Shown here: positions 1-64,000 of the stretch, piece after piece | Layout of the letters: each line of letters opens with the position of its first letter | Numbering within the stretch: the first letter of the stretch is position 1 | Source: Lachnospiraceae bacterium | GTDB lineage: Bacteria > Bacillota > Clostridia > Lachnospirales > Lachnospiraceae | Assembly (NCBI GenBank): GCA_017526985.1 | Contig: JAFXQR010000072.1 | Span: forward strand, 2,128-66,127 | DNA length: 64,000 nucleotides | Direction of reading: 5' to 3' | Translations under genes and position numbers: made by a program | The notes under the pieces: generated by a model | Seen by the model: the letters and a program-made list of their open reading frames with translations, nothing else | What the model was told of the DNA's origin: nothing | Database searches by the model: none

Positions 1-88
1 AAAAAAATCGTATTCCATTGCAATATGGCGGTCAGATAAAGAAGAACTGTTGTCAGAGCCGTGATCATACCGGCAACAGCAATATTCT

Positions 89-625
89 TTACATACAGCC
101 GCATAGATCGCCCCCCATACACTCACACATTGTGTCCACACACCACAGATCGCAGCAAAGATTGCCGGTACCGCAGCCATCACCGCCGGTATAGCGCGTC
201 GGACGTCCGTAATAGTTGCCGTAGTTCTGGTAATTGCGCTGGTACGGCTGCTGGTTTCCGCCATAACTGCCCTGGCCGCCGTAGCCTCCCTGACCACCAT
301 AGCCACCCTGGCCCGGGTTGCCGTAGTTCCCCGGATTTCCATAAGTGCCCTGATTGCCATAGGAGTTGTTGTTATAGCTTCCGCTGTTACGCTGGCCTCT
401 GGCTCCGCCGGTATAATCTCCCAGAGAACGGCGTTCCATGATCTCGTTATAAGCCGCCTGCACATCCGTAAATTTCTCGTTTGCCAGTTCCACCAGCGTC
501 TGATCCGCGCCCGCATAATTGTCCGGATGATACTTGCGCATCAGTTCCCGGTACCGGCTCTTCACTTCATCATCGCTGGCGGTAGGTGCCAGCCCCATTG
601 CTTCATAGGGATCTTTATTATACAT
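89..625 (-). CDS. J-domain (DnaJ-like) protein with G/N/Q/Y-rich low-complexity linker and Cys-rich C-terminal tail
   Basis: N-terminal J-domain with HPD motif (DPYEAMGL...YRELMRKYHPDNY). The ATG at 625 overlaps the stop of the upstream gene (TAATG). Confidence 0.8.
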   Translation of the reverse strand: MYNKDPYEAMGLAPTASDDEVKSRYRELMRKYHPDNYAGADQTLVELANEKFTDVQAAYNEIMERRSLGDYTGGARGQRNSGSYNNNSYGNQGTYGNPGNYGNPGQGGYGGQGGYGGQGSYGGNQQPYQRNYQNYGNYYGRPTRYTGGDGCGTGNLCCDLWCVDTMCECMGGDLCGCM

Positions 626-1491
626 TATTTCCTTCTTACCCTCACTTTCCCCTCATCCGACGCGGTATCATGCTTTTTGTCCCACTTGTTCCAGATGCCC
701 GCATACAGGATGTTCCTTAAGATATCCTGATACTGCAGACAAGGAAGCTTTTCAAAATACGCTGCCGCCTTTGCTGCCTCGTCAAACAACAGCTTCTCGA
801 CCGCCGGATCATCATACAGCTTTTTATTATACAATGTTTTCAGCGGATTGTAACGGTTTTTTTCGATATCCTCCGCCAGGTCATCAAAGGCATCCATAAT
901 ATAGATATACCGCCCCAGATGATACGCCAGCCCCTGCAGGGTATGCAGCATGGGATCTTTGGCATCATAGGAAAAAAGTGCCACCATCAGCCCGCCGAAG
1001 GCATCCGCCGCTTTTTGCAGATCTTCTTCACTACCACTGTCCCGCTGCTCGATCTGGCGCAAGCAACGCAAGGCTCTTACGATCTGCCGGCACTGCTCCG
1101 GATACCGGTCTTTGATCTTTTGATAAGCTCCGCGGTAGAGCGCGATCCCGCCGGTGGCCTTTATGCTGTTCTCGTCTTCCTTATCATCCACAAAATGCAG
1201 GTACGAAAGCAGCACATTCATATCAGCACCGTAAGCCGTCATTTCGCTCACCCGCTCCGTATGCGTCTTTGCCGGGTGCATCAGGCACCGCCGCTTTGCG
1301 CTCACCACTTCACTTTCACAGTAAGACGACAGCAGCATCACCAGAAAAGTCATATCATAGGTCAGCGTCACCTGCCCCTTAATGCCGTATCGTTCCTCCA
1401 AAACATGACAAAGACCGCAGTAAAAACTGCGGTACATGTCATAATCTTTCATCTTTAGTTCTGCTTTTCGGATCTGTACATATCCAAACAA
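625..1491 (-). CDS. Conserved hypothetical protein, DUF5685-like (recalled family, usually paired with a J-domain protein)
   Basis: N-terminus FGYVQI...YRSFYCGLCH. Likely TTG start at 1491, 8 nt after AAGGAG; the listed ORF runs to 1533. Confidence 0.5.
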   Translation of the reverse strand: MFGYVQIRKAELKMKDYDMYRSFYCGLCHVLEERYGIKGQVTLTYDMTFLVMLLSSYCESEVVSAKRRCLMHPAKTHTERVSEMTAYGADMNVLLSYLHFVDDKEDENSIKATGGIALYRGAYQKIKDRYPEQCRQIVRALRCLRQIEQRDSGSEEDLQKAADAFGGLMVALFSYDAKDPMLHTLQGLAYHLGRYIYIMDAFDDLAEDIEKNRYNPLKTLYNKKLYDDPAVEKLLFDEAAKAAAYFEKLPCLQYQDILRNILYAGIWNKWDKKHDTASDEGKVRVRRK

Positions 1492-1496
1492 AATGA

Positions 1497-3158
1497 TCAC
1501 TCCTTGTTCTGTTTCACCACTTCGCCGGACCACGCGATGGCATCGTCGATGTGCGGGCGGAAGTTTTCCTTACCCACCTTTTCGATGAAACCGTCTTTCT
1601 CCATTGTACGCATCGGCTGCTCATTCACATGGGAGAAGATCAGACGGATGCCCTGCTCCTTACATTTATCATGGAACTGGTTCAGGGAATGCATGGCCGT
1701 CGCATCCAGTGCAGGCACACCACGCATACGCAGGATGATGGCCTTGGTAGTCTCCTTATAACTGATGGCCGCGATACGGTCTGCGTCACCAAAAAACATC
1801 GGTCCGGAGATCTCATATACACGCACATTGGCCGGGATCGGCTTCAGCATCGTTCCGTCCGGGTCATCTTCCATATCGTAACGCTTCCAGCCGGTGATCT
1901 GGCTCTCTTCGCTCATACGCTTCATAAAGAGCAGTACCGCCATCAGCATACCGATCTCGATAGCAACCACCAGGTCAAATACCACGGTCAGGCCAAAGGT
2001 GGTTACCAGTACTATGATATCACTTTTCGGTGCGGTTTTGCAAAGGTGTACAAAAGTACGCCACTGGCACATATTGTAAGCTACCATAAAGAGGATCGCT
2101 GCGATGGTCGGCATCGGGATCAGCGCGGCATACGGCATCAGTACCACCAGCACCAGGATCAGTACCAAAGCGTGTACGATACCGGCGATGGGTGTACGAC
2201 CACCGTTTTTGATGTTTGCTGCAGTACGGGCGATGGCGCCGGTCGCCGGGATACCTCCAAACAACGCGGATCCGATGTTACCACAGCCCTGTGCGATCAG
2301 CTCCATATTGGAACGATGATGGGAGTTGATCATACTGTCTGCCACCACGCAGGAAAGCAGGGACTCGATGGCTGCCAGGATCGCAATGGTGAAGCCGTCC
2401 GGGAATACCTCACGGATCGCCTGGAAAGAGAACACCGGCATATGGAAAGTCGGCAGGCCACTGCGGATCGTATAAAGATCGCCGATGGTATTGACCGGCA
2501 GATTTAAAAATTTCACCATCAGGATACCCACGATCACGGCGATCAGGGAACCGGGGATCTTCTCACTTACCTTCGGCCATACGATCAGGATCGCCAGACA
2601 TACCACACCGACCAGCAGTGCGGATAAATTCGTTGTGGAAATATTGAACGCGATCGCTTTTAATTTATCGATGGTTTCGATGGTCGCTGTTCCCTTCGGA
2701 TAAGTCAGTCCCAGAAAATCTTTGATCTGTCCGATCAGGATCGTCACGGCGATACCGGAAGTAAAACCGGTCGTTATTGTATAAGGAATGAATCGGATCA
2801 GTCCACCAAGGCGGCACACACCCATCAGGATGAGCAACACTCCGGCTACGATGGTCGCCAGCATCAGACCTTCCATACCGCTCTTGGCCACGATCCCGGC
2901 TACGATGGTCGCAAACGCCGCCGTCGGTCCGGCGATCTGCACACGGCTGCCGCCTAAGAACGAGATGATGAAACCGGCTACGATGGCGGTATAGATACCT
3001 TCCTCCGGTCCCACACCGCTGGCCAGTGCCAGTGCGATAGACAGCGGAAGCGCAATGATCGCTACGATCAGACCGCTGATCAGGTCGGTCACAAACTGCT
3101 TGCCGTTATAACTCTTCATAGTACTGAAGAGCATTGGTTTTAACTTATCCTTATGCAT
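1497..3158 (-). CDS. SulP family inorganic anion transporter with C-terminal STAS domain
   Basis: Multi-TM SulP-like core plus a STAS-like tail (ILRMRGVPALDATAMHSL). GGAGG RBS lies before the ATG at 3158. Confidence 0.9.
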   Translation of the reverse strand: MHKDKLKPMLFSTMKSYNGKQFVTDLISGLIVAIIALPLSIALALASGVGPEEGIYTAIVAGFIISFLGGSRVQIAGPTAAFATIVAGIVAKSGMEGLMLATIVAGVLLILMGVCRLGGLIRFIPYTITTGFTSGIAVTILIGQIKDFLGLTYPKGTATIETIDKLKAIAFNISTTNLSALLVGVVCLAILIVWPKVSEKIPGSLIAVIVGILMVKFLNLPVNTIGDLYTIRSGLPTFHMPVFSFQAIREVFPDGFTIAILAAIESLLSCVVADSMINSHHRSNMELIAQGCGNIGSALFGGIPATGAIARTAANIKNGGRTPIAGIVHALVLILVLVVLMPYAALIPMPTIAAILFMVAYNMCQWRTFVHLCKTAPKSDIIVLVTTFGLTVVFDLVVAIEIGMLMAVLLFMKRMSEESQITGWKRYDMEDDPDGTMLKPIPANVRVYEISGPMFFGDADRIAAISYKETTKAIILRMRGVPALDATAMHSLNQFHDKCKEQGIRLIFSHVNEQPMRTMEKDGFIEKVGKENFRPHIDDAIAWSGEVVKQNKE

Positions 3159-3212
3159 AATGTCCTCCCTAAAAAACTTAAGTTTTTTCGCAAACCGTTC
3201 CATATACTAGCA

Positions 3213-3246
3213 CAAAAAAAGTGGCTAATCAAGCCACTTTTTAAAA
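3213..3246 (-). terminator. Rho-independent terminator downstream of the DHH gene
   Basis: Stem AGTGGCT/AGCCACT followed by a T-run on the minus strand. Confidence 0.6.
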
Positions 3247-3269
3247 AAACAAGGGGAAGACAAGGTGCA

Positions 3270-4775
3270 TCAATCCGGTTTATATGTCCGCTCGAAGATA
3301 CTCTTCGCGATAATATAGATATCCGTAAGGTCATCGGCGCGTACCGCCAGAAAATCGCCCTCCACGCCCAGATAGTACTTTTCGCGATCCCAGGTGGTGA
3401 AGACTTTCATCCGGTGATCCAGCTGTCTTGCATAGATACCGGTGCCGCCGATCGCCACGCAGCTGTGTGCCTGTGGCAGGACCGGGATGCGTTCGCCGCC
3501 GATATTGTCCACCACCACCGGCGGATATTCGCCCGGATACACATAGGGTTCGTCACTTATGCGATAGCTGGAAGCAAACTTTTTCTCCCGGCAGGGATAG
3601 ATCTCACCGTCCACACCCAAAATGATGTAGAGATCGTCTTCCACGGTCACATCCACATCACCTTCCAGCGTACGGATCATGATCTCGGTACCGGCTGCTG
3701 CCAGATCTGTTACTTTTACATAGCCCACCGACACCTCCATCTTGGTGTAGTGCTGATACTGCGAAATGTCTTCTTCCTTCTGCCCCGCATACACGATCTC
3801 ACTCTCACTGTGGTATTTTTCCATGCGGTCGCAGAGCATCTTCCGGATGGCTTCAGAAGTATAGGCGACCCCCTTCTTTTCGATCAGATCCTTTTTCAGA
3901 AATCCGCCGGCTTTCGTCAGGTGTCCGCCGCCACCGCCCATATCCTCCGCAAGATATTTGGCCAGCTCACTTGCCTTGGTCGTGATCGTACCGCTTCGCA
4001 CGGAGATCTTCACGCCGGCATCCAGCAAGTCATAGACCACGCAGGTGTCCACGCCGTCCACCTCCAGCAGCATATCGCTCACCAACCCCAGTATGTTGGA
4101 GTCGCAGGGGTCTGTCTCGATCACGCCATAGCGGTAGGTATCGTTGTAGATCGCATTCTGCAGCGCCCTTCCGGCGATGCCCAGTTCCTCCTTGGACAGA
4201 TTGGAACTACGAAAGCCCGATATGTTACTCTCATCATATTTCGCCATATCCCGCAGATCACGGTCTGCCGGATGAAAGATCGAAGAAAAATTGTCTGTAT
4301 CTGTCATCAGCCCATAGTACAATGCGGTCGCCAGACGCTTGTTTTCGTTGATGTCCAGACCTTCTGCCGTGAGCAGCTCATAAAGCACCGTAGAACAGGA
4401 ACCGTAATTGCTGCGCACATCCGAAGGATTCGGCAGTTCCCCGCTCACCCGGTGATGATCGATCACTATGACATTTTCCGCATCAAACTTTGTTACATTG
4501 CTCTCGCCGTACTGACAGTCCACCGTGACCAGAAGCTCCGGCTCCGCCAGCTCCGTGATATGTTCCACCGTGATCTGCAGATCATCGATCATCTTCAGCA
4601 GATTGGCTTTTTTCACCTCAGCTTCGCCGCCATAGACAAAGCGCGCATCAATATCCTGTTTTTTCAGATACCATACCAGGGCAAAGCCGCTGGCCAGGGC
4701 ATCCGCATCCGGATTATCATGGCACTGCACTACGATATCGCGGTAATTGATCAGATCTTTTAAGTGAAATTTCAT
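3270..4775 (-). CDS. DHH family phosphoesterase with a long C-terminal extension
   Basis: DHH motifs (HDNPDADALAS, VIVIDHH, GGGGH); GAGGAGG RBS. Confidence 0.8.
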   Translation of the reverse strand: MKFHLKDLINYRDIVVQCHDNPDADALASGFALVWYLKKQDIDARFVYGGEAEVKKANLLKMIDDLQITVEHITELAEPELLVTVDCQYGESNVTKFDAENVIVIDHHRVSGELPNPSDVRSNYGSCSTVLYELLTAEGLDINENKRLATALYYGLMTDTDNFSSIFHPADRDLRDMAKYDESNISGFRSSNLSKEELGIAGRALQNAIYNDTYRYGVIETDPCDSNILGLVSDMLLEVDGVDTCVVYDLLDAGVKISVRSGTITTKASELAKYLAEDMGGGGGHLTKAGGFLKKDLIEKKGVAYTSEAIRKMLCDRMEKYHSESEIVYAGQKEEDISQYQHYTKMEVSVGYVKVTDLAAAGTEIMIRTLEGDVDVTVEDDLYIILGVDGEIYPCREKKFASSYRISDEPYVYPGEYPPVVVDNIGGERIPVLPQAHSCVAIGGTGIYARQLDHRMKVFTTWDREKYYLGVEGDFLAVRADDLTDIYIIAKSIFERTYKPD

Positions 4776-4786
4776 AGCTCCTCCTC

Positions 4787-6403
4787 TCAGGATACCGCGT
4801 GGATCACGGCATCCTTGATCGCCAGCACATAAGGTGACGATACGGACAGGGTATCCACACCATAATCCAGAAAAGTTTTTGTATAGCCGGTATCCGCCGC
4901 CAGCTCACCGCAGATCTCCACGCGAATGCCGGCTTTGTGCCCGTTTTCGACGGTCTGCCGGATCAGCGTCTGCACGGCCGGATGATGCATATCCGCCAGG
5001 GCTTCCACCCGTGCATTGGTACGGTCAATGGCCAGTGTGTACTGCGCCAGATCATTGGTCCCAATACTGAAGAAATCGACCTCTCCGGCCAGCTGATCAC
5101 TGATCAGGGCTGCTGCCGGTGTTTCGATCATCACACCGATCTGCACATCCTCACGATAGGGTATGTTCTCCGCTTTCAGTTCTGCCTTCACTTCAGCGAT
5201 ATGCCGCTTGCACTGACGCACTTCTTCTATAGAAATGATCATCGGAAAAAGGATCGCCACACTGCCATAGACAGAAGCCCGGTAGATCGCACGAAGCTGC
5301 GTACGGAAGATCTCCGGCCGGTCCAGACAGATGCGGATCGCGCGGTATCCCATAGCCGGGTTTTCCTCCTGACCAAGCTCCAGATATCTCGCCTGCTTGT
5401 CGGCCCCCAGATCCAGCGTACGGATCACCACCGGCTTGCCCTCCATAATTTCTGCCACAGCTTTGTAGGCAAGCAATTGTTTTTCTTCGGAAGGCAGATC
5501 CCGCCCTTCCAGATAGAGAAACTCACTGCGGAACAGGCCGATGCCCTCCGCGTCATTTTCTTTTGCCTCTATGGCCTCCTCCACACTGCCGATATTGGCA
5601 TAGATCGCAATGTGTCGTCCGTCTTTTGCGATGGCCGGTCTGCCTTTGAGCTGCTGTAAGCGTTCCCGGAGCTGCGCTTCTTCCCGTTTCCGCTGCCGGC
5701 TCTTTTCGATGTTTTCCTCATCCGGATCAATGAGCACCAGACCGCTGTCACCGTCCACTACCGCCATCCGGCCGTTCCATGCGGGATCCACGGATACACC
5801 GCACACCGCCGGCAGAGACATCTGTCTTGCCAGGATCGCTGTATGTGAATTTGCGGAGCCCTGCGTGGTCACAAAGCCCAGGATCAGGGAACGGTCAAAC
5901 TGTATGGTCTCGGAGGGTGTCAGGTCTTCGGCCACGATGATCGACGGTTCCTTCAACTCCTGCATCTCTTCAAAACCGTTCAGGATACGGATCAGCCGCC
6001 AGGACACATCCTGCACATCCGCCTTTCTGGCCTGCACATATTCGTCATCCAATAACGACAGCTGCTCGGAAAAATGCTCTTCCGCAACAAATACGGCATA
6101 CTCCGCAGACACCTTTGCGCTTTGGATGATCTCCCGGATGGAAGCATGCAACTCCTCATCCCGCAGCATGATGCGGTGCGCTTCAAAGATCGCAGCATTT
6201 TCTTCTCCGGCCGTCTGCGCCGCCTGCTCCGCAAGCGCTTTCAGCTGCGCATCCGCCACCTCCACCGCATCTGCCAACCGCTTCAGCTCGGCATCACTGT
6301 CTTCCCGGTAGGTCCGCCGGATCTGCCTTCCGCCCTTTTTATAAAAGAGCATGCGGCCTACGGCGATCCCCCGACCGATGCTCTTTCCTTGTATCTGTTG
6401 CAT
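4787..6403 (-). CDS. ptsI: Phosphoenolpyruvate-protein phosphotransferase (PTS enzyme I)
   Basis: Full-length EI-like sequence (GSANSHTAILAR phospho-His region, FFSIGTNDL). The typical EI N-terminus MQQIQGKSIGRGIAVG begins at ATG 6403; the listed ORF runs to 6418. Confidence 0.9.
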   Translation of the reverse strand: MQQIQGKSIGRGIAVGRMLFYKKGGRQIRRTYREDSDAELKRLADAVEVADAQLKALAEQAAQTAGEENAAIFEAHRIMLRDEELHASIREIIQSAKVSAEYAVFVAEEHFSEQLSLLDDEYVQARKADVQDVSWRLIRILNGFEEMQELKEPSIIVAEDLTPSETIQFDRSLILGFVTTQGSANSHTAILARQMSLPAVCGVSVDPAWNGRMAVVDGDSGLVLIDPDEENIEKSRQRKREEAQLRERLQQLKGRPAIAKDGRHIAIYANIGSVEEAIEAKENDAEGIGLFRSEFLYLEGRDLPSEEKQLLAYKAVAEIMEGKPVVIRTLDLGADKQARYLELGQEENPAMGYRAIRICLDRPEIFRTQLRAIYRASVYGSVAILFPMIISIEEVRQCKRHIAEVKAELKAENIPYREDVQIGVMIETPAAALISDQLAGEVDFFSIGTNDLAQYTLAIDRTNARVEALADMHHPAVQTLIRQTVENGHKAGIRVEICGELAADTGYTKTFLDYGVDTLSVSSPYVLAIKDAVIHAVS

Positions 6404-6404
6404 A

Positions 6405-8018
6405 TCACTCATAAGCAACCCGCATTTCCTTCATATCCCACACCCTGGTTCTCGGCGGTCCCACCTGCAGACGGTATGCGTTTCTGGCCACTTCCTCTTC
6501 CACATAGAAGCGCGTGGTCATCACCTGCTCTCCGTTGTTCACATAGATCTCCGCCAGGGAAGTATCCAGAAGCACGCGAAGGGAACGGAAATCCTTCAGC
6601 CGCACCTTTCGCTCCTTGCGCCCCCTGCCCGGCTGCTCTTCAATGATCAGATGCAGTACAAAGGTATCCGGAGCGCCATCCACACTTTCTATGGAAATCT
6701 CAAACACCGACCATGCCGCCACCCAAAGCCGTAACAGCATAACATACTCATGCAGCTTGCGATCCTCACCGATCTCGTAGCCCACCACATCCATCTCCCG
6801 GGCCTTCTCGAAAAAGATCTTGCCGGAGTACCCTTCTCCGGGTGCTTTTTCGATCATGATATCCGCTTTCCGGGTAGGCAGCTGCAGCATCACATTGGCA
6901 CGCTCCGTCATACGCACACCACGACGCAGACGATCGATCTCTTCCACCGGCCACTGCTTAATGCCGTCTTCACAGGCCGTCAGTACCCGGGGTACCGTCA
7001 GCGCATGCTGCCAGCCGCGCTCCGTCGTGTGCAGATTGTCATAGTCCGCATCAAACATGCCGACCCAGCCGATCAACAACCGCCGTCCCAAGTGGTCAGT
7101 AAAGGTCTGGGGCGCATAGAAATCAAAGCCGTAGTCCCACTCCCGGAAGCTCCCCTCCGGATCCTCCAGCAGATAGTGTGCTCCCTCTGCCGTACCGTCA
7201 AAGCCAAAACCATATCCCTGCGGATCGGCAATATCAAAATAGGGCGGCAGCATAAAATAGCCTGCCTGATAGGTATTCTGCCATTTATAGTCCTGCTGCG
7301 GCAGTCCCTGCGGACAACAGCTCAGAACTTTTTTCCCATCCAATTCAAAATAATCCGGACACTCCCACATATAGCCAAAGGGCTTTTCCGTAGTGATGCT
7401 GTAGACCGGACGGAAATGCTCCGCATCTTTGCCCTTCAGCACGATGACCGCACCACGATCCCCGGGATCCTCCTCCCCGGAAGCCGCATCCGCCTGCATG
7501 CGTCCGCCCTGAACCATATAATAGGCATTTCCCTGCTTCCATACTTTGGGATCGCGTATATGGCAGGTGTACTCCTTCGGAAAATCCGCATTGGTCAGCA
7601 GCACCTGTTTTTCCGAAAACTCCATGCCATCCTTACTGCGCAGCATGATCGTGTTGGACTCGCGCCCCGTATGGATATAGTCATAGTCTCCCGGCTGTTC
7701 CACATTGCCGGTATAGTACAGCAACATCTCGCCGTCTTCGATCAGCGCCGATCCGGAAAAAGCACCATCCTGATCTGCGGCGTTGTCCGGCAATACCGCG
7801 CTACCCGCAAATCGAAAATGCAGTAGGTCATCACTGATATAATGTCCCCACTGTTTCCGCCCGCCATGGGCATCTTCCGGTGCATATTGAAAAAAGATGT
7901 GGTATTTTCCCTCGAATTCGCACAGACCGTTCGGATCGTTCATCCAGCCGGTCGGCGGCATCAGGTGAAACCCCAGTCGATACGGGTCTTCTTTTACCTT
8001 CTGCGTGATGGATATCAT
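6405..8018 (-). CDS. scrB: Glycoside hydrolase family 32, sucrose-6-phosphate hydrolase-like (no signal peptide)
   Basis: GH32 motifs WMNDPNG, RDPKV, WECPD. Confidence 0.85.
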   Translation of the reverse strand: MISITQKVKEDPYRLGFHLMPPTGWMNDPNGLCEFEGKYHIFFQYAPEDAHGGRKQWGHYISDDLLHFRFAGSAVLPDNAADQDGAFSGSALIEDGEMLLYYTGNVEQPGDYDYIHTGRESNTIMLRSKDGMEFSEKQVLLTNADFPKEYTCHIRDPKVWKQGNAYYMVQGGRMQADAASGEEDPGDRGAVIVLKGKDAEHFRPVYSITTEKPFGYMWECPDYFELDGKKVLSCCPQGLPQQDYKWQNTYQAGYFMLPPYFDIADPQGYGFGFDGTAEGAHYLLEDPEGSFREWDYGFDFYAPQTFTDHLGRRLLIGWVGMFDADYDNLHTTERGWQHALTVPRVLTACEDGIKQWPVEEIDRLRRGVRMTERANVMLQLPTRKADIMIEKAPGEGYSGKIFFEKAREMDVVGYEIGEDRKLHEYVMLLRLWVAAWSVFEISIESVDGAPDTFVLHLIIEEQPGRGRKERKVRLKDFRSLRVLLDTSLAEIYVNNGEQVMTTRFYVEEEVARNAYRLQVGPPRTRVWDMKEMRVAYE

Positions 8019-8062
8019 ATTGAAACCCCTCCGGGAATTTGCCCCTTTTCTTTAGTAAGCAT

Positions 8063-8089
8063 AACTGCTAATATTATATAGTAGCAGTT
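8063..8089. promoter_or_regulatory. Inverted repeat AACTGCTA-N11-TAGCAGTT in the divergent scrB/fructokinase intergenic region (candidate operator)
   Basis: Perfect 8-bp arms around an AT-rich spacer, read directly from the sequence. Confidence 0.3.
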
Positions 8090-8104
8090 GCTGTTTGTCA
8101 AAAC

Positions 8105-8129
8105 AAGCCATGGGGACGGTTCTCCGGCT
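8105..8129. repeat. Hairpin-repeat family 1, single arm (AAGCCATGGGGACGGTTCTCCGGCT)
   Basis: Matches the arms of the 23269-23325 element and shares the core CCAYGGGGACGG with 10342 and 15303. Confidence 0.6.
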
Positions 8130-8153
8130 AGATCAGAAAGGCGGATAAGTGGG

Positions 8154-9041
8154 ATGATTTACGGCGCATTGGAAGCCGGCGGCACCAAGATGGTGTGCGC
8201 CATCGGCGAAAAAGACGGACATATTCTGGATCAGGTATCGATCCCGACCAGGCATCCGGAGGAAACGGTTCCTGAGATCATTGACTATTTCCGGGATAAA
8301 GACATCGCCGCGCTGGGCATAGCCTGCTTCGGTCCTCTGGATCTGAACCCGAGATCTGCCACCTACGGATATATCACCACCACGCCAAAAAAAGGCTGGG
8401 CACACTATGACATCATCGGCGCTTTCCGGGAGGCTCTTGAGGTGCCCATCGGATTTGATACCGATGTCAATGGTTCACTGCTGGGAGAAGTGACCTACGG
8501 TTCCTCCAAAGGGCTGAGCGATGTGGTCTATATCACCATCGGCACCGGCATCGGCGGCGGTGTGATGACCAACGGCCGCCTGCTGCATGGCATGCTGCAC
8601 CCGGAGCTGGGGCATATGCTGATGCGGCCACATTCCTCCGATCCCTATCCGGGCAAATGCCCTTTTCATAAGAACTGTCTGGAAGGCATGGCTGCGGGCC
8701 CCGCGATCGAAGCCCGTTGGGGTGCCAAAGGAAAAGATCTGGCCGATCACCAAAAAGTGTGGGAACTGGAAGCCTACTATATCGGTCAGGCCATCGTCAA
8801 CCTGATCCTGACCCTTTCACCCGAACGCATCATCTTGGGCGGCGGCGTGATGCACCAGATGCAGCTCTTTGACCTCATCCGCGCAGAAGTAAAAAAGCAG
8901 CTGAATGACTATGTCATCACCCCGCTGCTTCAAAACATGGATCACTATATCGTCCCGGCCAGCCTCCACGACGACCAGGGCATCATGGGCTGTATCAAAC
9001 TGGCAATAAATGCAGGATCCGAAATAGGATTCGAGGCCTGA
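8154..9041 (+). CDS. ROK family sugar kinase (fructokinase-like)
   Basis: N-terminal EAGGTKMVCAIG ATP-binding motif and ROK Cys/His motif region. The ATG at 8154 gives a typical ROK N-terminus. Confidence 0.8.
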   Translation: MIYGALEAGGTKMVCAIGEKDGHILDQVSIPTRHPEETVPEIIDYFRDKDIAALGIACFGPLDLNPRSATYGYITTTPKKGWAHYDIIGAFREALEVPIGFDTDVNGSLLGEVTYGSSKGLSDVVYITIGTGIGGGVMTNGRLLHGMLHPELGHMLMRPHSSDPYPGKCPFHKNCLEGMAAGPAIEARWGAKGKDLADHQKVWELEAYYIGQAIVNLILTLSPERIILGGGVMHQMQLFDLIRAEVKKQLNDYVITPLLQNMDHYIVPASLHDDQGIMGCIKLAINAGSEIGFEA

Positions 9042-9053
9042 TCCTTTGGAATC

Positions 9054-9236
9054 CTATGCACCGGCCTCCGCCATCAGTTTCAGGATCACATTTACATTAC
9101 TTGCCATGGAATAATATGCCAGGAAAAATGTGGCCCCGGTAACCTTTTCTCTCTGTTCCTGCTCCAATGCGATATACAGGATCAACGCCAGAAAAACTGC
9201 CGCCGATAGCATGATCACTGTCATATCTCCAATCAT
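9054..9236 (-). CDS. Small (60 aa) membrane protein, unknown function
   Basis: Strong AGGAGG RBS 8 nt upstream; one hydrophobic helix. Confidence 0.4.
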   Translation of the reverse strand: MIGDMTVIMLSAAVFLALILYIALEQEQREKVTGATFFLAYYSMASNVNVILKLMAEAGA

Positions 9237-9481
9237 TTTGTCTTCCTCCTGTCCTGACAGTAGATAATGAAAAGATAATTAAGCCCCCCGACCGTGCCAT
9301 TATATCACCGCTGCCGCCTTTTCACAATCGCCGCCGGCGCCCCGGCAGATCACATGATAGGTTGCTCCGGGATACCATATCCTCTTTTTTCTTGCCATTG
9401 CGTTCCCTTCTGTATAATATTATGTGTTTTTATATAAATACTATTTCATTTTTACGAATATTGAGACAAAAGAAAAGCCTG

Positions 9482-9832
9482 TCAGCTCTTCATATGACGC
9501 ATCGCCTCTATATATCCCAACAGACGATCTCTCTGCTTTTCGTCCATTTTATGATACTCCTCGATCAAAATGCCCATATCCGATTCCTTATCGATCACAT
9601 ACCATGGGATCTCGTTCCCACGCTCCCCTGTTTTCCCGATTCCCGATAATATCCACTCCGGAGTCACTCCCAAAACCTTGCAGATGATCATGATCTTTTC
9701 CGAAGTCGGATTGGTACGCTTGCTCTTCCACTCACTGATCGTACTGGGCGCAATCCCGGTCGCTTCCGAAAACTCTTTCTGCGTCATATGTATTTCGCGT
9801 AATCTTTCAAAAACCCTGTCACTGATCGTCAT
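9482..9832 (-). CDS. XRE family helix-turn-helix transcriptional regulator
   Basis: HTH_3-like sequence MTQKEFSEATGIAPSTISEWKSKRTNPTSEKIMIICKVLGVTPEWIL; start chosen at MTISD with an AGGAG RBS. Confidence 0.8.
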   Translation of the reverse strand: MTISDRVFERLREIHMTQKEFSEATGIAPSTISEWKSKRTNPTSEKIMIICKVLGVTPEWILSGIGKTGERGNEIPWYVIDKESDMGILIEEYHKMDEKQRDRLLGYIEAMRHMKS

Positions 9833-9915
9833 CTTTTTACAACTCCTATCATAATAATGGCACCACCTTTTACACTTAATTAGGGGCTGCCCCATAACCA
9901 GCGCTTGCTTCATGC

Positions 9916-10278
9916 CTACTTAACCACCATCGCCAGGTCTACCGTATGCTCATCCAGGCCTGATGCCAGGAGTTCCTCTCTGCTTTCGCCTTCTCTCAAA
10001 CGCCGGATTGCTTCTACAAGGTCATTTTGTCCGGTTGTCCTGCCCACTTCAATTCCTTTTTCTATCCCTTTATTCTCTATTGCCGTTGCATAAGTACACA
10101 TATTCGTCACCTCGCTTTTCACCTCTTTGGTAAGCTCCAGTCCGTATGCTTCCAGTATCTCAACCTTTTCCATTCCGTCCATTCGATTGTCAAACAGATC
10201 GGTCAGCATTCGGATCAATCCATTCGTCGAATTCGCTACATCGTGTTTGCCGCTGATATTAATGATGATCGCATTCAT
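9916..10278 (-). CDS. Hypothetical protein resembling the C-terminal tail module of Rpn/YhgA-like proteins (possible gene fragment)
   Basis: Tail ...NMCTYATAIENKGIEKGIEVG... resembles the C-terminal tail I recall for Firmicutes Rpn-like proteins; no nuclease core is present. Confidence 0.35.
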   Translation of the reverse strand: MNAIIINISGKHDVANSTNGLIRMLTDLFDNRMDGMEKVEILEAYGLELTKEVKSEVTNMCTYATAIENKGIEKGIEVGRTTGQNDLVEAIRRLREGESREELLASGLDEHTVDLAMVVK

Positions 10279-10341
10279 ATTTCATCCTTGTTTTCAATAC
10301 ATTGCCATCAAAAGCGACCGTATCTTAATTTCGTTATCAAA

Positions 10342-10366
10342 AAACCACGGGGACGGACCCCATGGT
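10342..10366. repeat. Hairpin-repeat family 1 copy (AAACCACGGGGACGGACCCCATGGT)
   Basis: One mismatch to the first arm of the 15303-15360 element. Confidence 0.6.
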
Positions 10367-10636
10367 CTGCAGAAGGTCTTTCAATCCGGTGCAATGCGCA
10401 TGTACCGGCTCTGTGGAAAGGAAATCAGCATGCAGATAATAATAAACAATTCATACCGCCTTTTAGTTCGGTTTTTCTTTACTGATGAAAGGTGTTATAT
10501 TACAATTATATCTCAAATTATTTCGAACATTTTTCAAAGGGACTTTATCACAATTCCAAAAAGAGTGCAAGCGTTTTTTTATACAAGATTTCACGATTTG
10601 TTCGTTATGTTTTTGAGAAAATGAGATCTTTCTTCC

Positions 10637-10670
10637 GAAAATTAAAACCCCGACAGAACACTACCGGGGT
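10637..10670 (-). terminator. Rho-independent terminator after the flagellin gene
   Basis: Stem ACCCCG/CGGGGT followed by TTTAATTTT on the minus strand, just past the stop at 10695. Confidence 0.7.
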
Positions 10671-10694
10671 CATGTGTTTTTCATTCTCTGAATA

Positions 10695-13364
10695 CTATTG
10701 CAGCAGACTCAGAATATTCTGTCGTGACTGGTTCGCCTGTGAAAGCATAGAGGTTCCGGCCTGCTCCAGGATGCCGAGATTGGAATACTTCACCATCTCC
10801 TCCGCCATATTCGTATCACGAATCTGCGACTCGGCATATTGGGTATTCTCGGCGGTATTCTGGTCGATATTATATGCGTGTTCCAAACGGTTCTGATATG
10901 CGCCAAATTGTGATCGCTGCCAAGAGATTTTTTCCATTGCATGCTTCACTTGATTGATTGCCGCACCAGAATCCGCCTGCGTACGCAGATTAGTACCGGA
11001 AATCCCTAGTATCGTATTATTCAGAGGCGTCCAACGCAACCAAATTCCGGATTCTGATTCCACTCCAGACTGAATCCACAGTTCACGCTCCGGAACATCA
11101 TTCAGGGTAATATCATTGAAGATTGCTTCCTGGCTAAGTGCTTCGAAAGGATTCAATTCAAAATCTCTGGATGCATAGCCTGTAGCCTGCCAGCCAATGT
11201 TCATTGTTACAGAATCGGATGCATCTCCGGATGAATTGTTAAACACAACAGTAAAACCTCCACCTCCAGAGGGGTCTTCAAATGTCAGTATATCATTTCC
11301 ACCGCCGGAATACTCCGTAATCGGATTACCCAGGTTCTCTAGCGAGGTTTTTACGGTTTCCTCTATAAAAGGTGCAGTAAGTACATCCGATTCTACTTTC
11401 CTCGCTCCCGCCGGAAGATCCGCTTCATTAACCACTACCCCTGTATCTTCATAACGAACCGTTTCAACCTGCGTTGTTACCTTCTGATGTTGCGTAACCT
11501 TTTTGATAATCTCACTATTGCTCGCCCCATCACTCATAACAGTTGACTGAAAACTTCCATTATACTCATAATGCCCCTTGGCATAAGCAATATAATCCTG
11601 ATTATATGTAGTCGCTTTGACCGGATCGTCCCCCGTCAAAATTCGATTCAATTTACGATAATGACCTTCACCGTCACTAATATAGGCTTCCGTTGCCACC
11701 TCAGCTATCGGCGATATGCGAACTTCAGAATCTTCATCTTTGACTGTTTCATCGCTATTTGTCTGCCCGCCAGGATCGTTCTCTGCAAAAACTCTGGTTA
11801 TCGAGCCGCTCAAAATATCATTTGGATCATCAAAATCTCTTCCGTATGATCTCTGTTTATAAAAGTTCATATCCCCACTTACTTTTACCGAGGGCGCGGG
11901 TTTGCTACTGTCATTACTACGCGGATCAAGCCATTTCCCCGGAGCTGTAAACTCCTTCGAAAACTTTGCCCCATCCAAAGCTCGTATTGCTGCATCGATG
12001 CTAGTTTCATCCTCCAAAGTAAAAGAAAATTCCACAGCAAGATCATACGCTTCCTTGCCAACAGTATCTTTATATATGTATGCAAGCCCATCATCAAATG
12101 TTATGAGATCCGATTCTTTTCATTTCCCATCCACTTCTGTAGTCCCCCAGTCTGTTATCGGGAACTCGTCTGCTCCTCTGGTTGCATTAAAATCTTCTTC
12201 TGTATGTCCCCATTTTTTAACTAAATGAGCCTCTCCATCCTCTTCCTGAAGCGTCACCCTGTTCTCATTCGCTCTCACAACATAGTCATTGTCTATAATA
12301 TCTTTGTTTGCCTCCGTTACAAGTTGTCTTTTTCCCCATGTCTGAACAGCTTGTACTGGAGCTGCTTTTGCGCTGACTCCCAAATCCCAAGTGTAATAGG
12401 ATCGTAATGTGGAACCTTTAATACCTTCGATAACATCCTTGATTGTTGTATCGCCCTTAGCCGGTGTAAAACTAATCTTCATATTGCTATATGTAAAACT
12501 ATACTCTTTCGTTTCTACCGGCTCGGAAATGCTATTTCCCTTACCATCTCTTACATCTGACCAACTTATTGGTCCATTATTATTTACATATATTCCATCT
12601 TCCTCTACTGTCCATTTATAGTTTCGGGAAATTTCAGGCGGTCTCTTTCCCTCTTCCATTTTCAAAACAACCCGATCTCCGGTATAATCACTGTTATTAG
12701 CCCCTATTGGAAACTCTATAATCTGTTCCGGTATTTCTTTTATTGAACCGTCCAAATTGCGCTCAGTTCCACCTTTAAAGGTACCATCTTCATTGAACTG
12801 AACCCCCAGTTCATCCCAGGTATGGCGAACATGGTTAATCTCCACGCCACCCCACTTAGGCGTTCCATCAGGATTCATTCCATCATTGTATACCTGTATA
12901 TCGGGTTCCACATCTGGGATCAACTCAATTTCAGGTAAATATGGCATTTCCCATATTTTGTTTTCATTAAAATCCGCACTCTTAAATACCCGTTTTGTTT
13001 CCTGCTTTAACTGTTGTACTTCCTGATCCAGATAAGCACGATCCGTCTCCTCATTCGTCCCATTCGCACTTTGTACAGCAAGTTCATTGATACGCTGCAA
13101 TACACTGTGCATCTCATTCAGATAACCGTCCGCAGACTGCACAAAACTTATCCCGTCCTGTATATTCCTTGAAGCCTGATTCAGCCCCTTGATCTGCCTG
13201 CGCATCTTTTCGGAAATAGCAAGGCCTGCGGCATCGTCTGCCGCACGGTTGATCCGGTAGCCGGAAGACAGTTTCTCCGTGGATTTTGAACGATTTCCCG
13301 TGGTGATCTTATATTGTCCGCTGGCGTTCATTGCAGCAAGATTATGCTGTATTGACATATTCAT
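10695..13364 (-). pseudogene. Giant flagellin (~888 codons) interrupted by a single in-frame TGA at 12120-12122
   Basis: ORF 12120-13364 carries the flagellin N-domain (GYRINRAADDAAGLAISEKMRRQIKGLNQASRN). ORF 10695-12035 carries the flagellin C-domain (QNRLEH...LSQANQSRQNILSLLQ). Both are in the same frame, and the 28 codons after the TGA are also open. Confidence 0.8.
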
Positions 13365-13463
13365 ACTCTAATCCTCCATGATCAAAAACCCTGCCATATT
13401 CCTTATGACATCTTTATACGATCCATTATAAGCGAATCGTAATTTCCGACACTTCATATATGT

Positions 13464-13491
13464 ATATCGGCATCATATTACCGTAACTTTA
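13464..13491 (-). promoter_or_regulatory. Sigma-28 (SigD/FliA)-type promoter for the flagellin gene
   Basis: Minus strand reads TAAA-N16-GCCGATAT, about 100 nt upstream of the start. The B. subtilis SigD consensus is TAAA-N15-GCCGATAT. Confidence 0.6.
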
Positions 13492-13593
13492 GTTATCACT
13501 AATGTTATTTTGTATCAGATAGTTAAAAGGATGCCTAAGATTAGTCATAACTAAATATAATTGCGGATAACAAATGTGATTAAGGTGAGAAAA

Positions 13594-13920
13594 ATGCGTG
13601 AACTCGATTTTGCAACAATAGGTCAGAAGATCAAAGCCCGGCGTCAGGCACTGGGTATCAAACAGGAATTCATTGCTAATGCATTAGATGTAAATCCAAG
13701 TCATATCAGCAATATAGAATGCGGCAGAGCCGCCCCTTCCCTTACAGCCCTCATAAATATAGCCAATGTGCTCAAATGCAGTGTGGATGTTTTTCTTGAA
13801 GAAGAATACACATATTCCGAAAAACAGATCCCTGAAATAAACATGCAAATTCTAAGGAAACTGGATCTGATGGATAAAGACCATAAAGACAGATTTCTGA
13901 AGATTATGGATCTGATCTGA
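13594..13920 (+). CDS. XRE family helix-turn-helix transcriptional regulator
   Basis: HTH_3-like sequence IKARRQALGIKQEFIANALDVNPSHISNIECGRAAPSLTALINIANVL; AAGGTGAG RBS. Confidence 0.8.
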   Translation: MRELDFATIGQKIKARRQALGIKQEFIANALDVNPSHISNIECGRAAPSLTALINIANVLKCSVDVFLEEEYTYSEKQIPEINMQILRKLDLMDKDHKDRFLKIMDLI

Positions 13921-14019
13921 ACTACCGGCGAACAAGCCCTTTACCTACATCAAGATTTTTCGATGAAGCAGATGGACAGAAAGGCAAGTCAAATATGCAA
14001 GTAATTTTGTATCAGTTCC

Positions 14020-15117
14020 TTACCGATACCCCAGCGCTCCTAGCAGATCGGAGTAGCGGTAATAGGTTTCGTAGTTATAATCATCGTAGATCACATAAAT
14101 GATTTCGTCGCCATACATGTTTGCGTATTCATAATCATCATGAAGTATCTGCTTCTGGTAATCCACCGTCCTGCCGGCGGCAAGATCATCCTCCACCTCC
14201 TGATAGATCTGATCCAATTCATCGGTCGCTTCCGTCGGGCGGCCGTAACTTACATAGTATTCTCCCGACTGGGAATCGCCGCTGTAGGAATCCTCGATCA
14301 ATATCCTGAAATCACCGTCCTCCACGCCGTCCCTGAAGTTTCCGGTGCGGTATACGGACCTGCCATAATCATAATACAAATGCTCGGTACCGTTTCCGTT
14401 GGGCATGTCATCCTTCCATTCCCCTTCATAGGTTTCATACCCGCTGCCGTTATACCAGTAGGACACGCCGTGTCCCACGCGTTCCCCATCCACAAAATCA
14501 CCGTAATAGAAGAAATATCCGCCGCTTACCTGATATACCCCGCAGCCGGTTCCGGTTCCATGGCTGCCATCCTCCGGGATATAGATCACATGATCTCCTT
14601 TCAATTCCGCGATCACCTGATCCGCTTCAGACGAGCCGTCCACACTGCACATACCGTCATAATCCTGTTTGGAAAGCAGATCGTAGGCTTTTTCCAGCAG
14701 TTCCACCTGCCGCTGTCTGACCGTCTCTCCGACTCCCAGCTCCGGATTCTGCAATGTACCGCTCCCCCCACTCAAAACCACCGGTCCGATGGAATCCCGC
14801 AGGGTATTCATTCGGGTTTCCAGTGACGCATCACTGGTGTTCTCATACCCTTTCTCCAGCATATGCAGCGCCGCATCATTGTCTCCCTGCGCTTCATAGG
14901 CTGCCACGATCCCCTCCTCGTATGCCTTCACATTCTTCGGATCCTGCTGCAAAGCCTCCCGGTAGGATGCAACCGCCAGCGTATAGTTTTTCTCCACCAT
15001 TGCATCTTCGCCGCGCTTCATCGGCGATCCGATCCGCCTTGTAAATCCCGTGATCAAAAAAGCCGCCCCCACGGTCACCAAGATCAGTGCTGCAAAGATC
15101 CCGATGATCTTTTCCAT
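14020..15117 (-). CDS. Membrane-anchored protein with TPR-like segment and MORN-like repeats
   Basis: N-terminal TM helix, a TPR-like stretch (YTLAVASYREALQQDPKNVKAY) and a MORN-like stretch (YEGEWKDDMPNGNGT). Confidence 0.55.
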   Translation of the reverse strand: MEKIIGIFAALILVTVGAAFLITGFTRRIGSPMKRGEDAMVEKNYTLAVASYREALQQDPKNVKAYEEGIVAAYEAQGDNDAALHMLEKGYENTSDASLETRMNTLRDSIGPVVLSGGSGTLQNPELGVGETVRQRQVELLEKAYDLLSKQDYDGMCSVDGSSEADQVIAELKGDHVIYIPEDGSHGTGTGCGVYQVSGGYFFYYGDFVDGERVGHGVSYWYNGSGYETYEGEWKDDMPNGNGTEHLYYDYGRSVYRTGNFRDGVEDGDFRILIEDSYSGDSQSGEYYVSYGRPTEATDELDQIYQEVEDDLAAGRTVDYQKQILHDDYEYANMYGDEIIYVIYDDYNYETYYRYSDLLGALGYR

Positions 15118-15302
15118 TTGTGCCCTTCTTGACGGTTTCTCCCGCCATAGCTGCGTTATCCATAGTACTATTCCCCTCCGCGGCTCCCGGTCCTGTCACG
15201 CGAGCCCCCAGCACTATCAGTGAAAGTTCTCCGAAACATCCCTGCATGATCCAATAGGAATCCTTCCGGCGTTCCGTAAACTCTACATGATCCCAAAAAC
15301 TT

Positions 15303-15360
15303 AAACCACGGGGACGGACCTCATGGTTTTCAAAAACCACCAGGTCCATCCCCGTGGTTT
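15303..15360. repeat. Hairpin-repeat family 1, complete element (19-nt inverted arms, 1 mismatch, around a palindromic centre)
   Basis: AAACCACGGGGACGGACCT ... AGGTCCATCCCCGTGGTTT. Confidence 0.7.
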
Positions 15361-15399
15361 TCCATGAGGACCACAGCACGGTCAACAAACTTCTTTGAT

Positions 15400-16047
15400 T
15401 CATATACCATATTTTTTAAGATCGACACGATCTCCAGTTACTTCGATCCCGTCCTCTTCCAGAAGACGTTTTTGCACGCCGGCACCACCGAAAACAAACT
15501 CATCTGCCAGCGCCCCTTTAGAGTTCACCACACGATAACAGGGGATATTATCGGGATCGGGATTCCGATGCAGCGCATTTCCCACAGCACGGCACATCCT
15601 TGGATTACCGGCCATCTCCGCGACCTGCGCATAAGTGGCAACCTTACCGCGCGGTATCTTTTTTACTGCTTCATAGATACGCTTCGTCGGCGTATCCGTC
15701 ACCAGATCATAGCTCTCCGCTATCATCCGCTTAACATCCTCATCCGGAACGCTTCCATCCAGGATTATGGTATTCCAGTAATCCTTGTTCTGGTGATATC
15801 CGGGGATCACAGATTTATACTTATCTCTCCAAAAGCGCCCCCACTCCGGATCCACCTTTACATTGATCCAAAGCTGCCCTTCCATCTCATAGGTCCAGAG
15901 AAACGCCTTCTTACCCGGGCTGACCCGCACCAGCTGCCAGTTCTGATCATGAAAAGGCGCCTCCTGATAGGCATCCGGAAACGAAAGACCATATGTCAGA
16001 ATTCCTTTTCTGCTCTGAAAAGCGGACGGCACAGCTTTTGCACTCAT
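15400..16047 (-). CDS. Fusion of a YjbR/MmcQ-like domain and an MGMT (O6-alkylguanine-DNA alkyltransferase) family domain
   Basis: The C-terminal half has the MGMT DNA-binding domain with IPCYRVV where the canonical motif is PCHRV. Confidence 0.7.
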   Translation of the reverse strand: MSAKAVPSAFQSRKGILTYGLSFPDAYQEAPFHDQNWQLVRVSPGKKAFLWTYEMEGQLWINVKVDPEWGRFWRDKYKSVIPGYHQNKDYWNTIILDGSVPDEDVKRMIAESYDLVTDTPTKRIYEAVKKIPRGKVATYAQVAEMAGNPRMCRAVGNALHRNPDPDNIPCYRVVNSKGALADEFVFGGAGVQKRLLEEDGIEVTGDRVDLKKYGI

Positions 16048-16073
16048 ATGTATACCTCCATCTCCATTCGATA

Positions 16074-16901
16074 TTATATTTCTTCCCCTGAATGCACATA
16101 GGAGAGTTTCTCGCCCATGATTATTTTCATGATATCAAATGCATCTGTCCCCGTACAATGACAAGTAAAAAATTGGGTGGGATACTTATTCAGTTCCCTC
16201 GCGATATCCTCTATTTCCCGGATCTCTTCCTCCCGGTAGGGTGTTTTCTTCATCAGATGAAAACCACTGATCACGGCATCCGGCGCTTTTCCGTATTTTT
16301 CCATATAGGCATCCAGTATACTCAGGATCCCGTTATGCGCGCATCCCGACATCAGTACCGACTTTCCGTCCTGCCGTATCACAAGATAGTGTTCATGTCT
16401 GAAATCGTCCCGTATGTATTCATTTCCTTTGCGTACTAAAAGCCTCTTATTTGTAAATGGCAGTTCATGACTTCTTTTTTGTATCGTAAACAGTTCCAGT
16501 TCTTCATCGATCACGGTATCACCGCTTATAAATCTCATCTGTGGCAGTTTTTCAATATCCGGATCGATGCCTATGTAACGATACCTCTCAGGCGCATCCA
16601 TTCCGTCATCGGCGAAATATGCATCTGTTGCTGCAGCCTGCATGTATATGGCCGCTTTGTCATTTATCTTTGTAAACGGCATGATCCCGCCCGAATGATC
16701 ATAATGCCCGTGGCTCAATATCATGGTATCCACATCGGATAGTTCTATCCCTAATGCCGCTGCATTCTTAAGTGTATCCTCCGAAGGCCCCAGATCCAGC
16801 AGCAGTTTATGCTTTTTTGTCTCAACATAAAAAGAAAGCCCGTGAGCGCTTACGCAGTCAGAATTTCCTTCCGTGTTCTCTATAAGATTAACGATCCTCA
16901 T
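16074..16901 (-). CDS. MBL-fold metallo-hydrolase
   Basis: HGHYDHSGG motif. Confidence 0.8.
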   Translation of the reverse strand: MRIVNLIENTEGNSDCVSAHGLSFYVETKKHKLLLDLGPSEDTLKNAAALGIELSDVDTMILSHGHYDHSGGIMPFTKINDKAAIYMQAAATDAYFADDGMDAPERYRYIGIDPDIEKLPQMRFISGDTVIDEELELFTIQKRSHELPFTNKRLLVRKGNEYIRDDFRHEHYLVIRQDGKSVLMSGCAHNGILSILDAYMEKYGKAPDAVISGFHLMKKTPYREEEIREIEDIARELNKYPTQFFTCHCTGTDAFDIMKIIMGEKLSYVHSGEEI

Positions 16902-16919
16902 AATTTTTTCTCCATGTAT

Positions 16920-17402
16920 TCAATCAAGTATCTTTTCGTAGCAGAGAAAATCCTGCTCATACATATGGCATTCTCCGACGATCGCAAAACCAAAGACAGC
17001 ATAGGATGCGATCGCCTTTTTGTTATGTTTATTCACCAGAAAATGAATGCTTTGAAATCCCCTTTCCTTCAGGATCTTCATTCCGTGCTGCAGCATCTGT
17101 CTGGCCAGTCCCTTATTCTGCATTTCGGGCAGCACTGCAAGTCGCGCCGGTTCACCTGCCGGAGACAAATCTTTATCCCAGCATTCCAGCCGGTCAACAT
17201 CCTCATCTTCTTCCAGAGATATTGCCGCAACGATCCTGTCATCTGCTTTCATAACAAATAACGCATCTCTTGACAGATCGAAATCTATGGTTTCTTCCCC
17301 CGGATAGTCCTCTGTCCATGGGCAAAACTCTCTTCCCAGCTGCGCTTTATACAATTTCAGTATTTCCTCTTTATCCTGTTTTGCAGCCATTACAATCTGC
17401 AT
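16920..17402 (-). CDS. GNAT family N-acetyltransferase
   Basis: Acetyl-CoA binding motif region LAVLPEMQNKGLARQML. Confidence 0.8.
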   Translation of the reverse strand: MQIVMAAKQDKEEILKLYKAQLGREFCPWTEDYPGEETIDFDLSRDALFVMKADDRIVAAISLEEDEDVDRLECWDKDLSPAGEPARLAVLPEMQNKGLARQMLQHGMKILKERGFQSIHFLVNKHNKKAIASYAVFGFAIVGECHMYEQDFLCYEKILD

Positions 17403-17465
17403 GTTACATATCCTCTCAGAAACTGTTCATAAATATTTTTACAGTTTTCCCGGTTCGTTACCAGC

Positions 17466-17912
17466 TCATTCGTACTTCAGACACATCTCTTCCATACCGA
17501 ATTCCCGGAAGCCCGTATCTGCAAATCCGACAGACTCATACAAGCCTTTCGCCACCCGGTTTCCCGGCGCTACTCCTGTATAGATCTCATCCGGACCAAA
17601 CTTTTCCTTTATGAATGCTAGCCCCTGTTTAAGCGCCTGCCGGCCGTATCCCTTGTGCTGATATCTTTGATCGATCATGAATTTCCACAGAGTATAATAC
17701 TGCTTTGCCTCGTAATATCCCATCATGATAAATCCCACGAGCATATCCTCTTCATACACACCAAAAGGCCAGGCGGTTTCGGAATATACATACGCCTGCG
17801 CCAGCGATTCCGCATTGGGAGACACAAAACTCTGCTGATCTTCGTTTACCCGCAGTTCAAGAATCTCATCAAAGTTTTCGTTTGTGACCGGTCTTAGATT
17901 TATCATCTTCAT
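17466..17912 (-). CDS. GNAT family N-acetyltransferase
   Basis: FMIDQRYQHKGYGRQAL motif A. Confidence 0.8.
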   Translation of the reverse strand: MKMINLRPVTNENFDEILELRVNEDQQSFVSPNAESLAQAYVYSETAWPFGVYEEDMLVGFIMMGYYEAKQYYTLWKFMIDQRYQHKGYGRQALKQGLAFIKEKFGPDEIYTGVAPGNRVAKGLYESVGFADTGFREFGMEEMCLKYE

Positions 17913-18006
17913 CTCCTGTTATATACGCAAACGGATTGTTCCTCCGTCCTCACTTCCGGCGGCTAACCGGCAAACGGGTGATCCCTTTGCTTTATCTGCA
18001 CACTCA

Positions 18007-18675
18007 TTATAGCAGTTTTTTCTCCATATACCCACAGGTAAAAGGAAAGAAATCAAATTTCTCTGCTTTTGTATGCACAAAACCGTAACTCTCATACCAC
18101 TTTCGCAGGATTGTGTTTTCTTCTACGATCCCGATATTCATCTTTGTGCAGTCCAGCTCACTTGCTCTCACAAATGCATCCAGCAGCACTTCTTCTCCGA
18201 TACTCTGATGACGATACGCAGGATCCACGCAGAGATTGTTCAGCTCGCATTCTCCGTTATCCTTAAGCAACAATGAATAATATCCGGCCAATCTGCCGTC
18301 CCTGTAATATCCATACATAGGGCGATGCTCTCTGTTAAGCTGCCACCAGAGTCTTTCCACATTCGTCGCAAAAGCCGTAAACCTTGGTGCATTTTCTTCT
18401 GTGAAGCCGTATTGATCTGCCACGGTTTTGAAGCTTTTCTTAATGAGTTCAACGCATTCCTCCCCGTACATCCACTGATTTTCTTCATCGGCCACCCAGT
18501 TCTTCAGCATCACTTCCGTCCCGTTATTTCTGGCCACTGACAGCAATGTTGTCACATCAGATATAAAATCAGTAAATTCATACAGCCGCTCATCCGTTAT
18601 CCCCTTTTGTATATCAAAAACAAGTAAGACCGTATTATGATTCATTTTCATCGTTCCCTCCCACATGTTTTTCAT
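18007..18675 (-). CDS. GNAT family N-acetyltransferase with an N-terminal extension resembling an isochorismatase-family N-terminus
   Basis: GNAT core LCVDPAYRHQSIGEEVL. The first ~55 aa (TVLLVFDIQKGI...LLSVARNNGTEVM) look like a cysteine-hydrolase remnant. An internal start at 18510 is possible. Confidence 0.65.
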   Translation of the reverse strand: MKNMWEGTMKMNHNTVLLVFDIQKGITDERLYEFTDFISDVTTLLSVARNNGTEVMLKNWVADEENQWMYGEECVELIKKSFKTVADQYGFTEENAPRFTAFATNVERLWWQLNREHRPMYGYYRDGRLAGYYSLLLKDNGECELNNLCVDPAYRHQSIGEEVLLDAFVRASELDCTKMNIGIVEENTILRKWYESYGFVHTKAEKFDFFPFTCGYMEKKLL

Positions 18676-19297
18676 AGAATACCAGAGTCAGGCGTTCATT
18701 CACGACCTCTTCCTGCCCGGTACGGACAAAGCCGCATTTTTCATACAGATGACAGTTTCGCGGCTCCTGCTTGATCGTATCGAGTTTCCATGTCTTTATC
18801 TCCGGATGCATGGAAAATGCCTTTTGCAATGCCGCATAGCCGTAGCCCCTGTTCTGATAACGCGGCAGTATAAAGATTGGACTTACAAAGGAAACCTCAT
18901 GTTCATTCGGGTCATTGTGTCCTATATTTATAACGCCAACCCTTGCTCCCGATACACAGATAAAGTAATACTTCCTGTTTGCGACCTTCGCCCGCTTTCG
19001 TATCCGCTCGATTGCTTCAAGCGCCGGTGATCCTTCGTCCCGGTAGATCTCGTACAACGGCATAAAACTTTCTACCTGCATTGCGTGCAGCTGTTTCAGT
19101 TCATCTTCTCTTACCTCTTCGAGATAAATCTGCTGCATCAGTCTGTCTGCCCTCATATCCGACAGCGCAAAACGATCTTTTATCATCTTTGCTGCTTCCG
19201 AAGGCTCAAGATTTGTATTATCGATCTTGATGTAATTCTCAAAAGGCACCTCCCCCTCACGGCTCTCTAAGCGGTATTTGGTTTCCTCGCGCGTCAT
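18635..19297 (-). CDS. GNAT family N-acetyltransferase with an unrelated ~50-aa N-terminal segment
   Basis: GNAT core FILPRYQNRGYGYAAL; the N-terminal segment looks like the C-terminal end of a small kinase. Confidence 0.65.
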   Translation of the reverse strand: MTREETKYRLESREGEVPFENYIKIDNTNLEPSEAAKMIKDRFALSDMRADRLMQQIYLEEVREDELKQLHAMQVESFMPLYEIYRDEGSPALEAIERIRKRAKVANRKYYFICVSGARVGVINIGHNDPNEHEVSFVSPIFILPRYQNRGYGYAALQKAFSMHPEIKTWKLDTIKQEPRNCHLYEKCGFVRTGQEEVVNERLTLVFYEKHVGGNDENES

Positions 19298-19717
19298 GCG
19301 GTCATCAGAGATTACCGTATCTCTCTTGGAAGCCTTATGCAGCGATGGGCAAAACCCTTATCCCTCGAAGCATTTAGAGTCGTAATCGCGCAGCAAGTGC
19401 GCAATTCGACTGTGAATAGACTGCCAGTCCAATTATGGCAACGCCCCAACCTGCAAGTATGTTAAGGACGATCCTGCAGCACTCCTCAGTACAGAGAAGG
19501 CTTTTCTTTTAATCGTGTCAAAATAATATAAAAATCTCTTTACTTTTTCACCGGATGTGCTATACTGACTTCTGTTTGAGAAGGCAGTTTTATCTTGGAT
19601 CAGCGACACATCGTCGAAATCTTCGATAATACAGTAGTTGAAAAAGTTCATATAGGTACAACCATATGCGGAAAATAGGCGTTCCGTTTGGTTGTATAGT
19701 TATCATTTGGAGGTTTT

Positions 19718-20698
19718 ATGGAAGATCTATATTCACAATTTCCTTATGATGATGCTTTTCGTACAATGGAGAGTGAATGTGATGACATTCTGCTCCATTA
19801 TGTGAATTTTTGTCACGGGACTGCCTATGATAAAAGCGCAAAGATCATCCGTAGGAGAAATGAACACTTTATTGAAAACGATGACCACACAGAAACCAAA
19901 CGCGTCACAGATTCTATGTTTGAGATTGTCGCCGGCGGAAAAAGTCGAAAATACCATCACGAATGCGAAAGCGGCAAGTACGACGGCACTGTATTGATAC
20001 GAATGTTTGAGTACGGTGCTCAGATAGCGTTGGATACGAACCGGATCATGAATGATGAGATCATTGTCGAGTTTCCAATTGGCTGTATCCTGATGCTGCG
20101 TAATGATGGGGATCCGCCGAAAGAGGCATTCATCACAATGCGAACCCCTGGCGGAGAAGTCAGTTATCCTATAAGAGTCATCCGAATGACCGACCTTGAT
20201 ATTGATTATCTGTTTGATAACCGGCTGTATTTTCTTATCCCATTCTTTATCTTTAACATAGAGAAACAGTTCTCGAGTCTGGAAACAGATGCCGGACAAT
20301 TAGCCGGATTTGGCAACTTTTATGCACAGGTCCTGGAACGGCTGGAGAAAGAAGAGCTGGAAGGACGGTTGTCGGCATTTTCAAAAAGTGTTATAATCAG
20401 TTTAACACATAAGGTTGCGTACAATTTAGCACGAAACAAGGAAAATATACAGGGAAAGGTGGATGAAGTTATGGGCGGACAGGTTATCGAATTAGATGTG
20501 ATCAAAGCTCATCGCGAAGGCAGATCCGAAGGTGAAAAGACTGAGCGCGAAAACGGCATCCGGGTTTTTATAGAGGACAAAATAGATGACGGAATTTCTA
20601 CAGATATCATTCAACAGAAGCTGGAGAAACGGTATCATCTCAGCCCGGAAGAAGCACTCGAATACATCAAAAAATACGCAAACATAAGAACAGCATGA
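19718..20698 (+). CDS. Rpn/YhgA-like (PD-(D/E)XK) recombination-promoting nuclease / putative transposase family protein
   Basis: Core pattern HHECESGKYDGTVLIRMFEYGAQIAL resembles the (L/I)E(F/H)QSxxDxxMxxRMxxY signature I recall for the YhgA family. Confidence 0.5.
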   Translation: MEDLYSQFPYDDAFRTMESECDDILLHYVNFCHGTAYDKSAKIIRRRNEHFIENDDHTETKRVTDSMFEIVAGGKSRKYHHECESGKYDGTVLIRMFEYGAQIALDTNRIMNDEIIVEFPIGCILMLRNDGDPPKEAFITMRTPGGEVSYPIRVIRMTDLDIDYLFDNRLYFLIPFFIFNIEKQFSSLETDAGQLAGFGNFYAQVLERLEKEELEGRLSAFSKSVIISLTHKVAYNLARNKENIQGKVDEVMGGQVIELDVIKAHREGRSEGEKTERENGIRVFIEDKIDDGISTDIIQQKLEKRYHLSPEEALEYIKKYANIRTA

Positions 20699-20921
20699 AT
20701 AATGGGGTAGCACACCAGATAATATTCCCGTTTCCTTCTATTTCTTCCGTTTCTTTGTTCTTCTTGAAAATATCAAATAATCCCATTGGATCTTCTCTCC
20801 CTCATTTATAATCATTATTATACTTACGGTGACAGGCACCGCTGCCTTGCCTTTCGCCATCGCGAGTATATCAAAATCGGAAACCTCTGTCAATTTAGAC
20901 AGGTATTTTGATAAATACCTT

Positions 20922-21215
20922 TTACTTACAGTACTTCGCGGAGAATTCATCCAGTACACTTTTTAATCCGCTGTCCAGCAAAAAGCGTCCTTTATCCAGG
21001 ATCTCTTTCGGAATCTCCCCGTAATATGCCTCTGCGATACCTCCGGCAATGGCTGCGATCGTATCACTGTCTCCACCCAATGAGATGGCTCTGCGGATAC
21101 AGGCCTCATATCCATCTGTCTCCAAGAACGCTTCGATCGCCGGCGGTACGGAATAATTGGATCTCGAATCAAAAACATATGTATCCCGAAGCTCTTCGAT
21201 CGGAATAAACTTCAT
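20922..21215 (-). pseudogene. C-terminal remnant (97 aa) of an ADP-ribosylglycohydrolase family gene
   Basis: SLGGDSDTIAAIAGGIAEAYYG is the C-terminal metal-binding signature. Full-length proteins are about 3x longer, and there is no room upstream because the next gene ends at 21274. Confidence 0.65.
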
Positions 21216-21273
21216 ACGAAAATCCTTTTCCAGCTGAAATTGTCACCGGAGAGCCAGCAAAAGTTCGTTGCCC

Positions 21274-21987
21274 CTAATTGCTTGATGAATAGAATTCTTC
21301 CCCGGTATCCAGACACAGTACTGCGATGCGGCCGCTCTTAAAGCATGAACCGCAGTCGATAGCGATATGATTGTTGGCGCGGTAGATGGATCCGGGATTG
21401 GGGTTACCCTCGATCAGTTGCGTGGGCGTATGGCCGGAGATCACGATCACATCATCAAAGTACTTTTCGTTAAAGTCCGCCCGGTCCCACACCAGCTCAT
21501 CAATGGTATAGTCATCCATATCCTTGTCCGGCGAGAAGTTTCCCAGACCGGCATGCACCAGCAGGTACGCTTGTCCACCCACTTCCAGCTCTTCGTAGAT
21601 CAGAAACTCGCCCAAATAGTCCAGCACATCCCGGCGCGCTTCCGCATCCAACTGATAAAATTCGTGCAGGGTAGTATCGTTTCCGTTCTGCTGCCATGTC
21701 CAGAAATGATCCAGTGTTTCCTCATCCAGCGACATGATGCTCTCTTCCGTGATCTCCTGCATCAAAAACTTCATACAATGCAGTGCCATTAGCTCGTGGT
21801 TGCCCAGGATCGGTATGACATTGGGCATCTCCATCAGCTTCTGCAGCACCTTGATAGGGTGCGGTCCGCGATCGATCACATCACCGATCAGGTACAGCGT
21901 ATCGTTGTCCTGAAAATCGATCTTTTCCAGCAGCTCCGTAAATTTATCATATTCGCCATGGATATCACCCATCACATAGGTTGCCAT
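21274..21987 (-). CDS. Metallophosphoesterase (PPP-family Ser/Thr phosphatase-like)
   Basis: Motifs GDIHGE, GDVIDRG, GNHE; AAGGAG RBS before the ATG at 21987. Confidence 0.85.
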   Translation of the reverse strand: MATYVMGDIHGEYDKFTELLEKIDFQDNDTLYLIGDVIDRGPHPIKVLQKLMEMPNVIPILGNHELMALHCMKFLMQEITEESIMSLDEETLDHFWTWQQNGNDTTLHEFYQLDAEARRDVLDYLGEFLIYEELEVGGQAYLLVHAGLGNFSPDKDMDDYTIDELVWDRADFNEKYFDDVIVISGHTPTQLIEGNPNPGSIYRANNHIAIDCGSCFKSGRIAVLCLDTGEEFYSSSN

Positions 21988-22008
21988 TGTTGTCTCCTTG
22001 CAAATCAA

Positions 22009-23070
22009 TCATTTGATCACTCCGCCGCCCATGACGCAGTGGTCTTCATCATAGAATACCGCGGACTGTCCCGGGGTGACGGCGCGTACCGGCGCATCGA
22101 AACGGATCTGCACCGTATCTTCGTCCAGCATTTCCAGCTCTGCGCTCTGTGGCGTGTGATGGTAGCGGATCTTCGCCAGGCAGCGGATCTTCTCTCCCAC
22201 CGCCAGCGGTGCGATGCTCATAAAGTTGACCTCGCCGCACACCACGGTATCACTGTACAGCGAACTGTCCGGTGCCAGCACCACTTCATTGGTCTCCGTC
22301 CGGATCTCCTTCACATAGGCAGGCTCGCCGAGCGCGATGCCCAGCCCCTTTCGCTGCCCCACGGTATAGTGGATGATGCCCTTATGCCGGCCCAGCACCT
22401 TGCCCTCTTCGTCCACAAAGTTGCCTTCCGGCGGCAGATCACATTCCGCATTTTCTTCGATATAATCCGCATAGTTTCCTTCCGGCACGAAGCAGATCTC
22501 CTGGCTGTCCGGCTTCTGCGCTACGGAGATCCCTGCCTGTACCGCGATGGCCCGCACCTGTTCCTTCGTCAGTTTCCCCAGCGGCATCAGCGTGTGCGCC
22601 AGCTGTTCCTGGGATAGTTTATACAACATATAGGTCTGATCTTTTGCGATATGGTCCGCCTGCTTTACGGTATATCTGCCGTTATCCAATTGTACCACCG
22701 ATGCGTAATGCCCCGTGGCGATATACTCCGCCTGCATGGACTTGGCAAAATCCAGCATACGGTCCCACTTGATATAACGGTTACATCCGATACATGGATT
22801 GGGGGTCAGGCCGTGGATATACGCCTGTACAAAGGGATCGATCACGCATCTCTGAAACTCCGAAATGCAGTTGACCGCATAATAAGGGATGCCGATCTGG
22901 TCTGCCACCAGTCTGGCATCATCGATCTCGCAGCAGCGGCTTTCTTTTCCGTCCGCTGCCACCCATGTCTTTAATGTCACGCCGATCACTACATAACCGG
23001 CTGCCTTCAACAGATATGCACACACAGCACTGTCCACACCACCGGACATGCCCACGATCACTTTCGCCAT
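22009..23070 (-). CDS. mnmA: tRNA 2-thiouridine(34) synthase
   Basis: PP-loop VGMSGGVDSAV and MnmA-like sequence over the full length. Confidence 0.9.
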   Translation of the reverse strand: MAKVIVGMSGGVDSAVCAYLLKAAGYVVIGVTLKTWVAADGKESRCCEIDDARLVADQIGIPYYAVNCISEFQRCVIDPFVQAYIHGLTPNPCIGCNRYIKWDRMLDFAKSMQAEYIATGHYASVVQLDNGRYTVKQADHIAKDQTYMLYKLSQEQLAHTLMPLGKLTKEQVRAIAVQAGISVAQKPDSQEICFVPEGNYADYIEENAECDLPPEGNFVDEEGKVLGRHKGIIHYTVGQRKGLGIALGEPAYVKEIRTETNEVVLAPDSSLYSDTVVCGEVNFMSIAPLAVGEKIRCLAKIRYHHTPQSAELEMLDEDTVQIRFDAPVRAVTPGQSAVFYDEDHCVMGGGVIK

Positions 23071-23268
23071 TTGACTGCTCCCATCAATCCTCCCGGGTAC
23101 TTTAGGAAATATTATAGCACACTACTCTCCTTCAAACAAATGGCTGATCTTATAGCCGGCAAATCCTTTTACCATATTTGCATTCACTCCGGCCAGCGGA
23201 TATTCTCCGATCATCCAGAGATACAATAAAGGAATCCCCGATAATTGTCAATGAACTAATAGGCGAAT

Positions 23269-23325
23269 AAGCCACGGGGACGGTTCTCTGGCTGGTTTTG
23301 AGCCGGAGAACCGTCTCAATGGCTT
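23269..23325. repeat. Hairpin-repeat family 1, complete element (AAGCCACGGGGACGGTTCTCTGGCT / AGCCGGAGAACCGTCTCAATGGCTT)
   Basis: Imperfect 25-nt inverted arms separated by GGTTTTG. Confidence 0.7.
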
Positions 23326-23406
23326 GTCAGCACTTGCAGAAAAACAATATCTGCGCTATAGTATTGTTCGGTTTAAAAATACTATGATATATTTTAGGGA
23401 GAAACT

Positions 23407-24351
23407 ATGAAAAAGAAAACTGTAGCATGTATACTGGGTAGCGCTATGATGCTGGCGTCTTTGACCGCTTGTACCGGTGACAATGGTGAGACACCCGTCC
23501 TGGAAGCATCTGTAGCAGACACAGAAGCGATGGCACCGACAGAAGCAGAAACGGTTGAGCCGGAAACAGCTGAACCGACAGAAGCAGTGGAAACGCAGGA
23601 AACAAACGAGACAGAACCGACAGAAACAGAGAGCGAAGACGATAGCGAAACCTCTCCGTTAATGTTGTGGGAGTATGAAGGCTATGTCGATGAGTGCAAA
23701 GAGTACACCTGGTGGGACGAATTCGCAGGCTGCGACTATGACGGGGATGGGGCGACCGATCGCGTATACCGCAGCTATACTGCAGATTCGGATCTGGCCA
23801 CTTACCGGATTGAATTTGGCAACGGCCGCACTCTGGAAGTACCGGAGGGATGGAACACCGGATTCCCGCATGTACAGGCTGGTGATCTGAACAATAACGG
23901 CGAAGTAGAAGTGTTATTCACACTGACTTATGATACCAGTACCGATCCGTTGGAATTTGGAGATATGTGGCTCTTTTTCTGGGATGGCGAGTTTGAAGAA
24001 TACAAAGAAGAACCCCTTCCGCTGGCAACCGGAGAGAATGGAGCGAGATGCCTGACCATCGCATATAAGAAGACGGCAGAAGATACACTTTCCGTACAGG
24101 TTGCGCAGAACGGATTCTCCTGTGACGTGGTTGCGGAAAAGGACCAGATCAACAACTGGTATTATGAAGATACCGACGCGGAAGATATTCTGGTCTACTA
24201 CGCAGATCTGGATAAGGACTGTATCCACTGCTATACGCAGATGTTCTCCAAATCCGGCCAGTGTCTTACCTTTGATCTGGTTTCGAAGGATTACAAATTT
24301 GAGATTGAAAATATGGAATATACGGACGAACCTTTCTACTGGTGGGAATAA
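23407..24351 (+). CDS. Lipoprotein with acidic T/E/P-rich linker and FG-GAP/VCBS-like calcium-binding-type motifs
   Basis: Signal peptide with lipobox LTAC; DYDGDGATD and GDLNNNGEVE motifs. Confidence 0.65.
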   Translation: MKKKTVACILGSAMMLASLTACTGDNGETPVLEASVADTEAMAPTEAETVEPETAEPTEAVETQETNETEPTETESEDDSETSPLMLWEYEGYVDECKEYTWWDEFAGCDYDGDGATDRVYRSYTADSDLATYRIEFGNGRTLEVPEGWNTGFPHVQAGDLNNNGEVEVLFTLTYDTSTDPLEFGDMWLFFWDGEFEEYKEEPLPLATGENGARCLTIAYKKTAEDTLSVQVAQNGFSCDVVAEKDQINNWYYEDTDAEDILVYYADLDKDCIHCYTQMFSKSGQCLTFDLVSKDYKFEIENMEYTDEPFYWWE

Positions 24352-24365
24352 ACTGATATAGAACA

Positions 24366-24399
24366 AAAACGGCAGCCCATAACGGACTGCCGTTTTTTG
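24366..24399 (+). terminator. Rho-independent terminator after the lipoprotein gene
   Basis: Stem ACGGCAG/CTGCCGT followed by TTTTTTG. Confidence 0.75.
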
Positions 24400-24411
24400 T
24401 ATTCATACTAA

Positions 24412-24444
24412 CAAAAAACCGCCGCTTTTACAACGGCGGTTTTC
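24412..24444 (-). terminator. Rho-independent terminator after the metY-like gene
   Basis: Stem ACCGCCG/CGGCGGT followed by TTTTTTG on the minus strand. Confidence 0.75.
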
Positions 24445-24464
24445 CATAAAATATCGTTCTGTTT

Positions 24465-25751
24465 TTAGTTCAATGCATCCAGTGCCTGAGACAGATCAGC
24501 GATCAGATCAGCCTTATCTTCCAAACCGCAGGACATACGCACCAGACCAGCCGGAATACCTGCAGCCTCAAGCTGCTCATCGGTCATCTGACGATGGGTG
24601 GAGGTTGCCGGATTCAGGCAGCAGGTACGCGCGTCTGCAACATGCGTTTCGATCGCTGCCAGCTTCAGATGTTTCATAAAGGTTTCCGCTGCCTTTCTGC
24701 CACCCTTCAATTCAAAGGAAACCACACCACAGCCGCCGTTCGGCAAGTATTTCTGTCCCAGTTCATAGTAACGGTCACTCTTTAAGCCGGAGTAATTTAC
24801 TTTGGCAACCTGCGGATGTTTCTCCAAAAACTCGGCAACTGCCTGGCCATTCTCCACATGCTTCGGCATACGAACATGCAGGGATTCCAGACCGAGATTT
24901 AAGTAGAATGCATGCTGCGGAGACTGGATGCAGCCAAAATCACGCATCAACTGTGCGGTACATTTCGTGATGAAGGCGCCTTCCTTGCCGAACTTTTCAG
25001 CGTAGGTAATGCCATGATAGGAATCGTCCGGTGTGCAAAGTCCCGGGAATTTGTCTGCATGAGCCATCCAGTCAAACTTGCCGGAATCAACGATACAGCC
25101 ACCAATAGCAGCACCATGGCCATCCATGTATTTGGTGGTAGAATGTGTCACGATATCAGCACCCCACTCGATCGGACGGCAGTTCACCGGTGTCGGGAAA
25201 GTATTGTCCACGATCAGAGGCACACCATGTCTGTGTGCTGCCTTTGCAAATCTTTCGATGTCCAATACGGTCAGTGCCGGGTTGGCGATGGTCTCACCAA
25301 ACATTGCGCGGGTATTGTCTTTGAATGCAGCATCCAGTTCTTCATCCGTGCTGTCCGGAGATACAAAGGTCACATCGATGCCCATCTTTGCCATGGTCAC
25401 GCTGATCAGGTTGAATGTTCCGCCGTAGATGGAAGAGGAAGCTACGATATGGCTGCCGTTTTCACAGATATTAAACAGTGCAAAGAAATTTGCTGCCTGT
25501 CCGGAAGAAGTCAGCATTGCTGCACTGCCGCCCTCCAAAGCCGCGATCTTTGCTGCTACATAATCGTTTGTCGGGTTCTGCAGACGGGTATAGAAGTATC
25601 CGGATGCCTCCAGATCAAACAGTTTGCCCATATCTTCGCTGGTATCATATTTGAATGTAGTAGACTGCACGATAGGGATCTGTCGCGGTTCCCCGTTCTT
25701 TGGTGTGTAGCCTGCCTGCACACATTTGGTTCCGATCTTTTGTTCGCTCAT
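24465..25751 (-). CDS. metY: O-acetylhomoserine aminocarboxypropyltransferase / sulfhydrylase (PLP-dependent Cys/Met metabolism family)
   Basis: PLP-lysine region HSTTKYMDGHG; length and sequence typical of MetY/CysD. Confidence 0.85.
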   Translation of the reverse strand: MSEQKIGTKCVQAGYTPKNGEPRQIPIVQSTTFKYDTSEDMGKLFDLEASGYFYTRLQNPTNDYVAAKIAALEGGSAAMLTSSGQAANFFALFNICENGSHIVASSSIYGGTFNLISVTMAKMGIDVTFVSPDSTDEELDAAFKDNTRAMFGETIANPALTVLDIERFAKAAHRHGVPLIVDNTFPTPVNCRPIEWGADIVTHSTTKYMDGHGAAIGGCIVDSGKFDWMAHADKFPGLCTPDDSYHGITYAEKFGKEGAFITKCTAQLMRDFGCIQSPQHAFYLNLGLESLHVRMPKHVENGQAVAEFLEKHPQVAKVNYSGLKSDRYYELGQKYLPNGGCGVVSFELKGGRKAAETFMKHLKLAAIETHVADARTCCLNPATSTHRQMTDEQLEAAGIPAGLVRMSCGLEDKADLIADLSQALDALN

Positions 25752-25844
25752 AGTTATTCCTCCTCAAAAAGCATACAATAATAGTATATATTTTAAGACT
25801 TTTACATAGAAATGGCAAGAGGCGTATTGAGAGCCTTTTACCTC

Positions 25845-25885
25845 AAAATGTCAGAAACCCGCTGTTCACCGGATGTGACAGCGGG
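25845..25885 (-). terminator. Rho-independent terminator after eda
   Basis: Stem CCCGCTGT/ACAGCGGG followed by TTTCTGACATTTTG on the minus strand. Confidence 0.65.
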
Positions 25886-25926
25886 CCTCTATGGGGGAAG
25901 TTGCATTAACAACGATAACGGCTTAT

Positions 25927-26577
25927 TTATTTACGATTTGCTTTTACGATCTCTGCAGCTTCTGCTACCTTTGCTTCGATCTCGGCAAACTGTCCGGCTT
26001 TGATCATATCGCCTTTGACCATCCAGGATCCGCCGCAGCAGAAGATCTTGTCATTCTTCAGATAATCTACTACATTGGTGGCATTGATACCGCCGGTCGG
26101 CATAAATCTCAATGCAGTCAGTGCAGCGCCGATCGCCTTGATCATTGCCAGTCCGCCTGCATTTTCTGCCGGGAAAAACTTCACATGGGTCAGACCCAGC
26201 TTGATGGCTTTCATCATCTCACTTGCGGTCTGGGTACCCGGGCATACCGGGATATCCTTCTCCAGACAATACTTTACGATCTCTTCATCCAGACCCGGTG
26301 CTACGATAAACTTTGCACCTGCTGCCACGGCACGATCCACCTGATCGATGGTCAGCACCGTACCTGCGCCTACCAGCATATCCGGAAATTTCTCTGCCAT
26401 AATGCGGATGGATTCCTCAGCTGCTGCCGTACGGAAGGTTACCTCCGCTGCCGGCAGACCGCCCTTCATCAGGGCATTGCCCAGAGGCTCCGCATCCTTT
26501 GCATCATTCAAAACGACAACGGGAATGATCCCGACTTCTTCAAATTTCTGAAAAACTGCATCTGTCTTTGCGCTCAT
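25927..26577 (-). CDS. eda: KDPG / 4-hydroxy-2-oxoglutarate aldolase
   Basis: Eda-like sequence (IIPVVVL..., GAGTVL, KFFPA). Confidence 0.85.
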   Translation of the reverse strand: MSAKTDAVFQKFEEVGIIPVVVLNDAKDAEPLGNALMKGGLPAAEVTFRTAAAEESIRIMAEKFPDMLVGAGTVLTIDQVDRAVAAGAKFIVAPGLDEEIVKYCLEKDIPVCPGTQTASEMMKAIKLGLTHVKFFPAENAGGLAMIKAIGAALTALRFMPTGGINATNVVDYLKNDKIFCCGGSWMVKGDMIKAGQFAEIEAKVAEAAEIVKANRK

Positions 26578-26589
26578 ACTATTTCTCCT

Positions 26590-27693
26590 TTACCGTTTTA
26601 CTCTTGCGCCTGCGCCACCCATAATGCCTTCTACTTCTTCCTTGCTGGCCATGGAGGTGTCGCCCGGAGTGGTCATTGCCAGTGCGCCATGTGCTGCACC
26701 GTAGTTGACAGCCTTCTCTGCATCGCCGGTGGTCATCAAGCCATATACCAAACCGGATGCGAAGGAGTCGCCGCCGCCCACACGGTCCATGATCTCCAGA
26801 CCGTTGTATTCCTTGCTCATAAAGATCTCGCCGTCTGCCCAGCAGATTGCCTTCCAGTCATTAACGGTAGCGGTACGAACGGTACGCAGTGTGGTTGCTA
26901 CTGCCTTGAAGTTCGGGTAAGCCTTTGCTGCTTCACCGATCATCTTCTTGTAGCCGTCCAGATTCAGTTCCTTTAAGTTTGCATCATTACCTTCGATCTG
27001 GAAACCAAGGCAGGCCGTAAAGTCTTCCTCGTTACCGATCATAACATCCACATATTTTGCTACTTCTTTGTTTACTTCCTGTGCCTTTGCCTGACCGCCG
27101 ATGGCACTCCACATGGAAGGACGATAGTTCAGGTCATAGCTGATCACGGTACCGTATTTCTTTGCGGTCTTGCAAGCCTCGATGACGGTCTCGCAAGCCT
27201 GCTCGGACAGTGCTGCGTAGATACCGCCGGTGTGCAGCCAGCGTACGCCCAGCTCACCGAAGATATAGTCAAAGTCAAAATCCTTTGGAGTGGCCTGGCT
27301 GATCGCGGTGTTTGCGCGGTCGGAGCAGCCCACTGCACCACGGATACCGAAACCTCTCTCAGTGAAGTTCAGACCGTTACGGCAGATACGACCGATACCG
27401 TCGGTCTTCTTCCAATAGATCAGGGAAGTGTCCACACCGCCCTGCTCGATCAGATCCTTCATCAATTTACCTACTTCATTATCAGCAAATGCAGTGATCA
27501 CTGCGGTATTCAGCCCGAAGCATTTGTGCAGGCCGCGGATCACGTTGTACTCGCCGCCGCCTTCCCAAGCGGTGAAATGACGAGCCGTACGGATACGTCC
27601 CTCACCCGGATCCAGGCGCAGCATGATCTCGCCCAGTGATACAGCATCAAATTTGCAGTCTTCTTTCTTTCTCAGATTCAGATCCATATTCAA
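26590..27693 (-). CDS. PfkB-family sugar kinase, 2-dehydro-3-deoxygluconokinase-like
   Basis: PfkB motifs (GGGEYNV, VGGGDSFASG); sits directly upstream of eda. Confidence 0.75.
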   Translation of the reverse strand: MNMDLNLRKKEDCKFDAVSLGEIMLRLDPGEGRIRTARHFTAWEGGGEYNVIRGLHKCFGLNTAVITAFADNEVGKLMKDLIEQGGVDTSLIYWKKTDGIGRICRNGLNFTERGFGIRGAVGCSDRANTAISQATPKDFDFDYIFGELGVRWLHTGGIYAALSEQACETVIEACKTAKKYGTVISYDLNYRPSMWSAIGGQAKAQEVNKEVAKYVDVMIGNEEDFTACLGFQIEGNDANLKELNLDGYKKMIGEAAKAYPNFKAVATTLRTVRTATVNDWKAICWADGEIFMSKEYNGLEIMDRVGGGDSFASGLVYGLMTTGDAEKAVNYGAAHGALAMTTPGDTSMASKEEVEGIMGGAGARVKR

Positions 27694-27825
27694 CTTTCCC
27701 CTTTCGTGTCGGAAACACCCTGCCTGCGCTTTCTTAATTCTCTTGTTTGTAAGCGCTTACATTACTATCTTGTATTATAAACCAGTTTCAGACTTTGTCA
27801 AGCATTAAATCAAAATATGTAATCA

Positions 27826-27859
27826 AAAAATTCAAAAAACCCCCGGAAAGTTCCGGGGG
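27826..27859 (-). terminator. Rho-independent terminator after the giant coiled-coil gene
   Basis: Stem CCCCCGG/CCGGGGG followed by TTTTTTGAATTTTTTG on the minus strand. Confidence 0.75.
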
Positions 27860-27875
27860 CATACTGCTGAAAGAT

Positions 27876-30800
27876 TTACTTCCTGGATACGATCTGGCTG
27901 TTCAGATCCGGCAGCTTCTCTTCTTTTTTTACATTTTGAGCACTCTGGGCACTCGGCTGACGGTTGCGTCTCTTTTCGTCCGGACGCTTTATGCTTTCTT
28001 TTTCCATCAGTGTGTTCAGATCCAGCTGCTTGCTCTTTCTTCTGACATTGTTGGCCTGCTGCTCAAAGATCTTTGCCGTTTCCGGATCGATGATATTGAG
28101 TGCCGCCAGTACATTTTCCTTACGGACATTACCGTTTCTATGCCATGCCGTATCCATACCTACATGATTTAAGTATCCGGTCAGGGCATCCTTCAGATCC
28201 TTGGTGTTTTCCTTGGAGAAATCAATGTTCTTATCCGTATCCCCTGTAAATTTCTGAAGCTGGTCGATCACTTTGCCGTATTCCGTCGTATTATCATGTC
28301 CGGTATAACCGTTCTTGGTATCCGTCAGGTTGTCCAGCAGATCCTGCAGCTGCTCCATCTTCGGATCGTTCTTTTCGTGCAATGTACGCAGCCGGTCCGC
28401 TTCTCTCTCCCTTTCTTCCGCAAGCCTTCTCTCATTTGCCTCACGCTGTGCGTTTTCTTCTTCCCGGCGTCTCCGTTCTTCCTGCTGCTGCTTCAGGGCT
28501 TCCTGCTGACGCGCATTCTCTTCCTGCTGTGCTTTGAGTGCATCGGCCTTCTTTTGCTTTTCGGCAGCGATCAGATCATCCAGCTTCTTCTGGGCATCCT
28601 CCACCTTTTTGTCCACATCTTCCTGCTCTTTTTCCTTCTTGCGCAGATCCTCCTCGGCGGCCTTCATCTTTTCTTCGGTCTCTTTCATAGCGCCTTCGGT
28701 ATACTGGATGGATTCCTGCTGGTTCGTGACAATGTCCGATTCGCTCTTGGCTGCCACTTCAATAAAAGCTTTATCGAGTGCTTTTTCCGGCTCTTTCTTA
28801 AAGATTTCTTTAAATTCATTGTATTCCCAGTCCGCGTTGATCTTGATACCGCGCTGTGTGGTCAGATCGTTCTCATACTCTTCTGCGATGTCCTTGATCT
28901 TGGTAGAGAGCGTATCCGTGACTTCCCGCATACTCTGCGTGATCGCGATGATATTGTCAACGATACCCGGCTCGTCTTCCTTCGGCTCACCTTCGCCCAT
29001 CATACCCTTACGGACATCGGCAGCCTTCTTTTTCATATCCGAGATCTTTTCTGCGATACCCTTTTCTTCCTCATCCTCGTTCTGATCCCCGGAACCGCCT
29101 TTTCCGTTGATAAAGCCTTTGACACTTCCGTACAGCTTGTATATGGTCTCCGCTGCAGATACTACAGTCTCTACGCGCCCCATATTCTTCGGCGTAAACA
29201 GACCTTTGAGGGCATTGCTGTATTTTTCGATATCCTTTGCATCGTTTTCAAGTTCTTTTTCTGCAGCTTTCAGCTTGACCTGCTCTTTGATCACCTGCCT
29301 CTGTGCCGCATCCACCTCGGTATAGGCCGGAGAGGTGAGCAGATCCACGATGTCCTTTCCATTTTCCAGATCTTCCGCAATCTGCTTGGTAGCCTGATGT
29401 GCGGCTGCTTCATTGACACCGGTCTTGATATCGATCTTTTTGGCTTCCGCCTCAAAATCGATATGATAGGAATCCTTCAGTTTCTGATGCAGTTCCTCCA
29501 GTTGCTTCTTTTCTTCTACACGCGCGCCTGCCAGATCCTCCTGCATCTTCTCGATCTCTTTACCGATCTCGTCACGTTCTTTATGAATGTCCTTGGCGCG
29601 TCTTTCATCATCCGCCGCATCGGCCAGCAGCGGCTGATAGAGCGGACTGTTCTTGCCACGCATCTGCGCCTCTTTGACATGCTGCAGCTGTGTCCGGCCT
29701 TTTGCCAGCGCGGTCTCTCCTTTCAGACGGTAAGCATCTTCCTTTTCGGACAGCTCATCTTCCATCTGCTTTACCTTGCCCTTTACGACCGATTCGGATA
29801 CGGTAAGCGTCAGCTTATCCATAAATCCCTTGGAAAAATCTGCGGCGGAATCAGCAATACCAACGAAGAAACTCTTCACAGCAGCTTTGCGGATCGCACT
29901 TCCGGCTGCATCGGCCGCCTCCTTTTTTTGTTTCAGGAAGTCTTCATTCTTTTGTTTTTGCGTCTTCTTATCGTCGTCCTGAAGTTTTTTCGCTTCATCC
30001 ATTTTTGCCATCAGATTATCCTGGTGCAACTTCAGCTGGCTTTTCTTAAGATCCAGGATCTCCTGGTTCATCTGATGCGATCCCCGTCGGATCTCGTACT
30101 CTTTCCTTGCGGCATTTGTGACATCCTTCATTTCATCGGAACGAGCCTTGGCCGCATTCAATTCCTCACGGGCAGCCTGAATCTCCGGTGTATCCTCGAT
30201 CTCGGCTTCCTGTTTTGCTTTTTCCTGTAATTCTTTCTCTTCCTTTTCCAGTTGTTTCTTGCGCTCTGCCTCTTCAAATTCCAGCAGTTTGCCCATATCC
30301 TCCAGCACCTTATCGCGTGAGGCTTTTGTGTTTTCCACACGGTTGGTCTGCATGTCAATGGCACGCTGGTTCGCATCCAGATCCGCGTGGATCATAGTCT
30401 TGTGCAGATTCTGCTGCTCGGTCAATTCCTTCTGCGCACGCTCTACGATGGATTCCTCCGCATTCAGCTCTGCCTGCTTGAGGAAGTTCTTTTCCGTTTC
30501 TTCTCTGGCCTGTGCTTCTTCGAGGGAATGCTGCATGCTCACGGTCATATCATTCAGCTTCTGGGAAACGATCTGTACGATCTGTCCGGCTTCCTGTGCC
30601 AGCTCTGTGATGTTCCCGATAATGGTCTCTTTGTCTTCCGCGCCTTCCCCTTTTCCGGAGATCGCATTATTGATGGCTTCCGCTTTATCCCGCAGATCCT
30701 GGATCGTGTCCTTGATATTCAGTTCAAAGTTATCTTCATCTTCTTCGGCATCCGCTTCATCCCCGTCCTTTTTGTCCTCTTCCTTTTCGTCCTTTTTGTC

Positions 30801-33065
30801 TTCTTTTTTATCCTCTTCTTCTTTTTTGTCTTCTGCCGCCTGACCGTCCAAAAATTCGGATACCGTGCTGTATGCGGAATATAGCTTCTCCGCGATGCTG
30901 ACGATGGTATCCACCTTTCCGAGATTATCCGGAGTGAGATAGCTGCTCAGCTCGGTGCTGATCTTTTGCATATTTGCCATCTGCTCCTTCAAAGCCTTGC
31001 TGTCATTGAGGATCTTTGTTTCTTCCTTGTTCAGCTCGATCTTACGGGTCTCTGTCTTGGCAGTCATCAGATCCTGCAGCAGCTCCTGGGACATACCACC
31101 GGGATTCGCCGTCGGAAGGTTCTGCTTTGCCGCATTGATATCCGCAGCCAGACCGGTCATATAGTTTTCCGCACTTTCGATCTCGTTCTTTTTCAGCGCC
31201 TTCTCATTGTCACTGAGTTTCTTACCGCTGATATTTTCTTCGATCTCCTTCAGCTTTTCTGCTTCTTTTTTCTTTGCCTCTTCCAGCTCTTTTTTCTTTT
31301 CTTCAACCTTTTTTGTTAACTCTTCATATTTTTTATATGCCTTGGTAGCATTCGTCTGATGTTGATCCGCCTTGTTGATCTTGCCGGCAAATTCTTTATC
31401 GATCTGCGCATTCTGCTGCTGCAAATGCTTTTTGGCATCCTGAATACTGCGGACCTTATTGTACATGTTGGAGGAAAGAGCCGTTGCCTGCGTATTTTTC
31501 TTCTGCTGCAGTGCTTCCAGTTCCTTTTCTACCTGGACTCTCTCTCCTTTTACAATACCTTCAGCCGCGATCACACCGGCCTTCTGGATCGTATCACCGA
31601 TGGAAGAAGACAGATTGGCTGCAAACCCGACCAGGGTGGAACCGATCATCATCTTTCTTCTCTTCTTGGTAGCCTCTGCCGCTTTTTGCTCGACTGCCTT
31701 CTTATACTGTGCGTCACAAGCCTTCTGATCCTTCCACTTGTCCGCTTCTTTCTTTTTCTGCTCCTCAATTTTATTGTTATCTTTGATCTGTGTATTTTCT
31801 TTTGTGATGGCGTTGTTAATGCCCTCTCTCTGGATCAGGCGCTTGCACTGCAGAGACTTATAATACGGAAAGATGACCTTGTTCCGTTCCGACTGTACCT
31901 CGATCCTGTCCGCAATATAGTCATAAGAAGGATCGTACTGCTCGGACAGTGTCTTCAGTTCCTGATATTTATCCATTAACTTGCCGTCTTTAAAATAATC
32001 ACCTATCTTGGTGCTGGAATGATCCTTTATCCATTTTTTCTGATCCGAATTACCGTTTTTTGCGATACGCTCCGCATAATCATTTACCTGCTTTTCAACG
32101 GCATAGTAATCATTCAAAATGTTCATGACCTTATTGGGATCATCATAACCGATCTCAGACAATTCTTTACTTCCTTTTACAGAAGCAGTCGCAAGATTAT
32201 AAAGCAGATTAGTACTCTTTTCGTCAAACTTAGCCTGCTGTTTCGGATCATTCTTATAACCGTCCAGTTCTGCAAAGCTCTTCACAGTATTTTTGGGCAT
32301 ACCAACCTGCTTGATCACCTGTTTCAGCATCATACGCTTTGCGACCATCGACTGATAGACTTCAAATTCCTTGTTATTATCTCCGCCTTCCGGATACAGC
32401 CGCTCATATCTCTGCTGCTGTTCCTGATATTTCTTTGTGTTGGCGTCTAATTCACGAAAACCTTCGACGATCGAAAAATCTGCCGATTTGGTATCTGTCG
32501 TATTTTTGAACCATTTCCACTCTTCCGCTGTCAGGGATTTTCCCTCATCCGCTTTGATATCCGCACGCAGTTTATCGATCTCTGAGGTCAGCTTCTCGTA
32601 CTCATCAATGCCGCTCAGAGTCATCTTTGTCTCATTCAGTTTATAGTCCTTTGCATCGGTTTCCTTTTTTTCGGCTATCACCTTATCCAGATATATGCGG
32701 GTCGTTTCCATCTTCTGCGGATCCTTGATCTTATTCAGATCTTCGATCGTCTCCGGCAACAGATCCTGAATATTTATAGTGACCGCCTGGCGTTTTTTAT
32801 AATCATAATTGTTGATCTCATTCTGGCGTTTTTCCAGCAGTTCATTTTGGGAAGAATTATAGGACTGCAGCTCTACCTGTCTCTTTTTCAACAGATCGAG
32901 CACCTGCTCCTGTTTATCAAGTTCATCCTGCGCCGCATCCAGATGCTTCTGCAGGTCGACTTTGTTTTGCGCAGGCTGCTGAGGCGCCTGATTCACTTCC
33001 TGCGGCTGCGGATTGTTGTTCACTTCCTGCGGGTTGTTCTGATTATTGTTTCCGTCGTTCGGCAT
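27876..33065 (-). CDS. Giant (1729 aa) highly charged K/E-rich coiled-coil protein of unknown function with an internal ~580-aa duplication
   Basis: One uninterrupted ORF. AGGAGG RBS 7 nt before the ATG at 33065 (MPNDGNNNQ...). I see no signal peptide and no enzymatic motif. Confidence 0.8.
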   Translation of the reverse strand: MPNDGNNNQNNPQEVNNNPQPQEVNQAPQQPAQNKVDLQKHLDAAQDELDKQEQVLDLLKKRQVELQSYNSSQNELLEKRQNEINNYDYKKRQAVTINIQDLLPETIEDLNKIKDPQKMETTRIYLDKVIAEKKETDAKDYKLNETKMTLSGIDEYEKLTSEIDKLRADIKADEGKSLTAEEWKWFKNTTDTKSADFSIVEGFRELDANTKKYQEQQQRYERLYPEGGDNNKEFEVYQSMVAKRMMLKQVIKQVGMPKNTVKSFAELDGYKNDPKQQAKFDEKSTNLLYNLATASVKGSKELSEIGYDDPNKVMNILNDYYAVEKQVNDYAERIAKNGNSDQKKWIKDHSSTKIGDYFKDGKLMDKYQELKTLSEQYDPSYDYIADRIEVQSERNKVIFPYYKSLQCKRLIQREGINNAITKENTQIKDNNKIEEQKKKEADKWKDQKACDAQYKKAVEQKAAEATKKRRKMMIGSTLVGFAANLSSSIGDTIQKAGVIAAEGIVKGERVQVEKELEALQQKKNTQATALSSNMYNKVRSIQDAKKHLQQQNAQIDKEFAGKINKADQHQTNATKAYKKYEELTKKVEEKKKELEEAKKKEAEKLKEIEENISGKKLSDNEKALKKNEIESAENYMTGLAADINAAKQNLPTANPGGMSQELLQDLMTAKTETRKIELNKEETKILNDSKALKEQMANMQKISTELSSYLTPDNLGKVDTIVSIAEKLYSAYSTVSEFLDGQAAEDKKEEEDKKEDKKDEKEEDKKDGDEADAEEDEDNFELNIKDTIQDLRDKAEAINNAISGKGEGAEDKETIIGNITELAQEAGQIVQIVSQKLNDMTVSMQHSLEEAQAREETEKNFLKQAELNAEESIVERAQKELTEQQNLHKTMIHADLDANQRAIDMQTNRVENTKASRDKVLEDMGKLLEFEEAERKKQLEKEEKELQEKAKQEAEIEDTPEIQAAREELNAAKARSDEMKDVTNAARKEYEIRRGSHQMNQEILDLKKSQLKLHQDNLMAKMDEAKKLQDDDKKTQKQKNEDFLKQKKEAADAAGSAIRKAAVKSFFVGIADSAADFSKGFMDKLTLTVSESVVKGKVKQMEDELSEKEDAYRLKGETALAKGRTQLQHVKEAQMRGKNSPLYQPLLADAADDERRAKDIHKERDEIGKEIEKMQEDLAGARVEEKKQLEELHQKLKDSYHIDFEAEAKKIDIKTGVNEAAAHQATKQIAEDLENGKDIVDLLTSPAYTEVDAAQRQVIKEQVKLKAAEKELENDAKDIEKYSNALKGLFTPKNMGRVETVVSAAETIYKLYGSVKGFINGKGGSGDQNEDEEEKGIAEKISDMKKKAADVRKGMMGEGEPKEDEPGIVDNIIAITQSMREVTDTLSTKIKDIAEEYENDLTTQRGIKINADWEYNEFKEIFKKEPEKALDKAFIEVAAKSESDIVTNQQESIQYTEGAMKETEEKMKAAEEDLRKKEKEQEDVDKKVEDAQKKLDDLIAAEKQKKADALKAQQEENARQQEALKQQQEERRRREEENAQREANERRLAEEREREADRLRTLHEKNDPKMEQLQDLLDNLTDTKNGYTGHDNTTEYGKVIDQLQKFTGDTDKNIDFSKENTKDLKDALTGYLNHVGMDTAWHRNGNVRKENVLAALNIIDPETAKIFEQQANNVRRKSKQLDLNTLMEKESIKRPDEKRRNRQPSAQSAQNVKKEEKLPDLNSQIVSRK

Positions 33066-33286
33066 AATCGATTTCCTCCTTATACATGGTCTGAATCTGT
33101 CGTTTTCTGTTTCTGTTGAATCCACTATAGCAACCTAAGTGCAAGAAAAGTGCAAGCATTTCGGCTATTTTTGAAAAATATAAAAATTTTTTGAGCCATG
33201 GTTGACATATGCAGATCGTCTGTTATAATTATTTTGATAATATGAGTGTCAAGTGTTACCGCCAACAGCCAAAGGAGGGCAGAACT

Positions 33287-34027
33287 ATGGAAGACTACAA
33301 TTTTAATGCAGAAGCAGTAAGGGACCGTCTGGTCGCAATGATCAAAGAACATGCACAGCAATACAGCTTTGACCGGGTAGTGCTGGGGATCTCCGGCGGA
33401 AAGGATTCTACCGTGGCCGCTGCCTTGTGCGCCAGAGCTCTGGGAAAGGAAAACGTGATCGGCGTGATGCTGCCGGATCAGAAGCAGGCGGACATCGCGG
33501 ATTCTGTCAGGGTATGTGAGAGTATCGGCATCCAAAATTACACCATTAATATAGGAGAGATCCATACGGCACTGCTGGCGGCGGCAGAAGAGATCCCGTT
33601 TTCGGAAGAGAGCAATGTCAATGTAGCTCCGCGTCTGCGTATGACTACCCTGCGCTATGTGGCGCAAGCCCTGGGTGCCAGACTGTGCGGTACCGGCAAT
33701 CTGTCCGAAGCAACCGTGGGCTATTGCACCAAAGACGGCGACACCAGCTGTGATTTCAATCCCCTGGGGGCGCTCACCAGTGTGGAAGTCGTGGAAGTAG
33801 GCAAGACCCTGCCGGAACTCCCACGGGAGCTGGTAGAAAAAACTTCTAACGACGGACTGTCAGGCAAGAGTGACGAAGAGAAACTGGGCCTGAAATACTC
33901 GGATATCCACAAATACATCCGTTTCGGCACCTGCGGGGATGCGGACATCGACGAAAAGATCCGCCGCAAAGAAACCGCCAATATGCACAAGCGCATGCGT
34001 CCGCCCATCCTGAATCCTCTGGTATAA
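33287..34027 (+). CDS. nadE: Ammonia-dependent NAD+ synthetase
   Basis: PP-loop LGISGGKDSTV; AAAGGAGG RBS before the ATG at 33287. Confidence 0.85.
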   Translation: MEDYNFNAEAVRDRLVAMIKEHAQQYSFDRVVLGISGGKDSTVAAALCARALGKENVIGVMLPDQKQADIADSVRVCESIGIQNYTINIGEIHTALLAAAEEIPFSEESNVNVAPRLRMTTLRYVAQALGARLCGTGNLSEATVGYCTKDGDTSCDFNPLGALTSVEVVEVGKTLPELPRELVEKTSNDGLSGKSDEEKLGLKYSDIHKYIRFGTCGDADIDEKIRRKETANMHKRMRPPILNPLV

Positions 34028-34042
34028 ACATTATATGCCCTA

Positions 34043-34648
34043 TTGTATAAAGCCGGTTTTTTGTTTATAATGTTCGCTATGAGTGCTTTAGAGAAAATGG
34101 AGGAAGTCAAAAAACCGGCTTCCAAAAACGATACACAAAATAATGAAAGCAAAAAAATATCCACCCCCTTGTTTTTACTGCTCTGTCACATCGGATGCAT
34201 CGCAGCATTTATCCTGTGTATGCTGGCAGACTGGGCGCTGGGGGATGTGCAGGCACAGAATATCACCGGAGCTGCTTCTTTTCTGCTGCCGGTCGCTCTG
34301 GCAGCCGTGATCATCTTGTGGGAAAAGAAGCTGCCCTCCAATGCCAGGTTACGCAGTCCCGCAGTGATCCTATGTTGTTTTATCGCCATCGCCCTCATTT
34401 GGATCGTCGTCTATTCCCGGTTTTCCGGTATGCGACAACCTGCAGCGCTGTCTCCGGATGCTCCGAAGGATCTATTATGGAAGGAATACCAGAATGATAT
34501 CCGACTGAGCCTGTTTGCTTTCGGTTTGTTCTATACGATCGTAGACAGTGCCATCCTGCTGGTTTATTTCGTGATCCGATGGATCGTCTCGATGATCCGG
34601 GAGAAAAAAGAAGAAAATACAAAGAAATCAAAAAAGGGAAGAAAATAG
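34043..34648 (+). CDS. Integral membrane protein, unknown function (start uncertain)
   Basis: Four hydrophobic segments and a basic C-terminal tail; no clear RBS. Confidence 0.45.
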   Translation: MYKAGFLFIMFAMSALEKMEEVKKPASKNDTQNNESKKISTPLFLLLCHIGCIAAFILCMLADWALGDVQAQNITGAASFLLPVALAAVIILWEKKLPSNARLRSPAVILCCFIAIALIWIVVYSRFSGMRQPAALSPDAPKDLLWKEYQNDIRLSLFAFGLFYTIVDSAILLVYFVIRWIVSMIREKKEENTKKSKKGRK

Positions 34649-34663
34649 ATACCTGAATCTTCC

Positions 34664-34709
34664 CCTCATCCGGCCTTCGGCCACCTTCCCCCCAGGGGGA
34701 AGGCAAGAA
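34664..34709 (+). repeat. 46-nt hairpin repeat family 2 (CCTCATCCGGCCTTCGGCCACCTTCCCCCCAGGGGGAAGGCAAGAA)
   Basis: Near-identical inverted copy at 59884-59929. Confidence 0.75.
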
Positions 34710-34717
34710 TTCTTGAA

Positions 34718-36382
34718 CTATTTATACTGCTTATTTTTCAGTCGCCGCTCGAAATCGTCCCGCGGCAAGGGCTTGTCGTAATAGTAACCCTGGATCACAT
34801 AACATCCCACACTGTTGACAAAAAACAGCTGGTCATCACGCTCCACTCCTTCGGTCAGGGTTTCGATCCCCAGTTCCTGCGCCATATGAATGATATCCTT
34901 CAGAATGATCTCATCCTTCCATGAAAAATCATTGTTATTCACAAAAGAACGGTCAATCTTTAATGTATGCACATGGTACTCTCGCAACGTCGATAATGAG
35001 GAATAACCGGAGCCAAAATCGTCAATGGCAGTCATAATGCCGTATCGATACAGCTTATCAATAAAGGCCGCCAATTCACCATGCTCTTCCGCATCCGAAG
35101 TTTCTGTCACTTCCACCTGGATCAGTTTTTTATCAATCCCGGCCGTCTCTATAATATTATTGATATTTTCCGCCAGATTTTTGTCTTCCAGATCTTTTCT
35201 GGAGAAGTTCACGGACACCGGTACCGGCTCGTATCCCTCATCGATCCATTTCTTCAGATCCTCGCAGGTACGCTTCAGTACATAATAATCCAGCAGCACG
35301 ATCAGGCCGTTTTCTTCCAATGGCGGGATAAACACCCCGGGCGAGACCAGCTTGCCATCTCTCTGCCACCGCACCAGGCTCTCCGCTCCCACCAGTTTCT
35401 TATCCCGGGAGTCCACCTTGGGCTGATAGTAGACCATAAACTCCTCCCGGTCCAGTGCCTGCTGATAGTTGACCAGGATGCCTTTGCGCTGCGTCACCAT
35501 ATCCAGCATACGCTCCGTCGCATAGGCGATGGGCTGGTGCAGCACATTTTTGGCCTGGTTGAGTGCCACCACCGGACGGTTGATCACATCCGCCGGATCG
35601 ATCTTATCCTCCACGATCTCCCAGATGCCCGCACGGCTGGCCAGATGCACTTCCTCTTCCAGCTTGGGCAACACGATGGGCACATCCGCCAGATAGCCGA
35701 TAAATTCTTCCTTGCGGCTCTTGCGCAGCAGCACGGCAAAATTATCGCCGCCCATGTGCGCCGCGATCTCGTCTTCTTTCAAAAACGACTTGATGATCTC
35801 GGCAAACCGCCGGATCAGCTCATCGCCGGTCTGATGCCCCAGCCGTTTGTTGATACTGCCAAAGCCCTGGATATTGATATAAAAGGCGTCATAGAAGGAA
35901 AGGGGCACGCCCTCTTCCATCAACCAGATGATCTTTTGAATATAGCCGCTGTAGTTCAGCAGTCCCGTCAGATGATGGGTGGTACGGCTGTCCATAAATG
36001 CACGCACCGCCTGGAGGCTCAGCAGATAGAAATAGATGTCCATCGCATACAGCTCCAGCAGCTCCTTTTCCTCATCCGTAAAGGGGCCGGCGGCAGGCAC
36101 AAAATGCAGTTTCAGCCCATAAATATCATTATAGTGATAATTTACGGTATACGGACTGTGTTTGCTCTCCTTCACACGGCGGTCTTCAAACAGGACAAAC
36201 TGCTTTTGATTCTTGATGATCGCCGCATTCCCCTGTTGCTCCACTTCCAGTTTGAACACATGGTAACGAGGCCCTACTTTCAGCAGAGCCTCCCGTAATG
36301 TTTCCAGTTTTGCCGGAAGAAATGTTAAACTTTGCAAAAACCTGTGGTGTAACTGGAGATCATTTTCCTTCATCTTTATCAC
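34718..36382 (-). CDS. GGDEF/EAL domain protein (c-di-GMP turnover), with degenerate GGDEF (GGDNF) and an ESL variant of EAL
   Basis: Motifs HMGGDNFAVLL, ESLVRW, QVEVTE, DDFGSGYSSL. Confidence 0.85.
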   Translation of the reverse strand: MIKMKENDLQLHHRFLQSLTFLPAKLETLREALLKVGPRYHVFKLEVEQQGNAAIIKNQKQFVLFEDRRVKESKHSPYTVNYHYNDIYGLKLHFVPAAGPFTDEEKELLELYAMDIYFYLLSLQAVRAFMDSRTTHHLTGLLNYSGYIQKIIWLMEEGVPLSFYDAFYINIQGFGSINKRLGHQTGDELIRRFAEIIKSFLKEDEIAAHMGGDNFAVLLRKSRKEEFIGYLADVPIVLPKLEEEVHLASRAGIWEIVEDKIDPADVINRPVVALNQAKNVLHQPIAYATERMLDMVTQRKGILVNYQQALDREEFMVYYQPKVDSRDKKLVGAESLVRWQRDGKLVSPGVFIPPLEENGLIVLLDYYVLKRTCEDLKKWIDEGYEPVPVSVNFSRKDLEDKNLAENINNIIETAGIDKKLIQVEVTETSDAEEHGELAAFIDKLYRYGIMTAIDDFGSGYSSLSTLREYHVHTLKIDRSFVNNNDFSWKDEIILKDIIHMAQELGIETLTEGVERDDQLFFVNSVGCYVIQGYYYDKPLPRDDFERRLKNKQYK

Positions 36383-36526
36383 AAATCCTTTTACTGCTCA
36401 ATGTGTCCTGCCATTTGTATACACTTATCTGTATTTTAACAAATATTGTGCATTTATGAAAGTGCTTTCACATAATTTTTCAGGTACATTTTGCCGGGAC
36501 ACTTCTTACTTTCCAATTCGCGCGTC

Positions 36527-38527
36527 TTACAATGCCTGTCTGGCTCCCGGTGCCTCCGCAAACGGCCCCGGCATGGCGCTCACGCCGCGATGATTGCCGA
36601 AATAGTCCACATCAAAGGTGATCGGGCTGCCGTCCGGACTCTCGAAACGCTGCTCCGGCTCAAAGGCACAGCCCAGGGTATCACTGGTGAGGATGCCGTT
36701 GGTAAAGTCCTTCAGATACTTATACACATCGGTCTTTAAGGTATACTTGCCGTTCTTCTCAACCAGATCGATGCTCACCGTATTTTTCTTATCCACCAGT
36801 TTTTTCGTCTCGTGCTTGCAGACATTGGCACCGTTGAAGTACGCATTGCCCGCAACCCACACCGGCAGATGTCCGAAGTGCGGCTCCGCCAGCCTGCCCA
36901 TATCCGGCAGTTCCCCTTCGTCAAAGGGCTTGCGCCATTCTTCATAGGTAGGGAAGATGTCAAATGCCGCCGTACCCACCTGCTGGTAATCCGCATCCTG
37001 CGGGGTCTTCTTCTTATCTGCCACCATGTATTTCTGGATGAAGATATTGTTGTAGATCCGGTCGTCGCCATGCAGGATGGTCATAAAGCCGGCCACCTCG
37101 GTGCGGTGACGGATGTGATACGGGGTATAGCGGGGCTCTCTCTGCCCGTTCACGATACTGTCCACGCCGGAATTGATCAGGGAGAAACCGCCCAGGATCA
37201 GATTGTTCACCACCGCGATGCCTTCGCTCGGGATGGTCACGGACACCTTGGAAAGCAGGAGGTTATTGTCGATCAGGGTCGGACCATGTCCTACTTCCAC
37301 AAACACATCGGTATGGAACATAATGCCGCCGCGGGTCTGCACACCCTCCGGCCGGTAGTTATCATGCATAAAGTTCTGAGATACTCTTGCGCCCTGCGCC
37401 TCCCAGTCAAGCCACACGCCCATGATACAGTCATGGATATGGTTGCGACGGATGGTCACATCGATGGCTGCATGCAGCTTGATGCCCGCCGTCTCTGCGC
37501 CGCCCAATTGGGAGGAATTGCAGATATGATGGATATGGCAGTCCTCGATGGTCGAGAACACACCACCCATACGGCCCACGATACCGGTCTGCTCGCAGTG
37601 ATGCACATGGCAGCGGCGGATGATGTGGCTGCCCACACGCTCCTTCGTCCAGCCATGGTACTGTCCGCGGCAGACAGCGTCACGCTCCATCTGCGTCGGA
37701 CTCTTCACCCGCTTCTCGGTGAAATACATATCGTTCTCCGGGTCTTTGTATTTGCCCAGGGAGATACCGCAACATCTGCTGCCGTAGATCTCACAGTCTT
37801 CGATGATCCAGCCCTTGGACCAGTGCGGCCCGATCATGCCGTCCTGGTATGCCGCCGGCGGAGCCCAGGTGGTCGCTGCCTTACAGATGGTAAAGCCGCT
37901 CACCGTGATATAGTCCACAAAGTTCTTCTCCGGCATAAAGCAGTTACGGCGCACCGTGATCTCCACTTTTTCCTTATTCGGATCCTTGCCGCGGAAATTG
38001 GCATACAGCACCGTCTCATTCGTTTCCGCATCCTGCTCCGTATACCATTTATACTTGGACGCTTCTGCATCCCATGCACATTCGTCCGCCGGCGCCTTCA
38101 TACACTCTTCCAGGGACGCCGCTTCATACATCGCATTATCATTTAAGAATACGCAGCCGGTATGACGGATCTTCGGTGAGAAATACCAGTCGCCATAGAC
38201 AAAAGTCGTATACGGATGATACGCGCCGAAGATACTGTTCTCCACGCGCACCGTCCAGACATTGCCCTTGTACTTCTTCCAGCCCTTCATCTCTTCCGCA
38301 CCGGTGATCACTGCGCCCAGAGGCACTTCGGAACGGTAGCGGATCGGCGCATCCTTGGTTCCCGCATTCTTCGGGCACACATATTCGCGGTAGATGCCCG
38401 GCGCCACGATGATCTCATCCCCGGCGGTCGCAATCTTTGCCGCCTCGTTGATACGCTTGAACGGATTTTCTTTGGAACCGTTACCGTCGTGATCTGCGTT
38501 TATGTTGACATAGTAGATTTTAGACAT
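36527..38527 (-). CDS. Right-handed parallel beta-helix repeat protein (polysaccharide lyase/hydrolase-like), no signal peptide
   Basis: N-terminus YYVNINADHDGNGSKENPFKRINEAAKIATAGDEIIVAPGIY, as I recall for pectate-lyase-fold proteins, plus repeated HxxxN/HDN turns. Start at 38527 has an AGGGGG RBS. Confidence 0.65.
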   Translation of the reverse strand: MSKIYYVNINADHDGNGSKENPFKRINEAAKIATAGDEIIVAPGIYREYVCPKNAGTKDAPIRYRSEVPLGAVITGAEEMKGWKKYKGNVWTVRVENSIFGAYHPYTTFVYGDWYFSPKIRHTGCVFLNDNAMYEAASLEECMKAPADECAWDAEASKYKWYTEQDAETNETVLYANFRGKDPNKEKVEITVRRNCFMPEKNFVDYITVSGFTICKAATTWAPPAAYQDGMIGPHWSKGWIIEDCEIYGSRCCGISLGKYKDPENDMYFTEKRVKSPTQMERDAVCRGQYHGWTKERVGSHIIRRCHVHHCEQTGIVGRMGGVFSTIEDCHIHHICNSSQLGGAETAGIKLHAAIDVTIRRNHIHDCIMGVWLDWEAQGARVSQNFMHDNYRPEGVQTRGGIMFHTDVFVEVGHGPTLIDNNLLLSKVSVTIPSEGIAVVNNLILGGFSLINSGVDSIVNGQREPRYTPYHIRHRTEVAGFMTILHGDDRIYNNIFIQKYMVADKKKTPQDADYQQVGTAAFDIFPTYEEWRKPFDEGELPDMGRLAEPHFGHLPVWVAGNAYFNGANVCKHETKKLVDKKNTVSIDLVEKNGKYTLKTDVYKYLKDFTNGILTSDTLGCAFEPEQRFESPDGSPITFDVDYFGNHRGVSAMPGPFAEAPGARQAL

Positions 38528-38636
38528 GAATAATACCCCCTTTACGATACTTTCTCTTTTGATCAATCTAACATAGCTTGTTAGCTCCTGACCATTTATC
38601 CGCCGGTATTCTGCATTATCAGTTTTTGTCTTGTGA

Positions 38637-40547
38637 TCACCCGATATAATCCACCAGCATTTTCAGGACTTCTGCGTTATCCCCAGGTAATTCCTTATAT
38701 TTCCCGCTCTGCGCCAGCTCTGTATAGAAAGCATTGTCCTCTGCGGAAAGTTTGTCGGACTTTCGCAGCTTTTCTCCGATGCAGTACAGAAATCTTGCCA
38801 GCTTTGCGTTTTCGCCGCCATTGCATTCCTGACCGACCACCTTGGAGATCTCGATGCTCTCCTCCGCCAGCGGTTCTTTATAACGCACCTTCACCGTACA
38901 CAGCTCGTCCGATCCGGTCAGCTGCGGCTTCTGGTATTTCAGCTCCGCAGCATCCGCCGCATTGCCCCGGACGATCTCGTAGAGTGCCACACCCTGACCG
39001 CCGCTGCCATAAGGCTCGGAGATCACCTTATCATTCTTGAAATCCTCATGGGAAAGCGCACGGTTTTCATACCCCAGCAGTCGGTAGCTTTTCACATGTG
39101 CCGGATTAAATTCCACCTGCGCCTTCACATCCTTGGCGATGATATTGGTCAGGCTGATATACCGCTTGTTGACCGATTCCTCCACATCCTCCAGAGTGTT
39201 CACCACACAATAGGTACCGTTGCCGTGTTTGGAGAGCACCTCCAGTTTATCGTCCTTATAGTTGTACAGACCGGTACCGATGACGGACAAAAACAGATTG
39301 CTCGTTTTCTTTTCCTCGATCAGCGCCTCCAGGCCGTCTTTCTTTACCACACCGAAATTCAGATCGCCGTCCGTGATCAGGATCACCTGGTTGTTGCCAT
39401 CCTTTTTGTAGTTATCCGAGCCGATCTTATAGGCGGTATAGATCCCGGCAGATCCGTTGGTGCAGCCGGTGATCTCGATCGACAGGATCCGCCCCATCAC
39501 ATCTTCCTTATCGCCGTCGCCCTTGATCTCATAGCCGGCATAGACCGTCTCATCCCGGCTGCTGTAGGTCACCAGGCTGAAGATATCGCCCTTCTTCAAT
39601 TTGCTCACCACCGTGGCAATGGTCTCCTGCGCGACCACCGCCTGTGAGGACATCGAACCGGACACATCCAGCAGCAAGACGATGTTCTGCTCCTCTTTCT
39701 GCTCCTGCTTCGCACCCACATGGATATAGAGCAATCCCTTATCCTCTGCGGATTTTTGCAGTTCGGTATCAATGCGGAATACCTCCTCCTTCGGTGCTTC
39801 ATAGCCGTAGGTGAAGTAATTCAGCAATTCTTCGATTCGTACCTGGGAAATATCGATATGACGGCCTTCGCGGATCTGGTTCAAGACCACACCCATAGAA
39901 GCCGTATTGGTCGTCATCCGAAAAGTAGATGTGGGTGCCGTCAATGGACTTACGGCATCCTTTTCTTCGATGTGTTCATAGCTGTCCGTCGCCGTTGCTT
40001 CCATAAGCTCCGGTACCGGCATTCCGGGAGCAGGCATACCCGGCATAGGCATCTTCATGGCCATTCCCACCGGAGCCGCTGCTGCCATCATCGCAGGTGC
40101 TGCGGCTTCAAAACACACATCCTCCACAAGGCATTCTTCATCAACCACTCTGCCCTCATCCCGCACCGCACGGGATTTTACGCGCGCGCCGGCCTTACCA
40201 CTGTTCATCTGCGCAAGTGCTCCGCCGATCGCAGATGCCAGTTTTTCACCCATACCGGGTTTCGGACGGTTCTTCTCCTGCTCTTCCCATTCCTTCCGGC
40301 GCTTTTCGTTCAAATAATTGCGGATGGCCGTCCCCGGGTCCTTCTCATCCCGCTCTGTCAGCCACCCGTACAGGCGCTCGATCACACGGTCTTCCCCCAG
40401 GTCCTGTATCAGCTCCCGCAGGTTCCGCTCTCCATAGGTCAGCACCGACAAGATCTCGCTTGCCTTTTCGCTATACCCCAGCCCATGGTAGTACGCATAC
40501 CGTTTGCTGTATTCGACACTGCCCCTTACGATCTCCGAAATATTCAT
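38637..40547 (-). CDS. von Willebrand factor type A domain protein (YfbK-like, vWA + DUF3520-like C-terminus)
   Basis: MIDAS motif LLLDVSGSMSS; C-terminal FNPAHVKSYRLLGYENR region; AAGGAGGG RBS. Confidence 0.8.
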   Translation of the reverse strand: MNISEIVRGSVEYSKRYAYYHGLGYSEKASEILSVLTYGERNLRELIQDLGEDRVIERLYGWLTERDEKDPGTAIRNYLNEKRRKEWEEQEKNRPKPGMGEKLASAIGGALAQMNSGKAGARVKSRAVRDEGRVVDEECLVEDVCFEAAAPAMMAAAAPVGMAMKMPMPGMPAPGMPVPELMEATATDSYEHIEEKDAVSPLTAPTSTFRMTTNTASMGVVLNQIREGRHIDISQVRIEELLNYFTYGYEAPKEEVFRIDTELQKSAEDKGLLYIHVGAKQEQKEEQNIVLLLDVSGSMSSQAVVAQETIATVVSKLKKGDIFSLVTYSSRDETVYAGYEIKGDGDKEDVMGRILSIEITGCTNGSAGIYTAYKIGSDNYKKDGNNQVILITDGDLNFGVVKKDGLEALIEEKKTSNLFLSVIGTGLYNYKDDKLEVLSKHGNGTYCVVNTLEDVEESVNKRYISLTNIIAKDVKAQVEFNPAHVKSYRLLGYENRALSHEDFKNDKVISEPYGSGGQGVALYEIVRGNAADAAELKYQKPQLTGSDELCTVKVRYKEPLAEESIEISKVVGQECNGGENAKLARFLYCIGEKLRKSDKLSAEDNAFYTELAQSGKYKELPGDNAEVLKMLVDYIG

Positions 40548-40654
40548 CCGTAACCCTCCTTGCCGTTGAATAAAATACGTTCTCTATACAACATTATGAA
40601 GCTACAGATCCCCGCCGTCAACACAGAAAAATATGGTTTGGGGGCTTATTTTCA

Positions 40655-40696
40655 AAATCCCCCTTCACCGGCAGTCAATACCGGTAAAGGGGGATC
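40655..40696 (-). terminator. Rho-independent terminator after the 201-aa gene
   Basis: 14-bp stem (TCCCCCTTCACCGG / CCGGTAAAGGGGGA, 1 mismatch) followed by TTTTGAAAA on the minus strand. Confidence 0.65.
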
Positions 40697-40705
40697 TGAT
40701 AACTT

Positions 40706-41311
40706 CTAGTTTAGAAGAATAACATCACTCTTTAACAGCTTGTTTTCAATCTTTACCTCATTCAGGCCCTGCGTTTTCACATCCTGCATATAAGCCGCAA
40801 TCCTCTCACGCATCTTATCAAAATCACTCTTCATTGCCAGGTTTTTCTCCATCGTTCCGGCATCACAGACCACATACAGTCGATTCAGCAATTGCTTTCT
40901 TCCCTGTTGCGACTGGTTTGCATAATACCATTGGATCATATCGTTTTTGCCGGCCCGCGTGGACAGATCATAGGGTCTGCCGGACAGTTTTGACGGATAG
41001 ACCGTGAGCTTGACATCAAACGGTACCCGGTTAATATATATATCCACGTCATGATTATAGATATCCCGATCGTGTACTGCTCCATATTCACAGAAGATGT
41101 ATTCGCAGCGCACGGATGTCATATAATTGTACCAGCGATGCAGTGCGTATGCCTGATCCACTCCTCTTCGTTTGATCTCCTGCAGGCACGCATCCAGCGA
41201 ATTCATTTGATAGATGAAATTGGTGGCCTTATCATCCCGGTCGGTCTGCATATTCCAGGATGCGGACAGCATTGTTAACGCCTTTTTCAGATCTTGTTCC
41301 ATTCGGTTCAT
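40706..41311 (-). CDS. Hypothetical protein (201 aa) with a possible PD-(D/E)XK-like motif
   Basis: Clean ORF with its own promoter and terminator. HDVDIYINRVPFDVKLT fits D...(D/E)xK only loosely. Confidence 0.55.
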   Translation of the reverse strand: MNRMEQDLKKALTMLSASWNMQTDRDDKATNFIYQMNSLDACLQEIKRRGVDQAYALHRWYNYMTSVRCEYIFCEYGAVHDRDIYNHDVDIYINRVPFDVKLTVYPSKLSGRPYDLSTRAGKNDMIQWYYANQSQQGRKQLLNRLYVVCDAGTMEKNLAMKSDFDKMRERIAAYMQDVKTQGLNEVKIENKLLKSDVILLN

Positions 41312-41403
41312 GTGGAGCTCCTTTCTGTGGTTATCTTTTGCAATGGTTATGTGATTTGTTCATAAAAATCTTCTTCATAACAAATCATCTGCCTATGTAT
41401 GAC

Positions 41404-41445
41404 AGTATATAACCTCAATAACAATTTCCGTATTTTTTACGGAAG
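41404..41445 (-). promoter_or_regulatory. Shared promoter architecture, copy 4: CTTCCGT-AAAAAAT-ACGGAAA, N15, TATACT (gene orientation)
   Basis: Read directly from the sequence; same layout as 53732, 58690 and 61928. Confidence 0.6.
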
Positions 41446-41691
41446 ACAAATATCCGCTCCGAATCCGGATTAGCTTTAACAGAAGCGTTTAAAATCTTTT
41501 TGCAGCAAACTTTGAATGTTCAAACTCTGCCTCTGTTTACTTCTTCCGAAACCAAAAGCATTATAGAAGAGCAGGCAAAAAACTTTTTTGGCAAAACTCG
41601 ACAATGGAATCAAGTCTACTGAAACGGAAGGCCGGATCTCCGAAGAAGAGATGTGGAAGGAGTTTGGCAACAACGAATGAAACGTTCTATC

Positions 41692-43830
41692 CTATAATTC
41701 GTCCAATAGATTACGCTGACTATCCCATATTAATTCTCTCATCTTTTTTATTTCTGGTATCTTTGAGATATAAGCATGTGCACTATTATTCCGCATTTCT
41801 GTAATTGTCCTAATCAAGGGCGCATACTTTTTTAACTTTCCTGTATAATTCCTGATAATATAACCAGCCGAGCCAAGAGATCTGCAATGATCTTTAAGCT
41901 GTTCATTTTTTGCTTCTCTATATTCCTCTGATTTTTCAAGATAGTTCCATATGCTTTCCTCATATACCCGTGCATACTCAACCAAAACCGGAGCACAATC
42001 TATCATGTCATTCTCTTTAAATACATTGTATATCTGCTCCGCCGATGCCAGGTATTTTAAGGCTTTATCTGTCAAATTCGGATATCTGTCTGATGCTTTT
42101 TTCAGTTCTTTCTTAAATCCTTCTTGATCTTTTGTTTGAACAACCTTTTGTATCTTCGAAATAACAGAATTCATTTTATCTTTTATCGATGTTGTTTCCC
42201 ACATTTCATCTGTTATTTCTATACACTCATCAATAATCTGACTTGATACTAAGTCGTTATACCACTGATTTTGAACTTCAACCATCCTTCTAATCTTATT
42301 TTCACGATCTTCCAGTTGCTTCTGTATTATATTTTTTTCTTTTCCGGCTTGTAGTCCTATCTTATATAGTTTTTCCTGCTCTTGAATAGATACAAGAACT
42401 GCATTCTTCTCCTGTGCTTCTTTCATCTGTGAATATTTTTCATATACACAATAGGCCTCTGCATACAAATCCATCATTTTGAGTGTTTCTATCATCTTTA
42501 AATATAATTCCTTCAACACAATCCTTGATGGTCTTTTTAATGAAGGAAGAAATAATGGCCCCTGAAACTTTTCATTCTTTTTTATATCTTTTTCGACCGT
42601 TTCTATAGCCCATTCATATACATCTTTGGCTTTATCATATTTCTTCTGATTCAAAAATATCGCCCCAAGAGCTTGCATTTTAAACGCATCCGGACGAATC
42701 GCTATTGATGCAATACCAGCTTGTTCTGCCTTTTCAAACTCTCTTCTCTGTTCCCATATTCTAGACATCGCATATAATATAAGATCATTATCTGCGGATA
42801 TTGTTTTCGAATACTGGCATGCCTCTTCTATTTCATACATCTCAATCAATGCAATCAGTCTTAGCGCCTGATATTCATATTTGAGTTCTTGCGGGCTATT
42901 TTCATATTCCATAAGATGATTATCTTTTGCATCATCTAACCTTTTCAGAGTTCTTTTTAGTTCTCCATGATCTCCAGAAAACATTATTGCACTTAGTTTC
43001 TCACAGGCGAGAAAGAAATAATTATAGAAATTTGTATTTTTTATCGTCACATATTCAAAAAGTGACTCATACAGGAGTATTGTTCTTGAAATATTGTTTT
43101 CCACAAATGTAGTTGCATAAGTGAGCAATTCCGTGTAATTGTATGATTTTTTATTTTCTAGAAACAACTCATAGTACCGCTCAAATTCATCCGGATTCTT
43201 ATATATCTCTATCTTAAATAGTTCTATTAATCTTTCTTCAAAATACACATCTCCCAATTCCGAACCAACAAACCAGTTATTATTTGCCTCCCACGGTTTA
43301 TACGATCTTTCTGCCATAAATTTCATATTGTGCTTTGCTTTTATCCGACATGCTTCCCATACATTTTTGCACAATATAAATGTACACAAAAGCACCTGCC
43401 AGGCGCCCGTCTTGGATCTTATCTCCAATTCTCGACTACTGATTTGGCAGTTATCCGATTTCTCAGCAAATTTTATCGCTTTACTAAATTCATCTATCTT
43501 ATACCTGCTCCCAGCGTGTTTCTTTATCGCAACATTAAAATTAGCCACTGCCAAAAGTGAATATGTTGCTGGCTGTAATGTCTCATCGTCTTCCCAGCAT
43601 GCAATACTGCAAATTTCCATCAAACATATCTCAGCCTCCCGATATTTCTTTTCAGATAAATAAGCAAACGCCGCATCATAGAGCAGATCCGATTTATTCA
43701 AATCATTTCCGGTTAATAATTCCTTATTAATCTTTCCCTTGGCGTTTATCATATCACCGCCAACTCTCTTTTTTGATATGATTGGAATCATCGATTCAAA
43801 ATTATTCAATATTTCGGAATAATTATCCAT
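41692..43830 (-). CDS. Large helical-repeat (TPR-like) protein with a C-terminal HEPN-type Rx4H motif
   Basis: EMRNNSAH at 41776-41793 fits the HEPN RNxxxH signature. Repeat-rich helical N-terminal 500 aa. The start (ATG 43830 or GTG 43839) abuts or overlaps the upstream stop. Confidence 0.55.
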   Translation of the reverse strand: MDNYSEILNNFESMIPIISKKRVGGDMINAKGKINKELLTGNDLNKSDLLYDAAFAYLSEKKYREAEICLMEICSIACWEDDETLQPATYSLLAVANFNVAIKKHAGSRYKIDEFSKAIKFAEKSDNCQISSRELEIRSKTGAWQVLLCTFILCKNVWEACRIKAKHNMKFMAERSYKPWEANNNWFVGSELGDVYFEERLIELFKIEIYKNPDEFERYYELFLENKKSYNYTELLTYATTFVENNISRTILLYESLFEYVTIKNTNFYNYFFLACEKLSAIMFSGDHGELKRTLKRLDDAKDNHLMEYENSPQELKYEYQALRLIALIEMYEIEEACQYSKTISADNDLILYAMSRIWEQRREFEKAEQAGIASIAIRPDAFKMQALGAIFLNQKKYDKAKDVYEWAIETVEKDIKKNEKFQGPLFLPSLKRPSRIVLKELYLKMIETLKMMDLYAEAYCVYEKYSQMKEAQEKNAVLVSIQEQEKLYKIGLQAGKEKNIIQKQLEDRENKIRRMVEVQNQWYNDLVSSQIIDECIEITDEMWETTSIKDKMNSVISKIQKVVQTKDQEGFKKELKKASDRYPNLTDKALKYLASAEQIYNVFKENDMIDCAPVLVEYARVYEESIWNYLEKSEEYREAKNEQLKDHCRSLGSAGYIIRNYTGKLKKYAPLIRTITEMRNNSAHAYISKIPEIKKMRELIWDSQRNLLDEL

Positions 43831-43835
43831 ACAAA

Positions 43836-44822
43836 TCACCCATCTTTCCGGTCCGGCATTAACATATCAAACATCGAAATCTGTTGGTCATACTGTACCA
43901 AGCGTTTCTGATCCGTAGCATCTTTCACCTCTTCCCCCGGATTGATCGTATCACAAAGTATCGGAGATTTCGGATCATATTTCGCCATAGACTTTTTAAC
44001 ACTTTCCGGGCTATAGTTTGCATAACAATAAATACACCCGTTACTGCAGGTATTGTGACAGCCGATTTCTTTACTGGGCATACATTTGCAATCATTTCTT
44101 TGCGCTGCATCTTTCAGATTCTTCTTCGTATCCTTGATCTTTCCACCGGTAAGTCTTTCCACCAGCGCCTTATCGATGCAAGCATTATGGTCAATCCCCA
44201 AATCTTCCAGATCGATCTTTTCGGCACATGTAGCCACTTTCATATTGTTTGCACCGGCGATCTCTCTTATCCGGATTGCCATATCCCGCATCTCTTCATC
44301 TGAAGGATAATATATTCCCATATCGTCCAAGGTCTTCTTTATCTTAAAATAATCATCCACGAAACTGAATACACATTTTTCCGTATATCCTTTCAGACAA
44401 CCTGCGATCTCTTCAAATGCTCTGTAATGCCAATCAAGCGGATATCGATTATTGATCATGATAGGATCATATCTCCAGATCACTCGCTCCGGTCCTATCT
44501 TATCCGCAAGTTGCTGAAATGCCGGAATCAGCACTTTTTTCTTATCCGGTAGATTTCGCTCTATATCTTTTCCATATCCGGTTAAGGTAAACTGAAAATA
44601 ATAACAATAGTCTTTCAATTCATCCAGCCTGGGGATCAACGGCACCGGATTCTTCGTCCAGAAAACAATGCAATCTACCAGTTCCGGATCCAAAGAGATC
44701 CTGGATAACTGTTTTGCATTCATCGGATTACGCACTACGGCATAGCCTTCTTTGACTCTGTTTAGGAACCATTCTGTAAAATATGCAGGTATATCCGTCC
44801 TGCGACTGGCACTGATGATCAT
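43836..44822 (-). CDS. DUF1848-like protein with a C-terminal Cys cluster
   Basis: N-terminus MIISASRRTDIPAYFTEWFLNR...VFWTKNP...WRYDP and C-terminus CKCMPSKEIGCHNTCSNGCIYCYAN match my recollection of PF08902. AGGAG RBS before the ATG at 44822. Confidence 0.6.
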   Translation of the reverse strand: MIISASRRTDIPAYFTEWFLNRVKEGYAVVRNPMNAKQLSRISLDPELVDCIVFWTKNPVPLIPRLDELKDYCYYFQFTLTGYGKDIERNLPDKKKVLIPAFQQLADKIGPERVIWRYDPIMINNRYPLDWHYRAFEEIAGCLKGYTEKCVFSFVDDYFKIKKTLDDMGIYYPSDEEMRDMAIRIREIAGANNMKVATCAEKIDLEDLGIDHNACIDKALVERLTGGKIKDTKKNLKDAAQRNDCKCMPSKEIGCHNTCSNGCIYCYANYSPESVKKSMAKYDPKSPILCDTINPGEEVKDATDQKRLVQYDQQISMFDMLMPDRKDG

Positions 44823-44845
44823 TATCTCTTCTCCTATCGTATAGT

Positions 44846-45877
44846 TTATCGATGAATCAATTTTATTATTTGAAATAAGCTTGTTGTTGCTCGCGTAACA
44901 CATTTTCGCTGTTTACATGCATGCAATATGCTACTCAAACTATCTCTCACCTCAGATATTTCTCTTTCAACTTCAAAATCATTGTTCAGTTCCTCTATTC
45001 TTGGACAATTAAAAAAACTTCCTTGTTGTATTTTTTTAAATGCATAGCATGGCCAATACTCCTCATCTGCTATATTCTTCAAAGGTCCATCTTCTCCGAT
45101 ATATTCATCCGAAAGATCATTCTCTACTAGAAATCTATTATCATAGTTAATAGCCTCCACAATACGCTGAGCGATAGTTTTCATTGTCTGTTTTTCTCTA
45201 TACTGGCTATGCGAATGTGAAATAATTATATGATGATCTCTATCCGCTTGTATGGCATCAGCATTATTTCTTATCATTTCAACCAGCCGGTTTAAATATA
45301 TATCCGGAAGTTCATTCAAGATTTTAGGAAAAATAATAGTATTATAGCTGCATATCCATTTTGTATTTTCAATAAAATCAAGTATATCTGAAACGCCTTG
45401 TGGAAAATCATCTCTTCCTGGATATCTCATCCCCAGGTAGCCGTTTCCAAATGTGTATGCTCTTTCCATTGCATTATCGTTATTCGGAGAAAACTGTATC
45501 CCCCATCTTACCATATCCATCCCAACATATCTTAAAGATAATTCTGGATTCACCTGGTTTTTAGCGTATGCTAACGCCCATGCATCAATACAAGAACCAC
45601 ACCCCAAAGAAGTAACACCAAAAATATTTTGTAGCGGATCATAATCATCTATAACCATTTTGTATAGAAAAGCATATTCAAAAGCATACGCATACCCATA
45701 TCTCAATAAATATACTGCATTAAACAATTCATCATCATAATGAAAATCTTCTTCTTGAGCATTTCGATAATTAATACCAAGAACAGTTTGCAGTTCTTCA
45801 TCCGGCTCTTGATTTCTAATATGTTCTCTCACTATACTAGCACAATTTCTCATCACTTCATTGAAATATTCAATCAT
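44846..45877 (-). CDS. Hypothetical protein, possible class I SAM-dependent methyltransferase fold
   Basis: Motif I-like VTSLGCGSCID followed about 25 aa later by a motif II-like RYVGMDM; GGGAGA RBS. Confidence 0.4.
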   Translation of the reverse strand: MIEYFNEVMRNCASIVREHIRNQEPDEELQTVLGINYRNAQEEDFHYDDELFNAVYLLRYGYAYAFEYAFLYKMVIDDYDPLQNIFGVTSLGCGSCIDAWALAYAKNQVNPELSLRYVGMDMVRWGIQFSPNNDNAMERAYTFGNGYLGMRYPGRDDFPQGVSDILDFIENTKWICSYNTIIFPKILNELPDIYLNRLVEMIRNNADAIQADRDHHIIISHSHSQYREKQTMKTIAQRIVEAINYDNRFLVENDLSDEYIGEDGPLKNIADEEYWPCYAFKKIQQGSFFNCPRIEELNNDFEVEREISEVRDSLSSILHACKQRKCVTRATTSLFQIIKLIHR

Positions 45878-46234
45878 CTTTTTTCTCCCTTCTTGATTAC
45901 CCTTTATGATCTAATAGTTTATACTCTTTTTTCTGCTCCCTATAACATTCCTTCTGCCTATAAACCATATAAAAATCTTTATATTTCTGTCTTTAAGATG
46001 GTTTTCATCAAGAAAAATATATTTAATGAATTCAGATATGCCTCTATACAAAATATCTGTGTTCTATTTGTCATTAGACTATATCAAAACAGATAAGGTC
46101 TTTATTAATCTCTTATTCCGATTATCATTTCTTTTCGCATATATTATATCATCTTCTATATAAATACATCAAATGACATATTCACCAAAAAGGCCACAAC
46201 AATATTATAAACAATAACAATCACCTCAAATCTT

Positions 46235-46726
46235 TTATATAAACTTCTCCCGATTCAGGTTGCACTCGTGACAAACCACGCAGGCGTTTTCCCATATCCT
46301 AGGTTTCTCTGGATCTTTGCGACGCAATACTCCTTCCTGCAGATCACATCCACACCCGACACATTTCCCGTTCTGCTTCCGGATCAGTTGTTGCTTCTGA
46401 TACGCATAATTCTCCAGTTCCTTACAGATCCCTTCTTCGACAAACTTCAGTTTCTTCTTATGGTCCGGAGCTAAATGGAGCTTGTCCAACTCCGGCAGCA
46501 TATCTTCTTTTATCGTATTGCATTCCGGATGGGTTCGGACATAATTGTCTTTTGACTCGATATGATCCACCAGCTGTTTTTGCTCAACCGCAGACAGATA
46601 TTCTTCTGACCATTTGTATATCGCTCTCGGATAAACATGATCTCTGTTGGAACTCCCTTCGATACTCTTCCCGCATATGGCACAGATCTGCTGCTTTCTC
46701 TTATTCAATTCATTCATCTGACTCAT
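46235..46726 (-). CDS. HNH endonuclease
   Basis: CAICG...DHVYPRAIY...HPECNTIKED plus a second CxxC...CxxC pair; GGAGGTG RBS. Confidence 0.8.
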   Translation of the reverse strand: MSQMNELNKRKQQICAICGKSIEGSSNRDHVYPRAIYKWSEEYLSAVEQKQLVDHIESKDNYVRTHPECNTIKEDMLPELDKLHLAPDHKKKLKFVEEGICKELENYAYQKQQLIRKQNGKCVGCGCDLQEGVLRRKDPEKPRIWENACVVCHECNLNREKFI

Positions 46727-46805
46727 ACGATCACCTCCGTTTCTATTTTCATATAAAATCAGTCCTTCTATGTATACACATTTTTCTCTGCCTGCATCTC
46801 CCGGA

Positions 46806-47564
46806 TCAAAACGAAACCGCTCTTACCCCGGTAAGCGACTCCAGACTCACAGATAGCAAAAAATTATGCAGAAACATATCAACAAGCTCCATGGATGTGA
46901 AGCAAACATGCTCAATATCATCATAGCAACCATTATGCATGTATTTCAATACCTCACCGCAGGACAAATGCCCGGTATCCCGGATATACTCGCCATCCTT
47001 CCCGGGAAAAGCACAGAAACTGATCACTTCATGTCCAAGCCGCACGATATTATGCGTATCGCACATCGGCAATTGATCGGCCTTATGGAATCCGACACTT
47101 CCAGCCTCTTTATCCAGCCACCGATTCAGATACGAACCCTTCTGACCTGCCATCACGCTGTTGTGGTATACGATATACTCACCGCTTCCGATCACATCCA
47201 GGTTGATCGTAAGTTTTGGACGATACTTGGAAAAGTGCATTGTGCTTCCGTAAAACCCGCTCTCTTCCCTGTCCAGAAAAACAAAACAGACATTAGGATC
47301 ACCGGCCCGCTCCTCACACAGATGCAACAACACAGCGCAGGAAGAACCATTATCATTGGCTCCGCATGATCCCGGCACAATATCATAGTGTGCACAGATC
47401 GTCACCAGCGCGTTTTTCGGATCACCAACCATCAGGTTGACCGCATTTTCATTCCGCTCGATCCTGTAAAAAATGCGCTTTCTTGCAAGTATGCGTCTGA
47501 TCTGTTTCCGACGCTCTTCTGTCGTACAATAGGAGATCTCCATTAATGATTCTTTTAAATCCAT
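46806..47564 (-). CDS. M28-family metallopeptidase-like protein (short, 252 aa)
   Basis: Zn-ligand pattern AHYD...ANDNGSS...DREESGFYGS...NLDVIG...MHNGCYD; GGAGGT RBS. Confidence 0.6.
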   Translation of the reverse strand: MDLKESLMEISYCTTEERRKQIRRILARKRIFYRIERNENAVNLMVGDPKNALVTICAHYDIVPGSCGANDNGSSCAVLLHLCEERAGDPNVCFVFLDREESGFYGSTMHFSKYRPKLTINLDVIGSGEYIVYHNSVMAGQKGSYLNRWLDKEAGSVGFHKADQLPMCDTHNIVRLGHEVISFCAFPGKDGEYIRDTGHLSCGEVLKYMHNGCYDDIEHVCFTSMELVDMFLHNFLLSVSLESLTGVRAVSF

Positions 47565-47855
47565 TTTACCTATACCTCCATATTTTTATTTTCCGGATGA
47601 TCTGCACTTAACAGATCATCTGCATGTGACCATACGTAACCACAGCATCTGTTTCCGTACTTTTTTGCAAATAATACAAAAACACCTATCTGCTCTTTTC
47701 CTATTCCTGATATTCGGATAACTTTCTCGATCAGAACCGTTTTGATTTATACACGATTCCCTTTGATACTTTTAGAATTACCGCTCCTTTTTGAGCGTGC
47801 AGAACATATATCGACAACCTGAAAATAAACTTTAGTCTGTTTTAAAAATATTTTC

Positions 47856-47891
47856 AGAAAAATTTTCCCACGGCATTTTACCGTGGGAAAA
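47856..47891 (-). terminator. Terminator hairpin ending the four-gene RecQ-PRTase operon
   Basis: Perfect 11-bp arms TTTTCCCACGG/CCGTGGGAAAA immediately after the stop at 47896, followed by AAAATTTTT on the minus strand. Confidence 0.55.
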
Positions 47892-47895
47892 GTAT

Positions 47896-48978
47896 TTATT
47901 TAATCATTTTTGCTCTTTGTAACACTGCTTCCTTATTCAATACCTTCTTATTGGCAAACATATTTTGCGGTTTCCCGGATGCCTTCTGCAGTTTCCCGAT
48001 CCCCTTCGATTTTCGTTCCTCAAAGTATGCCCGATACTCTGTAAAGCTTTTTTCTCTCCGGACATTCTCTAACTGCGTTTCCGTTATAAACTTCTTATTA
48101 TACTTCGCATAGCAATCCGTAAAATAACCGTTCTTTACCGTATTTTCAAACTCCCGTAGCGCCTGTTCAACCGTTTGAAATATTTTGATCCTTGTTTCCA
48201 GTATATTATCATACTCCGGCGCTTTATCAGATAATTCATACTTTTTTGAAGCATTATCTTCATCCAGCATAAAATCCTGCAGGTCAGCTAAAGTATGGTA
48301 TAGGACACAGGCATAGCACTGATCCCTGTTTTCCGGATCAATACTGCCTCCCACGATCCTCTGTACACTATCACTTATGCGATCGGTTCCGATCAGATAC
48401 ACTCCCGCTCCGGTTTTCGGATCAATACGCAATGGAATAAAACATGAGCTGAGTTTCATTGCATAAATTCCCTGATACAGATCATCCATACGGTCGATCT
48501 CTTCTTCGGTAACATTCCGTCCGGTTGGCACTCTGGCTGTATCATCTCCTGCAACACCTCCGTCTGCCGAACCGCCCAGATTCCTCACCAGGGTATTTAA
48601 TAATTCAATATCATCGATATTCTTTTTTTCTTTTTGCTCGATGGCAGCTCTTTTCTTTTCTGCTTCTTCTCTCTTTTTCTCTTCCGCCTCCCGATCCTTC
48701 CTGTCTTGGGGATCCTTTCGTTTTCCGGAAGCTTCTTCCTGCAAGCGCTTTTTTTCGCGCTTACGCCGCAAAACCCCGTGACGCCGCAAAAAGTCATCGA
48801 CCACTTCTTCTGTCACATAGTCTGCTGTTTTTCCCTTTTTCTCATAGTAACTGCACAAACACACATACAGAATACTCTCTTCACGCTTATTCTTAGCACT
48901 CTTTTCCGTATACTCTTCTTCCAGAAACGAGTACATTTCCCTTTGGTTTTTTATTTCTATCCCGTTTGGCAAGATCAT
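47896..48978 (-). CDS. Hypothetical protein (360 aa) with a central K/E/R-rich segment
   Basis: ATGA start/stop overlap with the upstream gene; no motif recognised. Confidence 0.6.
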   Translation of the reverse strand: MILPNGIEIKNQREMYSFLEEEYTEKSAKNKREESILYVCLCSYYEKKGKTADYVTEEVVDDFLRRHGVLRRKREKKRLQEEASGKRKDPQDRKDREAEEKKREEAEKKRAAIEQKEKKNIDDIELLNTLVRNLGGSADGGVAGDDTARVPTGRNVTEEEIDRMDDLYQGIYAMKLSSCFIPLRIDPKTGAGVYLIGTDRISDSVQRIVGGSIDPENRDQCYACVLYHTLADLQDFMLDEDNASKKYELSDKAPEYDNILETRIKIFQTVEQALREFENTVKNGYFTDCYAKYNKKFITETQLENVRREKSFTEYRAYFEERKSKGIGKLQKASGKPQNMFANKKVLNKEAVLQRAKMIK

Positions 48979-50540
48979 GCAAGAGTCCTCGCTTTCTTTA
49001 CCTGACGCGCTACCAGTTCCGGCGTACGTTCCAGCTGGTACAGCACAAAACCGTAACCCATACCCGTCGATGCTGCAGAGATACCTTTTTCATACAGATA
49101 CACTTCCATCATCCATGAAAAATCTTCCTTAAGCTGCGCCCGCTCATTCAGATGTTTGCTATACTCCAGGCGGAAACGATGATACGCCTGCACCAGACGC
49201 TCCTGCATCACTTCCGGCAGAGTCTCTTTCCATCCTCGCACCGCAACTTCCATGGCTTTGATGCCTTTCTCTTCCGCCTCAAGCATATCATCAAACTGAC
49301 GCGCTGCCTCATTTTCATCAAAGTCATCTGCATACGCCTCTACAAAATTCGAGTAGTCCTCATCTTCCTGTGTCGGTATATACTCCTCCACCTCAGCAGC
49401 CATATCCAGATACTGCGCATCCTCTGCACTCACTCCGCGGATCGCAGCGGCATCTTCGTCACGCCCCAGCCATTCCAATGCTCTGGCGTAAAGCATATCC
49501 TCAAAGCTTTTGAATTTTCTCCGCTCCACCATCTCATCGGTATAATCTTCCCGCAGTTGACTTTCCAGTGAAGGCGTCTCCTGCACATCTTTTGTATTTG
49601 CACGCGCACGGATCATCCGGTCTGCCAGCGCGATCACTTCTTCCCTGGAAAGATCCTTGTCTTGCCCTTCCAGAAATGCCGTTTGATATTCCATATAGCT
49701 GTCTTTGTCTGCAAACCCGCAGTTTTTCAGATACTCCTCCACATCCGAATAACCTGCCCACTTCGCCCGTTCCTTCAGGCCTTCCTCCGTGTTCGCATAC
49801 ATCTGCGGACCGATCTTCAGCTCCTTTGCAATATTTTTGTCACTATAGCGTTTCAGCCATTCATCGGCAGGATTTCTGTCCGATTGCAGCAGATTCCAAT
49901 AACTCTGTTTCCATTTTTCCCGCACATCCTCCGGCAGTGCTGCGATCCCTTCATAATCCGGCAGGAAGCTGCGGTCGTTCTTTAACCAGAACAGTGACAA
50001 GCTCATATAACGGAAAAAGGATCGATAATCCGAGCCACCCCACTTCAGTCCGGCTGCTTTATCATCATCTCCCATTTCCTGCAGCAGCAAGCTTTCCGGA
50101 TCCACACAGGCAAATGCCATACGCATCACATCCATCAGATCCTGATAGGTTTCATTATTATGGGGTGCCCAGCTGGCGTTCTCCATAGGATCTTCTTCAT
50201 CTACCGTACAGCAATCTGCTCCGCGGGAATTCAAAAACTCTGTCCGCACCGGCGACGCCCCCACCAGCAGACAATACAAAAAATCCGCATAGAATTGCCT
50301 CATTTCTTCACTGAGCTCTCTTTTTTCCGAGGTCAGATAACGCTTCATCGCATCCAGCATCTTCGAGATCATCGCATCCACTTTCTGTTCAACGAGAACG
50401 CCATTCTCATCCGTGATCTCCTTTAAATACCCATGCTCACACCCCAACGCTGCATTGCGGATCGCATCGAGGCGCTCCGTTAATTGTGCCCTGCGCTCAC
50501 GTATCCGATCCATCTCTGTATCCTCCATTCTTTTGCTCAT
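48975..50540 (-). CDS. Hypothetical acidic protein (521 aa)
   Basis: GGGGAGG RBS; starts 27 nt after the DprA-like gene; no motif recognised. Confidence 0.6.
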   Translation of the reverse strand: MSKRMEDTEMDRIRERRAQLTERLDAIRNAALGCEHGYLKEITDENGVLVEQKVDAMISKMLDAMKRYLTSEKRELSEEMRQFYADFLYCLLVGASPVRTEFLNSRGADCCTVDEEDPMENASWAPHNNETYQDLMDVMRMAFACVDPESLLLQEMGDDDKAAGLKWGGSDYRSFFRYMSLSLFWLKNDRSFLPDYEGIAALPEDVREKWKQSYWNLLQSDRNPADEWLKRYSDKNIAKELKIGPQMYANTEEGLKERAKWAGYSDVEEYLKNCGFADKDSYMEYQTAFLEGQDKDLSREEVIALADRMIRARANTKDVQETPSLESQLREDYTDEMVERRKFKSFEDMLYARALEWLGRDEDAAAIRGVSAEDAQYLDMAAEVEEYIPTQEDEDYSNFVEAYADDFDENEAARQFDDMLEAEEKGIKAMEVAVRGWKETLPEVMQERLVQAYHRFRLEYSKHLNERAQLKEDFSWMMEVYLYEKGISAASTGMGYGFVLYQLERTPELVARQVKKARTLA

Positions 50541-50567
50541 AACCGGTCTTTTCCTCCCCTAAGCTTC

Positions 50568-51584
50568 TTATTCCTCTGACGAGTCTCCCTGTTTCATCAG
50601 ATCCTCAAACGACATCTGACTGAATTCTTTTTCCTCTGTCTTCTTTTCTTCTGTCGGCACAGTCTCTGCTGCTTTCTTTTCCGGCATCTTTCCGTCATCC
50701 AGCAGCGGGATAGCTCCTCTGCGGATCAGTTCCTGATTACCTGGATAGTTTTTATTATCCCACACAAAGACCGTAGTCCATCTGTGCTTCAGTGCTTCCG
50801 TCGCACCGCTCCATGTACCGCCCTTATTCAGATCCGAGCGCACCACCACCGTGGCTTTTGACTGTGCATAAATATACTTATTGCGTTCCATCGCAGATGC
50901 CACAAAAGAATGCCTGCTTTTGGCTGCAAGCGGAGATACATGACTATACATCAACAGTCTTTGATCAAAGACCGCTTCCCGAAGCAGCGCGTCCCCCATT
51001 CTTTGTTTCATGGTATCCGGAAAATAGACGATCGCGCTCCCACCATGTTTCAGGCACCGGAGTAATGCCACACTATCAATCCCCTGCGCGCCCCCGGTCA
51101 CAATGCCAAATCCTTTTTTCAGATTTTCATCCACGCGCTCTTCCGTCCAGGCGATATCTTCATTTCCGATATCTCTGGATCCCACATACCCGGCCATTTT
51201 CTGCTGATTGATCTGTCTGCTGCCGACCGTATATAACAACGGCGGACAAAAATCCCCCAGCTTCTCTAACAATGCCTGAGGAAAATCCTCATCCAGTACT
51301 GTACTGATCCTTACACCCATCTGCTCCAATTTTTCTTTTCCAAAGGCAATGGATGCGCTGCGCTTCAACAACTCTTCTATCTTTTCTTCCTGCGCCGCGA
51401 TCAATTCGTCCATCGAATCATTATATTTATGATAAAGCTTCCAGAACTCCGCACGGGTCAGTGGTGTATTCCCATCCGCAAATTCCCCGCAAAGGATTAT
51501 GATATATTCTGAATTCATATCCATTTTGACTCTCTCTTTCATGGGCAAAGGGGACTCACAAAAACTGCAGATCCCGTATGCCAT
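50568..51584 (-). CDS. DprA/Smf-like (SLOG-fold) protein with a C-terminal acidic tail
   Basis: GYVGSRD...GFGIVTGGAQGIDSVALL...ERNKYIYAQSKATVVVRSDLNKGGTWSGATEAL parallels the DprA Rossmann core. Confidence 0.7.
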   Translation of the reverse strand: MAYGICSFCESPLPMKERVKMDMNSEYIIILCGEFADGNTPLTRAEFWKLYHKYNDSMDELIAAQEEKIEELLKRSASIAFGKEKLEQMGVRISTVLDEDFPQALLEKLGDFCPPLLYTVGSRQINQQKMAGYVGSRDIGNEDIAWTEERVDENLKKGFGIVTGGAQGIDSVALLRCLKHGGSAIVYFPDTMKQRMGDALLREAVFDQRLLMYSHVSPLAAKSRHSFVASAMERNKYIYAQSKATVVVRSDLNKGGTWSGATEALKHRWTTVFVWDNKNYPGNQELIRRGAIPLLDDGKMPEKKAAETVPTEEKKTEEKEFSQMSFEDLMKQGDSSEE

Positions 51585-51608
51585 TTTTTCTTTGTCTATT
51601 TTACACGA

Positions 51609-53681
51609 TCAATCGTCACCTGTCATGCTGCTGTCTGCCAGACAGAAAGGGAACACTTTCTGCGCCCCATGCTTTAACAGATACCAGCCGCCTACAGTCA
51701 GTGTCCACCCGGAATCAACCATATCATCTACCAGGATCACATTTTCCGGAACGATCACACCATCCTTGATCTGCATAGAATTCTTTACATTATCGAACTG
51801 ATGAAAGCTGTTGTTCAACGTTTTCTGCTGCGGTGCATCCGGATCCGTTTTTTTCAGAGTATCCAGATACTCCATCCCAAGGCCCTCCGCCAGCTTTCTT
51901 GCAAAATTCTCTACCTTTTTATTCCTTGCAGAAGGAATATTGGTCACTGCCGTATAGCCCTGATCCGCCAGTTTCTCTTTTAGTACTGCGATGGATTTCT
52001 GTACCAGTTCATCACGGAATTCAGCTTCGTGGTACTTATCGTGAGCAACCATTTCACCATAGCCTGCCTGACCATATTTGGACAAAGCCAGACCGGTCTC
52101 ATTCAATGCAGAGATCACGGTATTTCGATCCAGACCATTCTCCGCCACCGGCCAGCGCTTCTTCGGCTCGATCTCAAGATATCTTGCACCGATCATCTGC
52201 TCTACCTGTGCGATATCCTCCGCAGTAGGTTTCACCACCGGATCGAAAATTTCTTTCTGCAGGCAATTCGCACATTTTCCGCAAGGCTTAGCGGTATCAT
52301 CATTCAGACAATTCACGATGAATTTGCTCAGACATTCTTTTGTATGGATATACTGTTTCATCGTGTCCAGTTCGGCATACTTCATCTTCTTAATGTTATC
52401 ATAGTGCTCACCGTTGTAATGATACGGGTTCATGGATCTCTTATACTTGGAACCATCCTTATAGATCACATCCTGGTTCATCAGCATATTCAATACTCTT
52501 TCCATATCCGTTCTTCGTATATCACAAAGACGCATCATATCGTTGACGGAGAGCCCTTCTGCTGTTTGTTCCAGAGCATCGATGATCTTGCGCTCCTCTT
52601 CCTCCGTCGGAAACGCGTGCTCGATAAAATAGGTTGAGATCTTATCGTCTTCTTCGCCCGTCATCATATAGCAATATGCTTCCATACCCTCTTTTCTTCC
52701 GGCACGACCGATCTGCTGATAGTACGCCACGACGGAAGACGGCTTCTGATAGTGGATGACAAAACCGATGTCCGACTTATCATAGCCCATTCCTAATTTC
52801 ACTGTAGCTACGATCACCTTGATCTTGTTCGCGTTGAACAGTCTTTCGGTCTCTCTCAGTGTCTCTTCGTTCTCGCTATCGGAATAATAACGACGGGCAC
52901 TGATCCCGTTTTCCATCAGATAGTCCGTGATCAGATCACAGTCTCTTCTGGTAAGACAGTATACGATACCGGTCCCCGGCAGTTTCGGGATGTTCTCCTT
53001 CATCCATGCGTAGCGCTCCACCTGCGAATTCATCTTCAGAATTTCAATGTGCAGACTGTCACGACTCAACGGACCTCTGGATACAAAAACATTGTCCCCA
53101 AACTGCTTCTTCAGATCTTCGATCACGCGATCATTCGCCGTAGCAGTAGTCCCCAAAACAGCCACATTTTCCGGCATTTGAGCGATCACACGGTTTAATT
53201 TGGAATACTGCAGGCGGAAATCGTGCCCCCAATCCGAGATACAATGACACTCATCGATCACCAATAAACGGATCGGCAGTTGCGGAAGCATACTCTGCAC
53301 TTCTTCTTTCTGCAGAGTTTCCGGTGTGGTAAAGACGACATCATATTCCTGATTTTTAAGCTTTTCAAAAAATTCGGTTCTGGCCTCATCCTTGACGGAA
53401 CTGTTGATCACACCACATTTCAGATGGAACTTTTCGGCATACTCCATCTGGTTGTCCATCAGAACCAACAAGGGACTGATGATCAGGGTAACACCGCCCA
53501 GGATTTTGGATGCCACAAAATACACCAGCGATTTGCCCCAGCCGGTCTTTTGCACCACCAACGTTCGCTTATTGGATAAGGTGGCTTCGATGGCCTCATA
53601 CTGCCCTTCAAAAAAGCCGGCATTCTCTCCATAAGCTTCTTTCATCACCTGCATTGCCTTGTTAAAGATTTCCTGGTTCAT
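51609..53681 (-). CDS. RecQ-family helicase fused to a C-terminal ComF-like phosphoribosyltransferase (PRTase) domain
   Basis: QKTGWGKS (motif I), VIDECHCISDWGHDFR (DExH), RecQ Zn motif CGKCANC, PRTase motif VILVDDMVDSGWTLTV; AAGGAGG RBS. Confidence 0.85.
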   Translation of the reverse strand: MNQEIFNKAMQVMKEAYGENAGFFEGQYEAIEATLSNKRTLVVQKTGWGKSLVYFVASKILGGVTLIISPLLVLMDNQMEYAEKFHLKCGVINSSVKDEARTEFFEKLKNQEYDVVFTTPETLQKEEVQSMLPQLPIRLLVIDECHCISDWGHDFRLQYSKLNRVIAQMPENVAVLGTTATANDRVIEDLKKQFGDNVFVSRGPLSRDSLHIEILKMNSQVERYAWMKENIPKLPGTGIVYCLTRRDCDLITDYLMENGISARRYYSDSENEETLRETERLFNANKIKVIVATVKLGMGYDKSDIGFVIHYQKPSSVVAYYQQIGRAGRKEGMEAYCYMMTGEEDDKISTYFIEHAFPTEEEERKIIDALEQTAEGLSVNDMMRLCDIRRTDMERVLNMLMNQDVIYKDGSKYKRSMNPYHYNGEHYDNIKKMKYAELDTMKQYIHTKECLSKFIVNCLNDDTAKPCGKCANCLQKEIFDPVVKPTAEDIAQVEQMIGARYLEIEPKKRWPVAENGLDRNTVISALNETGLALSKYGQAGYGEMVAHDKYHEAEFRDELVQKSIAVLKEKLADQGYTAVTNIPSARNKKVENFARKLAEGLGMEYLDTLKKTDPDAPQQKTLNNSFHQFDNVKNSMQIKDGVIVPENVILVDDMVDSGWTLTVGGWYLLKHGAQKVFPFCLADSSMTGDD

Positions 53682-53731
53682 TTCAAATTCCTCCTTATGT
53701 TGAGTTTGTTGAGTTGTTTTTATTTACCAGT

Positions 53732-53773
53732 AGTTTATCATGTGTGATCATTTTTCCGTAATTTTCACGGAAA
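53732..53773 (-). promoter_or_regulatory. Shared promoter architecture, copy 1: TTTCCGT-GAAAATT-ACGGAAA, N15, TAAACT (gene orientation)
   Basis: Read directly; the -10-like hexamer ends about 50 nt upstream of the RecQ-PRTase start. Confidence 0.6.
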
Positions 53774-53894
53774 ACGGATTGTTCATCCCTTAATGCCAGC
53801 AAATACCTGCCTTGACGCCTACGATTTGATCTAAATAAACCCTGCAAAAGGATTTATTCCCTTGCAGGGTATTTTTTGACTCTGATAATGTTTC

Positions 53895-55454
53895 CTACAC
53901 CTTTGTTGTCCACTTGGTGCAGTCCCAGACCTGCGTGGCCAGGCTTTGATAAAACTCCGGCTCATGGCAGACCATCAGGATGCTGCCCTTGTACTCTTTC
54001 AGGGCACGCAGCAGTTCGTCTTTGGCGTCCACATCCAGGTGGTTCGTCGGCTCGTCCAGTACCAGCAGGTTCGATTCTTTGTTAATGAGCTTGCAAAGAC
54101 GCACCTTGGCCTGCTCGCCACCGGAAAGTACCTTGCACTTGCTCTCGATGTGCTTTGTGGTCAGGCCGCATTTTGCCAGGGCAGATCGTACCTCATACTG
54201 TGTAAAGCCCAGGAACTCATTCCAGATCTCCTGCATACAGGTGGTATCGATATTCGGAGACATCTCCTGTTCAAAGTAACCGATCTCCAGATTCTCACCC
54301 AGTTCCACTTTACCTTTGATCGCCGGGATCAGTCCCAAAATGCTTTTTAATAATGTGGATTTTCCGATGCCGTTCGCGCCGGTAAGGACGATGCAGCTCC
54401 CTCGTTCCATCGTTACGTTCAGAGGCGACGACAGCGGCTCGTCATAACCGATCACCAGATCTTTGGTCTCGAATAAGATCTTGCTCGGCGTCTTCGCTAC
54501 CTTGAAATGAAACTCCGGCTTGGGCTTCTCCTGGATCTTTTCGATGAGATCCATATTGTCAAGCTTCTTCTGACGGGACATTGCCATATTTCTGGTGGCA
54601 ACTCTGGCTTTGTTTCTCGCCACGAAGTCCTTCAGTTCCGCGATCTCCTGCTGCTGCTTGTTATACGCCGCCTCCCGCTGCGCCTTCTTCACCTCATAGA
54701 CTTCCTGGAATTTATCATAGTCCCCTACATAACGGTCCAGACTGTGATAGTTCCCATCCATGTGATATACGATGTTGATCACGCTGTTCAAAAACGGGAT
54801 ATCATGCGAGATCAGGATAAACGCATTCTCATAATCCTGCAGGTATTTCTTCAGCCACTCGATGTGCTCCGCATCCAGATAGTTGGTCGGCTCGTCCAGC
54901 AACAGGATGTCCGGCTTTTCGAGCAGCAGCTTGCCCAGTAAGATCTTGGTACGCTGTCCGCCGGAAAGCTCTGTCACATCACGATCCAGTCCCAGATCCA
55001 GCAGTCCCAATGCTCTTGCCACTTCTTCCACCTTGGCATCGATCATATAGAAATCATGATTGGTCAGCAGATCCTGGATCGTACCGGTCTCTTCCATATA
55101 CTCATTCATCTCTTCTTCGGTACAGTCCGCCATCTTTTCGTACAGCTCATTCATCTTTGCTTCCATGGCAAAGAGCGGCTCAAACGCGCTGGCCAGCACA
55201 TCCCGGATCGTCATTCCCTGCTGCAATACCGCATGCTGATCCAGATACCCTGCCTTTACATTCTTTACCCATTCAATGGTACCTTCATCCGGCATCAGCT
55301 TGCCCGTGATGATATTCATAAAGGTGGACTTGCCTTCGCCGTTGGCACCCACCAGACCGATATGTTCTCCGGCCAGCAGACGGAACGATACATCCTCAAA
55401 GATCGCCCGGTCACCAAAGCCGTGTGTCAAATGCTCTACATTTAAAATACTCAT
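53895..55454 (-). CDS. ABC-F family ATPase (two ABC domains, no TM domain)
   Basis: Two Walker A motifs (GANGEGKST, GANGIGKST) and two signature motifs (LSGGQ, LSGGE) with an inter-domain linker. Confidence 0.9.
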   Translation of the reverse strand: MSILNVEHLTHGFGDRAIFEDVSFRLLAGEHIGLVGANGEGKSTFMNIITGKLMPDEGTIEWVKNVKAGYLDQHAVLQQGMTIRDVLASAFEPLFAMEAKMNELYEKMADCTEEEMNEYMEETGTIQDLLTNHDFYMIDAKVEEVARALGLLDLGLDRDVTELSGGQRTKILLGKLLLEKPDILLLDEPTNYLDAEHIEWLKKYLQDYENAFILISHDIPFLNSVINIVYHMDGNYHSLDRYVGDYDKFQEVYEVKKAQREAAYNKQQQEIAELKDFVARNKARVATRNMAMSRQKKLDNMDLIEKIQEKPKPEFHFKVAKTPSKILFETKDLVIGYDEPLSSPLNVTMERGSCIVLTGANGIGKSTLLKSILGLIPAIKGKVELGENLEIGYFEQEMSPNIDTTCMQEIWNEFLGFTQYEVRSALAKCGLTTKHIESKCKVLSGGEQAKVRLCKLINKESNLLVLDEPTNHLDVDAKDELLRALKEYKGSILMVCHEPEFYQSLATQVWDCTKWTTKV

Positions 55455-55469
55455 GTTATATTTCTTCTC

Positions 55470-56432
55470 CTATAAAATCTCGTGTACTCCGGCCAGATAT
55501 TCCGCCACATTGCCGGACTTGCGGATCTTCTTTAATGCCTTTTCCTGATCCGGAAACAGACCGCCCATGGATGCCCACAGTTCCTTCATATGGAACAGCA
55601 GCGGCATCTCTCCGTCAAATAAATCTTTGTAAGAAGTAAAGATGCGGTCATGATAGGCGCGCAGTTCTTCCTTCGTGGGCGCACCTGCATTCTCATTCTC
55701 AGAAAGATCCGACTGATACAGCTCTCTGGCCAGTGCCGGGTTCCGCAGCATCCCGCGTCCCAGCATCACCGCGCAGACCGTATTTTTGCAATGGTCTTTG
55801 ATGTATTGCATTTTCTCCCGGTAATCCTGCACCGTGTAGATATCGCCATTGTAGACCACCGGCATTTTGCATTTGTCCAATGCGACGCAAAAATCATCCA
55901 TGCGTACAGTGCCTTTGTACTGGTCCGTCTGCAGCCGCGGATGGATGGTCAGTTCCGTGATAGGGTATTGGTTATAAATTCCCAACAGCCTTGCAAATTC
56001 TTCCGGATCTTCCATCCCAAGCCTTGTCTTTACCGAGATCTTACATTTTGCTTTTGCAAAGATCTCCTCCAGAAAGCGATCATAAGCCTCGGTGTCTTTT
56101 AAGATCCCGGAGCCTTTTCCGTGACCGACCACTGTTTTGGACGGACAGCCCGCATTCAGATTGATCTCTTCATAACCGTAGGTATCGCAGATCTCTTCGG
56201 ATAAGGTCAGAAAGTCTTCCGCTTTATTGGTCAGGATCTGCGGGACCAGGGGAATGCCCGGATTATTTTCCGGCAACAACCCCCGCCGCTCTTTGCTTGC
56301 CATTCCCTTTTTGGGGCGCGGTGCAATAAAGGGCGTATAGTATTTCGTGATCCCGTCTCCGAAAAAATCATGCACGGCATTTCGATAGATGTATCCGGTG
56401 ATCCCCTCCATCGGGGCCAGGTAAAACCGCAT
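55470..56432 (-). CDS. tRNA-dihydrouridine synthase family protein
   Basis: LAPMEGITG...NLNAGCP motifs. Confidence 0.85.
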   Translation of the reverse strand: MRFYLAPMEGITGYIYRNAVHDFFGDGITKYYTPFIAPRPKKGMASKERRGLLPENNPGIPLVPQILTNKAEDFLTLSEEICDTYGYEEINLNAGCPSKTVVGHGKGSGILKDTEAYDRFLEEIFAKAKCKISVKTRLGMEDPEEFARLLGIYNQYPITELTIHPRLQTDQYKGTVRMDDFCVALDKCKMPVVYNGDIYTVQDYREKMQYIKDHCKNTVCAVMLGRGMLRNPALARELYQSDLSENENAGAPTKEELRAYHDRIFTSYKDLFDGEMPLLFHMKELWASMGGLFPDQEKALKKIRKSGNVAEYLAGVHEIL

Positions 56433-56547
56433 CTTTTATATCTCCCGTTTTTTCGTCTGCATTCTATCTTATCAGATTTTATCGGAAAAGACAAAGGGGC
56501 AGCCCTCCCCATAGGGAAGAGCGCCTCTTTGCTCGAAAGGAGATATA

Positions 56548-57126
56548 TCAAATATGGTCAATGATCTTGGTTGCGATGCCGAACTCCAACGCCTGCTGCG
56601 CCGTCAGGAAGGTGTCTTCTTTGGTCTTTTCGTAGACCTCTTCGAGGCTGCGGCCGCTGCGGTCTGCGATGATACCGCCGGTCACCTCGCGCAGTTCCAG
56701 CAGACGTGCGGCTTCTTTTTCCAGCTCCAGTGCCTTACGACTGCCGGAGAGGCCTGCGATCAGCGGATCGTGGATCATGATCTTGGTGTGGGGCAGCATC
56801 TCACGCTTGTCCCCGGCCAGAAACAGGATGGATCCCATACTGGCTGCAGTGCCGATGCATACGGTGCGGATGGGGCACTTCATCAGGCGCAGCGTGTCAT
56901 AAGCTGCCAGACCGCTCACCACCTCGCCGCCCGGCGTATTGATGTAGAGCGTGATCTCCGCGTCCGGATCTTCCGCCTCCAGACACAGCAGGTACTGGAT
57001 CAGCGTATTACAGCTCTCAGAGTTGACCTCTTCGGTGAAGAAGAGTTTGCGCTCCTTTAAGAGCATGCTTTCCGGGGTGATGCTGTCGATGCCTCTGGAT
57101 GTTTCTTTCAAAAAATAACCGTTCAT
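56548..57126 (-). CDS. clpP: ClpP-family serine protease subunit (divergent paralogue)
   Basis: LYINTPGGEV, catalytic Ser in GTAASMGS, His in IMIHDP. Confidence 0.75.
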   Translation of the reverse strand: MNGYFLKETSRGIDSITPESMLLKERKLFFTEEVNSESCNTLIQYLLCLEAEDPDAEITLYINTPGGEVVSGLAAYDTLRLMKCPIRTVCIGTAASMGSILFLAGDKREMLPHTKIMIHDPLIAGLSGSRKALELEKEAARLLELREVTGGIIADRSGRSLEEVYEKTKEDTFLTAQQALEFGIATKIIDHI

Positions 57127-57225
57127 AGTCGTGTTCTCCTTTACTTTTGTATATGGTTAATGTTATTGTTTCCGAAAGGTTTGAGATGCAGGGCCGCAAT
57201 ATCTACAGCCCTGCACCGGTACTGC

Positions 57226-58647
57226 TTACGAAGCCTGTGCCTGGTTCGGTTCCGGATCCAGGTACTCCGCCGCATAGGGCTCCACCTTTGCTACCTGTCT
57301 GGCGTGCGAACCGCGTTCAAAGAACCAGGCATCCGTCAGCGGCATTTCCAGGATGGTCTCCGGCAGCTTTCCGGACTTGGTGGCAAAGAAGCGCGCCGTC
57401 TCCACATCCTGCCCGCCCAGGTAGAGCATATGGTCGCAGTTGTTGATGATGGTCTGCGCCTGCCCTTCCTTGTACATACCGCTCAGCTGAGAGATGCTCT
57501 GCAGGATCACTGTCGCGTAGATCTCGCGGGAGCGGATGTTGGAGATGATCTTGTCGAAGTTCGGAATGCAGACATTCGACGCGAAGTCATCCAGCACGAT
57601 GCGTACCGGTACTGCCAGGCGACCGTCTTCGTGGAAATCCGCCTCCATACACAGGCTCTTAAACAGCTGCGTATAGAACAGATTCACCAGGTTATCCATG
57701 GAACGGTCCGTATCGCTGATGTTGACGAACAGTACCGTCTTCTGGCGTCCCAGTTCCGGGAAGAGGATGGTGCTGCGGCGGTTGAACATCTTAGCGTTGG
57801 AGCTGTACTCAAAGGGAGACAGCGCATTTGCCACAAACTGCGTGATGGACGACCAGCACTTCTCCGCCTTGAAATTGCAGCTATACTTATGGTACATACG
57901 CACCGCAAAGCTGTCGGGATTTTCGGCTTCCAGTTCCGTAAAGAAGGTAACGCCCATCCAGCCGCGCTCCTGGCCGTTTCTCGCCGCCTGCTCTGTCAGC
58001 TCATCATAGAGTCTGCAGACCGAGCCCATATGCTGCTCCTTTCTCGGCAGCACTTCCAGGCAGTACGCCATCAGACTGACGATCACGTTGCGGGCCGAAT
58101 CTCCCCAGAAGGTGCTGTCGTTGTCCACATCGTCCGGGACCAGAACCTTAACGATGCTCATCAGGTCCTCTTCGCGGTAACCGTACTTCTTCTCGCGGAT
58201 CTCACCAAAGGGTGTCTGCTTCACCTCGTCTTCCCAGGTACGCTCGATGTAGTCCATCGGGTTGTACGCCGCCGACTGCTCCGGACGGACAAAGTTGAAG
58301 TTTTCCACACGGAAGCCCCGTCTGCGCAGATATCCGCCGTAGTTCTTGTACAACTGGCTCTTGGCGTCAACCACTACCAGGCTGTGCTGCAGATCCCTTA
58401 AATTCGGGACCACATAGCCGCCGGTCTTTCCGGATCCTGCCGTACCCACCAGCAGGTCATTATTGTTGAGTTTGGTCGCACGAGGGTTGTTGGATACCGT
58501 TACGCCCTTTGCAAAGACACGGCTGCCCAGTTCCTCCAGGCTCATCTGCTTGTTTTCGGTTGTGTTTACTGTGATGTTCTTCATGGCATTAGTCTCCTTT
58601 CCGCCATTTGCTGTGTTGCCTGCATTCATCAGCTCGCTTCTCATCAT
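57226..58647 (-). CDS. VirD4/TraG-like type IV coupling protein ATPase domain without N-terminal TM segments
   Basis: Walker A GTAGSGKTGG, VLDDFASN, and ILQSISQLSGMYKEGQAQTIINNCDHMLYLGG, a T4CP-like stretch as I recall. Alternative in-frame start at MKNITV also has an RBS. Confidence 0.7.
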   Translation of the reverse strand: MMRSELMNAGNTANGGKETNAMKNITVNTTENKQMSLEELGSRVFAKGVTVSNNPRATKLNNNDLLVGTAGSGKTGGYVVPNLRDLQHSLVVVDAKSQLYKNYGGYLRRRGFRVENFNFVRPEQSAAYNPMDYIERTWEDEVKQTPFGEIREKKYGYREEDLMSIVKVLVPDDVDNDSTFWGDSARNVIVSLMAYCLEVLPRKEQHMGSVCRLYDELTEQAARNGQERGWMGVTFFTELEAENPDSFAVRMYHKYSCNFKAEKCWSSITQFVANALSPFEYSSNAKMFNRRSTILFPELGRQKTVLFVNISDTDRSMDNLVNLFYTQLFKSLCMEADFHEDGRLAVPVRIVLDDFASNVCIPNFDKIISNIRSREIYATVILQSISQLSGMYKEGQAQTIINNCDHMLYLGGQDVETARFFATKSGKLPETILEMPLTDAWFFERGSHARQVAKVEPYAAEYLDPEPNQAQAS

Positions 58648-58689
58648 AATTTTGACCTCCTTTTGGTTTGCTTCGTTTACGTTGTACTC

Positions 58690-58731
58690 ATAGTAACATC
58701 GCTTGTTTTGTTTCCGTGATTTTTACGGAAA
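58690..58731 (-). promoter_or_regulatory. Shared promoter architecture, copy 2: TTTCCGT-AAAAATC-ACGGAAA, N15, TACTAT (gene orientation)
   Basis: Read directly; TGT immediately precedes the TACTAT hexamer (extended -10-like). Confidence 0.6.
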
Positions 58732-59149
58732 ACGGCGGATGCTACGCCCTGCTTTGTTTTCAGGGCGCAAAAACCCTACACAAAGCATTTCCTCTGATAT
58801 TAAATTCCTATGAAGTTTATTCAGTTGTAATTGCTGTTTTTTGGCGTTTCGCCTTTTTGTATGGAATTGAATTCCGGACTTTCGTCACTTCGGACTGATT
58901 TGTTGGCTTTTTGCCTTTTATAGAAATCTGCTTCGTCTTTTTGCGACGCTGCAGAAAGTATTTCGACGCGATCTTATGAAATCTTTAGAGCTTTCTCAAA
59001 ATATATTTTAATAAATTTTTGACAGTTTTCAAAGAACGCTGCATACCGGGATTTCGTTTGCTTTATCCATACGCTTTCCTTATCGGTATGATTCTATTAT
59101 AGCGCGTTCTCTGAAAAAGTCATTTAACTACAGGTATAACTTGCACGGC

Positions 59150-59863
59150 CTATTTCGCATTTTTCACCTTCAGGCTCTTTAAGTATACCTTCTGTTCTGC
59201 GGTGATGCGATAGCTCTCCACGGATTTTTGGATCGCCTTATTGTGTGTCCACGGATCCAGTTTCTTTTCTTCGATATAAGGAAGGACCGCTTCATACTGC
59301 TTGGCCAGCGCTGTCGCAAAATACCATGCGATCATCATATTGATATAGTATTCTTCCGAGCGGACGGACGCCACCATTTTGGGATATTCCGGAGCAAAAT
59401 CATCGTCCAGAAAATGCTCCATCAGCATCCCGATCGCAAAACGGACCGTATAGGTCTCATCGCTTTTGAACCAGTGTTTGATCTGCCCAAGCAATGCCGC
59501 TTTGTGTTTCTGAAAAACCTTCGGTGACATCTGATCGCAGGTTGCCCAGTTATCTACATATGGAAGAAAGCGGCACAATTCCTCCATACACTTTTCATAA
59601 TCCCTGATACCGGATACGAGAAAGGCATGCAACTGATTTTCATCAAAATACCGGTGCGGCAGATCCTGCAGAAACGCTTCATACTTCCCCTCTTTCAGCA
59701 GTTCCTTTGCGTAAGTTCTCAGCGCCGGCGTGCGCACACCGATCACGGAATCCGTAGCAACCGTTGGGATCAGTTTTGCCTGAAAGTCACGATATTTTGT
59801 ATCCTGCATGGAAAATAATTTTTCGCGGATCTTTTCGATTTCCTGTTGGCTCTGTTTTTTCAT
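59150..59863 (-). CDS. DNA alkylation repair protein (AlkC/AlkD-like HEAT-repeat family)
   Basis: FQAKLIPT...IGVRTPALR...YVDNWATCD pattern. Start at MKKQSQ; the listed ORF extends upstream through repeat family 2. Confidence 0.75.
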   Translation of the reverse strand: MKKQSQQEIEKIREKLFSMQDTKYRDFQAKLIPTVATDSVIGVRTPALRTYAKELLKEGKYEAFLQDLPHRYFDENQLHAFLVSGIRDYEKCMEELCRFLPYVDNWATCDQMSPKVFQKHKAALLGQIKHWFKSDETYTVRFAIGMLMEHFLDDDFAPEYPKMVASVRSEEYYINMMIAWYFATALAKQYEAVLPYIEEKKLDPWTHNKAIQKSVESYRITAEQKVYLKSLKVKNAK

Positions 59864-59883
59864 CCCTGAAGCTCCATTAAGTT

Positions 59884-59929
59884 TTCTTGCCTTCCCCTTG
59901 AGGGGAAGGTGGCCGAAGGCCGGATGAGG
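59884..59929 (-). repeat. 46-nt hairpin repeat family 2, second copy (inverted relative to 34664-34709)
   Basis: Identical to copy 1 except for two complementary changes at the base of the loop (C..G versus T..A). Confidence 0.75.
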
Positions 59930-59942
59930 TGTTCTTGCTGCA

Positions 59943-60812
59943 TCAACCTGCTTGCCTATCTTTCCACATCGTGTACTGCCATCTGGCAATCGCAGTTCCG
60001 ATGATGATCACATAACCGATGATACTTAAGGTATGCGGTGTCTCTCCCAAAAAGAGTATTCCCAGGATCGCCGCAAAGATCACCTGCGTATAATCAAAGA
60101 CCGAGATCTCCTTGGCCGGAGCAAACTTATAGGCTGTGGTGATACCAAACTGTCCGAGCGTTGCCGCAACCCCCGCCAGGATCAGGAACATCCACTGTTT
60201 TGCACTCATCGGATGAAAATCCAGGATCAAAAACGGCGCCGTCACCAGACATGAAAATGTAGAGAAACACATCACGATCACCGAAGTGCGTTCCCCTTTA
60301 CCGCCAAGCTTTCGGACAAATACATACGCGGTCCCGGCACCGAAACCACCGTACAATCCGATCAATGCCGGAGCGATGGAAAACTCACCGCCCGGTCGGA
60401 TGATAAACAGCGCACCGGTAAAAGCCAGCACCGTAGCAATGATATCCACCAGATTTGGCACTTCCTTCAGGATCACGATGGATAAAAGGATCGCAAAAAA
60501 CGGCGACAGTTTATTCAGCATATTGGCATCCGCGATCCCCAGACGATCGATGGCATAAAAATTACAGATCAACCCGCTGGTACCGAAGATACAGCGACAC
60601 GCGATATCACCGAAGCATCCTTTTTTGATATGAAACTTCTCCTTGCTCTTCATCAGCGGAATGATGGTGACCAGTGCCGCGATAAAATTTCGGAAAAAGG
60701 CTTTCTGCATCGTCGGCAGATCCCCGGACAACCTTACAAAAAAGGTCATCAGGGAAAAGCCGAATGCTGCTGCCAGAATACACAAGATTGCTTTGATCTT
60801 TGCACTTTTCAT
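59943..60812 (-). CDS. DMT superfamily (EamA-like) transporter
   Basis: 10-TM profile with two EamA-like halves. Confidence 0.85.
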   Translation of the reverse strand: MKSAKIKAILCILAAAFGFSLMTFFVRLSGDLPTMQKAFFRNFIAALVTIIPLMKSKEKFHIKKGCFGDIACRCIFGTSGLICNFYAIDRLGIADANMLNKLSPFFAILLSIVILKEVPNLVDIIATVLAFTGALFIIRPGGEFSIAPALIGLYGGFGAGTAYVFVRKLGGKGERTSVIVMCFSTFSCLVTAPFLILDFHPMSAKQWMFLILAGVAATLGQFGITTAYKFAPAKEISVFDYTQVIFAAILGILFLGETPHTLSIIGYVIIIGTAIARWQYTMWKDRQAG

Positions 60813-60910
60813 CTTCTCACAAATCCCGATTCTCTATATTTTCAACACCTTATCATAGCAGAATTTGTAAGAAAACAAAACTGTTTTATATGCAGATCTT
60901 TCGCAATCCT

Positions 60911-61861
60911 TTACATCGTAGAATAACTGAAGACCCTGCCTAATTGATTTTGCCTTGCCGTCGCCACACGCATCGGGCCGTAAAACATCAGCAGATTGAC
61001 CCAGTTTGCTGCCAGACGGACCTCGATATCACTGGGCGGCCACGATGACGATAACTGGAACGGGATCTGTTCGATGGTCTCGTCATAATGACGCCTAAAA
61101 TTCCGACGGATCGGATACAACTCTACCCAGTTATGGTTCGCATCCATCAGGATCTCACAGCAGCGCACCAGCACTTCCGAGATAGTCGGATACCGGTCGT
61201 ATTTTTCCTTCCACAGATCCACATCATATTTGAAGCAGACATTGTACGCTTCCCAATACCCCATCAGCATGCTGTCGCAATAGTATCGCTCTTCCGGCAG
61301 TGGCAGACTCACCAGATACTGGAAATAATCCACGACAGAAAGCTGCAGAAAAGGCAGCACCTTGCGCTTATGATCCGGGCTGATGCTCTTCTTTTTTGGC
61401 GCCTCTCCTTTCTTTTCTGCGCTATGACCTTCCTTCTCCTTTTCCTTCGGTCTGCGTACTTTGTAAGCATCATACGCTCTCAGATCCCCCACGGCCAAAA
61501 AAGACAGCCAGGCGAGTTGCATTCCCCTCAGCTCCCGGCCAAAGTGCTGCAGCACCATCTGCGCATACGATGTTTCTTTCGTAACATCAAAATCTTCGGA
61601 TAACATTTCTGCCACTTTCTCCGGATCATTTATAAAAGGACTGACGACATTTCGTATTGGCTGCGCCAGGAAATTATGGATCACCTTCTCTACATACCCG
61701 TCGGTATGGACACGCCCCTGCCTGGTGAGTTTCAGGATCTCCGACAGATTCTTGCGACCCTCACCATCATCCGACTCCTCAAATGCATCCGGGCAGAATG
61801 TTTCTGCGGCTCTTCCCATTTCGTCCTCAAAGTTCCTGTCCATCATGTTTCTCTCGTCCAT
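60911..61861 (-). CDS. Hypothetical protein (316 aa)
   Basis: AGGAGG RBS 7 nt before the ATG at 61861 (MDERNMM); no motif recognised. Confidence 0.6.
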   Translation of the reverse strand: MDERNMMDRNFEDEMGRAAETFCPDAFEESDDGEGRKNLSEILKLTRQGRVHTDGYVEKVIHNFLAQPIRNVVSPFINDPEKVAEMLSEDFDVTKETSYAQMVLQHFGRELRGMQLAWLSFLAVGDLRAYDAYKVRRPKEKEKEGHSAEKKGEAPKKKSISPDHKRKVLPFLQLSVVDYFQYLVSLPLPEERYYCDSMLMGYWEAYNVCFKYDVDLWKEKYDRYPTISEVLVRCCEILMDANHNWVELYPIRRNFRRHYDETIEQIPFQLSSSWPPSDIEVRLAANWVNLLMFYGPMRVATARQNQLGRVFSYSTM

Positions 61862-61927
61862 ATCCGTACCTCCTTCTTGTTGCCGGTTACCATCTGCCAT
61901 TACCATCTTTTACTTCTATCAAAAACA

Positions 61928-61968
61928 ATATTAACGCACATCTTTTTCTTTCCGTGATTTTTACGGAT
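61928..61968 (-). promoter_or_regulatory. Shared promoter architecture, copy 3: ATCCGT-AAAAATC-ACGGAAA, N15, TAATAT (gene orientation)
   Basis: Read directly; the distal half-site is one position weaker. Confidence 0.55.
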
Positions 61969-62289
61969 CATGGTTTCTCAACAGACAAAAACTGCGGAAG
62001 GTTAAAAACCCTCCGCAGCAGGTGCCTTCGAACCGAACCTCCGGCACCGCAGTTTCCTGCAGGTTTTCAAGCAGAACATAAAGGGTTACCCCTTTATTAA
62101 AAGGAAAGAAAAATTATCCCCAACTACGCAACTCTGAACTCTAAGGCATAACAGATAACAAATAACCTCTGATTAGTCACAATAAACATTCACATCCCAA
62201 GTTGATCAGCCAGCGAAAGTTCTGCTTCGGATATTCTTTTTTTATACAGCCAACGCCATCCAAAATGCGTTGACTGTATGTGTGCACGG

Positions 62290-62805
62290 TCAGATGTCTA
62301 CATCAAACTGCACCGTCTGGTTGTACTGATCCAGCGCCATCTGCATATCGATGATGGTCCTGGACAGGATCTCATAATCCTGCTTTGCCAGCTCCACATC
62401 GTAGTTGGCGTATACATACTCCGGCGTTGCGTTTCTGCCGTAGTAGCCGTGCATCTCCACACGGGCCTTCGGCAGCCGTCTGCGCATCTCCTCCAGCACC
62501 GCTTTTCTGCGGTTCAGCTGCGTCATACGGATCAGGATCGTATCGACGCTCATTACGGTATCACCCACCGGGATCTGCGCCTGCGCGTTGCTTAAGTTCA
62601 GCGCATGCTTGATGATCGCGATCTTTTCATCGATCGCCGCGATGGCTCCGTACACCTCCGCGTAATCATACTCCGGGATCACGGGCTCTTCTCCGACCTG
62701 TGCCACATAGGTACAGGAATCGCTTTCCTTGCTGAGCAGGAGTGCCTTTTCTTCTTCCAGTGTACGGATCATTTTGTTTGCGTATGCCGACGTCATTTTC
62801 TGCAT
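62290..62805 (-). CDS. Hypothetical protein (171 aa)
   Basis: Clean ORF with GGGAGGAAG RBS; no motif recognised. Confidence 0.55.
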   Translation of the reverse strand: MQKMTSAYANKMIRTLEEEKALLLSKESDSCTYVAQVGEEPVIPEYDYAEVYGAIAAIDEKIAIIKHALNLSNAQAQIPVGDTVMSVDTILIRMTQLNRRKAVLEEMRRRLPKARVEMHGYYGRNATPEYVYANYDVELAKQDYEILSRTIIDMQMALDQYNQTVQFDVDI

Positions 62806-63064
62806 GGTTTTCTTCCTCCCTTGCTTATACTTTGACTATATGTTATTGATTTTGGGTATTGTATCCCGGAACTCATAATTGATCTGAATACTTATCAGAA
62901 CTCTACTGTTATGTTGTTCCAATGGATACTTATGATAGTTACCAACGGGCGGCGTTGTGATCATCCCGAACTGATTGCCGCGCCTCTATGTTGGTTTTTA
63001 TTATATCGGATACCTTGCAGAATTGCATTAGACCTGTAGTATAATTTTCTTGACTTCTGAATAT

Positions 63065-63096
63065 TCAAAAAACCGCAAGGATCTCCCCCGCGGTTT
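63065..63096 (-). terminator. Rho-independent terminator after the kinase-like gene
   Basis: Stem AACCGC/GCGGTT followed by TTTTTTG on the minus strand. Confidence 0.7.
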
Positions 63097-63122
63097 TCTG
63101 TCTATAATATAAAGTTACGCTC

Positions 63123-64000
63123 CTAGTCCGGCATTTCCTGCAACAGCCATTGTTTCGCCTTCTGCAGATTTTCTCCGCCGAACCGTTCTATGAAATAGCC
63201 GCCTCCTGACAGATGATCGGTATAGTAGCGTAGTCCCAGTTCGAAACAGATCTTATCGACAATATCCGGCATAAGTTCTGCCTCTTCCTTCGTTAACATC
63301 ATATGTCCGGAAAGTTCTTTTGCAGCTGCCTGATAGCCCTTCAGGACCATCTTGATGATATACGCTTCCTCTTCCTCCCGGTAAATACAGCAGGAACGGA
63401 TCAGATCCGCAATATCCTCCAGCCGGGAACCTACCATAAGGGTATCGAGATCGATGAAGGCCTTTACCCGGTTTCCCGAAACGATCATGTTCCCGAGTTT
63501 TGCATCTCCATGAACCACATCTTCTTTGGGATAAGAGAGTTTCAAATAGCCGCCGATCTTTTCTTCAATGACCCGGTCCATCTCCGGGACGCGATATTTA
63601 TCACTCTTCTCCTGTAAGCAGTATTCTTCAAAATAATAAGTCAGATCATGCAGAAACGGATACACCGCATGCGGCTTCTCCGGAAAAAACGACAAAACAT
63701 AATGCAGTTTTGCCAGTCCCGCACCGCATACCACCAATTCATCGTCGGTAATCTTTGGCTTTAACATATCCCCGGTGATCATCTGATACATCCGCCAGTA
63801 ATCCCCGCCTTCTATACGAAAAAACTGCCCCTCTCTGTCCCGGATCCACTGCGGGCATTCCAGAATAACACCTTTTTCCGCAGCCGTCTCGCAGGCATTT
63901 TTGTAGTGCAGATAATTATACTCCAGCTTTTCGATCTGCTCTTTCGTATATCGCCATGACCACAGACGCTGCAGGACATACCGGTTCTCTTTTGTTTCCG
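63123..64000 (-). CDS. Aminoglycoside/choline-kinase-like phosphotransferase (APH family), 5' end outside the window
   Basis: Brenner motif VHGDAKLGNMIV and IDLD. I translated 63792-64000 by hand and the frame stays open to the window edge. Confidence 0.7.
   Translation of the reverse strand, partial: ETKENRYVLQRLWSWRYTKEQIEKLEYNYLHYKNACETAAEKGVILECPQWIRDREGQFFRIEGGDYWRMYQMITGDMLKPKITDDELVVCGAGLAKLHYVLSFFPEKPHAVYPFLHDLTYYFEEYCLQEKSDKYRVPEMDRVIEEKIGGYLKLSYPKEDVVHGDAKLGNMIVSGNRVKAFIDLDTLMVGSRLEDIADLIRSCCIYREEEEAYIIKMVLKGYQAAAKELSGHMMLTKEEAELMPDIVDKICFELGLRYYTDHLSGGGYFIERFGGENLQKAKQWLLQEMPD

Follow-up and report, generated by a model that had tools for sequence, protein, structure and literature searches.

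The DNA analysed here is a 64-kb stretch (the window) of an uncultured rumen/gut Lachnospiraceae genome. Within 20 kb of it lie four copies of the palindrome (T)TCCGT-N7-ACGGAAA, all of them intergenic and 29-92 nt 5' of start codons. Scores are those of the matrix described below.

41425-41445, minus strand: site 1 palindrome, CTTCCGT-AAAAAAT-ACGGAAA, 35.9 bits
41404-41409, minus strand: site 1 -10-like hexamer TATACT, 15 nt past the palindrome
53753-53773, minus strand: site 2 palindrome, TTTCCGT-GAAAATT-ACGGAAA, 36.1 bits
53732-53737, minus strand: site 2 -10-like hexamer TAAACT, preceded by TGa (extended -10)
58711-58731, minus strand: site 3 palindrome, TTTCCGT-AAAAATC-ACGGAAA, 38.5 bits
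58690-58695, minus strand: site 3 -10-like hexamer TACTAT, preceded by TGt
61949-61969, minus strand: site 4 palindrome, GATCCGT-AAAAATC-ACGGAAA, distal flank degenerate, 35.8 bits
61928-61933, minus strand: site 4 -10-like hexamer TAATAT

The minus-strand sequences that an earlier note on this DNA quoted for the four sites are exact. The upstream extension CCGTTTTCCGT, which it described as shared by two copies, does indeed occur at sites 2 and 3, and only there; it was not found in the promoters of orthologues.

Could such palindromes have arisen by chance? With at most one mismatch allowed, TTCCGT-N7-ACGGAA matches the window four times, against a mean of 0.12 (largest 1) in 100 dinucleotide-preserving shuffles. 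With up to three mismatches the window yields only weak additional matches, none like the four sites. When a position-weight matrix made from eight sites was used to score the 64-kb window, the four sites reached 35.8-38.5 bits and the best other position 13.9 bits, a comparison that excludes the reverse-strand readings of three of the four palindromes (14.8-24.7 bits). The sequence TAnnnT stands at offset 15 on the gene side of every site (4/4) and on the opposite side of none (0/4). Since its per-position frequency in the window is 0.0143, its presence at one fixed offset in all four has p ~4e-8, which confirms the 15-nt gap reported earlier. The enrichment over shuffled sequence and the fixed TAnnnT offset together exclude chance; the four palindromes are non-random. 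A supposed fifth, half-degenerate copy at 47652-47658 is not supported. It is a lone ACGGAAA, a 7-mer expected about eight times per window by chance, with a distal arm that agrees at three of seven positions, no TAnnnT at +15 and a matrix score below 12.

Which genes lie under the four sites? They are listed here with the terminators that separate them.

40706-41311, minus strand: 201-aa gene, target of site 1, member of an unnamed family
47896-53681, minus strand: four-gene operon under site 2
51609-53681, minus strand: PsyrT, RecQ-like helicase fused to a PRTase (PADLOC 760.8 bits, full length)
50568-51584, minus strand: PsyrA, DprA-like (PADLOC 234.6 bits)
48975-50540, minus strand: acidic protein of 521 aa, third gene of the PsyrTA operon
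47896-48978, minus strand: acidic protein of 360 aa, fourth gene of the PsyrTA operon
47863-47891, no single strand: bidirectional terminator ending the PsyrTA operon (terminator scan)
53895-58647, minus strand: probable transcription unit under site 3
57226-58647, minus strand: VirD4-like ATPase, CD1115 family (NCBIfam NF045973, 276.2 bits, cutoff 250)
56548-57126, minus strand: ClpP paralogue, probable site 3 unit
55470-56432, minus strand: Dus, probable site 3 unit
53895-55454, minus strand: ABC-F, probable site 3 unit
53839-53870, minus strand: strong intrinsic terminator after ABC-F, directly upstream of site 2
59150-61861, minus strand: probable transcription unit under site 4
60911-61861, minus strand: 316-aa orphan gene, first gene of the site 4 unit
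59943-60812, minus strand: EamA, probably co-transcribed with the 316-aa orphan
59150-59989, minus strand: AlkD-like gene, probably co-transcribed with the 316-aa orphan
61991-62019, minus strand: strong intrinsic terminator directly upstream of site 4, a transcription-unit boundary

The gene pair behind site 2 is, by its PADLOC matches, the PsyrTA (RqlHI) defence/toxin-antitoxin system, and the Pfam domains of PsyrT and PsyrA agree with these calls. The former description of a RecQ-PRTase/DprA-like operon was correct as to domains; its identity is now refined to PsyrTA. In the family of the 201-aa gene the residues E69, D89, D98 and K100 are conserved in the manner of PD-(D/E)xK enzymes, and its domain is elsewhere fused to Toprim, UvrD helicase or N6/N4 DNA methylase; the product is a putative nuclease. 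With PsyrTA, this family bears out the view that the targets are defence-like or DNA-handling genes. The VirD4-like ATPase has no hydrophobic N-terminal segment visible in its translation and lacks a transmembrane segment; its family is of conjugative-element origin.

Genes lying between the sites (ABC-F, Dus, ClpP, AlkD-like, EamA) had been set aside in the earlier note as ordinary and motif-less. This division is not supported: the scan found strong terminators only at 61991-62019, 53839-53870 and 47863-47891, and the VirD4-like/ClpP pairing is kept in relatives. ClpP thus most likely belongs to a motif-led unit, and Dus, ABC-F, EamA and the AlkD-like gene are probably co-transcribed with motif-led genes as well. 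One relative, L178, has the EamA-AlkD pair without the orphan gene.

Does the layout persist outside this genome? Three further contigs of Lachnospiraceae have the core CCGT-N7-ACG, followed after 15 nt by TAnnnT, 5' of their VirD4-like/ClpP orthologues, whose proteins are 57-80% identical to those here. The layout reads TTCCGT-N7-ACGGAta, 15 nt, TAAGAT in L167 (80% identity); TCCGT-N7-ACGGAcg, 15 nt, TACAAT in L168 (68%); and CCGT-N7-ACGAAAG, 15 nt, TATAGT in L169 (57%), where it stands 5' of clpP and the VirD4-like gene. A second site in L169, CCGT-N7-ACGGAGG, 15 nt, TATTAT, precedes an unrelated 164-aa gene and a 4923-aa gene. The motif is absent at the orthologous promoter of another 80%-identical relative (L178/L179); the expectation that orthologous loci keep the site was therefore borne out in L167, L168 and L169 and failed in this one. 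More distant relatives, PsyrT homologues elsewhere and viral contigs lack the motif too, and scans for the exact pattern in public collections of genomes, metagenomes and viruses gave essentially no further convincing sites. Because it is present in three related contigs and absent from the other relatives, the PsyrT homologues and the viral contigs, the motif is, on this distribution of sequences, a lineage-specific cis-regulatory element.

What kind of promoter do these sites mark? The 15-nt gap between palindrome and -10 recurs in eight of eight promoters from four genomes. The -10 hexamers agree with TATAAT at 4-5 of 6 positions and are of the sigma-A type. No usable -35 accompanies them: at the four window sites the best agreement with TTGACA at 16-18 nt spacing is 2/6, and all eight promoters lack any -35. 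The TGn of an extended -10 occurs in the window at sites 2 and 3 only, and overall in three of the eight promoters, leaving five without it. Since there is no -35 and only two of the four window sites have TGn, the four would be weak sigma-A promoters if unaided. Alignment of the eight promoters leaves CCGT, ACG.A and the -10's TA as the sole invariant letters. Further out the arms vary, with no compensating changes, so that what is kept is sequence and not pairing, which argues for recognition by a protein rather than for an RNA hairpin. The flanks of the sites have no similarity to one another; judged by these unrelated flanks, the sites are independent and not copies of one promoter.

The conserved arms, the fixed distance to the -10, the missing -35 and the retention at orthologous promoters all support the earlier proposal of a dimeric regulator over the -35 position; the sites most likely act as its putative binding sites, overlapping that position of the promoters. 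The window sites have the traits of activator-dependent sigma-A/sigma-70 promoters (class II or type IV), namely a -35-overlapping palindrome, a -10 without a -35 and an invariant distance. We hold, with moderate confidence, that the four are operators of one dimeric, probably helix-turn-helix, -35-replacing activator of this Lachnospiraceae lineage.

How might such an activator work? The half-site cores CCGT and ACGG lie one helical turn apart. If the start is placed ~7 nt past the -10, the centre of the dyad would fall ~26 nt 5' of the first -10 base, at roughly -38 (between -37 and -39.5, according to the start assumed), and the proximal half-site, spanning -34 to -28, would then sit where a -35 element is normally found. 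Once bound, the factor would most likely recruit or stabilise RNA polymerase, and four adjacent transcription units could be switched on together: the gene for the 201-aa putative nuclease; PsyrTA and the two further genes of its operon; VirD4-like/ClpP, probably with Dus and ABC-F; and the 316-aa orphan, to whose unit EamA and the AlkD-like gene probably belong. The direction of regulation (activation), the start sites and the operon extents are inferred. A single DNA-binding protein came to light in the window, one of 143 aa from the XRE family (9482-9913), which has no motif upstream; no candidate transcription factor was picked out.

Several points tell against this reading: no transcription factor came to light, the predicted dyad is near -38 and not at the -41.5 canonical for class II activators, the 15-nt gap is unlike the ~8 nt counted for DriD (see below), the L178/L179 promoter lacks the motif, the public collections gave essentially no further sites, and a repressor operator overlapping the -35 would give the same sequence picture. 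It is possible, if somewhat doubtful, that the operator is bound by a dimeric repressor (for example of GntR, PadR, MarR or Fur type, or a mobile-element global repressor) that occludes the -35 region and, until a signal releases it, holds in check genes that are potentially toxic or costly (the PsyrT toxin, the nuclease, the VirD4-like ATPase). The operator does overlap the promoter core, and the targets include a toxin-antitoxin-like defence pair and a family of conjugative-element origin. Global repressors of plasmids (on IncP plasmids, for example, KorA and KorB) likewise act at fixed promoter positions, and the CGT-N7-ACG core partly resembles GT-Nx-AC sites of the GntR type and the Bacillus Zur box, TCGTAAT-N-ATTACGA. 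With good -10s (4-5/6) and TGn in 3/8, some basal activity without a -35 is conceivable; but promoters that all lack a -35, five of the eight also lacking TGn, would in Firmicutes stay very weak even after derepression. Moreover, a 15-nt gap that is constant to the single nucleotide, in promoters and genomes that are unrelated, is what one expects of activators obliged to contact RNA polymerase more than of repressors. No zinc- or metal-related targets were found, and for a repressor of the Zur type the inner AAT/ATT positions of the box are not kept in orthologues.

Very unlikely is an alternative sigma factor that would read the proximal ACGGAAA as its -35 element, the symmetry of the site being incidental. 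The fixed spacing to a -10-like element and the absence of a sigma-A -35 would suit it, but a sigma factor would not need the distal CCGT, which is no less conserved than the proximal half-site (invariant in 8/8, though 21-27 nt 5' of the -10), and the downstream hexamers obey the sigma-A TAnnnT rule; to our knowledge the motif fits no sigma consensus (SigH, SigB, SigD, sporulation or ECF sigmas). The unusual sigma factor offered as an option in the earlier note is unlikely on the same grounds. Less probable still is a site-specific recombinase for which the 7-N7-7 palindromes would serve as core sites, with inverted arms and a 7-bp overlap, marking insertion junctions of cassettes such as PsyrTA, the 201-aa gene and the orphan gene. 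The geometry resembles that of tyrosine-recombinase core sites and, compared with L167 and L178, both the 316-aa orphan and the block PsyrTA/low-GC island/201-aa gene look inserted into a conserved backbone, each with a site at its 5' end. Yet the sites are at one end only of each putative cassette, in three other genomes one also stands at the VirD4-like/ClpP promoter, which is vertically conserved and not inserted, a phased TAnnnT before the start codons is a promoter feature, and the Pfam scan of window ORFs turned up no recombinase gene. Least probable of all is that the palindromes fold as hairpins in RNA or DNA, terminating or attenuating read-through from the upstream gene, or that they are a chance repeat. 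Stems of 5-10 bp are possible (-4.9 to -11 kcal/mol), and in L011 two convergent genes are separated by a terminator formed by a related palindrome, TCCGGAAAATTTCCGGA; but the stems are weak, with folding z-scores of only -1.6 to -3.0, no U-tract follows on either strand, the real terminators lie directly upstream of sites 2 and 4, and it is the arm sequence that is conserved. Lacking a T-run and not called by the terminator scan, the palindromes were rejected as intrinsic terminators, while the enrichment and the TAnnnT phasing dispose of a chance repeat.

How does the proposed activator site compare with known systems? The Firmicutes LexA (SOS) box, consensus CGAAC-N4-GTTCG, is not contained in the four sites, as had been noted before, and was rejected. 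The Bacillus Zur box (Fur family), a 7-1-7 arrangement upstream of zinc-homeostasis genes, shares the CGTA...ACG core and the seven bases between CGT and ACG; its outer positions differ, and Fur-family boxes have no fixed -10 distance. It too was rejected, since only CGTA/ACG are common, the inner positions vary in orthologues, and the targets here are PsyrTA, VirD4-like, ClpP and unknowns, not zinc homeostasis. The RRNPP/Rgg-type boxes of Firmicutes (the ComR ECom-box, the PlcR box) serve small lineage-specific regulons and resemble our sites in phylum, in a palindrome just 5' of the -10 and in a poor -35, but sequence and distances are unlike; no HTH-TPR regulator or peptide gene was found, and a 715-aa TPR protein (41692-43839) has no HTH match.

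Class II CRP, FNR and NtcA promoters are likewise known to have a palindromic dimer site over or replacing the -35, a TAnnnT -10 and strict phasing; those of NtcA combine GTA-N8-TAC with TAN3T. All these traits recur here, whereas the half-sites are 5-N7-5 as against 5-N6-5 or 5-N4-5 and the predicted centre is ~-38 rather than -41.5; no Crp/Fnr-family gene was identified. Control of several defence genes by one transcriptional switch is shared with BrxR and CapW, WYL-domain repressors each of a single adjacent operon, and with DdvS/DdvA, reportedly an ECF sigma/anti-sigma pair that regulates a defence island. Theirs are encoded beside the system they control, in contrast to the four separate promoters and non-adjacent regulator here.

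A further likeness, and a precedent for the proposed mechanism, is to DriD, the WYL-domain activator of the SOS-independent DNA-damage response of Caulobacter crescentus, which binds ATACGAC-N7-GTCGTAT over the -35 position (PMC13004042). DriD promoters, too, carry a 7-N7-7 pseudo-palindrome at an identical -10 distance throughout, have no recognisable -35 and include DNA-handling targets (PMC13004042). The half-site sequence is unrelated and the phylum different. Between palindrome and -10 there are 15 nt here and ~8 nt in DriD promoters (counted from the oligonucleotides of PMC13004042), so that the dyad would lie near -38 instead of about -31. No WYL-domain gene appeared when ~50 window ORFs were scanned against Pfam, nor in the precomputed Pfam lists of L167-L169. 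More speculatively, and rather improbably, the lineage-specific activator would be the master switch of an inducible immunity/DNA-stress regulon, into which new defence cassettes (PsyrTA, the putative PD-(D/E)xK nuclease, the orphans) would be wired by carrying or evolving the operator, and which would be co-induced with a domesticated, conjugation-derived VirD4-like ATPase/ClpP module. Bound to TCCGT-N7-ACGGA at ~-38, it would replace the -35 contact as DriD and PafBC do, in another register and probably through another protein family.

Four copies of the palindrome (T)TCCGT-N7-ACGGAAA lie on the minus strand of the window. All four are intergenic, 42–92 nt 5' of start codons. The four sequences quoted for them in an earlier note were all found on that strand, each in its assigned place:

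41425-41445, minus strand: site 1, before a gene for a 201-aa protein
53753-53773, minus strand: site 2, before the PsyrTA operon
58711-58731, minus strand: site 3, before a VirD4-like gene
61949-61969, minus strand: site 4, before an orphan gene for a 316-aa protein

We conclude that this is a real, conserved and previously undescribed cis-regulatory element at four adjacent promoters, which, to judge from its sequence, would be the operator of a dimeric regulator.

How unusual is the palindrome? With at most one mismatch, TTCCGT-N7-ACGGAA occurs four times in the 64-kb window, against a mean of 0.12 and a maximum of 1 in 100 dinucleotide-preserving shuffles. Allowing three mismatches added only weak, unrelated extras in the window. 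A position-weight matrix was built from eight sites, these four and another four from relatives; it gives the window sites 35.8–38.5 bits. The reverse-strand readings of three of the four palindromes score 14.8–24.7 bits and, once the four sites and their reverse-strand readings are set aside, the best remaining position in the window scores 13.9 bits. When the eight promoter regions are aligned, there is no likeness outside CCGT, ACG.A and the TA of the -10; with flanks so dissimilar, the sites must be independent and not copies of one promoter fragment. The fifth copy proposed in the earlier note, at 47652-47658, is not counted here: it is a lone ACGGAAA whose distal arm is mismatched, whose score falls short of the threshold and which lacks a phased -10. 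At sites 2 and 3 another CCGT precedes the distal arm by 3 nt (CCGTTTTCCGT; 53774-53783 and 58732-58741, minus strand). Neither sites 1 and 4 nor the orthologues have this extension, which may be coincidental or an auxiliary half-site.

The palindrome is phased with the promoter. As had been claimed, a hexamer TAnnnT stands exactly 15 nt past the proximal arm at all four sites, on the gene-facing side only. Since TAnnnT has a background of 0.0143 per position in the window, four out of four at one offset corresponds to p ~4e-8. At a spacing of 16–18 nt, hexamers agree with TTGACA at two of the six positions at most. A TGn extended -10 is found at sites 2 and 3. Taking the eight promoters together, the -35 is absent from all, TGn is also absent from five, and the -10 hexamers are decent throughout. 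Read in the sense of transcription, six of the eight sites have an A-rich spacer; speculatively, this may reflect DNA bending or contact with the alpha-CTD. The palindromes themselves were considered as terminators and rejected, their stems being weak and a U-tract absent. Rfam and tRNA scans of the window gave no matches.

Three strong terminators delimit the region:

61991-62019: intrinsic terminator, directly upstream of site 4
53839-53870: intrinsic terminator, directly upstream of site 2
47863-47891: bidirectional terminator, after the PsyrTA operon

Because of their positions, the interval from 41 to 62 kb is best read as four consecutive minus-strand units with the motif at the start of each:

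Site 4 unit: 316-aa gene, EamA, AlkD-like gene
Site 3 unit: VirD4-like gene, ClpP, probably Dus and ABC-F
Site 2 unit: PsyrT, PsyrA, 521-aa gene, 360-aa gene
Site 1 unit: 201-aa gene, past a low-GC island

The EamA, AlkD-like, ClpP, Dus and ABC-F genes had been set apart as ordinary and motif-less. Gene spacing and terminator positions indicate instead that they are probably co-transcribed with the motif-headed genes. A 65-aa ORF at 41476-41673 appears non-coding. The intergenic region 58790-59150 (420 nt), upstream of site 3, contains good sigma-70-like promoters at 59123-59096 and 59032-59005 and several short hairpins of the GGCG-AAA-CGCC type; part of it is conserved with 9563-10001 of L178, a relative's contig, and Rfam has no match for it. 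The region may specify a small RNA, or else a long leader that supplies the VirD4-like gene with a second, distal promoter.

What do these units encode? The window proteins carry accessions of the form MBR35160xx and locus tags IKO10_ (an uncultured Lachnospiraceae MAG). The RecQ-PRTase protein matches PsyrT over its full length at 760.8 bits, and the DprA-like protein matches PsyrA, also full-length, at 234.6 bits; by these matches the pair is a predicted PsyrTA/RqlHI defence, or toxin–antitoxin, system. The acidic 521-aa and 360-aa proteins that follow (47896-50540, minus strand) had no match in Pfam, NCBIfam, PADLOC or PHROGs. The nearest PsyrT homologues (loci L174 and L175) have the two-gene form only; the window operon with its two extra genes may be a four-gene variant.

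The 201-aa protein (40706-41311, minus strand) falls in a family that has no name and comprises about 271 clusters at 50% identity. Residues E69, D89, D98 and K100 form a PD-(D/E)xK-like pattern; each is kept in at least 90% of the members aligned, and K100 in every one. Elsewhere in the family the domain occurs as a fusion with Toprim, with a UvrD helicase or with an N6/N4 DNA methylase. The alignment-based AlphaFold model has a pLDDT of 96; the single-sequence model, at 42, was unusable. A profile search of PDB sequences found no match, and the pLDDT 96 model has no significant PDB neighbour, its weak top matches being mostly PD-(D/E)xK nucleases, for which reason we infer only a putative nuclease. 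The earlier suggestion that the targets are defence-like or DNA-handling genes is thus borne out for PsyrTA by the PsyrT and PsyrA matches and, for the putative nuclease, by its residue pattern. Between site 1 and the terminator at 47863-47891 lies a low-GC island (41692-47564, minus strand; 35–41% GC vs ~47–54% nearby) with genes for a 715-aa TPR protein, a DUF1848 protein, a 343-aa uncharacterised protein, an HNH protein and an M28-like peptidase. It was probably acquired horizontally and could be an undescribed defence module.

The 473-aa ATPase falls in the NCBIfam VirD4-like conjugal transfer family CD1115 (276 bits vs a cutoff of 250), which is large in Lachnospiraceae; no transmembrane segment is visible in the window protein. 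When it was compared with plasmids and phages by tblastn, its relatives reached at most 36% identity, and those on plasmids, which are conjugative, at most 35%. A ClpP paralogue regularly adjoins the gene, both in chromosomal contigs (L167, L169, L170, L176, L178) and in serine-recombinase mobile elements (L171, L173). The pair (window 56548-58647, minus strand) has further uncharacterised genes after it in L169, L170 and L176. We regard VirD4-like/ClpP as a domesticated module.

In a set of 5.8 billion sequences, the 316-aa protein (60911-61861, minus strand) has homologues only within its own 90%-identity cluster, and so offers no orthologous promoters for comparison. Its gene appears inserted upstream of the EamA–AlkD pair, which in L178 directly follows asnA. 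Elsewhere in the window are a 1749-aa ORF in a region of strong AT skew, -0.37 to -0.40 (27876-33125, minus strand) and four GNAT acetyltransferase genes in a row (16920-19297, minus strand); a gene fusing YjbR to an O6-methylguanine methyltransferase DNA-binding domain (15400-16047) and a metallo-beta-lactamase-fold gene (16074-16901) are both reported as lying upstream of the latter on the minus strand.

Is the element kept in relatives? We compared Lachnospiraceae contigs that encode homologues of the VirD4-like protein. The expectation that orthologous promoters keep the site held for three of them, L167, L168 and L169, and failed for L178/L179. L168 comes from assembly GCA_024712465.1, L169 from GCA_024699045.1 and the more distant L170 from GCA_000621425.1.

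Motif sites in related contigs (contig, protein identity; site; gap to -10; -10 hexamer; position)
L167, 80%; gTTCCGT-AGTTTCT-ACGGAta; 15 nt; TAAGAT; VirD4-like/ClpP promoter
L168, 68%; TGTCCGT-AAAATTA-ACGGAcg; 15 nt; TACAAT; VirD4-like/ClpP promoter
L169, 57%; ttGCCGT-AGAAAGC-ACGAAAG; 15 nt; TATAGT; VirD4-like/ClpP promoter
L169, second site; CTGCCGT-AGATTGT-ACGGAGG; 15 nt; TATTAT; before an unrelated 164-aa gene

The 164-aa gene of L169 is followed by one for a 4923-aa transglutaminase-core protein. What is conserved is the core CCGT-N7-ACG(G)A. At the outer arm positions there is variation but no compensating change, which indicates recognition by a protein rather than an RNA stem. In L178/L179, the second 80% relative, the motif is missing from the orthologous promoter and the aligned segment resembles a decayed copy. 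It was found neither in the 52% relatives L170 and L176 nor in the mobile-element copies of the VirD4-like gene. Nor does it stand upstream of the nearest PsyrT homologues (57–60% identity), so it does not travel with PsyrTA. In L176 a palindrome, TCCGGAAAATTTCCGGA (8625-8641), lies upstream of a 160-aa gene, clpP and the VirD4-like gene, with the same 5-N7-5 geometry and G/C, not T/A, at the inner arm position. It might be a specificity variant of the operator, but we set it aside, since in another locus, L011, the very same sequence serves two convergent genes as a terminator.

A genome-collection scan with TTTCCGT-N7-ACGGAAA-N15-TANNNT returned at least 117 loci. Nearly all of the 24 Clostridia-type matches checked among those listed were inside long ORFs, other listed matches fell in coding regions conserved in unrelated phyla, Acidobacteriota for example, and among the matches listed there was no related regulon. 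A metagenome scan (A-rich spacer plus -10) gave 17 loci, three from the same organism (L122, L131, L134) and the rest coding or chance; the organism is present in SRR31077520 and related runs. Two viral-collection scans gave chance-level matches without a phased -10, or matches inside ORFs; the motif is not phage-associated. With only the same organism and chance matches returned (for the genome collection, among those listed), the element is lineage-specific. It would thus appear to be part of the regulatory repertoire of the host rather than a feature of PsyrTA or of phages. From the gene order in L167 and L178, two insertions seem to have entered a conserved backbone, with an operator on each:

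Insertion A: the 316-aa orphan gene
Insertion B: ABC-F, PsyrTA, the low-GC island, the 201-aa gene and a VWA gene

How might the operator act? Were transcription to start some 7 nt beyond the -10, the dyad centre would fall near -38, with the proximal arm at approximately -34 to -28, the distal arm at -48 to -42 and the spacer between them at -41 to -35. A centre-to-centre distance of 10 bp separates the CGT and ACG cores, which would lie on one helix face, as expected for a helix-turn-helix dimer. A conserved palindrome, phased with the -10 where the -35 is lacking, is consistent with the earlier proposal of a dimeric regulator sitting over the -35 position. The absence of a -35 from all eight promoters and of TGn from five, together with decent -10s and spacing that is exact to the nucleotide across unrelated promoters and genomes, inclines us towards an activator, which would replace the contact of sigma region 4 with the -35. 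A repressor occluding the same -35 region would present an identical sequence picture, and we think it possible, though less likely.

Recognition by an unusual sigma factor, the other proposal of the earlier note, is unlikely, for conservation is as strong in the distal arm as in the proximal. Equally, we think a recombinase core site unlikely, as the palindrome is phased with a -10 and is retained at a vertically inherited promoter, that of VirD4-like/ClpP. A Pfam search of some 50 window ORFs for the regulator found one XRE-family HTH protein only (9482-9913), with no motif upstream.

To our knowledge, the control of bacterial defence arsenals is little understood, and almost nothing is known of it in uncultured gut or rumen Clostridia, for which the element offers an entry point. 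It joins a PsyrTA defence operon, a putative nuclease, an orphan gene and the conserved VirD4-like/ClpP module. The 21-bp operator (TTTCCGTAAAAATCACGGAAA) is a handle with which to fish out the regulator, by DAP-seq or pull-down, and to define the regulon by genome scanning; it also permits a test of whether horizontally acquired defence genes plug into a host regulatory circuit. Should an activator indeed replace the -35 contact, a Firmicute example with a new geometry would join a small set.

What is new is the element. Its kind, a transcription-factor regulon with a palindrome overlapping the -35, is already well known and implies no new mechanism. Class II CRP, FNR and NtcA promoters and the RRNPP/Rgg boxes of Firmicutes follow a similar principle and differ in centre position, spacing and sequence. 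The Bacillus Zur box partly resembles the CGT-N7-ACG core, but the inner positions and the target genes found here do not fit it. The motif is unlike the LexA, CcpA, Rex, CtsR, CIRCE, ComK and sigma consensus sequences known to us, and full-text literature searches with the half-sites and for defence-regulon motifs gave no relevant match.

Of the systems we could document, the DriD regulon of Caulobacter comes closest in function. The site bound by DriD, ATACGAC-N7-GTCGTAT, is a 7-N7-7 pseudo-palindrome lying over the -35 position; the target promoters lack a -35, the distance from site to -10 is identical in all of them, and DriD recruits RNA polymerase (PMC13004042). The gap to the -10 is 8 nt for DriD, as counted from the oligonucleotides of that paper, vs 15 nt here, and no WYL-domain gene was seen in the sequence examined. 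Given the different register and the lack of a visible WYL gene, our claim is one of likeness rather than membership: the element would work like the operators of DriD.

Follow-up and report, generated by a model that had tools for sequence, protein, structure and literature searches.

Methylase-reverse transcriptase fusions of the UG25 group are paired with a DUF1848 gene, and the prediction that they act in defence has been rated inconclusive (Mestre et al., 2022, PMC9226505). HEPN genes are known from inside restriction-modification (R-M) operons as well as in TPR-fused families (Anantharaman et al., 2013, PMC3710099), while RAZR, which combines a zinc finger with DUF4145, provides an example of a DUF4145-type HEPN acting as an abortive-infection RNase (PMC13017515). 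The locus described here, located in a window of 64,000 nucleotides (the whole stretch of DNA that was analysed), brings together a predicted methyltransferase-fold gene (A), a DUF1848 gene (B) and a gene for a TPR-type protein with a HEPN-like domain (C). With a probability of roughly 45%, it is tentatively interpreted as a composite defence-island operon, in which two separable modules were acquired together as one AT-rich block, A-B being a putative nucleic-acid modification module and C a putative HEPN protein of the abortive-infection type. The features of the locus are compiled in Table 1.

Table 1. Features of the A-B-C locus, in positions of the window.
Feature	Position	Strand	Remarks
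Promoter-like site TTGATG-18-TATAAT with upstream TG	46143..46172	-	consensus scan; within the 357-nt non-coding region 5' of A
Gene A, 343 aa	ATG 45877 to TAA 44846-44848	-	predicted class I SAM-methyltransferase fold, unannotated family
Gene A motif I, G92-C93-G94	45596-45604	-	conserved in family
Gene A motif II, D121	45515-45517	-	conserved in family
Gene B, 328 aa	43836..44822 (ATG 44822, TGA 43836-43838)	-	DUF1848, TIM-barrel-like alpha/beta core, C-terminal Cys cluster
Gene B codons C259-S-N-G-C263-I-Y265-C266	44025..44048	-	radical-SAM-type CX3CxYC motif near C-terminus
Gene C, 712 aa	41692..43830, stop 41692-41694	-	TPR-type helical protein, C-terminal HEPN-like domain
Best TPR-like repeat of gene C, residues 385-415	42586..42678	-	TPR_12 22.5 bits vs 30.1-bit cut-off, below threshold
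HEPN-like C-terminal domain of gene C, ~residues 575-712	41695..42108	-	conservation and sub-threshold HEPN matches
R680-N-N-S-A-H685 of gene C, Rx4H putative catalytic motif	41776..41793	-	near C-terminus, essentially all genuine family members
Two terminator-like hairpins, ~250 nt 3' of C stop	41389..41444	-	consensus scan

The three-gene minus-strand layout given in the first-pass annotation was recovered at the lengths listed, along with the motifs quoted there (VTSLGCGSCID and RYVGMDM in A; SRRTDIPAY, VFWTKNP, WRYDP and the cysteine cluster in B; EMRNNSAH in C), a ribosome-binding site on each gene (GGGAG at 8-9 nt before the ATG of A and AGGAG before that of B) and AT-rich non-coding DNA 5' of A (45878-46234; 357 nt, 26.6% GC). 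Since homologues of all three were found elsewhere, A, B and C are real genes and not chance ORFs. By ORF coordinates, A and B are separated by 23 nt, while C begins either at GTG 43839 (715 aa), overlapping the stop of B by 4 nt, or at ATG 43830, 5 nt past that stop, from which its homologues align. Based on these gaps, the ribosome-binding sites, a single promoter-like site (a consensus match, the number of such sites being not above shuffled expectation) and terminator-like hairpins past C only, with no intergenic terminator-like site between A, B and C in the consensus scan, the three genes constitute a predicted operon and are co-transcribed. Low GC content is common to A (0.336) and C (0.343), as against 0.42 for B, 0.445-0.54 for the flanking genes and 0.476 for the window; the strict AT-rich block (~41.3-46.2 kb) comprises just the three genes and their flanks, and A-B in this window occupies a compositionally foreign block.

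Gene A yielded no match in Pfam, NCBIfam, PADLOC or PHROGs. In a Foldseek comparison of its AF2 model (pLDDT 88.5) with the PDB, all top matches were SAH/SAM-bound class I methyltransferases (E=3e-5 and above, TM 0.3-0.46), and the alignment of 57 family members displays conserved GCG, YxGxD, W125, F183 and E189. The model and the conservation of motifs I and II uphold the earlier view of A as SAM-methyltransferase-like and show it to have a class I SAM-methyltransferase fold. In structure, A lies closest to methyltransferases that act on small molecules and proteins, the best matches being small-molecule enzymes (presqualene-/farnesyl-diphosphate (PSPP/FPP), histamine and plantazolicin methyltransferases, and EgtD), and A is without the (D/N/S)PP(Y/F) motif of DNA amino-methyltransferases.

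The assignment of gene B to DUF1848, proposed from its motifs in the first pass, is firm (PF08902, E=9.6e-105, 350 bits against a cut-off of 30.5 bits), and B also matches the PADLOC model RTasDUF1848 (E=6.7e-48). A longer ORF of 355 aa from 44903 was rejected, as it overlaps A and every homologue starts at MIISASR. The AF2 model (pLDDT 88.1) retrieved generic TIM barrels and radical SAM enzymes with Foldseek. Its neighbours include Elp3, aligned over ~190 columns at rmsd 5.2-5.4 (prob 1.0), as well as CteB and numerous radical SAM or Fe-S oxidoreductases from phages. The CX3CxYC motif, which matches that of a COG1533-like radical SAM protein, is invariant in alignments of 9 and of 36 homologues, as are six further cysteines (C51, C199, C215, C245, C247 and C290). 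None of the sequence tests brought the similarity to radical SAM proteins above threshold, and PDB profile searches gave no match; residues 256-283 match Radical_SAM_2 weakly, and solely after in-silico circular permutation was PF04055 matched in the family (7/14 members, best 4e-4), Radical_SAM_2 then being matched in 12/14. Taken together, B is probably a radical-SAM-like Fe-S protein with a TIM barrel, in which circular permutation would have shifted the cluster-binding loop to the C-terminus.

The family of gene C is rare (~70 representatives among 1.84 billion), and relatives of C occur in HicA/DarT islands and on prophage contigs, some with an N-terminal SEC-C zinc motif. The TPR-type repeats noticed earlier stand, as TPR models, TPR_1 among them, are matched by 39/71 family members. 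The C-terminal domain follows the consensus FLxTAExLY..IDFAPxxVEYCKVxE...TLG...RNxSAH; across the 71 members R680 and A684 are invariant and conservation is 90% or more at H685, D611, E618, E624 and G653, the Rx4H motif having an invariant Arg and a near-invariant His. No Pfam HEPN model reached threshold and no PADLOC match was obtained for C, while the sub-threshold matches of the domain fall nearly all on HEPN families: DUF4145 (8/33 members, best 4.8e-4), RiboL-PSP, Cthe2314, LA2681, MAE_28990 and Swt1. A weak PDB match to HepS (E=0.8) is aligned on the RNxxAH motif. The HEPN claim of the first-pass annotation holds as regards the conserved Rx4H and the consistent choice of families, but not at the level of a model at cut-off, and the domain is best described as a HEPN-like putative RNase.

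The conserved unit is the A-B pair, which is widespread and uncharacterised. In 51 non-redundant loci an A-family ORF adjoins B, the spacing being -4 to +31 nt in most of them, and the loci found with A as query carry B in all distinct cases but two (L013 has none, and the contig of L007 ends at A). None of the 51 loci has a C relative nearby, and six distinct C-family loci are likewise devoid of A and B; A-B and C are two separate modules, joined at this locus only. The trio, which had been proposed as a unit, is therefore not conserved as such elsewhere, an outcome that the original proposal had itself named as counting against it. Of the DUF1848 loci sampled, no more than ~30% have an A-like neighbour. 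Most of the stand-alone A-B cassettes lack both a conserved third gene and any visible effector.

These counts bear directly on the view that the locus is one integrated three-gene system, in which A-B would modify or sense nucleic acid and exert direct control over the HEPN RNase C, either by keeping it silent on self or by switching it on upon infection. The overlapping or abutting B stop and C start, the one promoter-like site of the block, with terminator-like sites confined to its end, and the equally low GC of A and C are all in keeping with such control, for which an established precedent exists in the PrrC-type systems, where R-M proteins guard a HEPN nuclease (PMC3710099). Furthermore, every C-family gene is preceded, at 5-62 nt, by a tightly linked gene whose identity varies, and thus A-B may fill the partner slot of C here. 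Nevertheless, the upstream partners of C relatives have no detectable similarity to one another or to A or B, the A-B cassettes are stand-alone in most loci, and C meets A-B nowhere else, so that their coupling may be mere adjacency; direct control is considered unlikely.

The setting of A-B has the appearance of a defence or mobile-element context, the former as had been surmised, with varied anti-phage and mobile-element genes nearby. Six loci encode fusions of the A domain with an SF1 helicase and a DUF2726/MTES_1575-type (PD-(D/E)xK) nuclease-fold domain, the helicase region matching PADLOC MkoA/MkoC at ~1e-40. In L054, only 3 nt separate A from the end of an HsdR homologue preceding it, and other neighbours include STAND NTPases, KAP NTPases, a DarT-domain protein (overlapping the DUF1848 stop codon in L014), T4SS coupling proteins, relaxases, recombinases and transposases. 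Such Mokosh-like fusions and defence-type neighbours, the frequent proximity of conjugation, recombinase and transposase genes, the patchy distribution with variable neighbours and the foreign composition of the block in this window argue against A-B being a pair for nucleic-acid repair or for housekeeping modification of RNA/DNA, with C as an abortive-infection or toxin gene that is its neighbour but unrelated to it. A methyltransferase working with a lesion-reversing enzyme of the spore photoproduct lyase kind would exemplify such a pair. This account has a low probability; in its favour, the DUF1848 family is very large (at least 8000 proteins at E<1e-10) with many solo members in ordinary chromosomal settings, one DUF1848 gene lies near AlkB and another adjoins a flavodoxin gene and an endonuclease, the cluster motif of B has its closest counterpart in a COG1533-type radical SAM protein, and most A-B cassettes are devoid of an effector gene.

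A toxin-antidote or reversible-modification pair like DarT/DarG, one protein placing a toxic DNA/RNA modification and the other removing it, is very unlikely. The two-gene cassette is coupled, self-contained and carried on mobile elements, and DUF1848 adjoins base-modifying or modification-reversing enzymes (the DarT-domain protein of L014; macro, SIR2 and Phd antitoxin on a Roseburia plasmid; AlkB), but this case is purely contextual, searches of Pfam, NCBIfam, PADLOC and PHROGs linked neither A nor B to a known family of toxins or antitoxins, and B often occurs without A. Radical SAM and methyltransferase pairs are typical of small-molecule and natural-product pathways, and A has its best structural matches among small-molecule methyltransferases, but a role in producing small molecules or modified nucleotides (an antiviral product like that of viperin, or natural-product tailoring) instead of polymer modification is the least probable reading, since the fusions of A to helicase and nuclease and of the UG25 methylase to reverse transcriptase point to a nucleic-acid substrate, and no biosynthetic cluster genes are found nearby.

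In the composite defence-island operon favoured here, A, a predicted SAM-binding class I methyltransferase-fold protein, would be paired with the putative radical-SAM-like enzyme B in a translationally coupled cassette, the two jointly acting on nucleic acid, most probably to introduce a base modification or to process one. Given such a modification, A-B would supply a defence system with its modification or self-marking half. As the second module, C would combine a TPR sensor with a HEPN RNase of the abortive-infection type, remaining latent until the helical repeat region meets its trigger and then cutting RNA at a composite Rx4H active site to which both subunits of a dimer would contribute. 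C occupies the slot taken in related loci by the SF1-helicase and nuclease fusion, type I HsdR or, according to the literature, the UG25 reverse transcriptase (PMC9226505), and may serve either as the effector of A-B or as a PrrC-like fail-safe on the shared transcript.

Compared with UG25 (PMC9226505), the locus shares a methyltransferase-type domain and a separate DUF1848 protein, the latter matching RTasDUF1848, but it has no reverse transcriptase and carries a TPR-HEPN protein as third gene; as A has no PADLOC match, its homology to the UG25 methylase domain would be putative. The HEPN genes of R-M operons (PrrC/RloC with EcoprrI-type, DUF4145, AbiJ and Ymh; Anantharaman et al., 2013, PMC3710099) offer a parallel in that a gene of HEPN type shares its transcript with a putative modification module. 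The DUF4145-like signature of C fits this comparison, and its mechanism would be that of a latent suicide RNase backing a DNA-level system. Unlike PrrC/RloC, however, C is without an ABC-ATPase domain, and in place of canonical methylase, specificity or restriction genes the modification module here is an uncharacterised pair of methyltransferase-fold and DUF1848 proteins.

With single-protein HEPN defences of the abortive-infection kind that carry non-catalytic sensor domains, such as RAZR (PMC13017515), DARNA (bioRxiv 10.64898/2026.02.22.705581) and HepS (PMC13043305), C shares a HEPN-like domain plus a putative helical/repeat sensor, and, as in the LA2681-like TPR-fused HEPN proteins, the domain with its Rx4H is joined to a large helical/repeat region; the SEC-C zinc motif and the prophage or mobile-island settings of some C relatives may be set beside these systems. 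C nevertheless has no significant sequence match to any of the four (HepS, E=0.8; no PADLOC match), and ~570 residues of TPR-type repeats precede its HEPN-like domain, whereas that of DARNA is N-terminal. The CX3CxYC motif and radical-SAM-resembling barrel of B, together with its nucleic-acid-related contexts, recall the radical SAM nucleic-acid enzymes (spore photoproduct lyase/COG1533 'DNA repair photolyase' and Elp3), from which B differs in having the motif at the C-terminus and not after the first strand, in six extra invariant cysteines and in sub-threshold sequence similarity. Lastly, although the window is without a helicase, and the A fusions have the DUF2726/MTES_1575-type (PD-(D/E)xK) nuclease domain instead of PLD, plus the A domain and a DUF1848 partner, a likeness to Mokosh (MkoA/MkoC SF1 helicase) is evident at the six related loci, where the A domain forms the C-terminus of a ~1100-aa protein with an MkoA/MkoC-matching helicase.

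Gene A (a methyltransferase-fold protein), gene B (a DUF1848 protein) and gene C (a TPR and HEPN-like protein) lie on the minus strand as the first-pass annotation described them, and their layout is confirmed (see the table, where L-numbers denote related loci retrieved from other genomes or contigs). Gene C has two candidate starts; homologue alignments begin at the ATG, giving a product of 712 aa. A Shine-Dalgarno-like sequence precedes each of the three genes. Together they form a single compositional block, with GC contents of 0.336 (A), 0.42 (B) and 0.343 (C) against 0.445-0.54 for the flanking genes and 0.476 for the window, while the 357 nt upstream of A are at 26.6% GC. One promoter-like site was located in the gap upstream of A and terminator-like hairpins after C only, both being consensus matches and not proof. 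A search for mobile-element boundaries gave no flanking repeats of note, direct or inverted, and neither a tRNA gene nor an Rfam match. The composition shared by A, B and C and their translational coupling suggest that they travel and are expressed together at this locus.

Coordinates of the operon genes, other features of the window and features of related loci
Sequence	Feature	Position	Strand	Remarks
Window	Gene A	ATG 45877 to TAA 44846-44848	-	343 aa
Window	Gene B	ATG 44822 to TGA 43836-43838	-	328 aa; 23 nt after A
Window	Gene C	GTG 43839 (overlapping B stop) or ATG 43830 (5 nt past B stop) to 41692	-	
Window	Cys-rich protein	46235-46726	-	163 aa; immediately upstream of the operon
Window	Short M28-peptidase-like protein	46806-47564	-	252 aa; E=4e-17
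Window	Two unannotated charged proteins	47896-50540	-	360 and 521 aa
Window	DprA-like gene next to RecQ/DEAD-type helicase-phosphoribosyltransferase fusion	50568-53681	-	Fusion ComFA/ComFC-like
Window	T4SS coupling protein	57226-58647	-	T4SS-DNA_transf, TraG-D_C
Window	ORF in stretch of strongly negative AT skew	27876-33125	-	1749 aa; skew -0.26 to -0.42
L001	Helical protein just upstream of closest-context C relative	710-3538	+	942 aa
L014	Protein with C-terminal DarT (ssDNA ADP-ribosyltransferase) domain	8491-9720	+	409 aa; start 4 nt inside DUF1848 stop
L027-L029	Common gut-bacterial DUF1848	5301-6933	+	67% identical to B; on 22 contigs
L054	Type I HsdR homologue	1999-6942	+	E=2e-31 to EcoR124 HsdR; stops 3 nt before A-like gene
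L145, Roseburia sp. 831b plasmid NZ_CP135163.1	Distant DUF1848 behind macro ADP-ribose hydrolase and SIR2-family gene	3322-6371	+	
LR756501.1 / LR756503.1	DUF1848 homologue	319196-319948		38% identity; 735-kb 'uncultured phage' record

The common composition and coupling are what a true integrated trio would build on, and the trio had initially been read as a candidate modification- or sensor-coupled defence system; as a conserved unit it was searched for among other loci and found nowhere. No relative of C occurs in the 51 non-redundant A-B loci or in the loci with a fused A domain, and neither A nor B occurs near the C relatives of six distinct C-family loci, three of them on prophage-type contigs. 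Every C relative has a closely linked upstream gene (5-62 nt away), and all-against-all BLAST and profile searches detected no similarity among these genes that would define a shared partner family. Functional coupling of A-B with C is a possibility which the comparison of loci does not support. Among the distinct loci retrieved with A, B adjoins A with two exceptions (L013 lacks B, and the contig of L007 ends at A), and the iterated A-family profile places A beside B in 51 non-redundant loci, mostly with gaps of -4 to +31 nt and with A preceding B in 48 of them. The association is asymmetric, as A nearly always implies B, whereas an A-like neighbour accompanies only about 30% of those DUF1848 loci in the sample whose flanks were long enough; other DUF1848 genes stand alone, with unrelated upstream genes (a Cwp19-like cell-wall protein, an IS integrase). 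The object of interest is a conserved, uncharacterised pair of a methyltransferase-fold and a DUF1848 protein with interchangeable partners, and not the trio. Separately, a common gut-bacterial DUF1848 (L027-L029) has no A partner; immediately upstream of it are a LytTR response regulator and a histidine-kinase-like gene, and RlaP and RelB/ParE genes are in the vicinity.

The methyltransferase-like nature of A, proposed initially from motif spacing, is borne out by its AF2 model (pLDDT 88.5, pTM 0.90), which shows a Rossmann-like seven-strand fold. Foldseek comparison with the PDB gave 26 matches at E<=1e-3, almost all of them SAH- or SAM-bound methyltransferases, with TM scores of only 0.3-0.46, and the top neighbours are without exception class I methyltransferases whose structures contain SAH or SAM. 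Residues G92, C93 and G94 of motif I and the strand-2 acidic Y117-x-G119-x-D121 are kept in 49-53 of the 57 members of an iteratively widened family alignment, most non-matching sequences being gapped at the motif columns. Binding of SAM by A is likely because motif I and the strand-2 acidic residue are conserved. The (D/N/S)PP(Y/F/W) motif of DNA amino-methyltransferases is absent from A, in which strand 4 is followed by F-P-K-I-L-N-E-L, and no DPPY-type motif occurs anywhere in the alignment. The protein has just 14 word-sharing relatives among 5.8 billion proteins; it matched no family in Pfam, NCBIfam, PADLOC or PHROGs at E<=0.01, sequence and profile searches of the PDB gave no significant match, and no A-family gene was found in viral contigs.

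Gene B is an unambiguous DUF1848 protein, its sequence aligning to PF08902 along the whole model (positions 1-262 of 262; E=9.6e-105; 350.5 bits, cut-off 30.5 bits), as proposed in the first-pass annotation. A second match, at E=6.7e-48, is to the PADLOC model for the DUF1848 protein that accompanies defence-associated reverse transcriptases. Nine of its cysteines are invariant, the C-terminal C245, C247, C259, C263, C266 and C290 being so in 9 and in 36 homologues, and these include an invariant radical-SAM-type CX3CxYC motif (C259-x3-C263-x-Y265-C266) with an aromatic residue before the last cysteine. [quoted passage not shown] The AF2 model (pLDDT 88.1) shows strands and helices alternating in a barrel-like arrangement. 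Its Foldseek matches in the PDB are weak: generic TIM barrels score about 1e-3, and the radical SAM enzymes CteB and, at probability 1.0 and an rmsd of 5.2-5.4 over about 190 columns, Elp3 also appear; among viral models, many of the named matches are radical SAM or Fe-S oxidoreductases, phage ones included. In sequence searches, native B gave a single weak Radical_SAM_2 match (0.0046) and PDB entry 9cg2 at E=0.12, and PDB profile searches were empty. Permutation in silico, by placing residues 241-305 ahead of residues 1-236, brought only a modest gain in radical SAM matches and no PDB match: Radical_SAM_2 was matched by 12 of the 14 permuted family members and PF04055 by 7 (best 4e-4, still below threshold). 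With hhalign, the cysteine motif could be aligned to that of a radical SAM protein of COG1533-like type, at only 38% probability. B is plausibly a permuted radical-SAM-like Fe-S enzyme, a hypothesis and not an established assignment; if true, its topology would be unusual for the superfamily.

The immediate neighbourhoods of A-B cassettes vary from locus to locus. In six loci, the A domain makes up the last third of an approximately 1100-aa protein which also carries an SF1 helicase (AAA_11/AAA_12; PADLOC MkoA/MkoC at about 1e-40) and a nuclease-fold domain of DUF2726/MTES_1575 type. Scanning of 80 immediate neighbours of A-B revealed T4SS coupling proteins, MobA/MobL relaxases, serine recombinases, transposases and a SWI2/SNF2-HsdR-type protein, with no Pfam family in more than two of the 80 and hence no conserved third gene. 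A RecD-like helicase lies upstream of A-B in L074, STAND NTPases adjoin in L009 and L013, and a KAP NTPase in L012. Across loci, the pair is repeatedly found on mobile elements and next to a range of defence-type partners. Other distant DUF1848 genes include one near AlkB and one flanked by a flavodoxin gene and a non-specific endonuclease.

The A-like gene behind the HsdR homologue of L054 abuts DUF1848 directly, a spacing which implies that the A-B cassette has been appended to a type I R-M-like operon. The DarT-domain gene of L014 lies downstream of a helicase-nuclease-A fusion. On the Roseburia plasmid, the distant DUF1848 gene is followed by a Phd/YefM antitoxin, and no A-like gene is present. 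Apart from the homologue in the 'uncultured phage' record, relatives of DUF1848 were found in 32 IMG/VR contigs, with an A-like neighbour in about a quarter.

Gene C had been proposed to join TPR-like repeats to a HEPN domain. C has three word-sharing relatives only; exhaustive profile search of 1.84 billion representatives gave 96 matches, of which about 70 are genuine, the others covering the TPR region only. TPR_1 is matched by 39 of 71 family members (best 3.5e-17), while the window protein itself scores 22.5 bits against a cut-off of 30.1. The most conserved stretch is the C-terminal part of about 140 residues, with the consensus FLxTAExLY..IDFAPxxVEYCKVxE...TLG...RNxSAH; RNxSAH lies near the C-terminus in essentially all genuine matches. 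Across the 71 members, R680 and A684 are invariant, and conservation is 90% or higher at H685, D611, E618, E624 and G653. No HEPN model is matched at threshold, and scans of C against Pfam, NCBIfam, PADLOC and PHROGs returned no useful family; the sub-threshold matches are almost entirely to HEPN families, namely DUF4145 in 8 of 33 members (best 4.8e-4), RiboL-PSP and Cthe2314 in two each, and LA2681, MAE_28990, Swt1, pEK499_p136 and Abi_2 in one each. Sequence and profile searches of the PDB with C yielded no significant match, the only relevant one being the HEPN defence protein HepS, aligned on RNxxAH at E=0.8. DUF4145 has been accepted as a divergent family of HEPN (PMC3710099), and it supplies the catalytic domain of RAZR, an abortive-infection RNase (PMC13017515). 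Membership of C in HEPN is likely at the superfamily level, and the best-supported reading of its sequence is that of a putative TPR-sensor and HEPN-RNase protein of abortive-infection type, which would add a rare TPR-HEPN family to the candidate abortive-infection RNases. The helical protein of L001 likewise ends in an R-x4-H motif (RRNHAAH) and has no match to the C-family HEPN profile; with the adjacent C relative it may form a tandem pair of HEPN-like proteins, in an island that also holds HicA, DarT and an integrase.

Within the window, the Cys-rich protein next to the operon has weak matches to Pfam HNH (0.0025), PHROG endonuclease VII (4.5e-5) and NCBIfam retron-type HNH (0.066), and could be another gene of a defence system or mobile element. 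The 360-aa charged protein has weak relatives (E of about 1e-6 to 1e-5) some 3.4 kb downstream of A-B in L004 and L005. The DprA-like gene and its helicase neighbour look like competence or DNA-processing machinery outside the AT-rich block. The T4SS coupling protein, whose family is also found among the neighbours of A-B cassettes elsewhere, suggests a conjugative-element remnant.

The best-supported reading is that A-B-C is a composite operon, made up of a self-contained A-B cassette and C. The initial interpretation holds in part: the gene layout, DUF1848 and the methyltransferase fold are retained, HEPN membership of C is likely at sub-threshold scores, and the trio as a unit is given up. 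A-B would be a cassette carried by mobile elements and defence islands which may perform SAM-dependent chemistry on nucleic acids, because of its SAM-binding transferase fold, predicted Fe-S radical-SAM-like barrel, helicase/nuclease fusions and link to reverse transcriptases in the literature; alongside it, C would act as a TPR-sensor and HEPN RNase of abortive-infection type. Rivals to this reading are the integrated trio and a non-defence repair or modification role of A-B, against which stand the defence-type partners. A DarTG-like toxin-antidote pair, a further rival, would fit the two-gene arrangement. Small-molecule biosynthesis, the last rival, could employ both predicted enzymes and sits poorly with the helicase/nuclease fusions.

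Beyond the composite operon, A-B may be a previously unrecognised nucleic-acid modification module, in which a circularly permuted radical SAM DUF1848 protein and its dedicated SAM-binding partner would put an unusual mark on DNA or RNA, with interchangeable effectors (TPR-HEPN RNase, SF1 helicase-nuclease, type I HsdR, UG25 reverse transcriptase) providing R-M-like immunity. We give this about one chance in five; if true, it would represent a new restriction-modification-like class of immunity built on radical chemistry. The DUF1848 family is very large and has been assigned no function; a subset of its genes is shown here to be locked to a dedicated SAM-methyltransferase-fold partner. This offers a testable hypothesis for the family, that of Fe-S and SAM chemistry on nucleic acids in the service of immunity or mobile-element competition, and A-B-C provides a compact three-gene operon for testing it. 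Were none of these readings true, the locus would be an ordinary case of two unrelated gene sets that adjoin in a defence island.

Among known systems, DUF1848 appears in defence databases solely as an accessory of one untested reverse-transcriptase group. The methylase-RT fusions of UG25 associate with a DUF1848 cluster, and the defence prediction for UG25 has been rated inconclusive (PMC9226505); a literature search on DUF1848 found nothing beyond this association. DRT/UG25 systems require a UG/Abi reverse transcriptase, whereas A, B, C and the neighbouring genes contain no RT domain; A has no PADLOC match. HEPN-MNT toxin-antitoxin systems have an adjacent minimal nucleotidyltransferase antitoxin, and no nucleotidyltransferase match is present at the A-B-C locus. 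Restriction-modification requires a methyltransferase with a cognate nuclease, whereas A, B and C include neither a nuclease domain nor a recognised DNA methyltransferase, nuclease and helicase partners of A-B occurring in related loci only. HEPN genes carried within restriction-modification operons as a back-up (the PrrC paradigm) are established, and so are TPR-fused HEPN families (PMC3710099).

Follow-up and report, generated by a model that had tools for sequence, protein, structure and literature searches.

A PsyrTA cassette probably nested within a separate, co-regulated gene cluster of gut Clostridia

Four genes on one strand make up a 5.9-kb unit in the window, the stretch of 64,000 nucleotides from Lachnospiraceae bacterium (GCA_017526985.1 JAFXQR010000072.1:2128-66127). 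The unit and its borders comprise the following features.

53839-53870, minus strand: terminator-like hairpin of the ABC-F gene upstream, which bounds the transcription unit on its 5' side
53752-53774, minus strand: palindromic operator-like site TTTTCCGTGAAAATTACGGAAAA, with the core CCGT-N7-ACGG at 53756-53770
51609-53681, minus strand: g1 (PsyrT/RqlH), an ORF of 690 aa
50568-51584, minus strand: g2 (PsyrA/RqlI), an ORF of 338 aa
48975-50540, minus strand: g3, an ORF of 521 aa
47896-48978, minus strand: g4, an ORF of 360 aa
47863-47891, minus strand: intrinsic-terminator-like hairpin 3' of g4, with a 13-bp stem and a T-run

The TTTTCCGTGAAAATTACGGAAAA site lies 75 nt upstream of the ATG of PsyrT (g1). 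Gaps of 24 nt and 27 nt separate g1 from g2 and g2 from g3, the latter with a GGAGG ribosome-binding site (RBS) before g3, and g3 and g4 overlap by 4 nt (ATGA), the overlap that identifies g4 as the predicted translationally coupled partner of g3. The true start of g2 is probably M21 at 51524, giving a protein of 318 aa; this start is favored because it has the better RBS and agrees with the gene call in L002, and the g1-g2 gap would therefore be 84 nt. The hairpin 3' of g4 has a folding energy of -19.6 kcal/mol (z = -5.7). The strand, spacing, promoter palindrome and terminator hairpin were all found as described in the original prediction, and Rfam and tRNA scans gave no match. The further proposal of a single transcript agrees with the window in that no terminator-like hairpin was found at the g2-g3 and g3-g4 junctions and no promoter-like site directly 5' of g3; co-transcription itself is plausible. 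Since the g1-g2 pair (PsyrTA) lies between the operator/promoter and g3 in the window, one four-gene transcript is probable, and the four genes are probably co-transcribed under the regulator of the cluster to which g3 and g4 belong.

Comparison of g1 with the PADLOC PsyrT model gave a match of 3e-229 that extended over model positions 6-686 of 689. [quoted passage not shown] RecQ motifs I, II, III and VI and the Zn-Cys cluster were present (read as GWGKS, DECH, TAT, QQIGRAGR and the Cys cluster), and Pfam models DEAD (85 bits), Helicase_C (68 bits) and RecQ_Zn_bind (33.6 bits) scored above their cut-offs, as did TIGR00614 recQ_fam (265.6 bits, cut-off 219.8). The PRPP loop VILVDDMVDSGWT spans residues 648-660. 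Pfam Pribosyltran scored 22.3 bits, below its cut-off of 26.3, and a ComF-type match had a value of 3.8e-5; with these generic PRTase models sub-threshold, the family-specific PsyrT model was decisive in accepting the PRTase domain. The sequence is divergent, as window PsyrT shares only 32-40% identity with PsyrT proteins from plasmids. The expected RecQ core and C-terminal PRTase were therefore confirmed, but the suggestion that g1 combines two toxin types in a new way was not, since this is the canonical PsyrT/RqlH architecture. A novel fusion was rejected because E. coli RqlH has the same length, 690 aa, and likewise ends in a PRTase (residues 509-690; PMC4670107). The PsyrTA toxin was also described as PRTase-containing by Millman et al. 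(2022).

Directly 3' of g1 and on the same strand, g2 encodes a DprA-like (COG0758 / PF02481) antitoxin. It scored 95.7 bits against PF02481 and matched PADLOC PsyrA at 5.2e-70 over model positions 3-320 of 398, leaving the C-terminal ~80 positions of the model without a counterpart. PADLOC, which had been proposed as a check, thus recovered g1 as PsyrT (3e-229) and g2 as PsyrA (5e-70), in line with the predicted PsyrTA-type defense/toxin-antitoxin pair; as judged from these model matches, g1 and g2 are the canonical, already known two-gene PsyrTA/RqlHI phage-defense toxin-antitoxin pair. PsyrTA/RqlHI has been described in Sberro 2013, Russell & Mulvey 2015 and Millman 2022. The likeness to that system lies in the length and architecture of g1, which equal those of RqlH (RecQ core, Zn-binding region, C-terminal PRTase, acidic PRPP loop), and in the placement of the DprA-like gene. 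The window pair differs in that its PsyrA ends without the HTH-containing C-terminal part of ~80 residues, which is dispensable in RqlI (literature on RqlHI). Nor does the pair have a terminator of its own; the first of two unrelated genes starts 27 nt further on, and the operator-like site of the neighboring cluster stands in the promoter region of the pair.

Three other known systems were considered. ShosTA likewise pairs a PRTase toxin with a DprA-like antitoxin, and g2 also matches PADLOC ShosA (2e-21). However, ShosT carries no helicase, its N-terminal part being a PPase-like Rossmann domain (PMC12961424), whereas the N-terminal two thirds of g1 is a RecQ helicase, PsyrT is by a wide margin the top match of g1, and g2 matches PsyrA far better; membership was rejected on the helicase and on the lack of a ShosT model among the best 25 PADLOC matches listed. 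The helicase, PRTase-like and DprA activities of the ComFA/ComFC/DprA module are all represented in the window pair, a parallel already drawn for RqlHI by Russell & Mulvey (PMC4670107). The resemblance to this module in the original prediction held for the three activities but not for the ComF and DprA equivalog models. Membership in a ComF/DprA competence system was rejected on TIGR00201 (23.7 bits, cut-off 233.55), TIGR00732 (74.3 bits, cut-off 191.15) and PRK10736 (32 bits, cut-off 495); in addition, g1 belongs to the RecQ family rather than to ComFA, and no com genes lie nearby. Dpd (DpdF) membership was rejected at 152 bits against the NF041063 cut-off of 550, and the PADLOC DpdF matches to g1 covered the helicase part only and were far weaker than the PsyrT match.

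The g3 protein is acidic (pI 4.6) and all-alpha. Residues ~1-100 and ~410-521 define an uncharacterized family of ~300-430-aa Clostridial proteins, with 76 representatives that are all hypothetical proteins of Clostridial MAGs, and residues ~100-400 form a clade-specific insert of ~300 aa. The g4 protein carries a conserved core motif (F-I-P-L..D..SGAGVY.IG.D) and a K/E/R-rich linker at residues 71-120, and it is remotely homologous to the overlapping partner genes in L008, L010, L011 and L019-L022. Consistent with the prediction that neither protein has a recognizable domain, g3, g4 and 51 g3-family members had no match in Pfam, PADLOC, NCBIfam or PHROGs, and the g3 family, run as a profile against PDB sequences, gave none either. 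An AF2 model of g3 reached a pLDDT of 79 and a pTM of 0.78 (an earlier structure from 4 sequences was poor, at pLDDT 49), and the Foldseek comparison that had been suggested for this protein found no significant match to the model in PDB or BFVD. Values of dN/dS were 0.09-0.20 for g3 and 0.14-0.20 for g4; non-coding or decaying sequence was rejected on these values (0.09-0.20), by which g3 and g4 are to be regarded as real, constrained genes.

Plasmids searched by tblastn with g3 and g4, phages searched with g3, and JGI metagenomes searched with a 9-member g3-family sub-alignment gave no match; viral contigs yielded no g3 family, and their PsyrT matches were weak and at the level of the Zn finger only. 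Word-indexed protein searches returned 3 clusters for g3 and 1 for g4, and the g3-family profile search added one 93%-identical g3 fragment (P0005) and no distant relatives. A JGI scan with the PsyrT C-terminus recovered only the window element, as L012, plus a single short contig.

The palindrome shared at the promoter, part of the original prediction, proved to extend beyond the four-gene unit, with near-identical copies 5' of three other window genes (58714-58728, 61952-61966 and 41428-41442). An unbiased repeat search of the window returned three palindrome sites as its top family, and all of the perfect CCGT-N7(AT-rich)-ACGG palindromes in the window and 11 loci (7/7) lay just upstream of cluster genes. 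The same motif was found 5' of g3 in L001 and L004 and 5' of ClpP or cluster-leading genes in L006, L011 and L022. We infer that the palindrome may be the operator of the cluster. The further window genes concerned are listed below.

60911-61906, minus strand: L1_b-like protein, a recurrent upstream neighbor of g3-family genes; the palindrome copy at 61952-61966 lies 46 nt upstream
57226-58647, minus strand: soluble VirD4-like ATPase (CD1115 family), 473 aa, with the palindrome copy at 58714-58728
56548-57126, minus strand: ClpP-like protease paralogue whose Ser-His-Asp motifs are intact; it recurs as a neighbor of the g3 family
40706-41311, minus strand: uncharacterized ORF of 201 aa, with the palindrome copy at 41428-41442

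The ClpP-like and VirD4-like genes lie 3-5 kb upstream of the four-gene unit. The ATPase matched Pfam T4SS-DNA_transf and scored 276 bits against NF045973 (cut-off 250), and homologues 40-52% identical to it adjoin g3-family genes in L006, L010, L011 and L019-L022. The cluster was provisionally defined by a g3-family gene, an overlapping or adjacent g4-family gene and the palindrome CCGT-N7-ACGG 5' of its units, together with ClpP-like and CD1115-type VirD4-like genes within 10 kb. The window holds all five gene families and four palindromes, and the five-family set is contiguous in L006, L010, L011, L019, L020 and L022.

The association of PsyrTA with the g3 family was scored by tblastn for PsyrT and PsyrA in 12 informative distinct contexts, all metagenomic and from Lachnospiraceae and Oscillospiraceae, with the window element (the same as in L002 and L012) counted as one. 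PsyrTA was present in two of the 12, the window and L004, and PsyrT and PsyrA were absent from the other ten. A g4-family partner occurred in 11 contexts (in L005 the partner is a 1267-aa protein without detectable g4 homology), a CD1115-type VirD4-like gene in eight, a ClpP-like protease in seven and an FtsH-like double-AAA+ protease in two. Conversely, plasmid PsyrTA loci contained no g3/g4-like genes. Because g3/g4 relatives adjoin PsyrTA in only 2/12 contexts, they largely do not neighbor such pairs elsewhere, contrary to the four-component PsyrTA that had been predicted, in which g3 and g4 would be accessory sensor, regulator or effector subunits.

A four-component system would fit the 27-nt gap, the RBS, the absence of a g2-g3 terminator and the single promoter region of the window. 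It would also fit L004, where the order PsyrT-PsyrA-g3-g4 is kept in a different chromosomal context at 58-64% protein identity (g4 42%). However, L004 and L001 represent one chromosomal site, with flanking proteins 93-99% identical, at which L004 has, and L001 lacks, a 3.18-kb PsyrTA block. In L001, g3-g4 is intact and under purifying selection without PsyrTA, and the 3' arm of the PsyrA terminator is left as a scar. The L004 block comes with a TTGAAG-17-TATAAT promoter-like site and a -22 kcal/mol terminator hairpin of its own, and is followed by the operator-like palindrome, a separate promoter-like site for g3 and, 3' of g4, a terminator. Thus, a terminator and a separate promoter-like site stand between PsyrA and g3, and PsyrTA lies upstream of the palindrome in L004 but downstream of it in the window. 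Plasmid pairs are self-contained like that of L004, although window PsyrA lacks a terminator, and two genes have been sufficient by experiment in other hosts (literature including PMC4670107). The presence/absence pair and the two regulatory layouts indicate that PsyrTA behaves as a portable two-gene cassette, and a four-component system is improbable.

The full-length 521-aa g3 sub-clade, with its ~300-aa insert, has been seen only with PsyrTA or, in L001, with the terminator scar. This restriction favors the four-component reading and leaves functional coupling of PsyrTA with g3/g4 in this particular sub-clade as a residual possibility. Since PsyrTA lies 5' of g3 in two diverged loci with differing layouts, it was either retained there for long or inserted repeatedly. 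Its position directly 5' of g3 in both loci counts against treating g1-g2 and g3-g4 as two modules, as does the lack of a promoter-like site for g3 itself in the window.

From the observed domain identities, gene layout, hairpins, homologue contexts, motif positions and purifying selection, the best explanation is a PsyrTA cassette nested in a separate, undescribed co-regulated cluster of gut Clostridia, with no four-component system (probability about 0.7); g3 and g4 are most likely not part of PsyrTA. Module A would be g1 and g2, a PsyrTA/RqlHI toxin-antitoxin and abortive-infection pair in which PsyrT is a RecQ-like helicase with the C-terminal PRTase domain as putative genotoxic effector. 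If the pair acts as the literature suggests by the examples of RqlHI and ShosTA, infection by a phage would relieve the restraint on PsyrT, and the freed PRTase would damage DNA or nucleotide metabolism, so that the infected cell would stop supporting phage growth; every biochemical step of this scheme is carried over from those systems. Module B would be the translationally coupled g3 and g4, from a Lachnospiraceae/Oscillospiraceae cluster that usually contains ClpP-like protease, soluble CD1115-type VirD4-like ATPase, L1_b-like, g3-family and g4-family proteins and in which one palindrome, the putative operator (CCGT-N7-ACGG), stands ahead of the transcription units. A parallel for such nesting, with a mobile defense cassette of two genes inside another gene unit, is E. 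coli plasmid NZ_OX030731, which carries hsdM-hsdS-[psyrT-psyrA]-hsdR on one strand with tight spacing. There the host unit is a known defense system (type I R-M), whereas in the window it is the uncharacterized ClpP/VirD4-like/g3/g4 cluster. The PsyrTA of a Nostoc plasmid stands alone.

The nature of the host cluster was weighed separately. The g3/g4, ClpP-like, VirD4-like and L1_b-like genes could form a new anti-phage or anti-mobile-element system in which PsyrTA is nested much as it is in hsd operons, perhaps to the benefit of co-regulation or synergy. In such a system, sensing or translocation would fall to the ATPase and the proteolytic effector step to ClpP, and the variable g3/g4 proteins would confer specificity or serve as adaptors. 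Defense-type neighbors of the g3 family recur: PsyrTA twice, DarT-NADAR in L005, UvrD-PD-(D/E)XK in L006 and L021, AbiH-like, SLFN-type helicase, HicA and PLD-helicase in L019, DUF2357 and a large AAA protein in L022, and a DUF1848/HNH island in the window. Between L001 and L004, dS is 0.6-0.8 in the g3-g4 block and 0.01-0.23 in flanking genes, a sign of allele exchange typical of defense loci. An ATPase also recurs with a protease (ClpP with the VirD4-like ATPase, or the FtsH-like double AAA+ protease), and the operator-like palindrome is common to the cluster units. Against such a system, no PADLOC model matched the ClpP-like, L1_b-like, g3, g4 or partner proteins, and the ATPase gave a weak, P-loop-level match to mad8 only. 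Several loci lie among housekeeping genes (ATP synthase operon, Hsp33, cysS), the argument is guilt by association from 12 loci only, and the failure to find g3-family relatives in plasmid, phage and viral contig sets gives no sign of cluster mobility. A literature search for a ClpP and VirD4 defense system or CD1115 found no description of the association. A new immune system is doubtful, and the cluster can only tentatively be viewed as an undescribed ATPase-plus-protease machine of gut Clostridia with two fast-diverging subunits and a shared palindromic operator, plausibly in defense.

Alternatively, module B, ClpP and the VirD4-like ATPase could be a domesticated CTn4-like conjugative remnant, or a non-immune, lineage-specific proteostasis or developmental module, and PsyrTA would simply have landed next to it. 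The ATPase passes the NCBIfam cut-off for 'VirD4-like conjugal transfer protein, CD1115 family', a family of Clostridial conjugative transposons, and the clusters are chromosomal, often adjoin core genes and have ECF-type sigma factors nearby in L020 and L021. However, the fetched flanks of g3-family loci contained no relaxase, VirB4 or other T4SS genes, and the N-terminal membrane anchor typical of coupling proteins seems to be missing from the ATPase. A ClpP paralogue and g3/g4-family genes consistently accompany this ATPase. The family is also patchy and fast-evolving, unlike housekeeping genes. This origin is a possibility to be kept in mind rather than a probable one.

The window pair adds little to the picture of PsyrTA itself, being a divergent Clostridial member of a system whose mechanism is only partly understood. 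The by-product is a conserved cluster, not found described, in which a ClpP paralogue occurs with a coupling ATPase of conjugation type but with no secretion system, accompanied by three uncharacterized protein families, of which g3 has a confident predicted fold with no PDB or BFVD counterpart. These genes share the putative operator, and their surroundings often resemble defense islands. Should the cluster prove to be an immune system or a new kind of ATPase-protease machine, it would provide a candidate of five clonable genes from gut bacteria that are abundant; otherwise the case cautions against taking tight operon-like spacing as proof of a multi-component system. The hairpin 3' of g4 lies inside a 6.5-kb low-GC block that is absent from variant L012, in which the 201-aa ORF (40706-41311 in the window) lies directly 3' of g4, 60 nt past the g4 stop.

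The four consecutive same-strand genes of the original prediction (g1 to g4, 47896-53681) were recovered with exactly the ORF positions it had reported, together with its intergenic gaps of 24 nt (g1-g2) and 27 nt (g2-g3), the ATGA overlap of g3 and g4, the hairpin after g4 and the palindrome before g1.

51609-53681, minus strand: g1, 690 aa
50568-51584, minus strand: g2, 338 aa
48975-50540, minus strand: g3, 521 aa
47896-48978, minus strand: g4, 360 aa
47863-47891: terminator-like hairpin 3' of g4, 13-bp stem plus T-run (-19.6 kcal/mol, z = -5.7)
53839-53870: terminator of the upstream ABC-F gene itself

The palindrome, TTTTCCGTGAAAATTACGGAAAA, lies 75 nt 5' of the g1 ATG. M21 is a more likely start of g2 than the first codon of this ORF, because it has a better RBS and agrees with the 318-aa call in L002, a contig near-identical to the window element. 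Searches detected no terminator-like hairpin at the g2-g3 and g3-g4 junctions and no promoter-like site immediately 5' of g3 in the window. Co-transcription of g1 to g4, as proposed, is therefore plausible.

Comparison with PADLOC models assigned g1 to PsyrT (3e-229, model positions 6-686 of 689) and g2 to PsyrA (5e-70, versus just 2e-21 for ShosA), in agreement with the predicted PsyrTA-type pair. Pfam matches were DEAD, Helicase_C and RecQ_Zn_bind for g1, all above cut-off, and DNA_processg_A (95.7 bits) for g2; the generic Pribosyltran model scored 22.3 bits on g1, slightly below its 26.3 cut-off. The motifs GWGKS, DECH, TAT and QQIGRAGR, a Cys cluster and a PRPP loop (VILVDDMVDSGWT) were present in g1. 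Missing from g2 are the C-terminal ~80 PsyrA model positions, which make up the HTH region that is dispensable in RqlI (PMC4670107). In E. coli, RqlH (PsyrT) is a 690-aa protein whose C-terminal PRTase, at residues 509-690, causes its toxicity; RqlI (PsyrA) is a DprA-like partner that binds RqlH, and RT-PCR showed that both genes belong to a single two-gene operon (PMC4670107). Millman et al. likewise include PsyrTA among defence systems, as a pair of genes with a PRTase toxin. g1 resembles RqlH in both length and C-terminal PRTase, and the RecQ-PRTase fusion, which had been put forward as new, is thus the defining architecture of a known protein. ShosT has a PPase-like N-domain and lacks a helicase (PMC12961424), whereas g1 carries RecQ helicase motifs. 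Full-length PsyrTs of plasmids were 32-40% identical to g1. Equivalog cut-offs for ComF, DprA and DpdF were not reached by g1 or g2. As judged from these sequence matches, g1 and g2 are a canonical PsyrTA, and this part of the locus is a further member of a kind already known.

As predicted, g3 and g4 lacked a recognisable domain, with no match in Pfam, PADLOC, NCBIfam or PHROGs; tblastn against plasmids and phages also returned none. The dN/dS ratios were 0.09 for g3 and 0.14 for g4 against the 98%-identical L002, and 0.20 for each between L001 and L004, two related loci holding g3-family genes; both are real genes under purifying selection. In an exhaustive HMM search, g3 had 76 representative relatives, most by far being proteins of 290-430 aa that align only to g3 residues ~1-100 and ~410-521; g3 is thus a family member carrying a ~300-aa insert. 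Family members examined were nameless or "hypothetical protein" of Lachnospiraceae/Oscillospiraceae MAGs, and none had a Pfam or PHROG assignment. The suggested fold search on g3 yielded a confident all-alpha AlphaFold model (51-sequence family alignment; pLDDT 79, pTM 0.78), yet neither PDB nor BFVD gave a significant match (best E = 0.25, TM about 0.14); the family sequence profile matched no PDB chain. The g4 family shares the core motif F-I-P-L..D..SGAGVY.IG.D.

Twelve informative, distinct g3-family contexts were compared by tblastn and phmmer. A gene lay directly 3' of the g3-family gene, overlapping or within a few nt, in all 12, and was detectably homologous to g4 in 11, the exception being the 1267-aa partner in L005. 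The anticipated co-occurrence of g3/g4 homologues with PsyrTA was confined to 2 of the 12, namely the window element (the same as L002 and L012) and L004, from a Lachnospiraceae MAG, whose proteins share 58-64% identity with those of the window (g4, 42%). A VirD4-like ATPase was found in 8/12 contexts, a ClpP-like protease in 7/12 and an FtsH-like double-AAA+ protease in 2/12; an L1_b-like protein was encoded just 5' of g3-family genes in several. Cluster genes were contiguous with the g3/g4 pair in L006, L010, L011, L019, L020 and L022. In the window, three such genes lie upstream of the four-gene unit.

56548-57126: ClpP-like gene, 49-72% identity to ClpP of other loci
57226-58647: VirD4-like ATPase gene, 40-52% identity to homologues of other loci
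60911-61906: L1_b-like gene

The VirD4-like ATPase scored 276 bits (cut-off 250) against CD1115, an NCBIfam family of VirD4-like conjugal transfer proteins. This soluble ATPase is paired with a ClpP paralogue whose catalytic motifs are intact (56548-58647); neither clpX nor further conjugation genes are nearby, and the pairing is repeated in at least 6 other loci.

These data are most economically explained by two modules, a portable canonical PsyrTA cassette and a g3/g4 pair belonging to a separate cluster (probability roughly 0.7). The pair would form part of a co-regulated ClpP / VirD4-like / L1_b / g3 / g4 cluster, and in the window the cassette would sit inside the transcription unit of that cluster. 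There is direct precedent for such nesting: on E. coli plasmid NZ_OX030731 (1682-11761), PsyrT and PsyrA, annotated as RecQ family helicase and DprA, interrupt a type I R-M operon, with hsdS on one side and hsdR on the other. On a Nostoc plasmid, PsyrTA stands alone.

L001 and L004 represent one chromosomal site, with flanking BMP, L1_b, L1_c and GGDEF proteins 93-99% identical. A 3,181-bp PsyrT-PsyrA block between L1_c and g3 is present in L004 and missing from L001. The block has its own promoter-like site (TTGAAG-17-TATAAT) and ends 3' in a hairpin with a U-run (-22.1 kcal/mol, z = -3.4), followed in order by the palindrome, a promoter-like site with a TG-extended -10, g3, g4 and a terminator. 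Of the PsyrA hairpin, L001 retains just the 3' arm, which is better explained by PsyrTA loss than by gain. g3-g4 thus persist intact without PsyrTA. Between the two loci, dS was 0.6-0.8 for g3-g4 and 0.01-0.23 for the flanks, so the g3-g4 block has a separate, older history, consistent with allele exchange. The persistence of g3-g4 in L001 argues against a true four-component system of g1 to g4. Such a variant, as originally proposed, is probably wrong given the 2/12 contexts with PsyrTA, and we regard it as improbable even though the PsyrTA-g3/g4 adjacency is repeated at 58-64% identity, the only known neighbour of the g3 sub-clade with the insert is PsyrTA or the scar it left, and the window g3 lacks a promoter-like site.

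The palindrome was indeed shared, with perfect copies also 5' of three other window genes. Across the window and 11 loci (about 240 kb) there were 7 perfect CCGT-N7(AT-rich)-ACGG cores, each just 5' of a cluster gene.

Window 53756-53770: 5' of PsyrT
Window 58714-58728: 5' of the VirD4-like gene
Window 61952-61966: 5' of the L1_b-like gene
Window 41428-41442: 5' of a 201-aa ORF
L011 2561-2575 and 5513-5527: 5' of the cluster-leading gene and the g3-family gene
L022 17056-17070: 5' of ClpP

One-mismatch copies lay 5' of g3 in L001 and L004, and weaker 13-mer variants 5' of L1_b (L001, L004) and ClpP (L006, L007). An unbiased repeat search of window 40-64 kb returned three of the palindrome sites as its top family. 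In L004 the palindrome, a putative operator, falls between PsyrA and g3, whereas in the window it precedes PsyrT; PsyrTA therefore sits on a different side of the g3 regulatory region in each lineage. The motif is common to ClpP / VirD4-like / L1_b / g3 cluster promoters across diverged genomes; no obvious HTH regulator was found among the cluster genes.

It is the cluster around PsyrTA that merits follow-up. That it is a new defence-type system is a reasonable, if doubtful, guess. An ATPase and a protease recur (ClpP with the VirD4-like protein, or the FtsH-like enzyme), g3/g4 show fast divergence and allele exchange, and the neighbours include PsyrTA, DarT-NADAR, AbiH-like, SLFN-type helicase, HicA, PLD-helicase, DUF2357, UvrD-PD-(D/E)XK and a DUF1848/HNH island. 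However, the cluster-specific proteins match no PADLOC model, the VirD4-like ATPase gives only a weak P-loop-level match there, and housekeeping genes surround several of the loci. The cluster is about as likely to be a domesticated remnant of a conjugative element or a proteolysis module specific to the lineage.

Several further proteins accompany the cluster. A protein of ~1200 aa, which combines two AAA+ modules with an FtsH-type M41 peptidase at its C-terminus, adjoins the g3/g4-family pair in L008 (6183-9791), where it replaces ClpP and the VirD4-like gene, and in L021 (11372-14968), where it is present besides the latter. In L005 (8403-17398), two g3-family paralogues of 516 and 416 aa lie in tandem ahead of the overlapping 1267-aa protein, which has a faint RdRP-family match; a 318-aa protein and then a DarT / NADAR-DarT1 pair follow. 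Two unrelated loci, L006 (1387-7098, adjoining a UvrD-PD-(D/E)XK helicase-nuclease) and L008 (1-4121), encode giant sacsin-like proteins (PF25794 SACS / HATPase_c, 1800-1900 aa) a few kb 5' of their g3-family clusters. A 640-680-aa family with 27-35% identity between loci is a recurrent neighbour (L019 5256-7178; L022 7806-9848; L008 4124-6079, minus strand).

A 6.5-kb low-GC block at 41349-47893 (33-42% GC versus 45-50% in the flanks) encodes M28-peptidase-like and HNH-like proteins, a 343-aa protein, a DUF1848 protein (PADLOC RTasDUF1848, 8.5e-48), a 715-aa TPR protein and a 65-aa ORF; both the terminator hairpin of g4 and the palindrome copy at 41428 fall within it. The ~98%-identical variant L012 lacks the block and has the 201-aa gene 60 nt after the g4 stop. 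The block is probably an inserted defence-type islet; its absence from L012 may reflect either an insertion or a deletion. Elsewhere in the window, a 1749-aa ORF (27876-33125, minus strand) had no Pfam match; the very strong AT skew of its region (-0.26 to -0.42 over 28-33 kb) suggests a giant protein that is unusually biased or repetitive.
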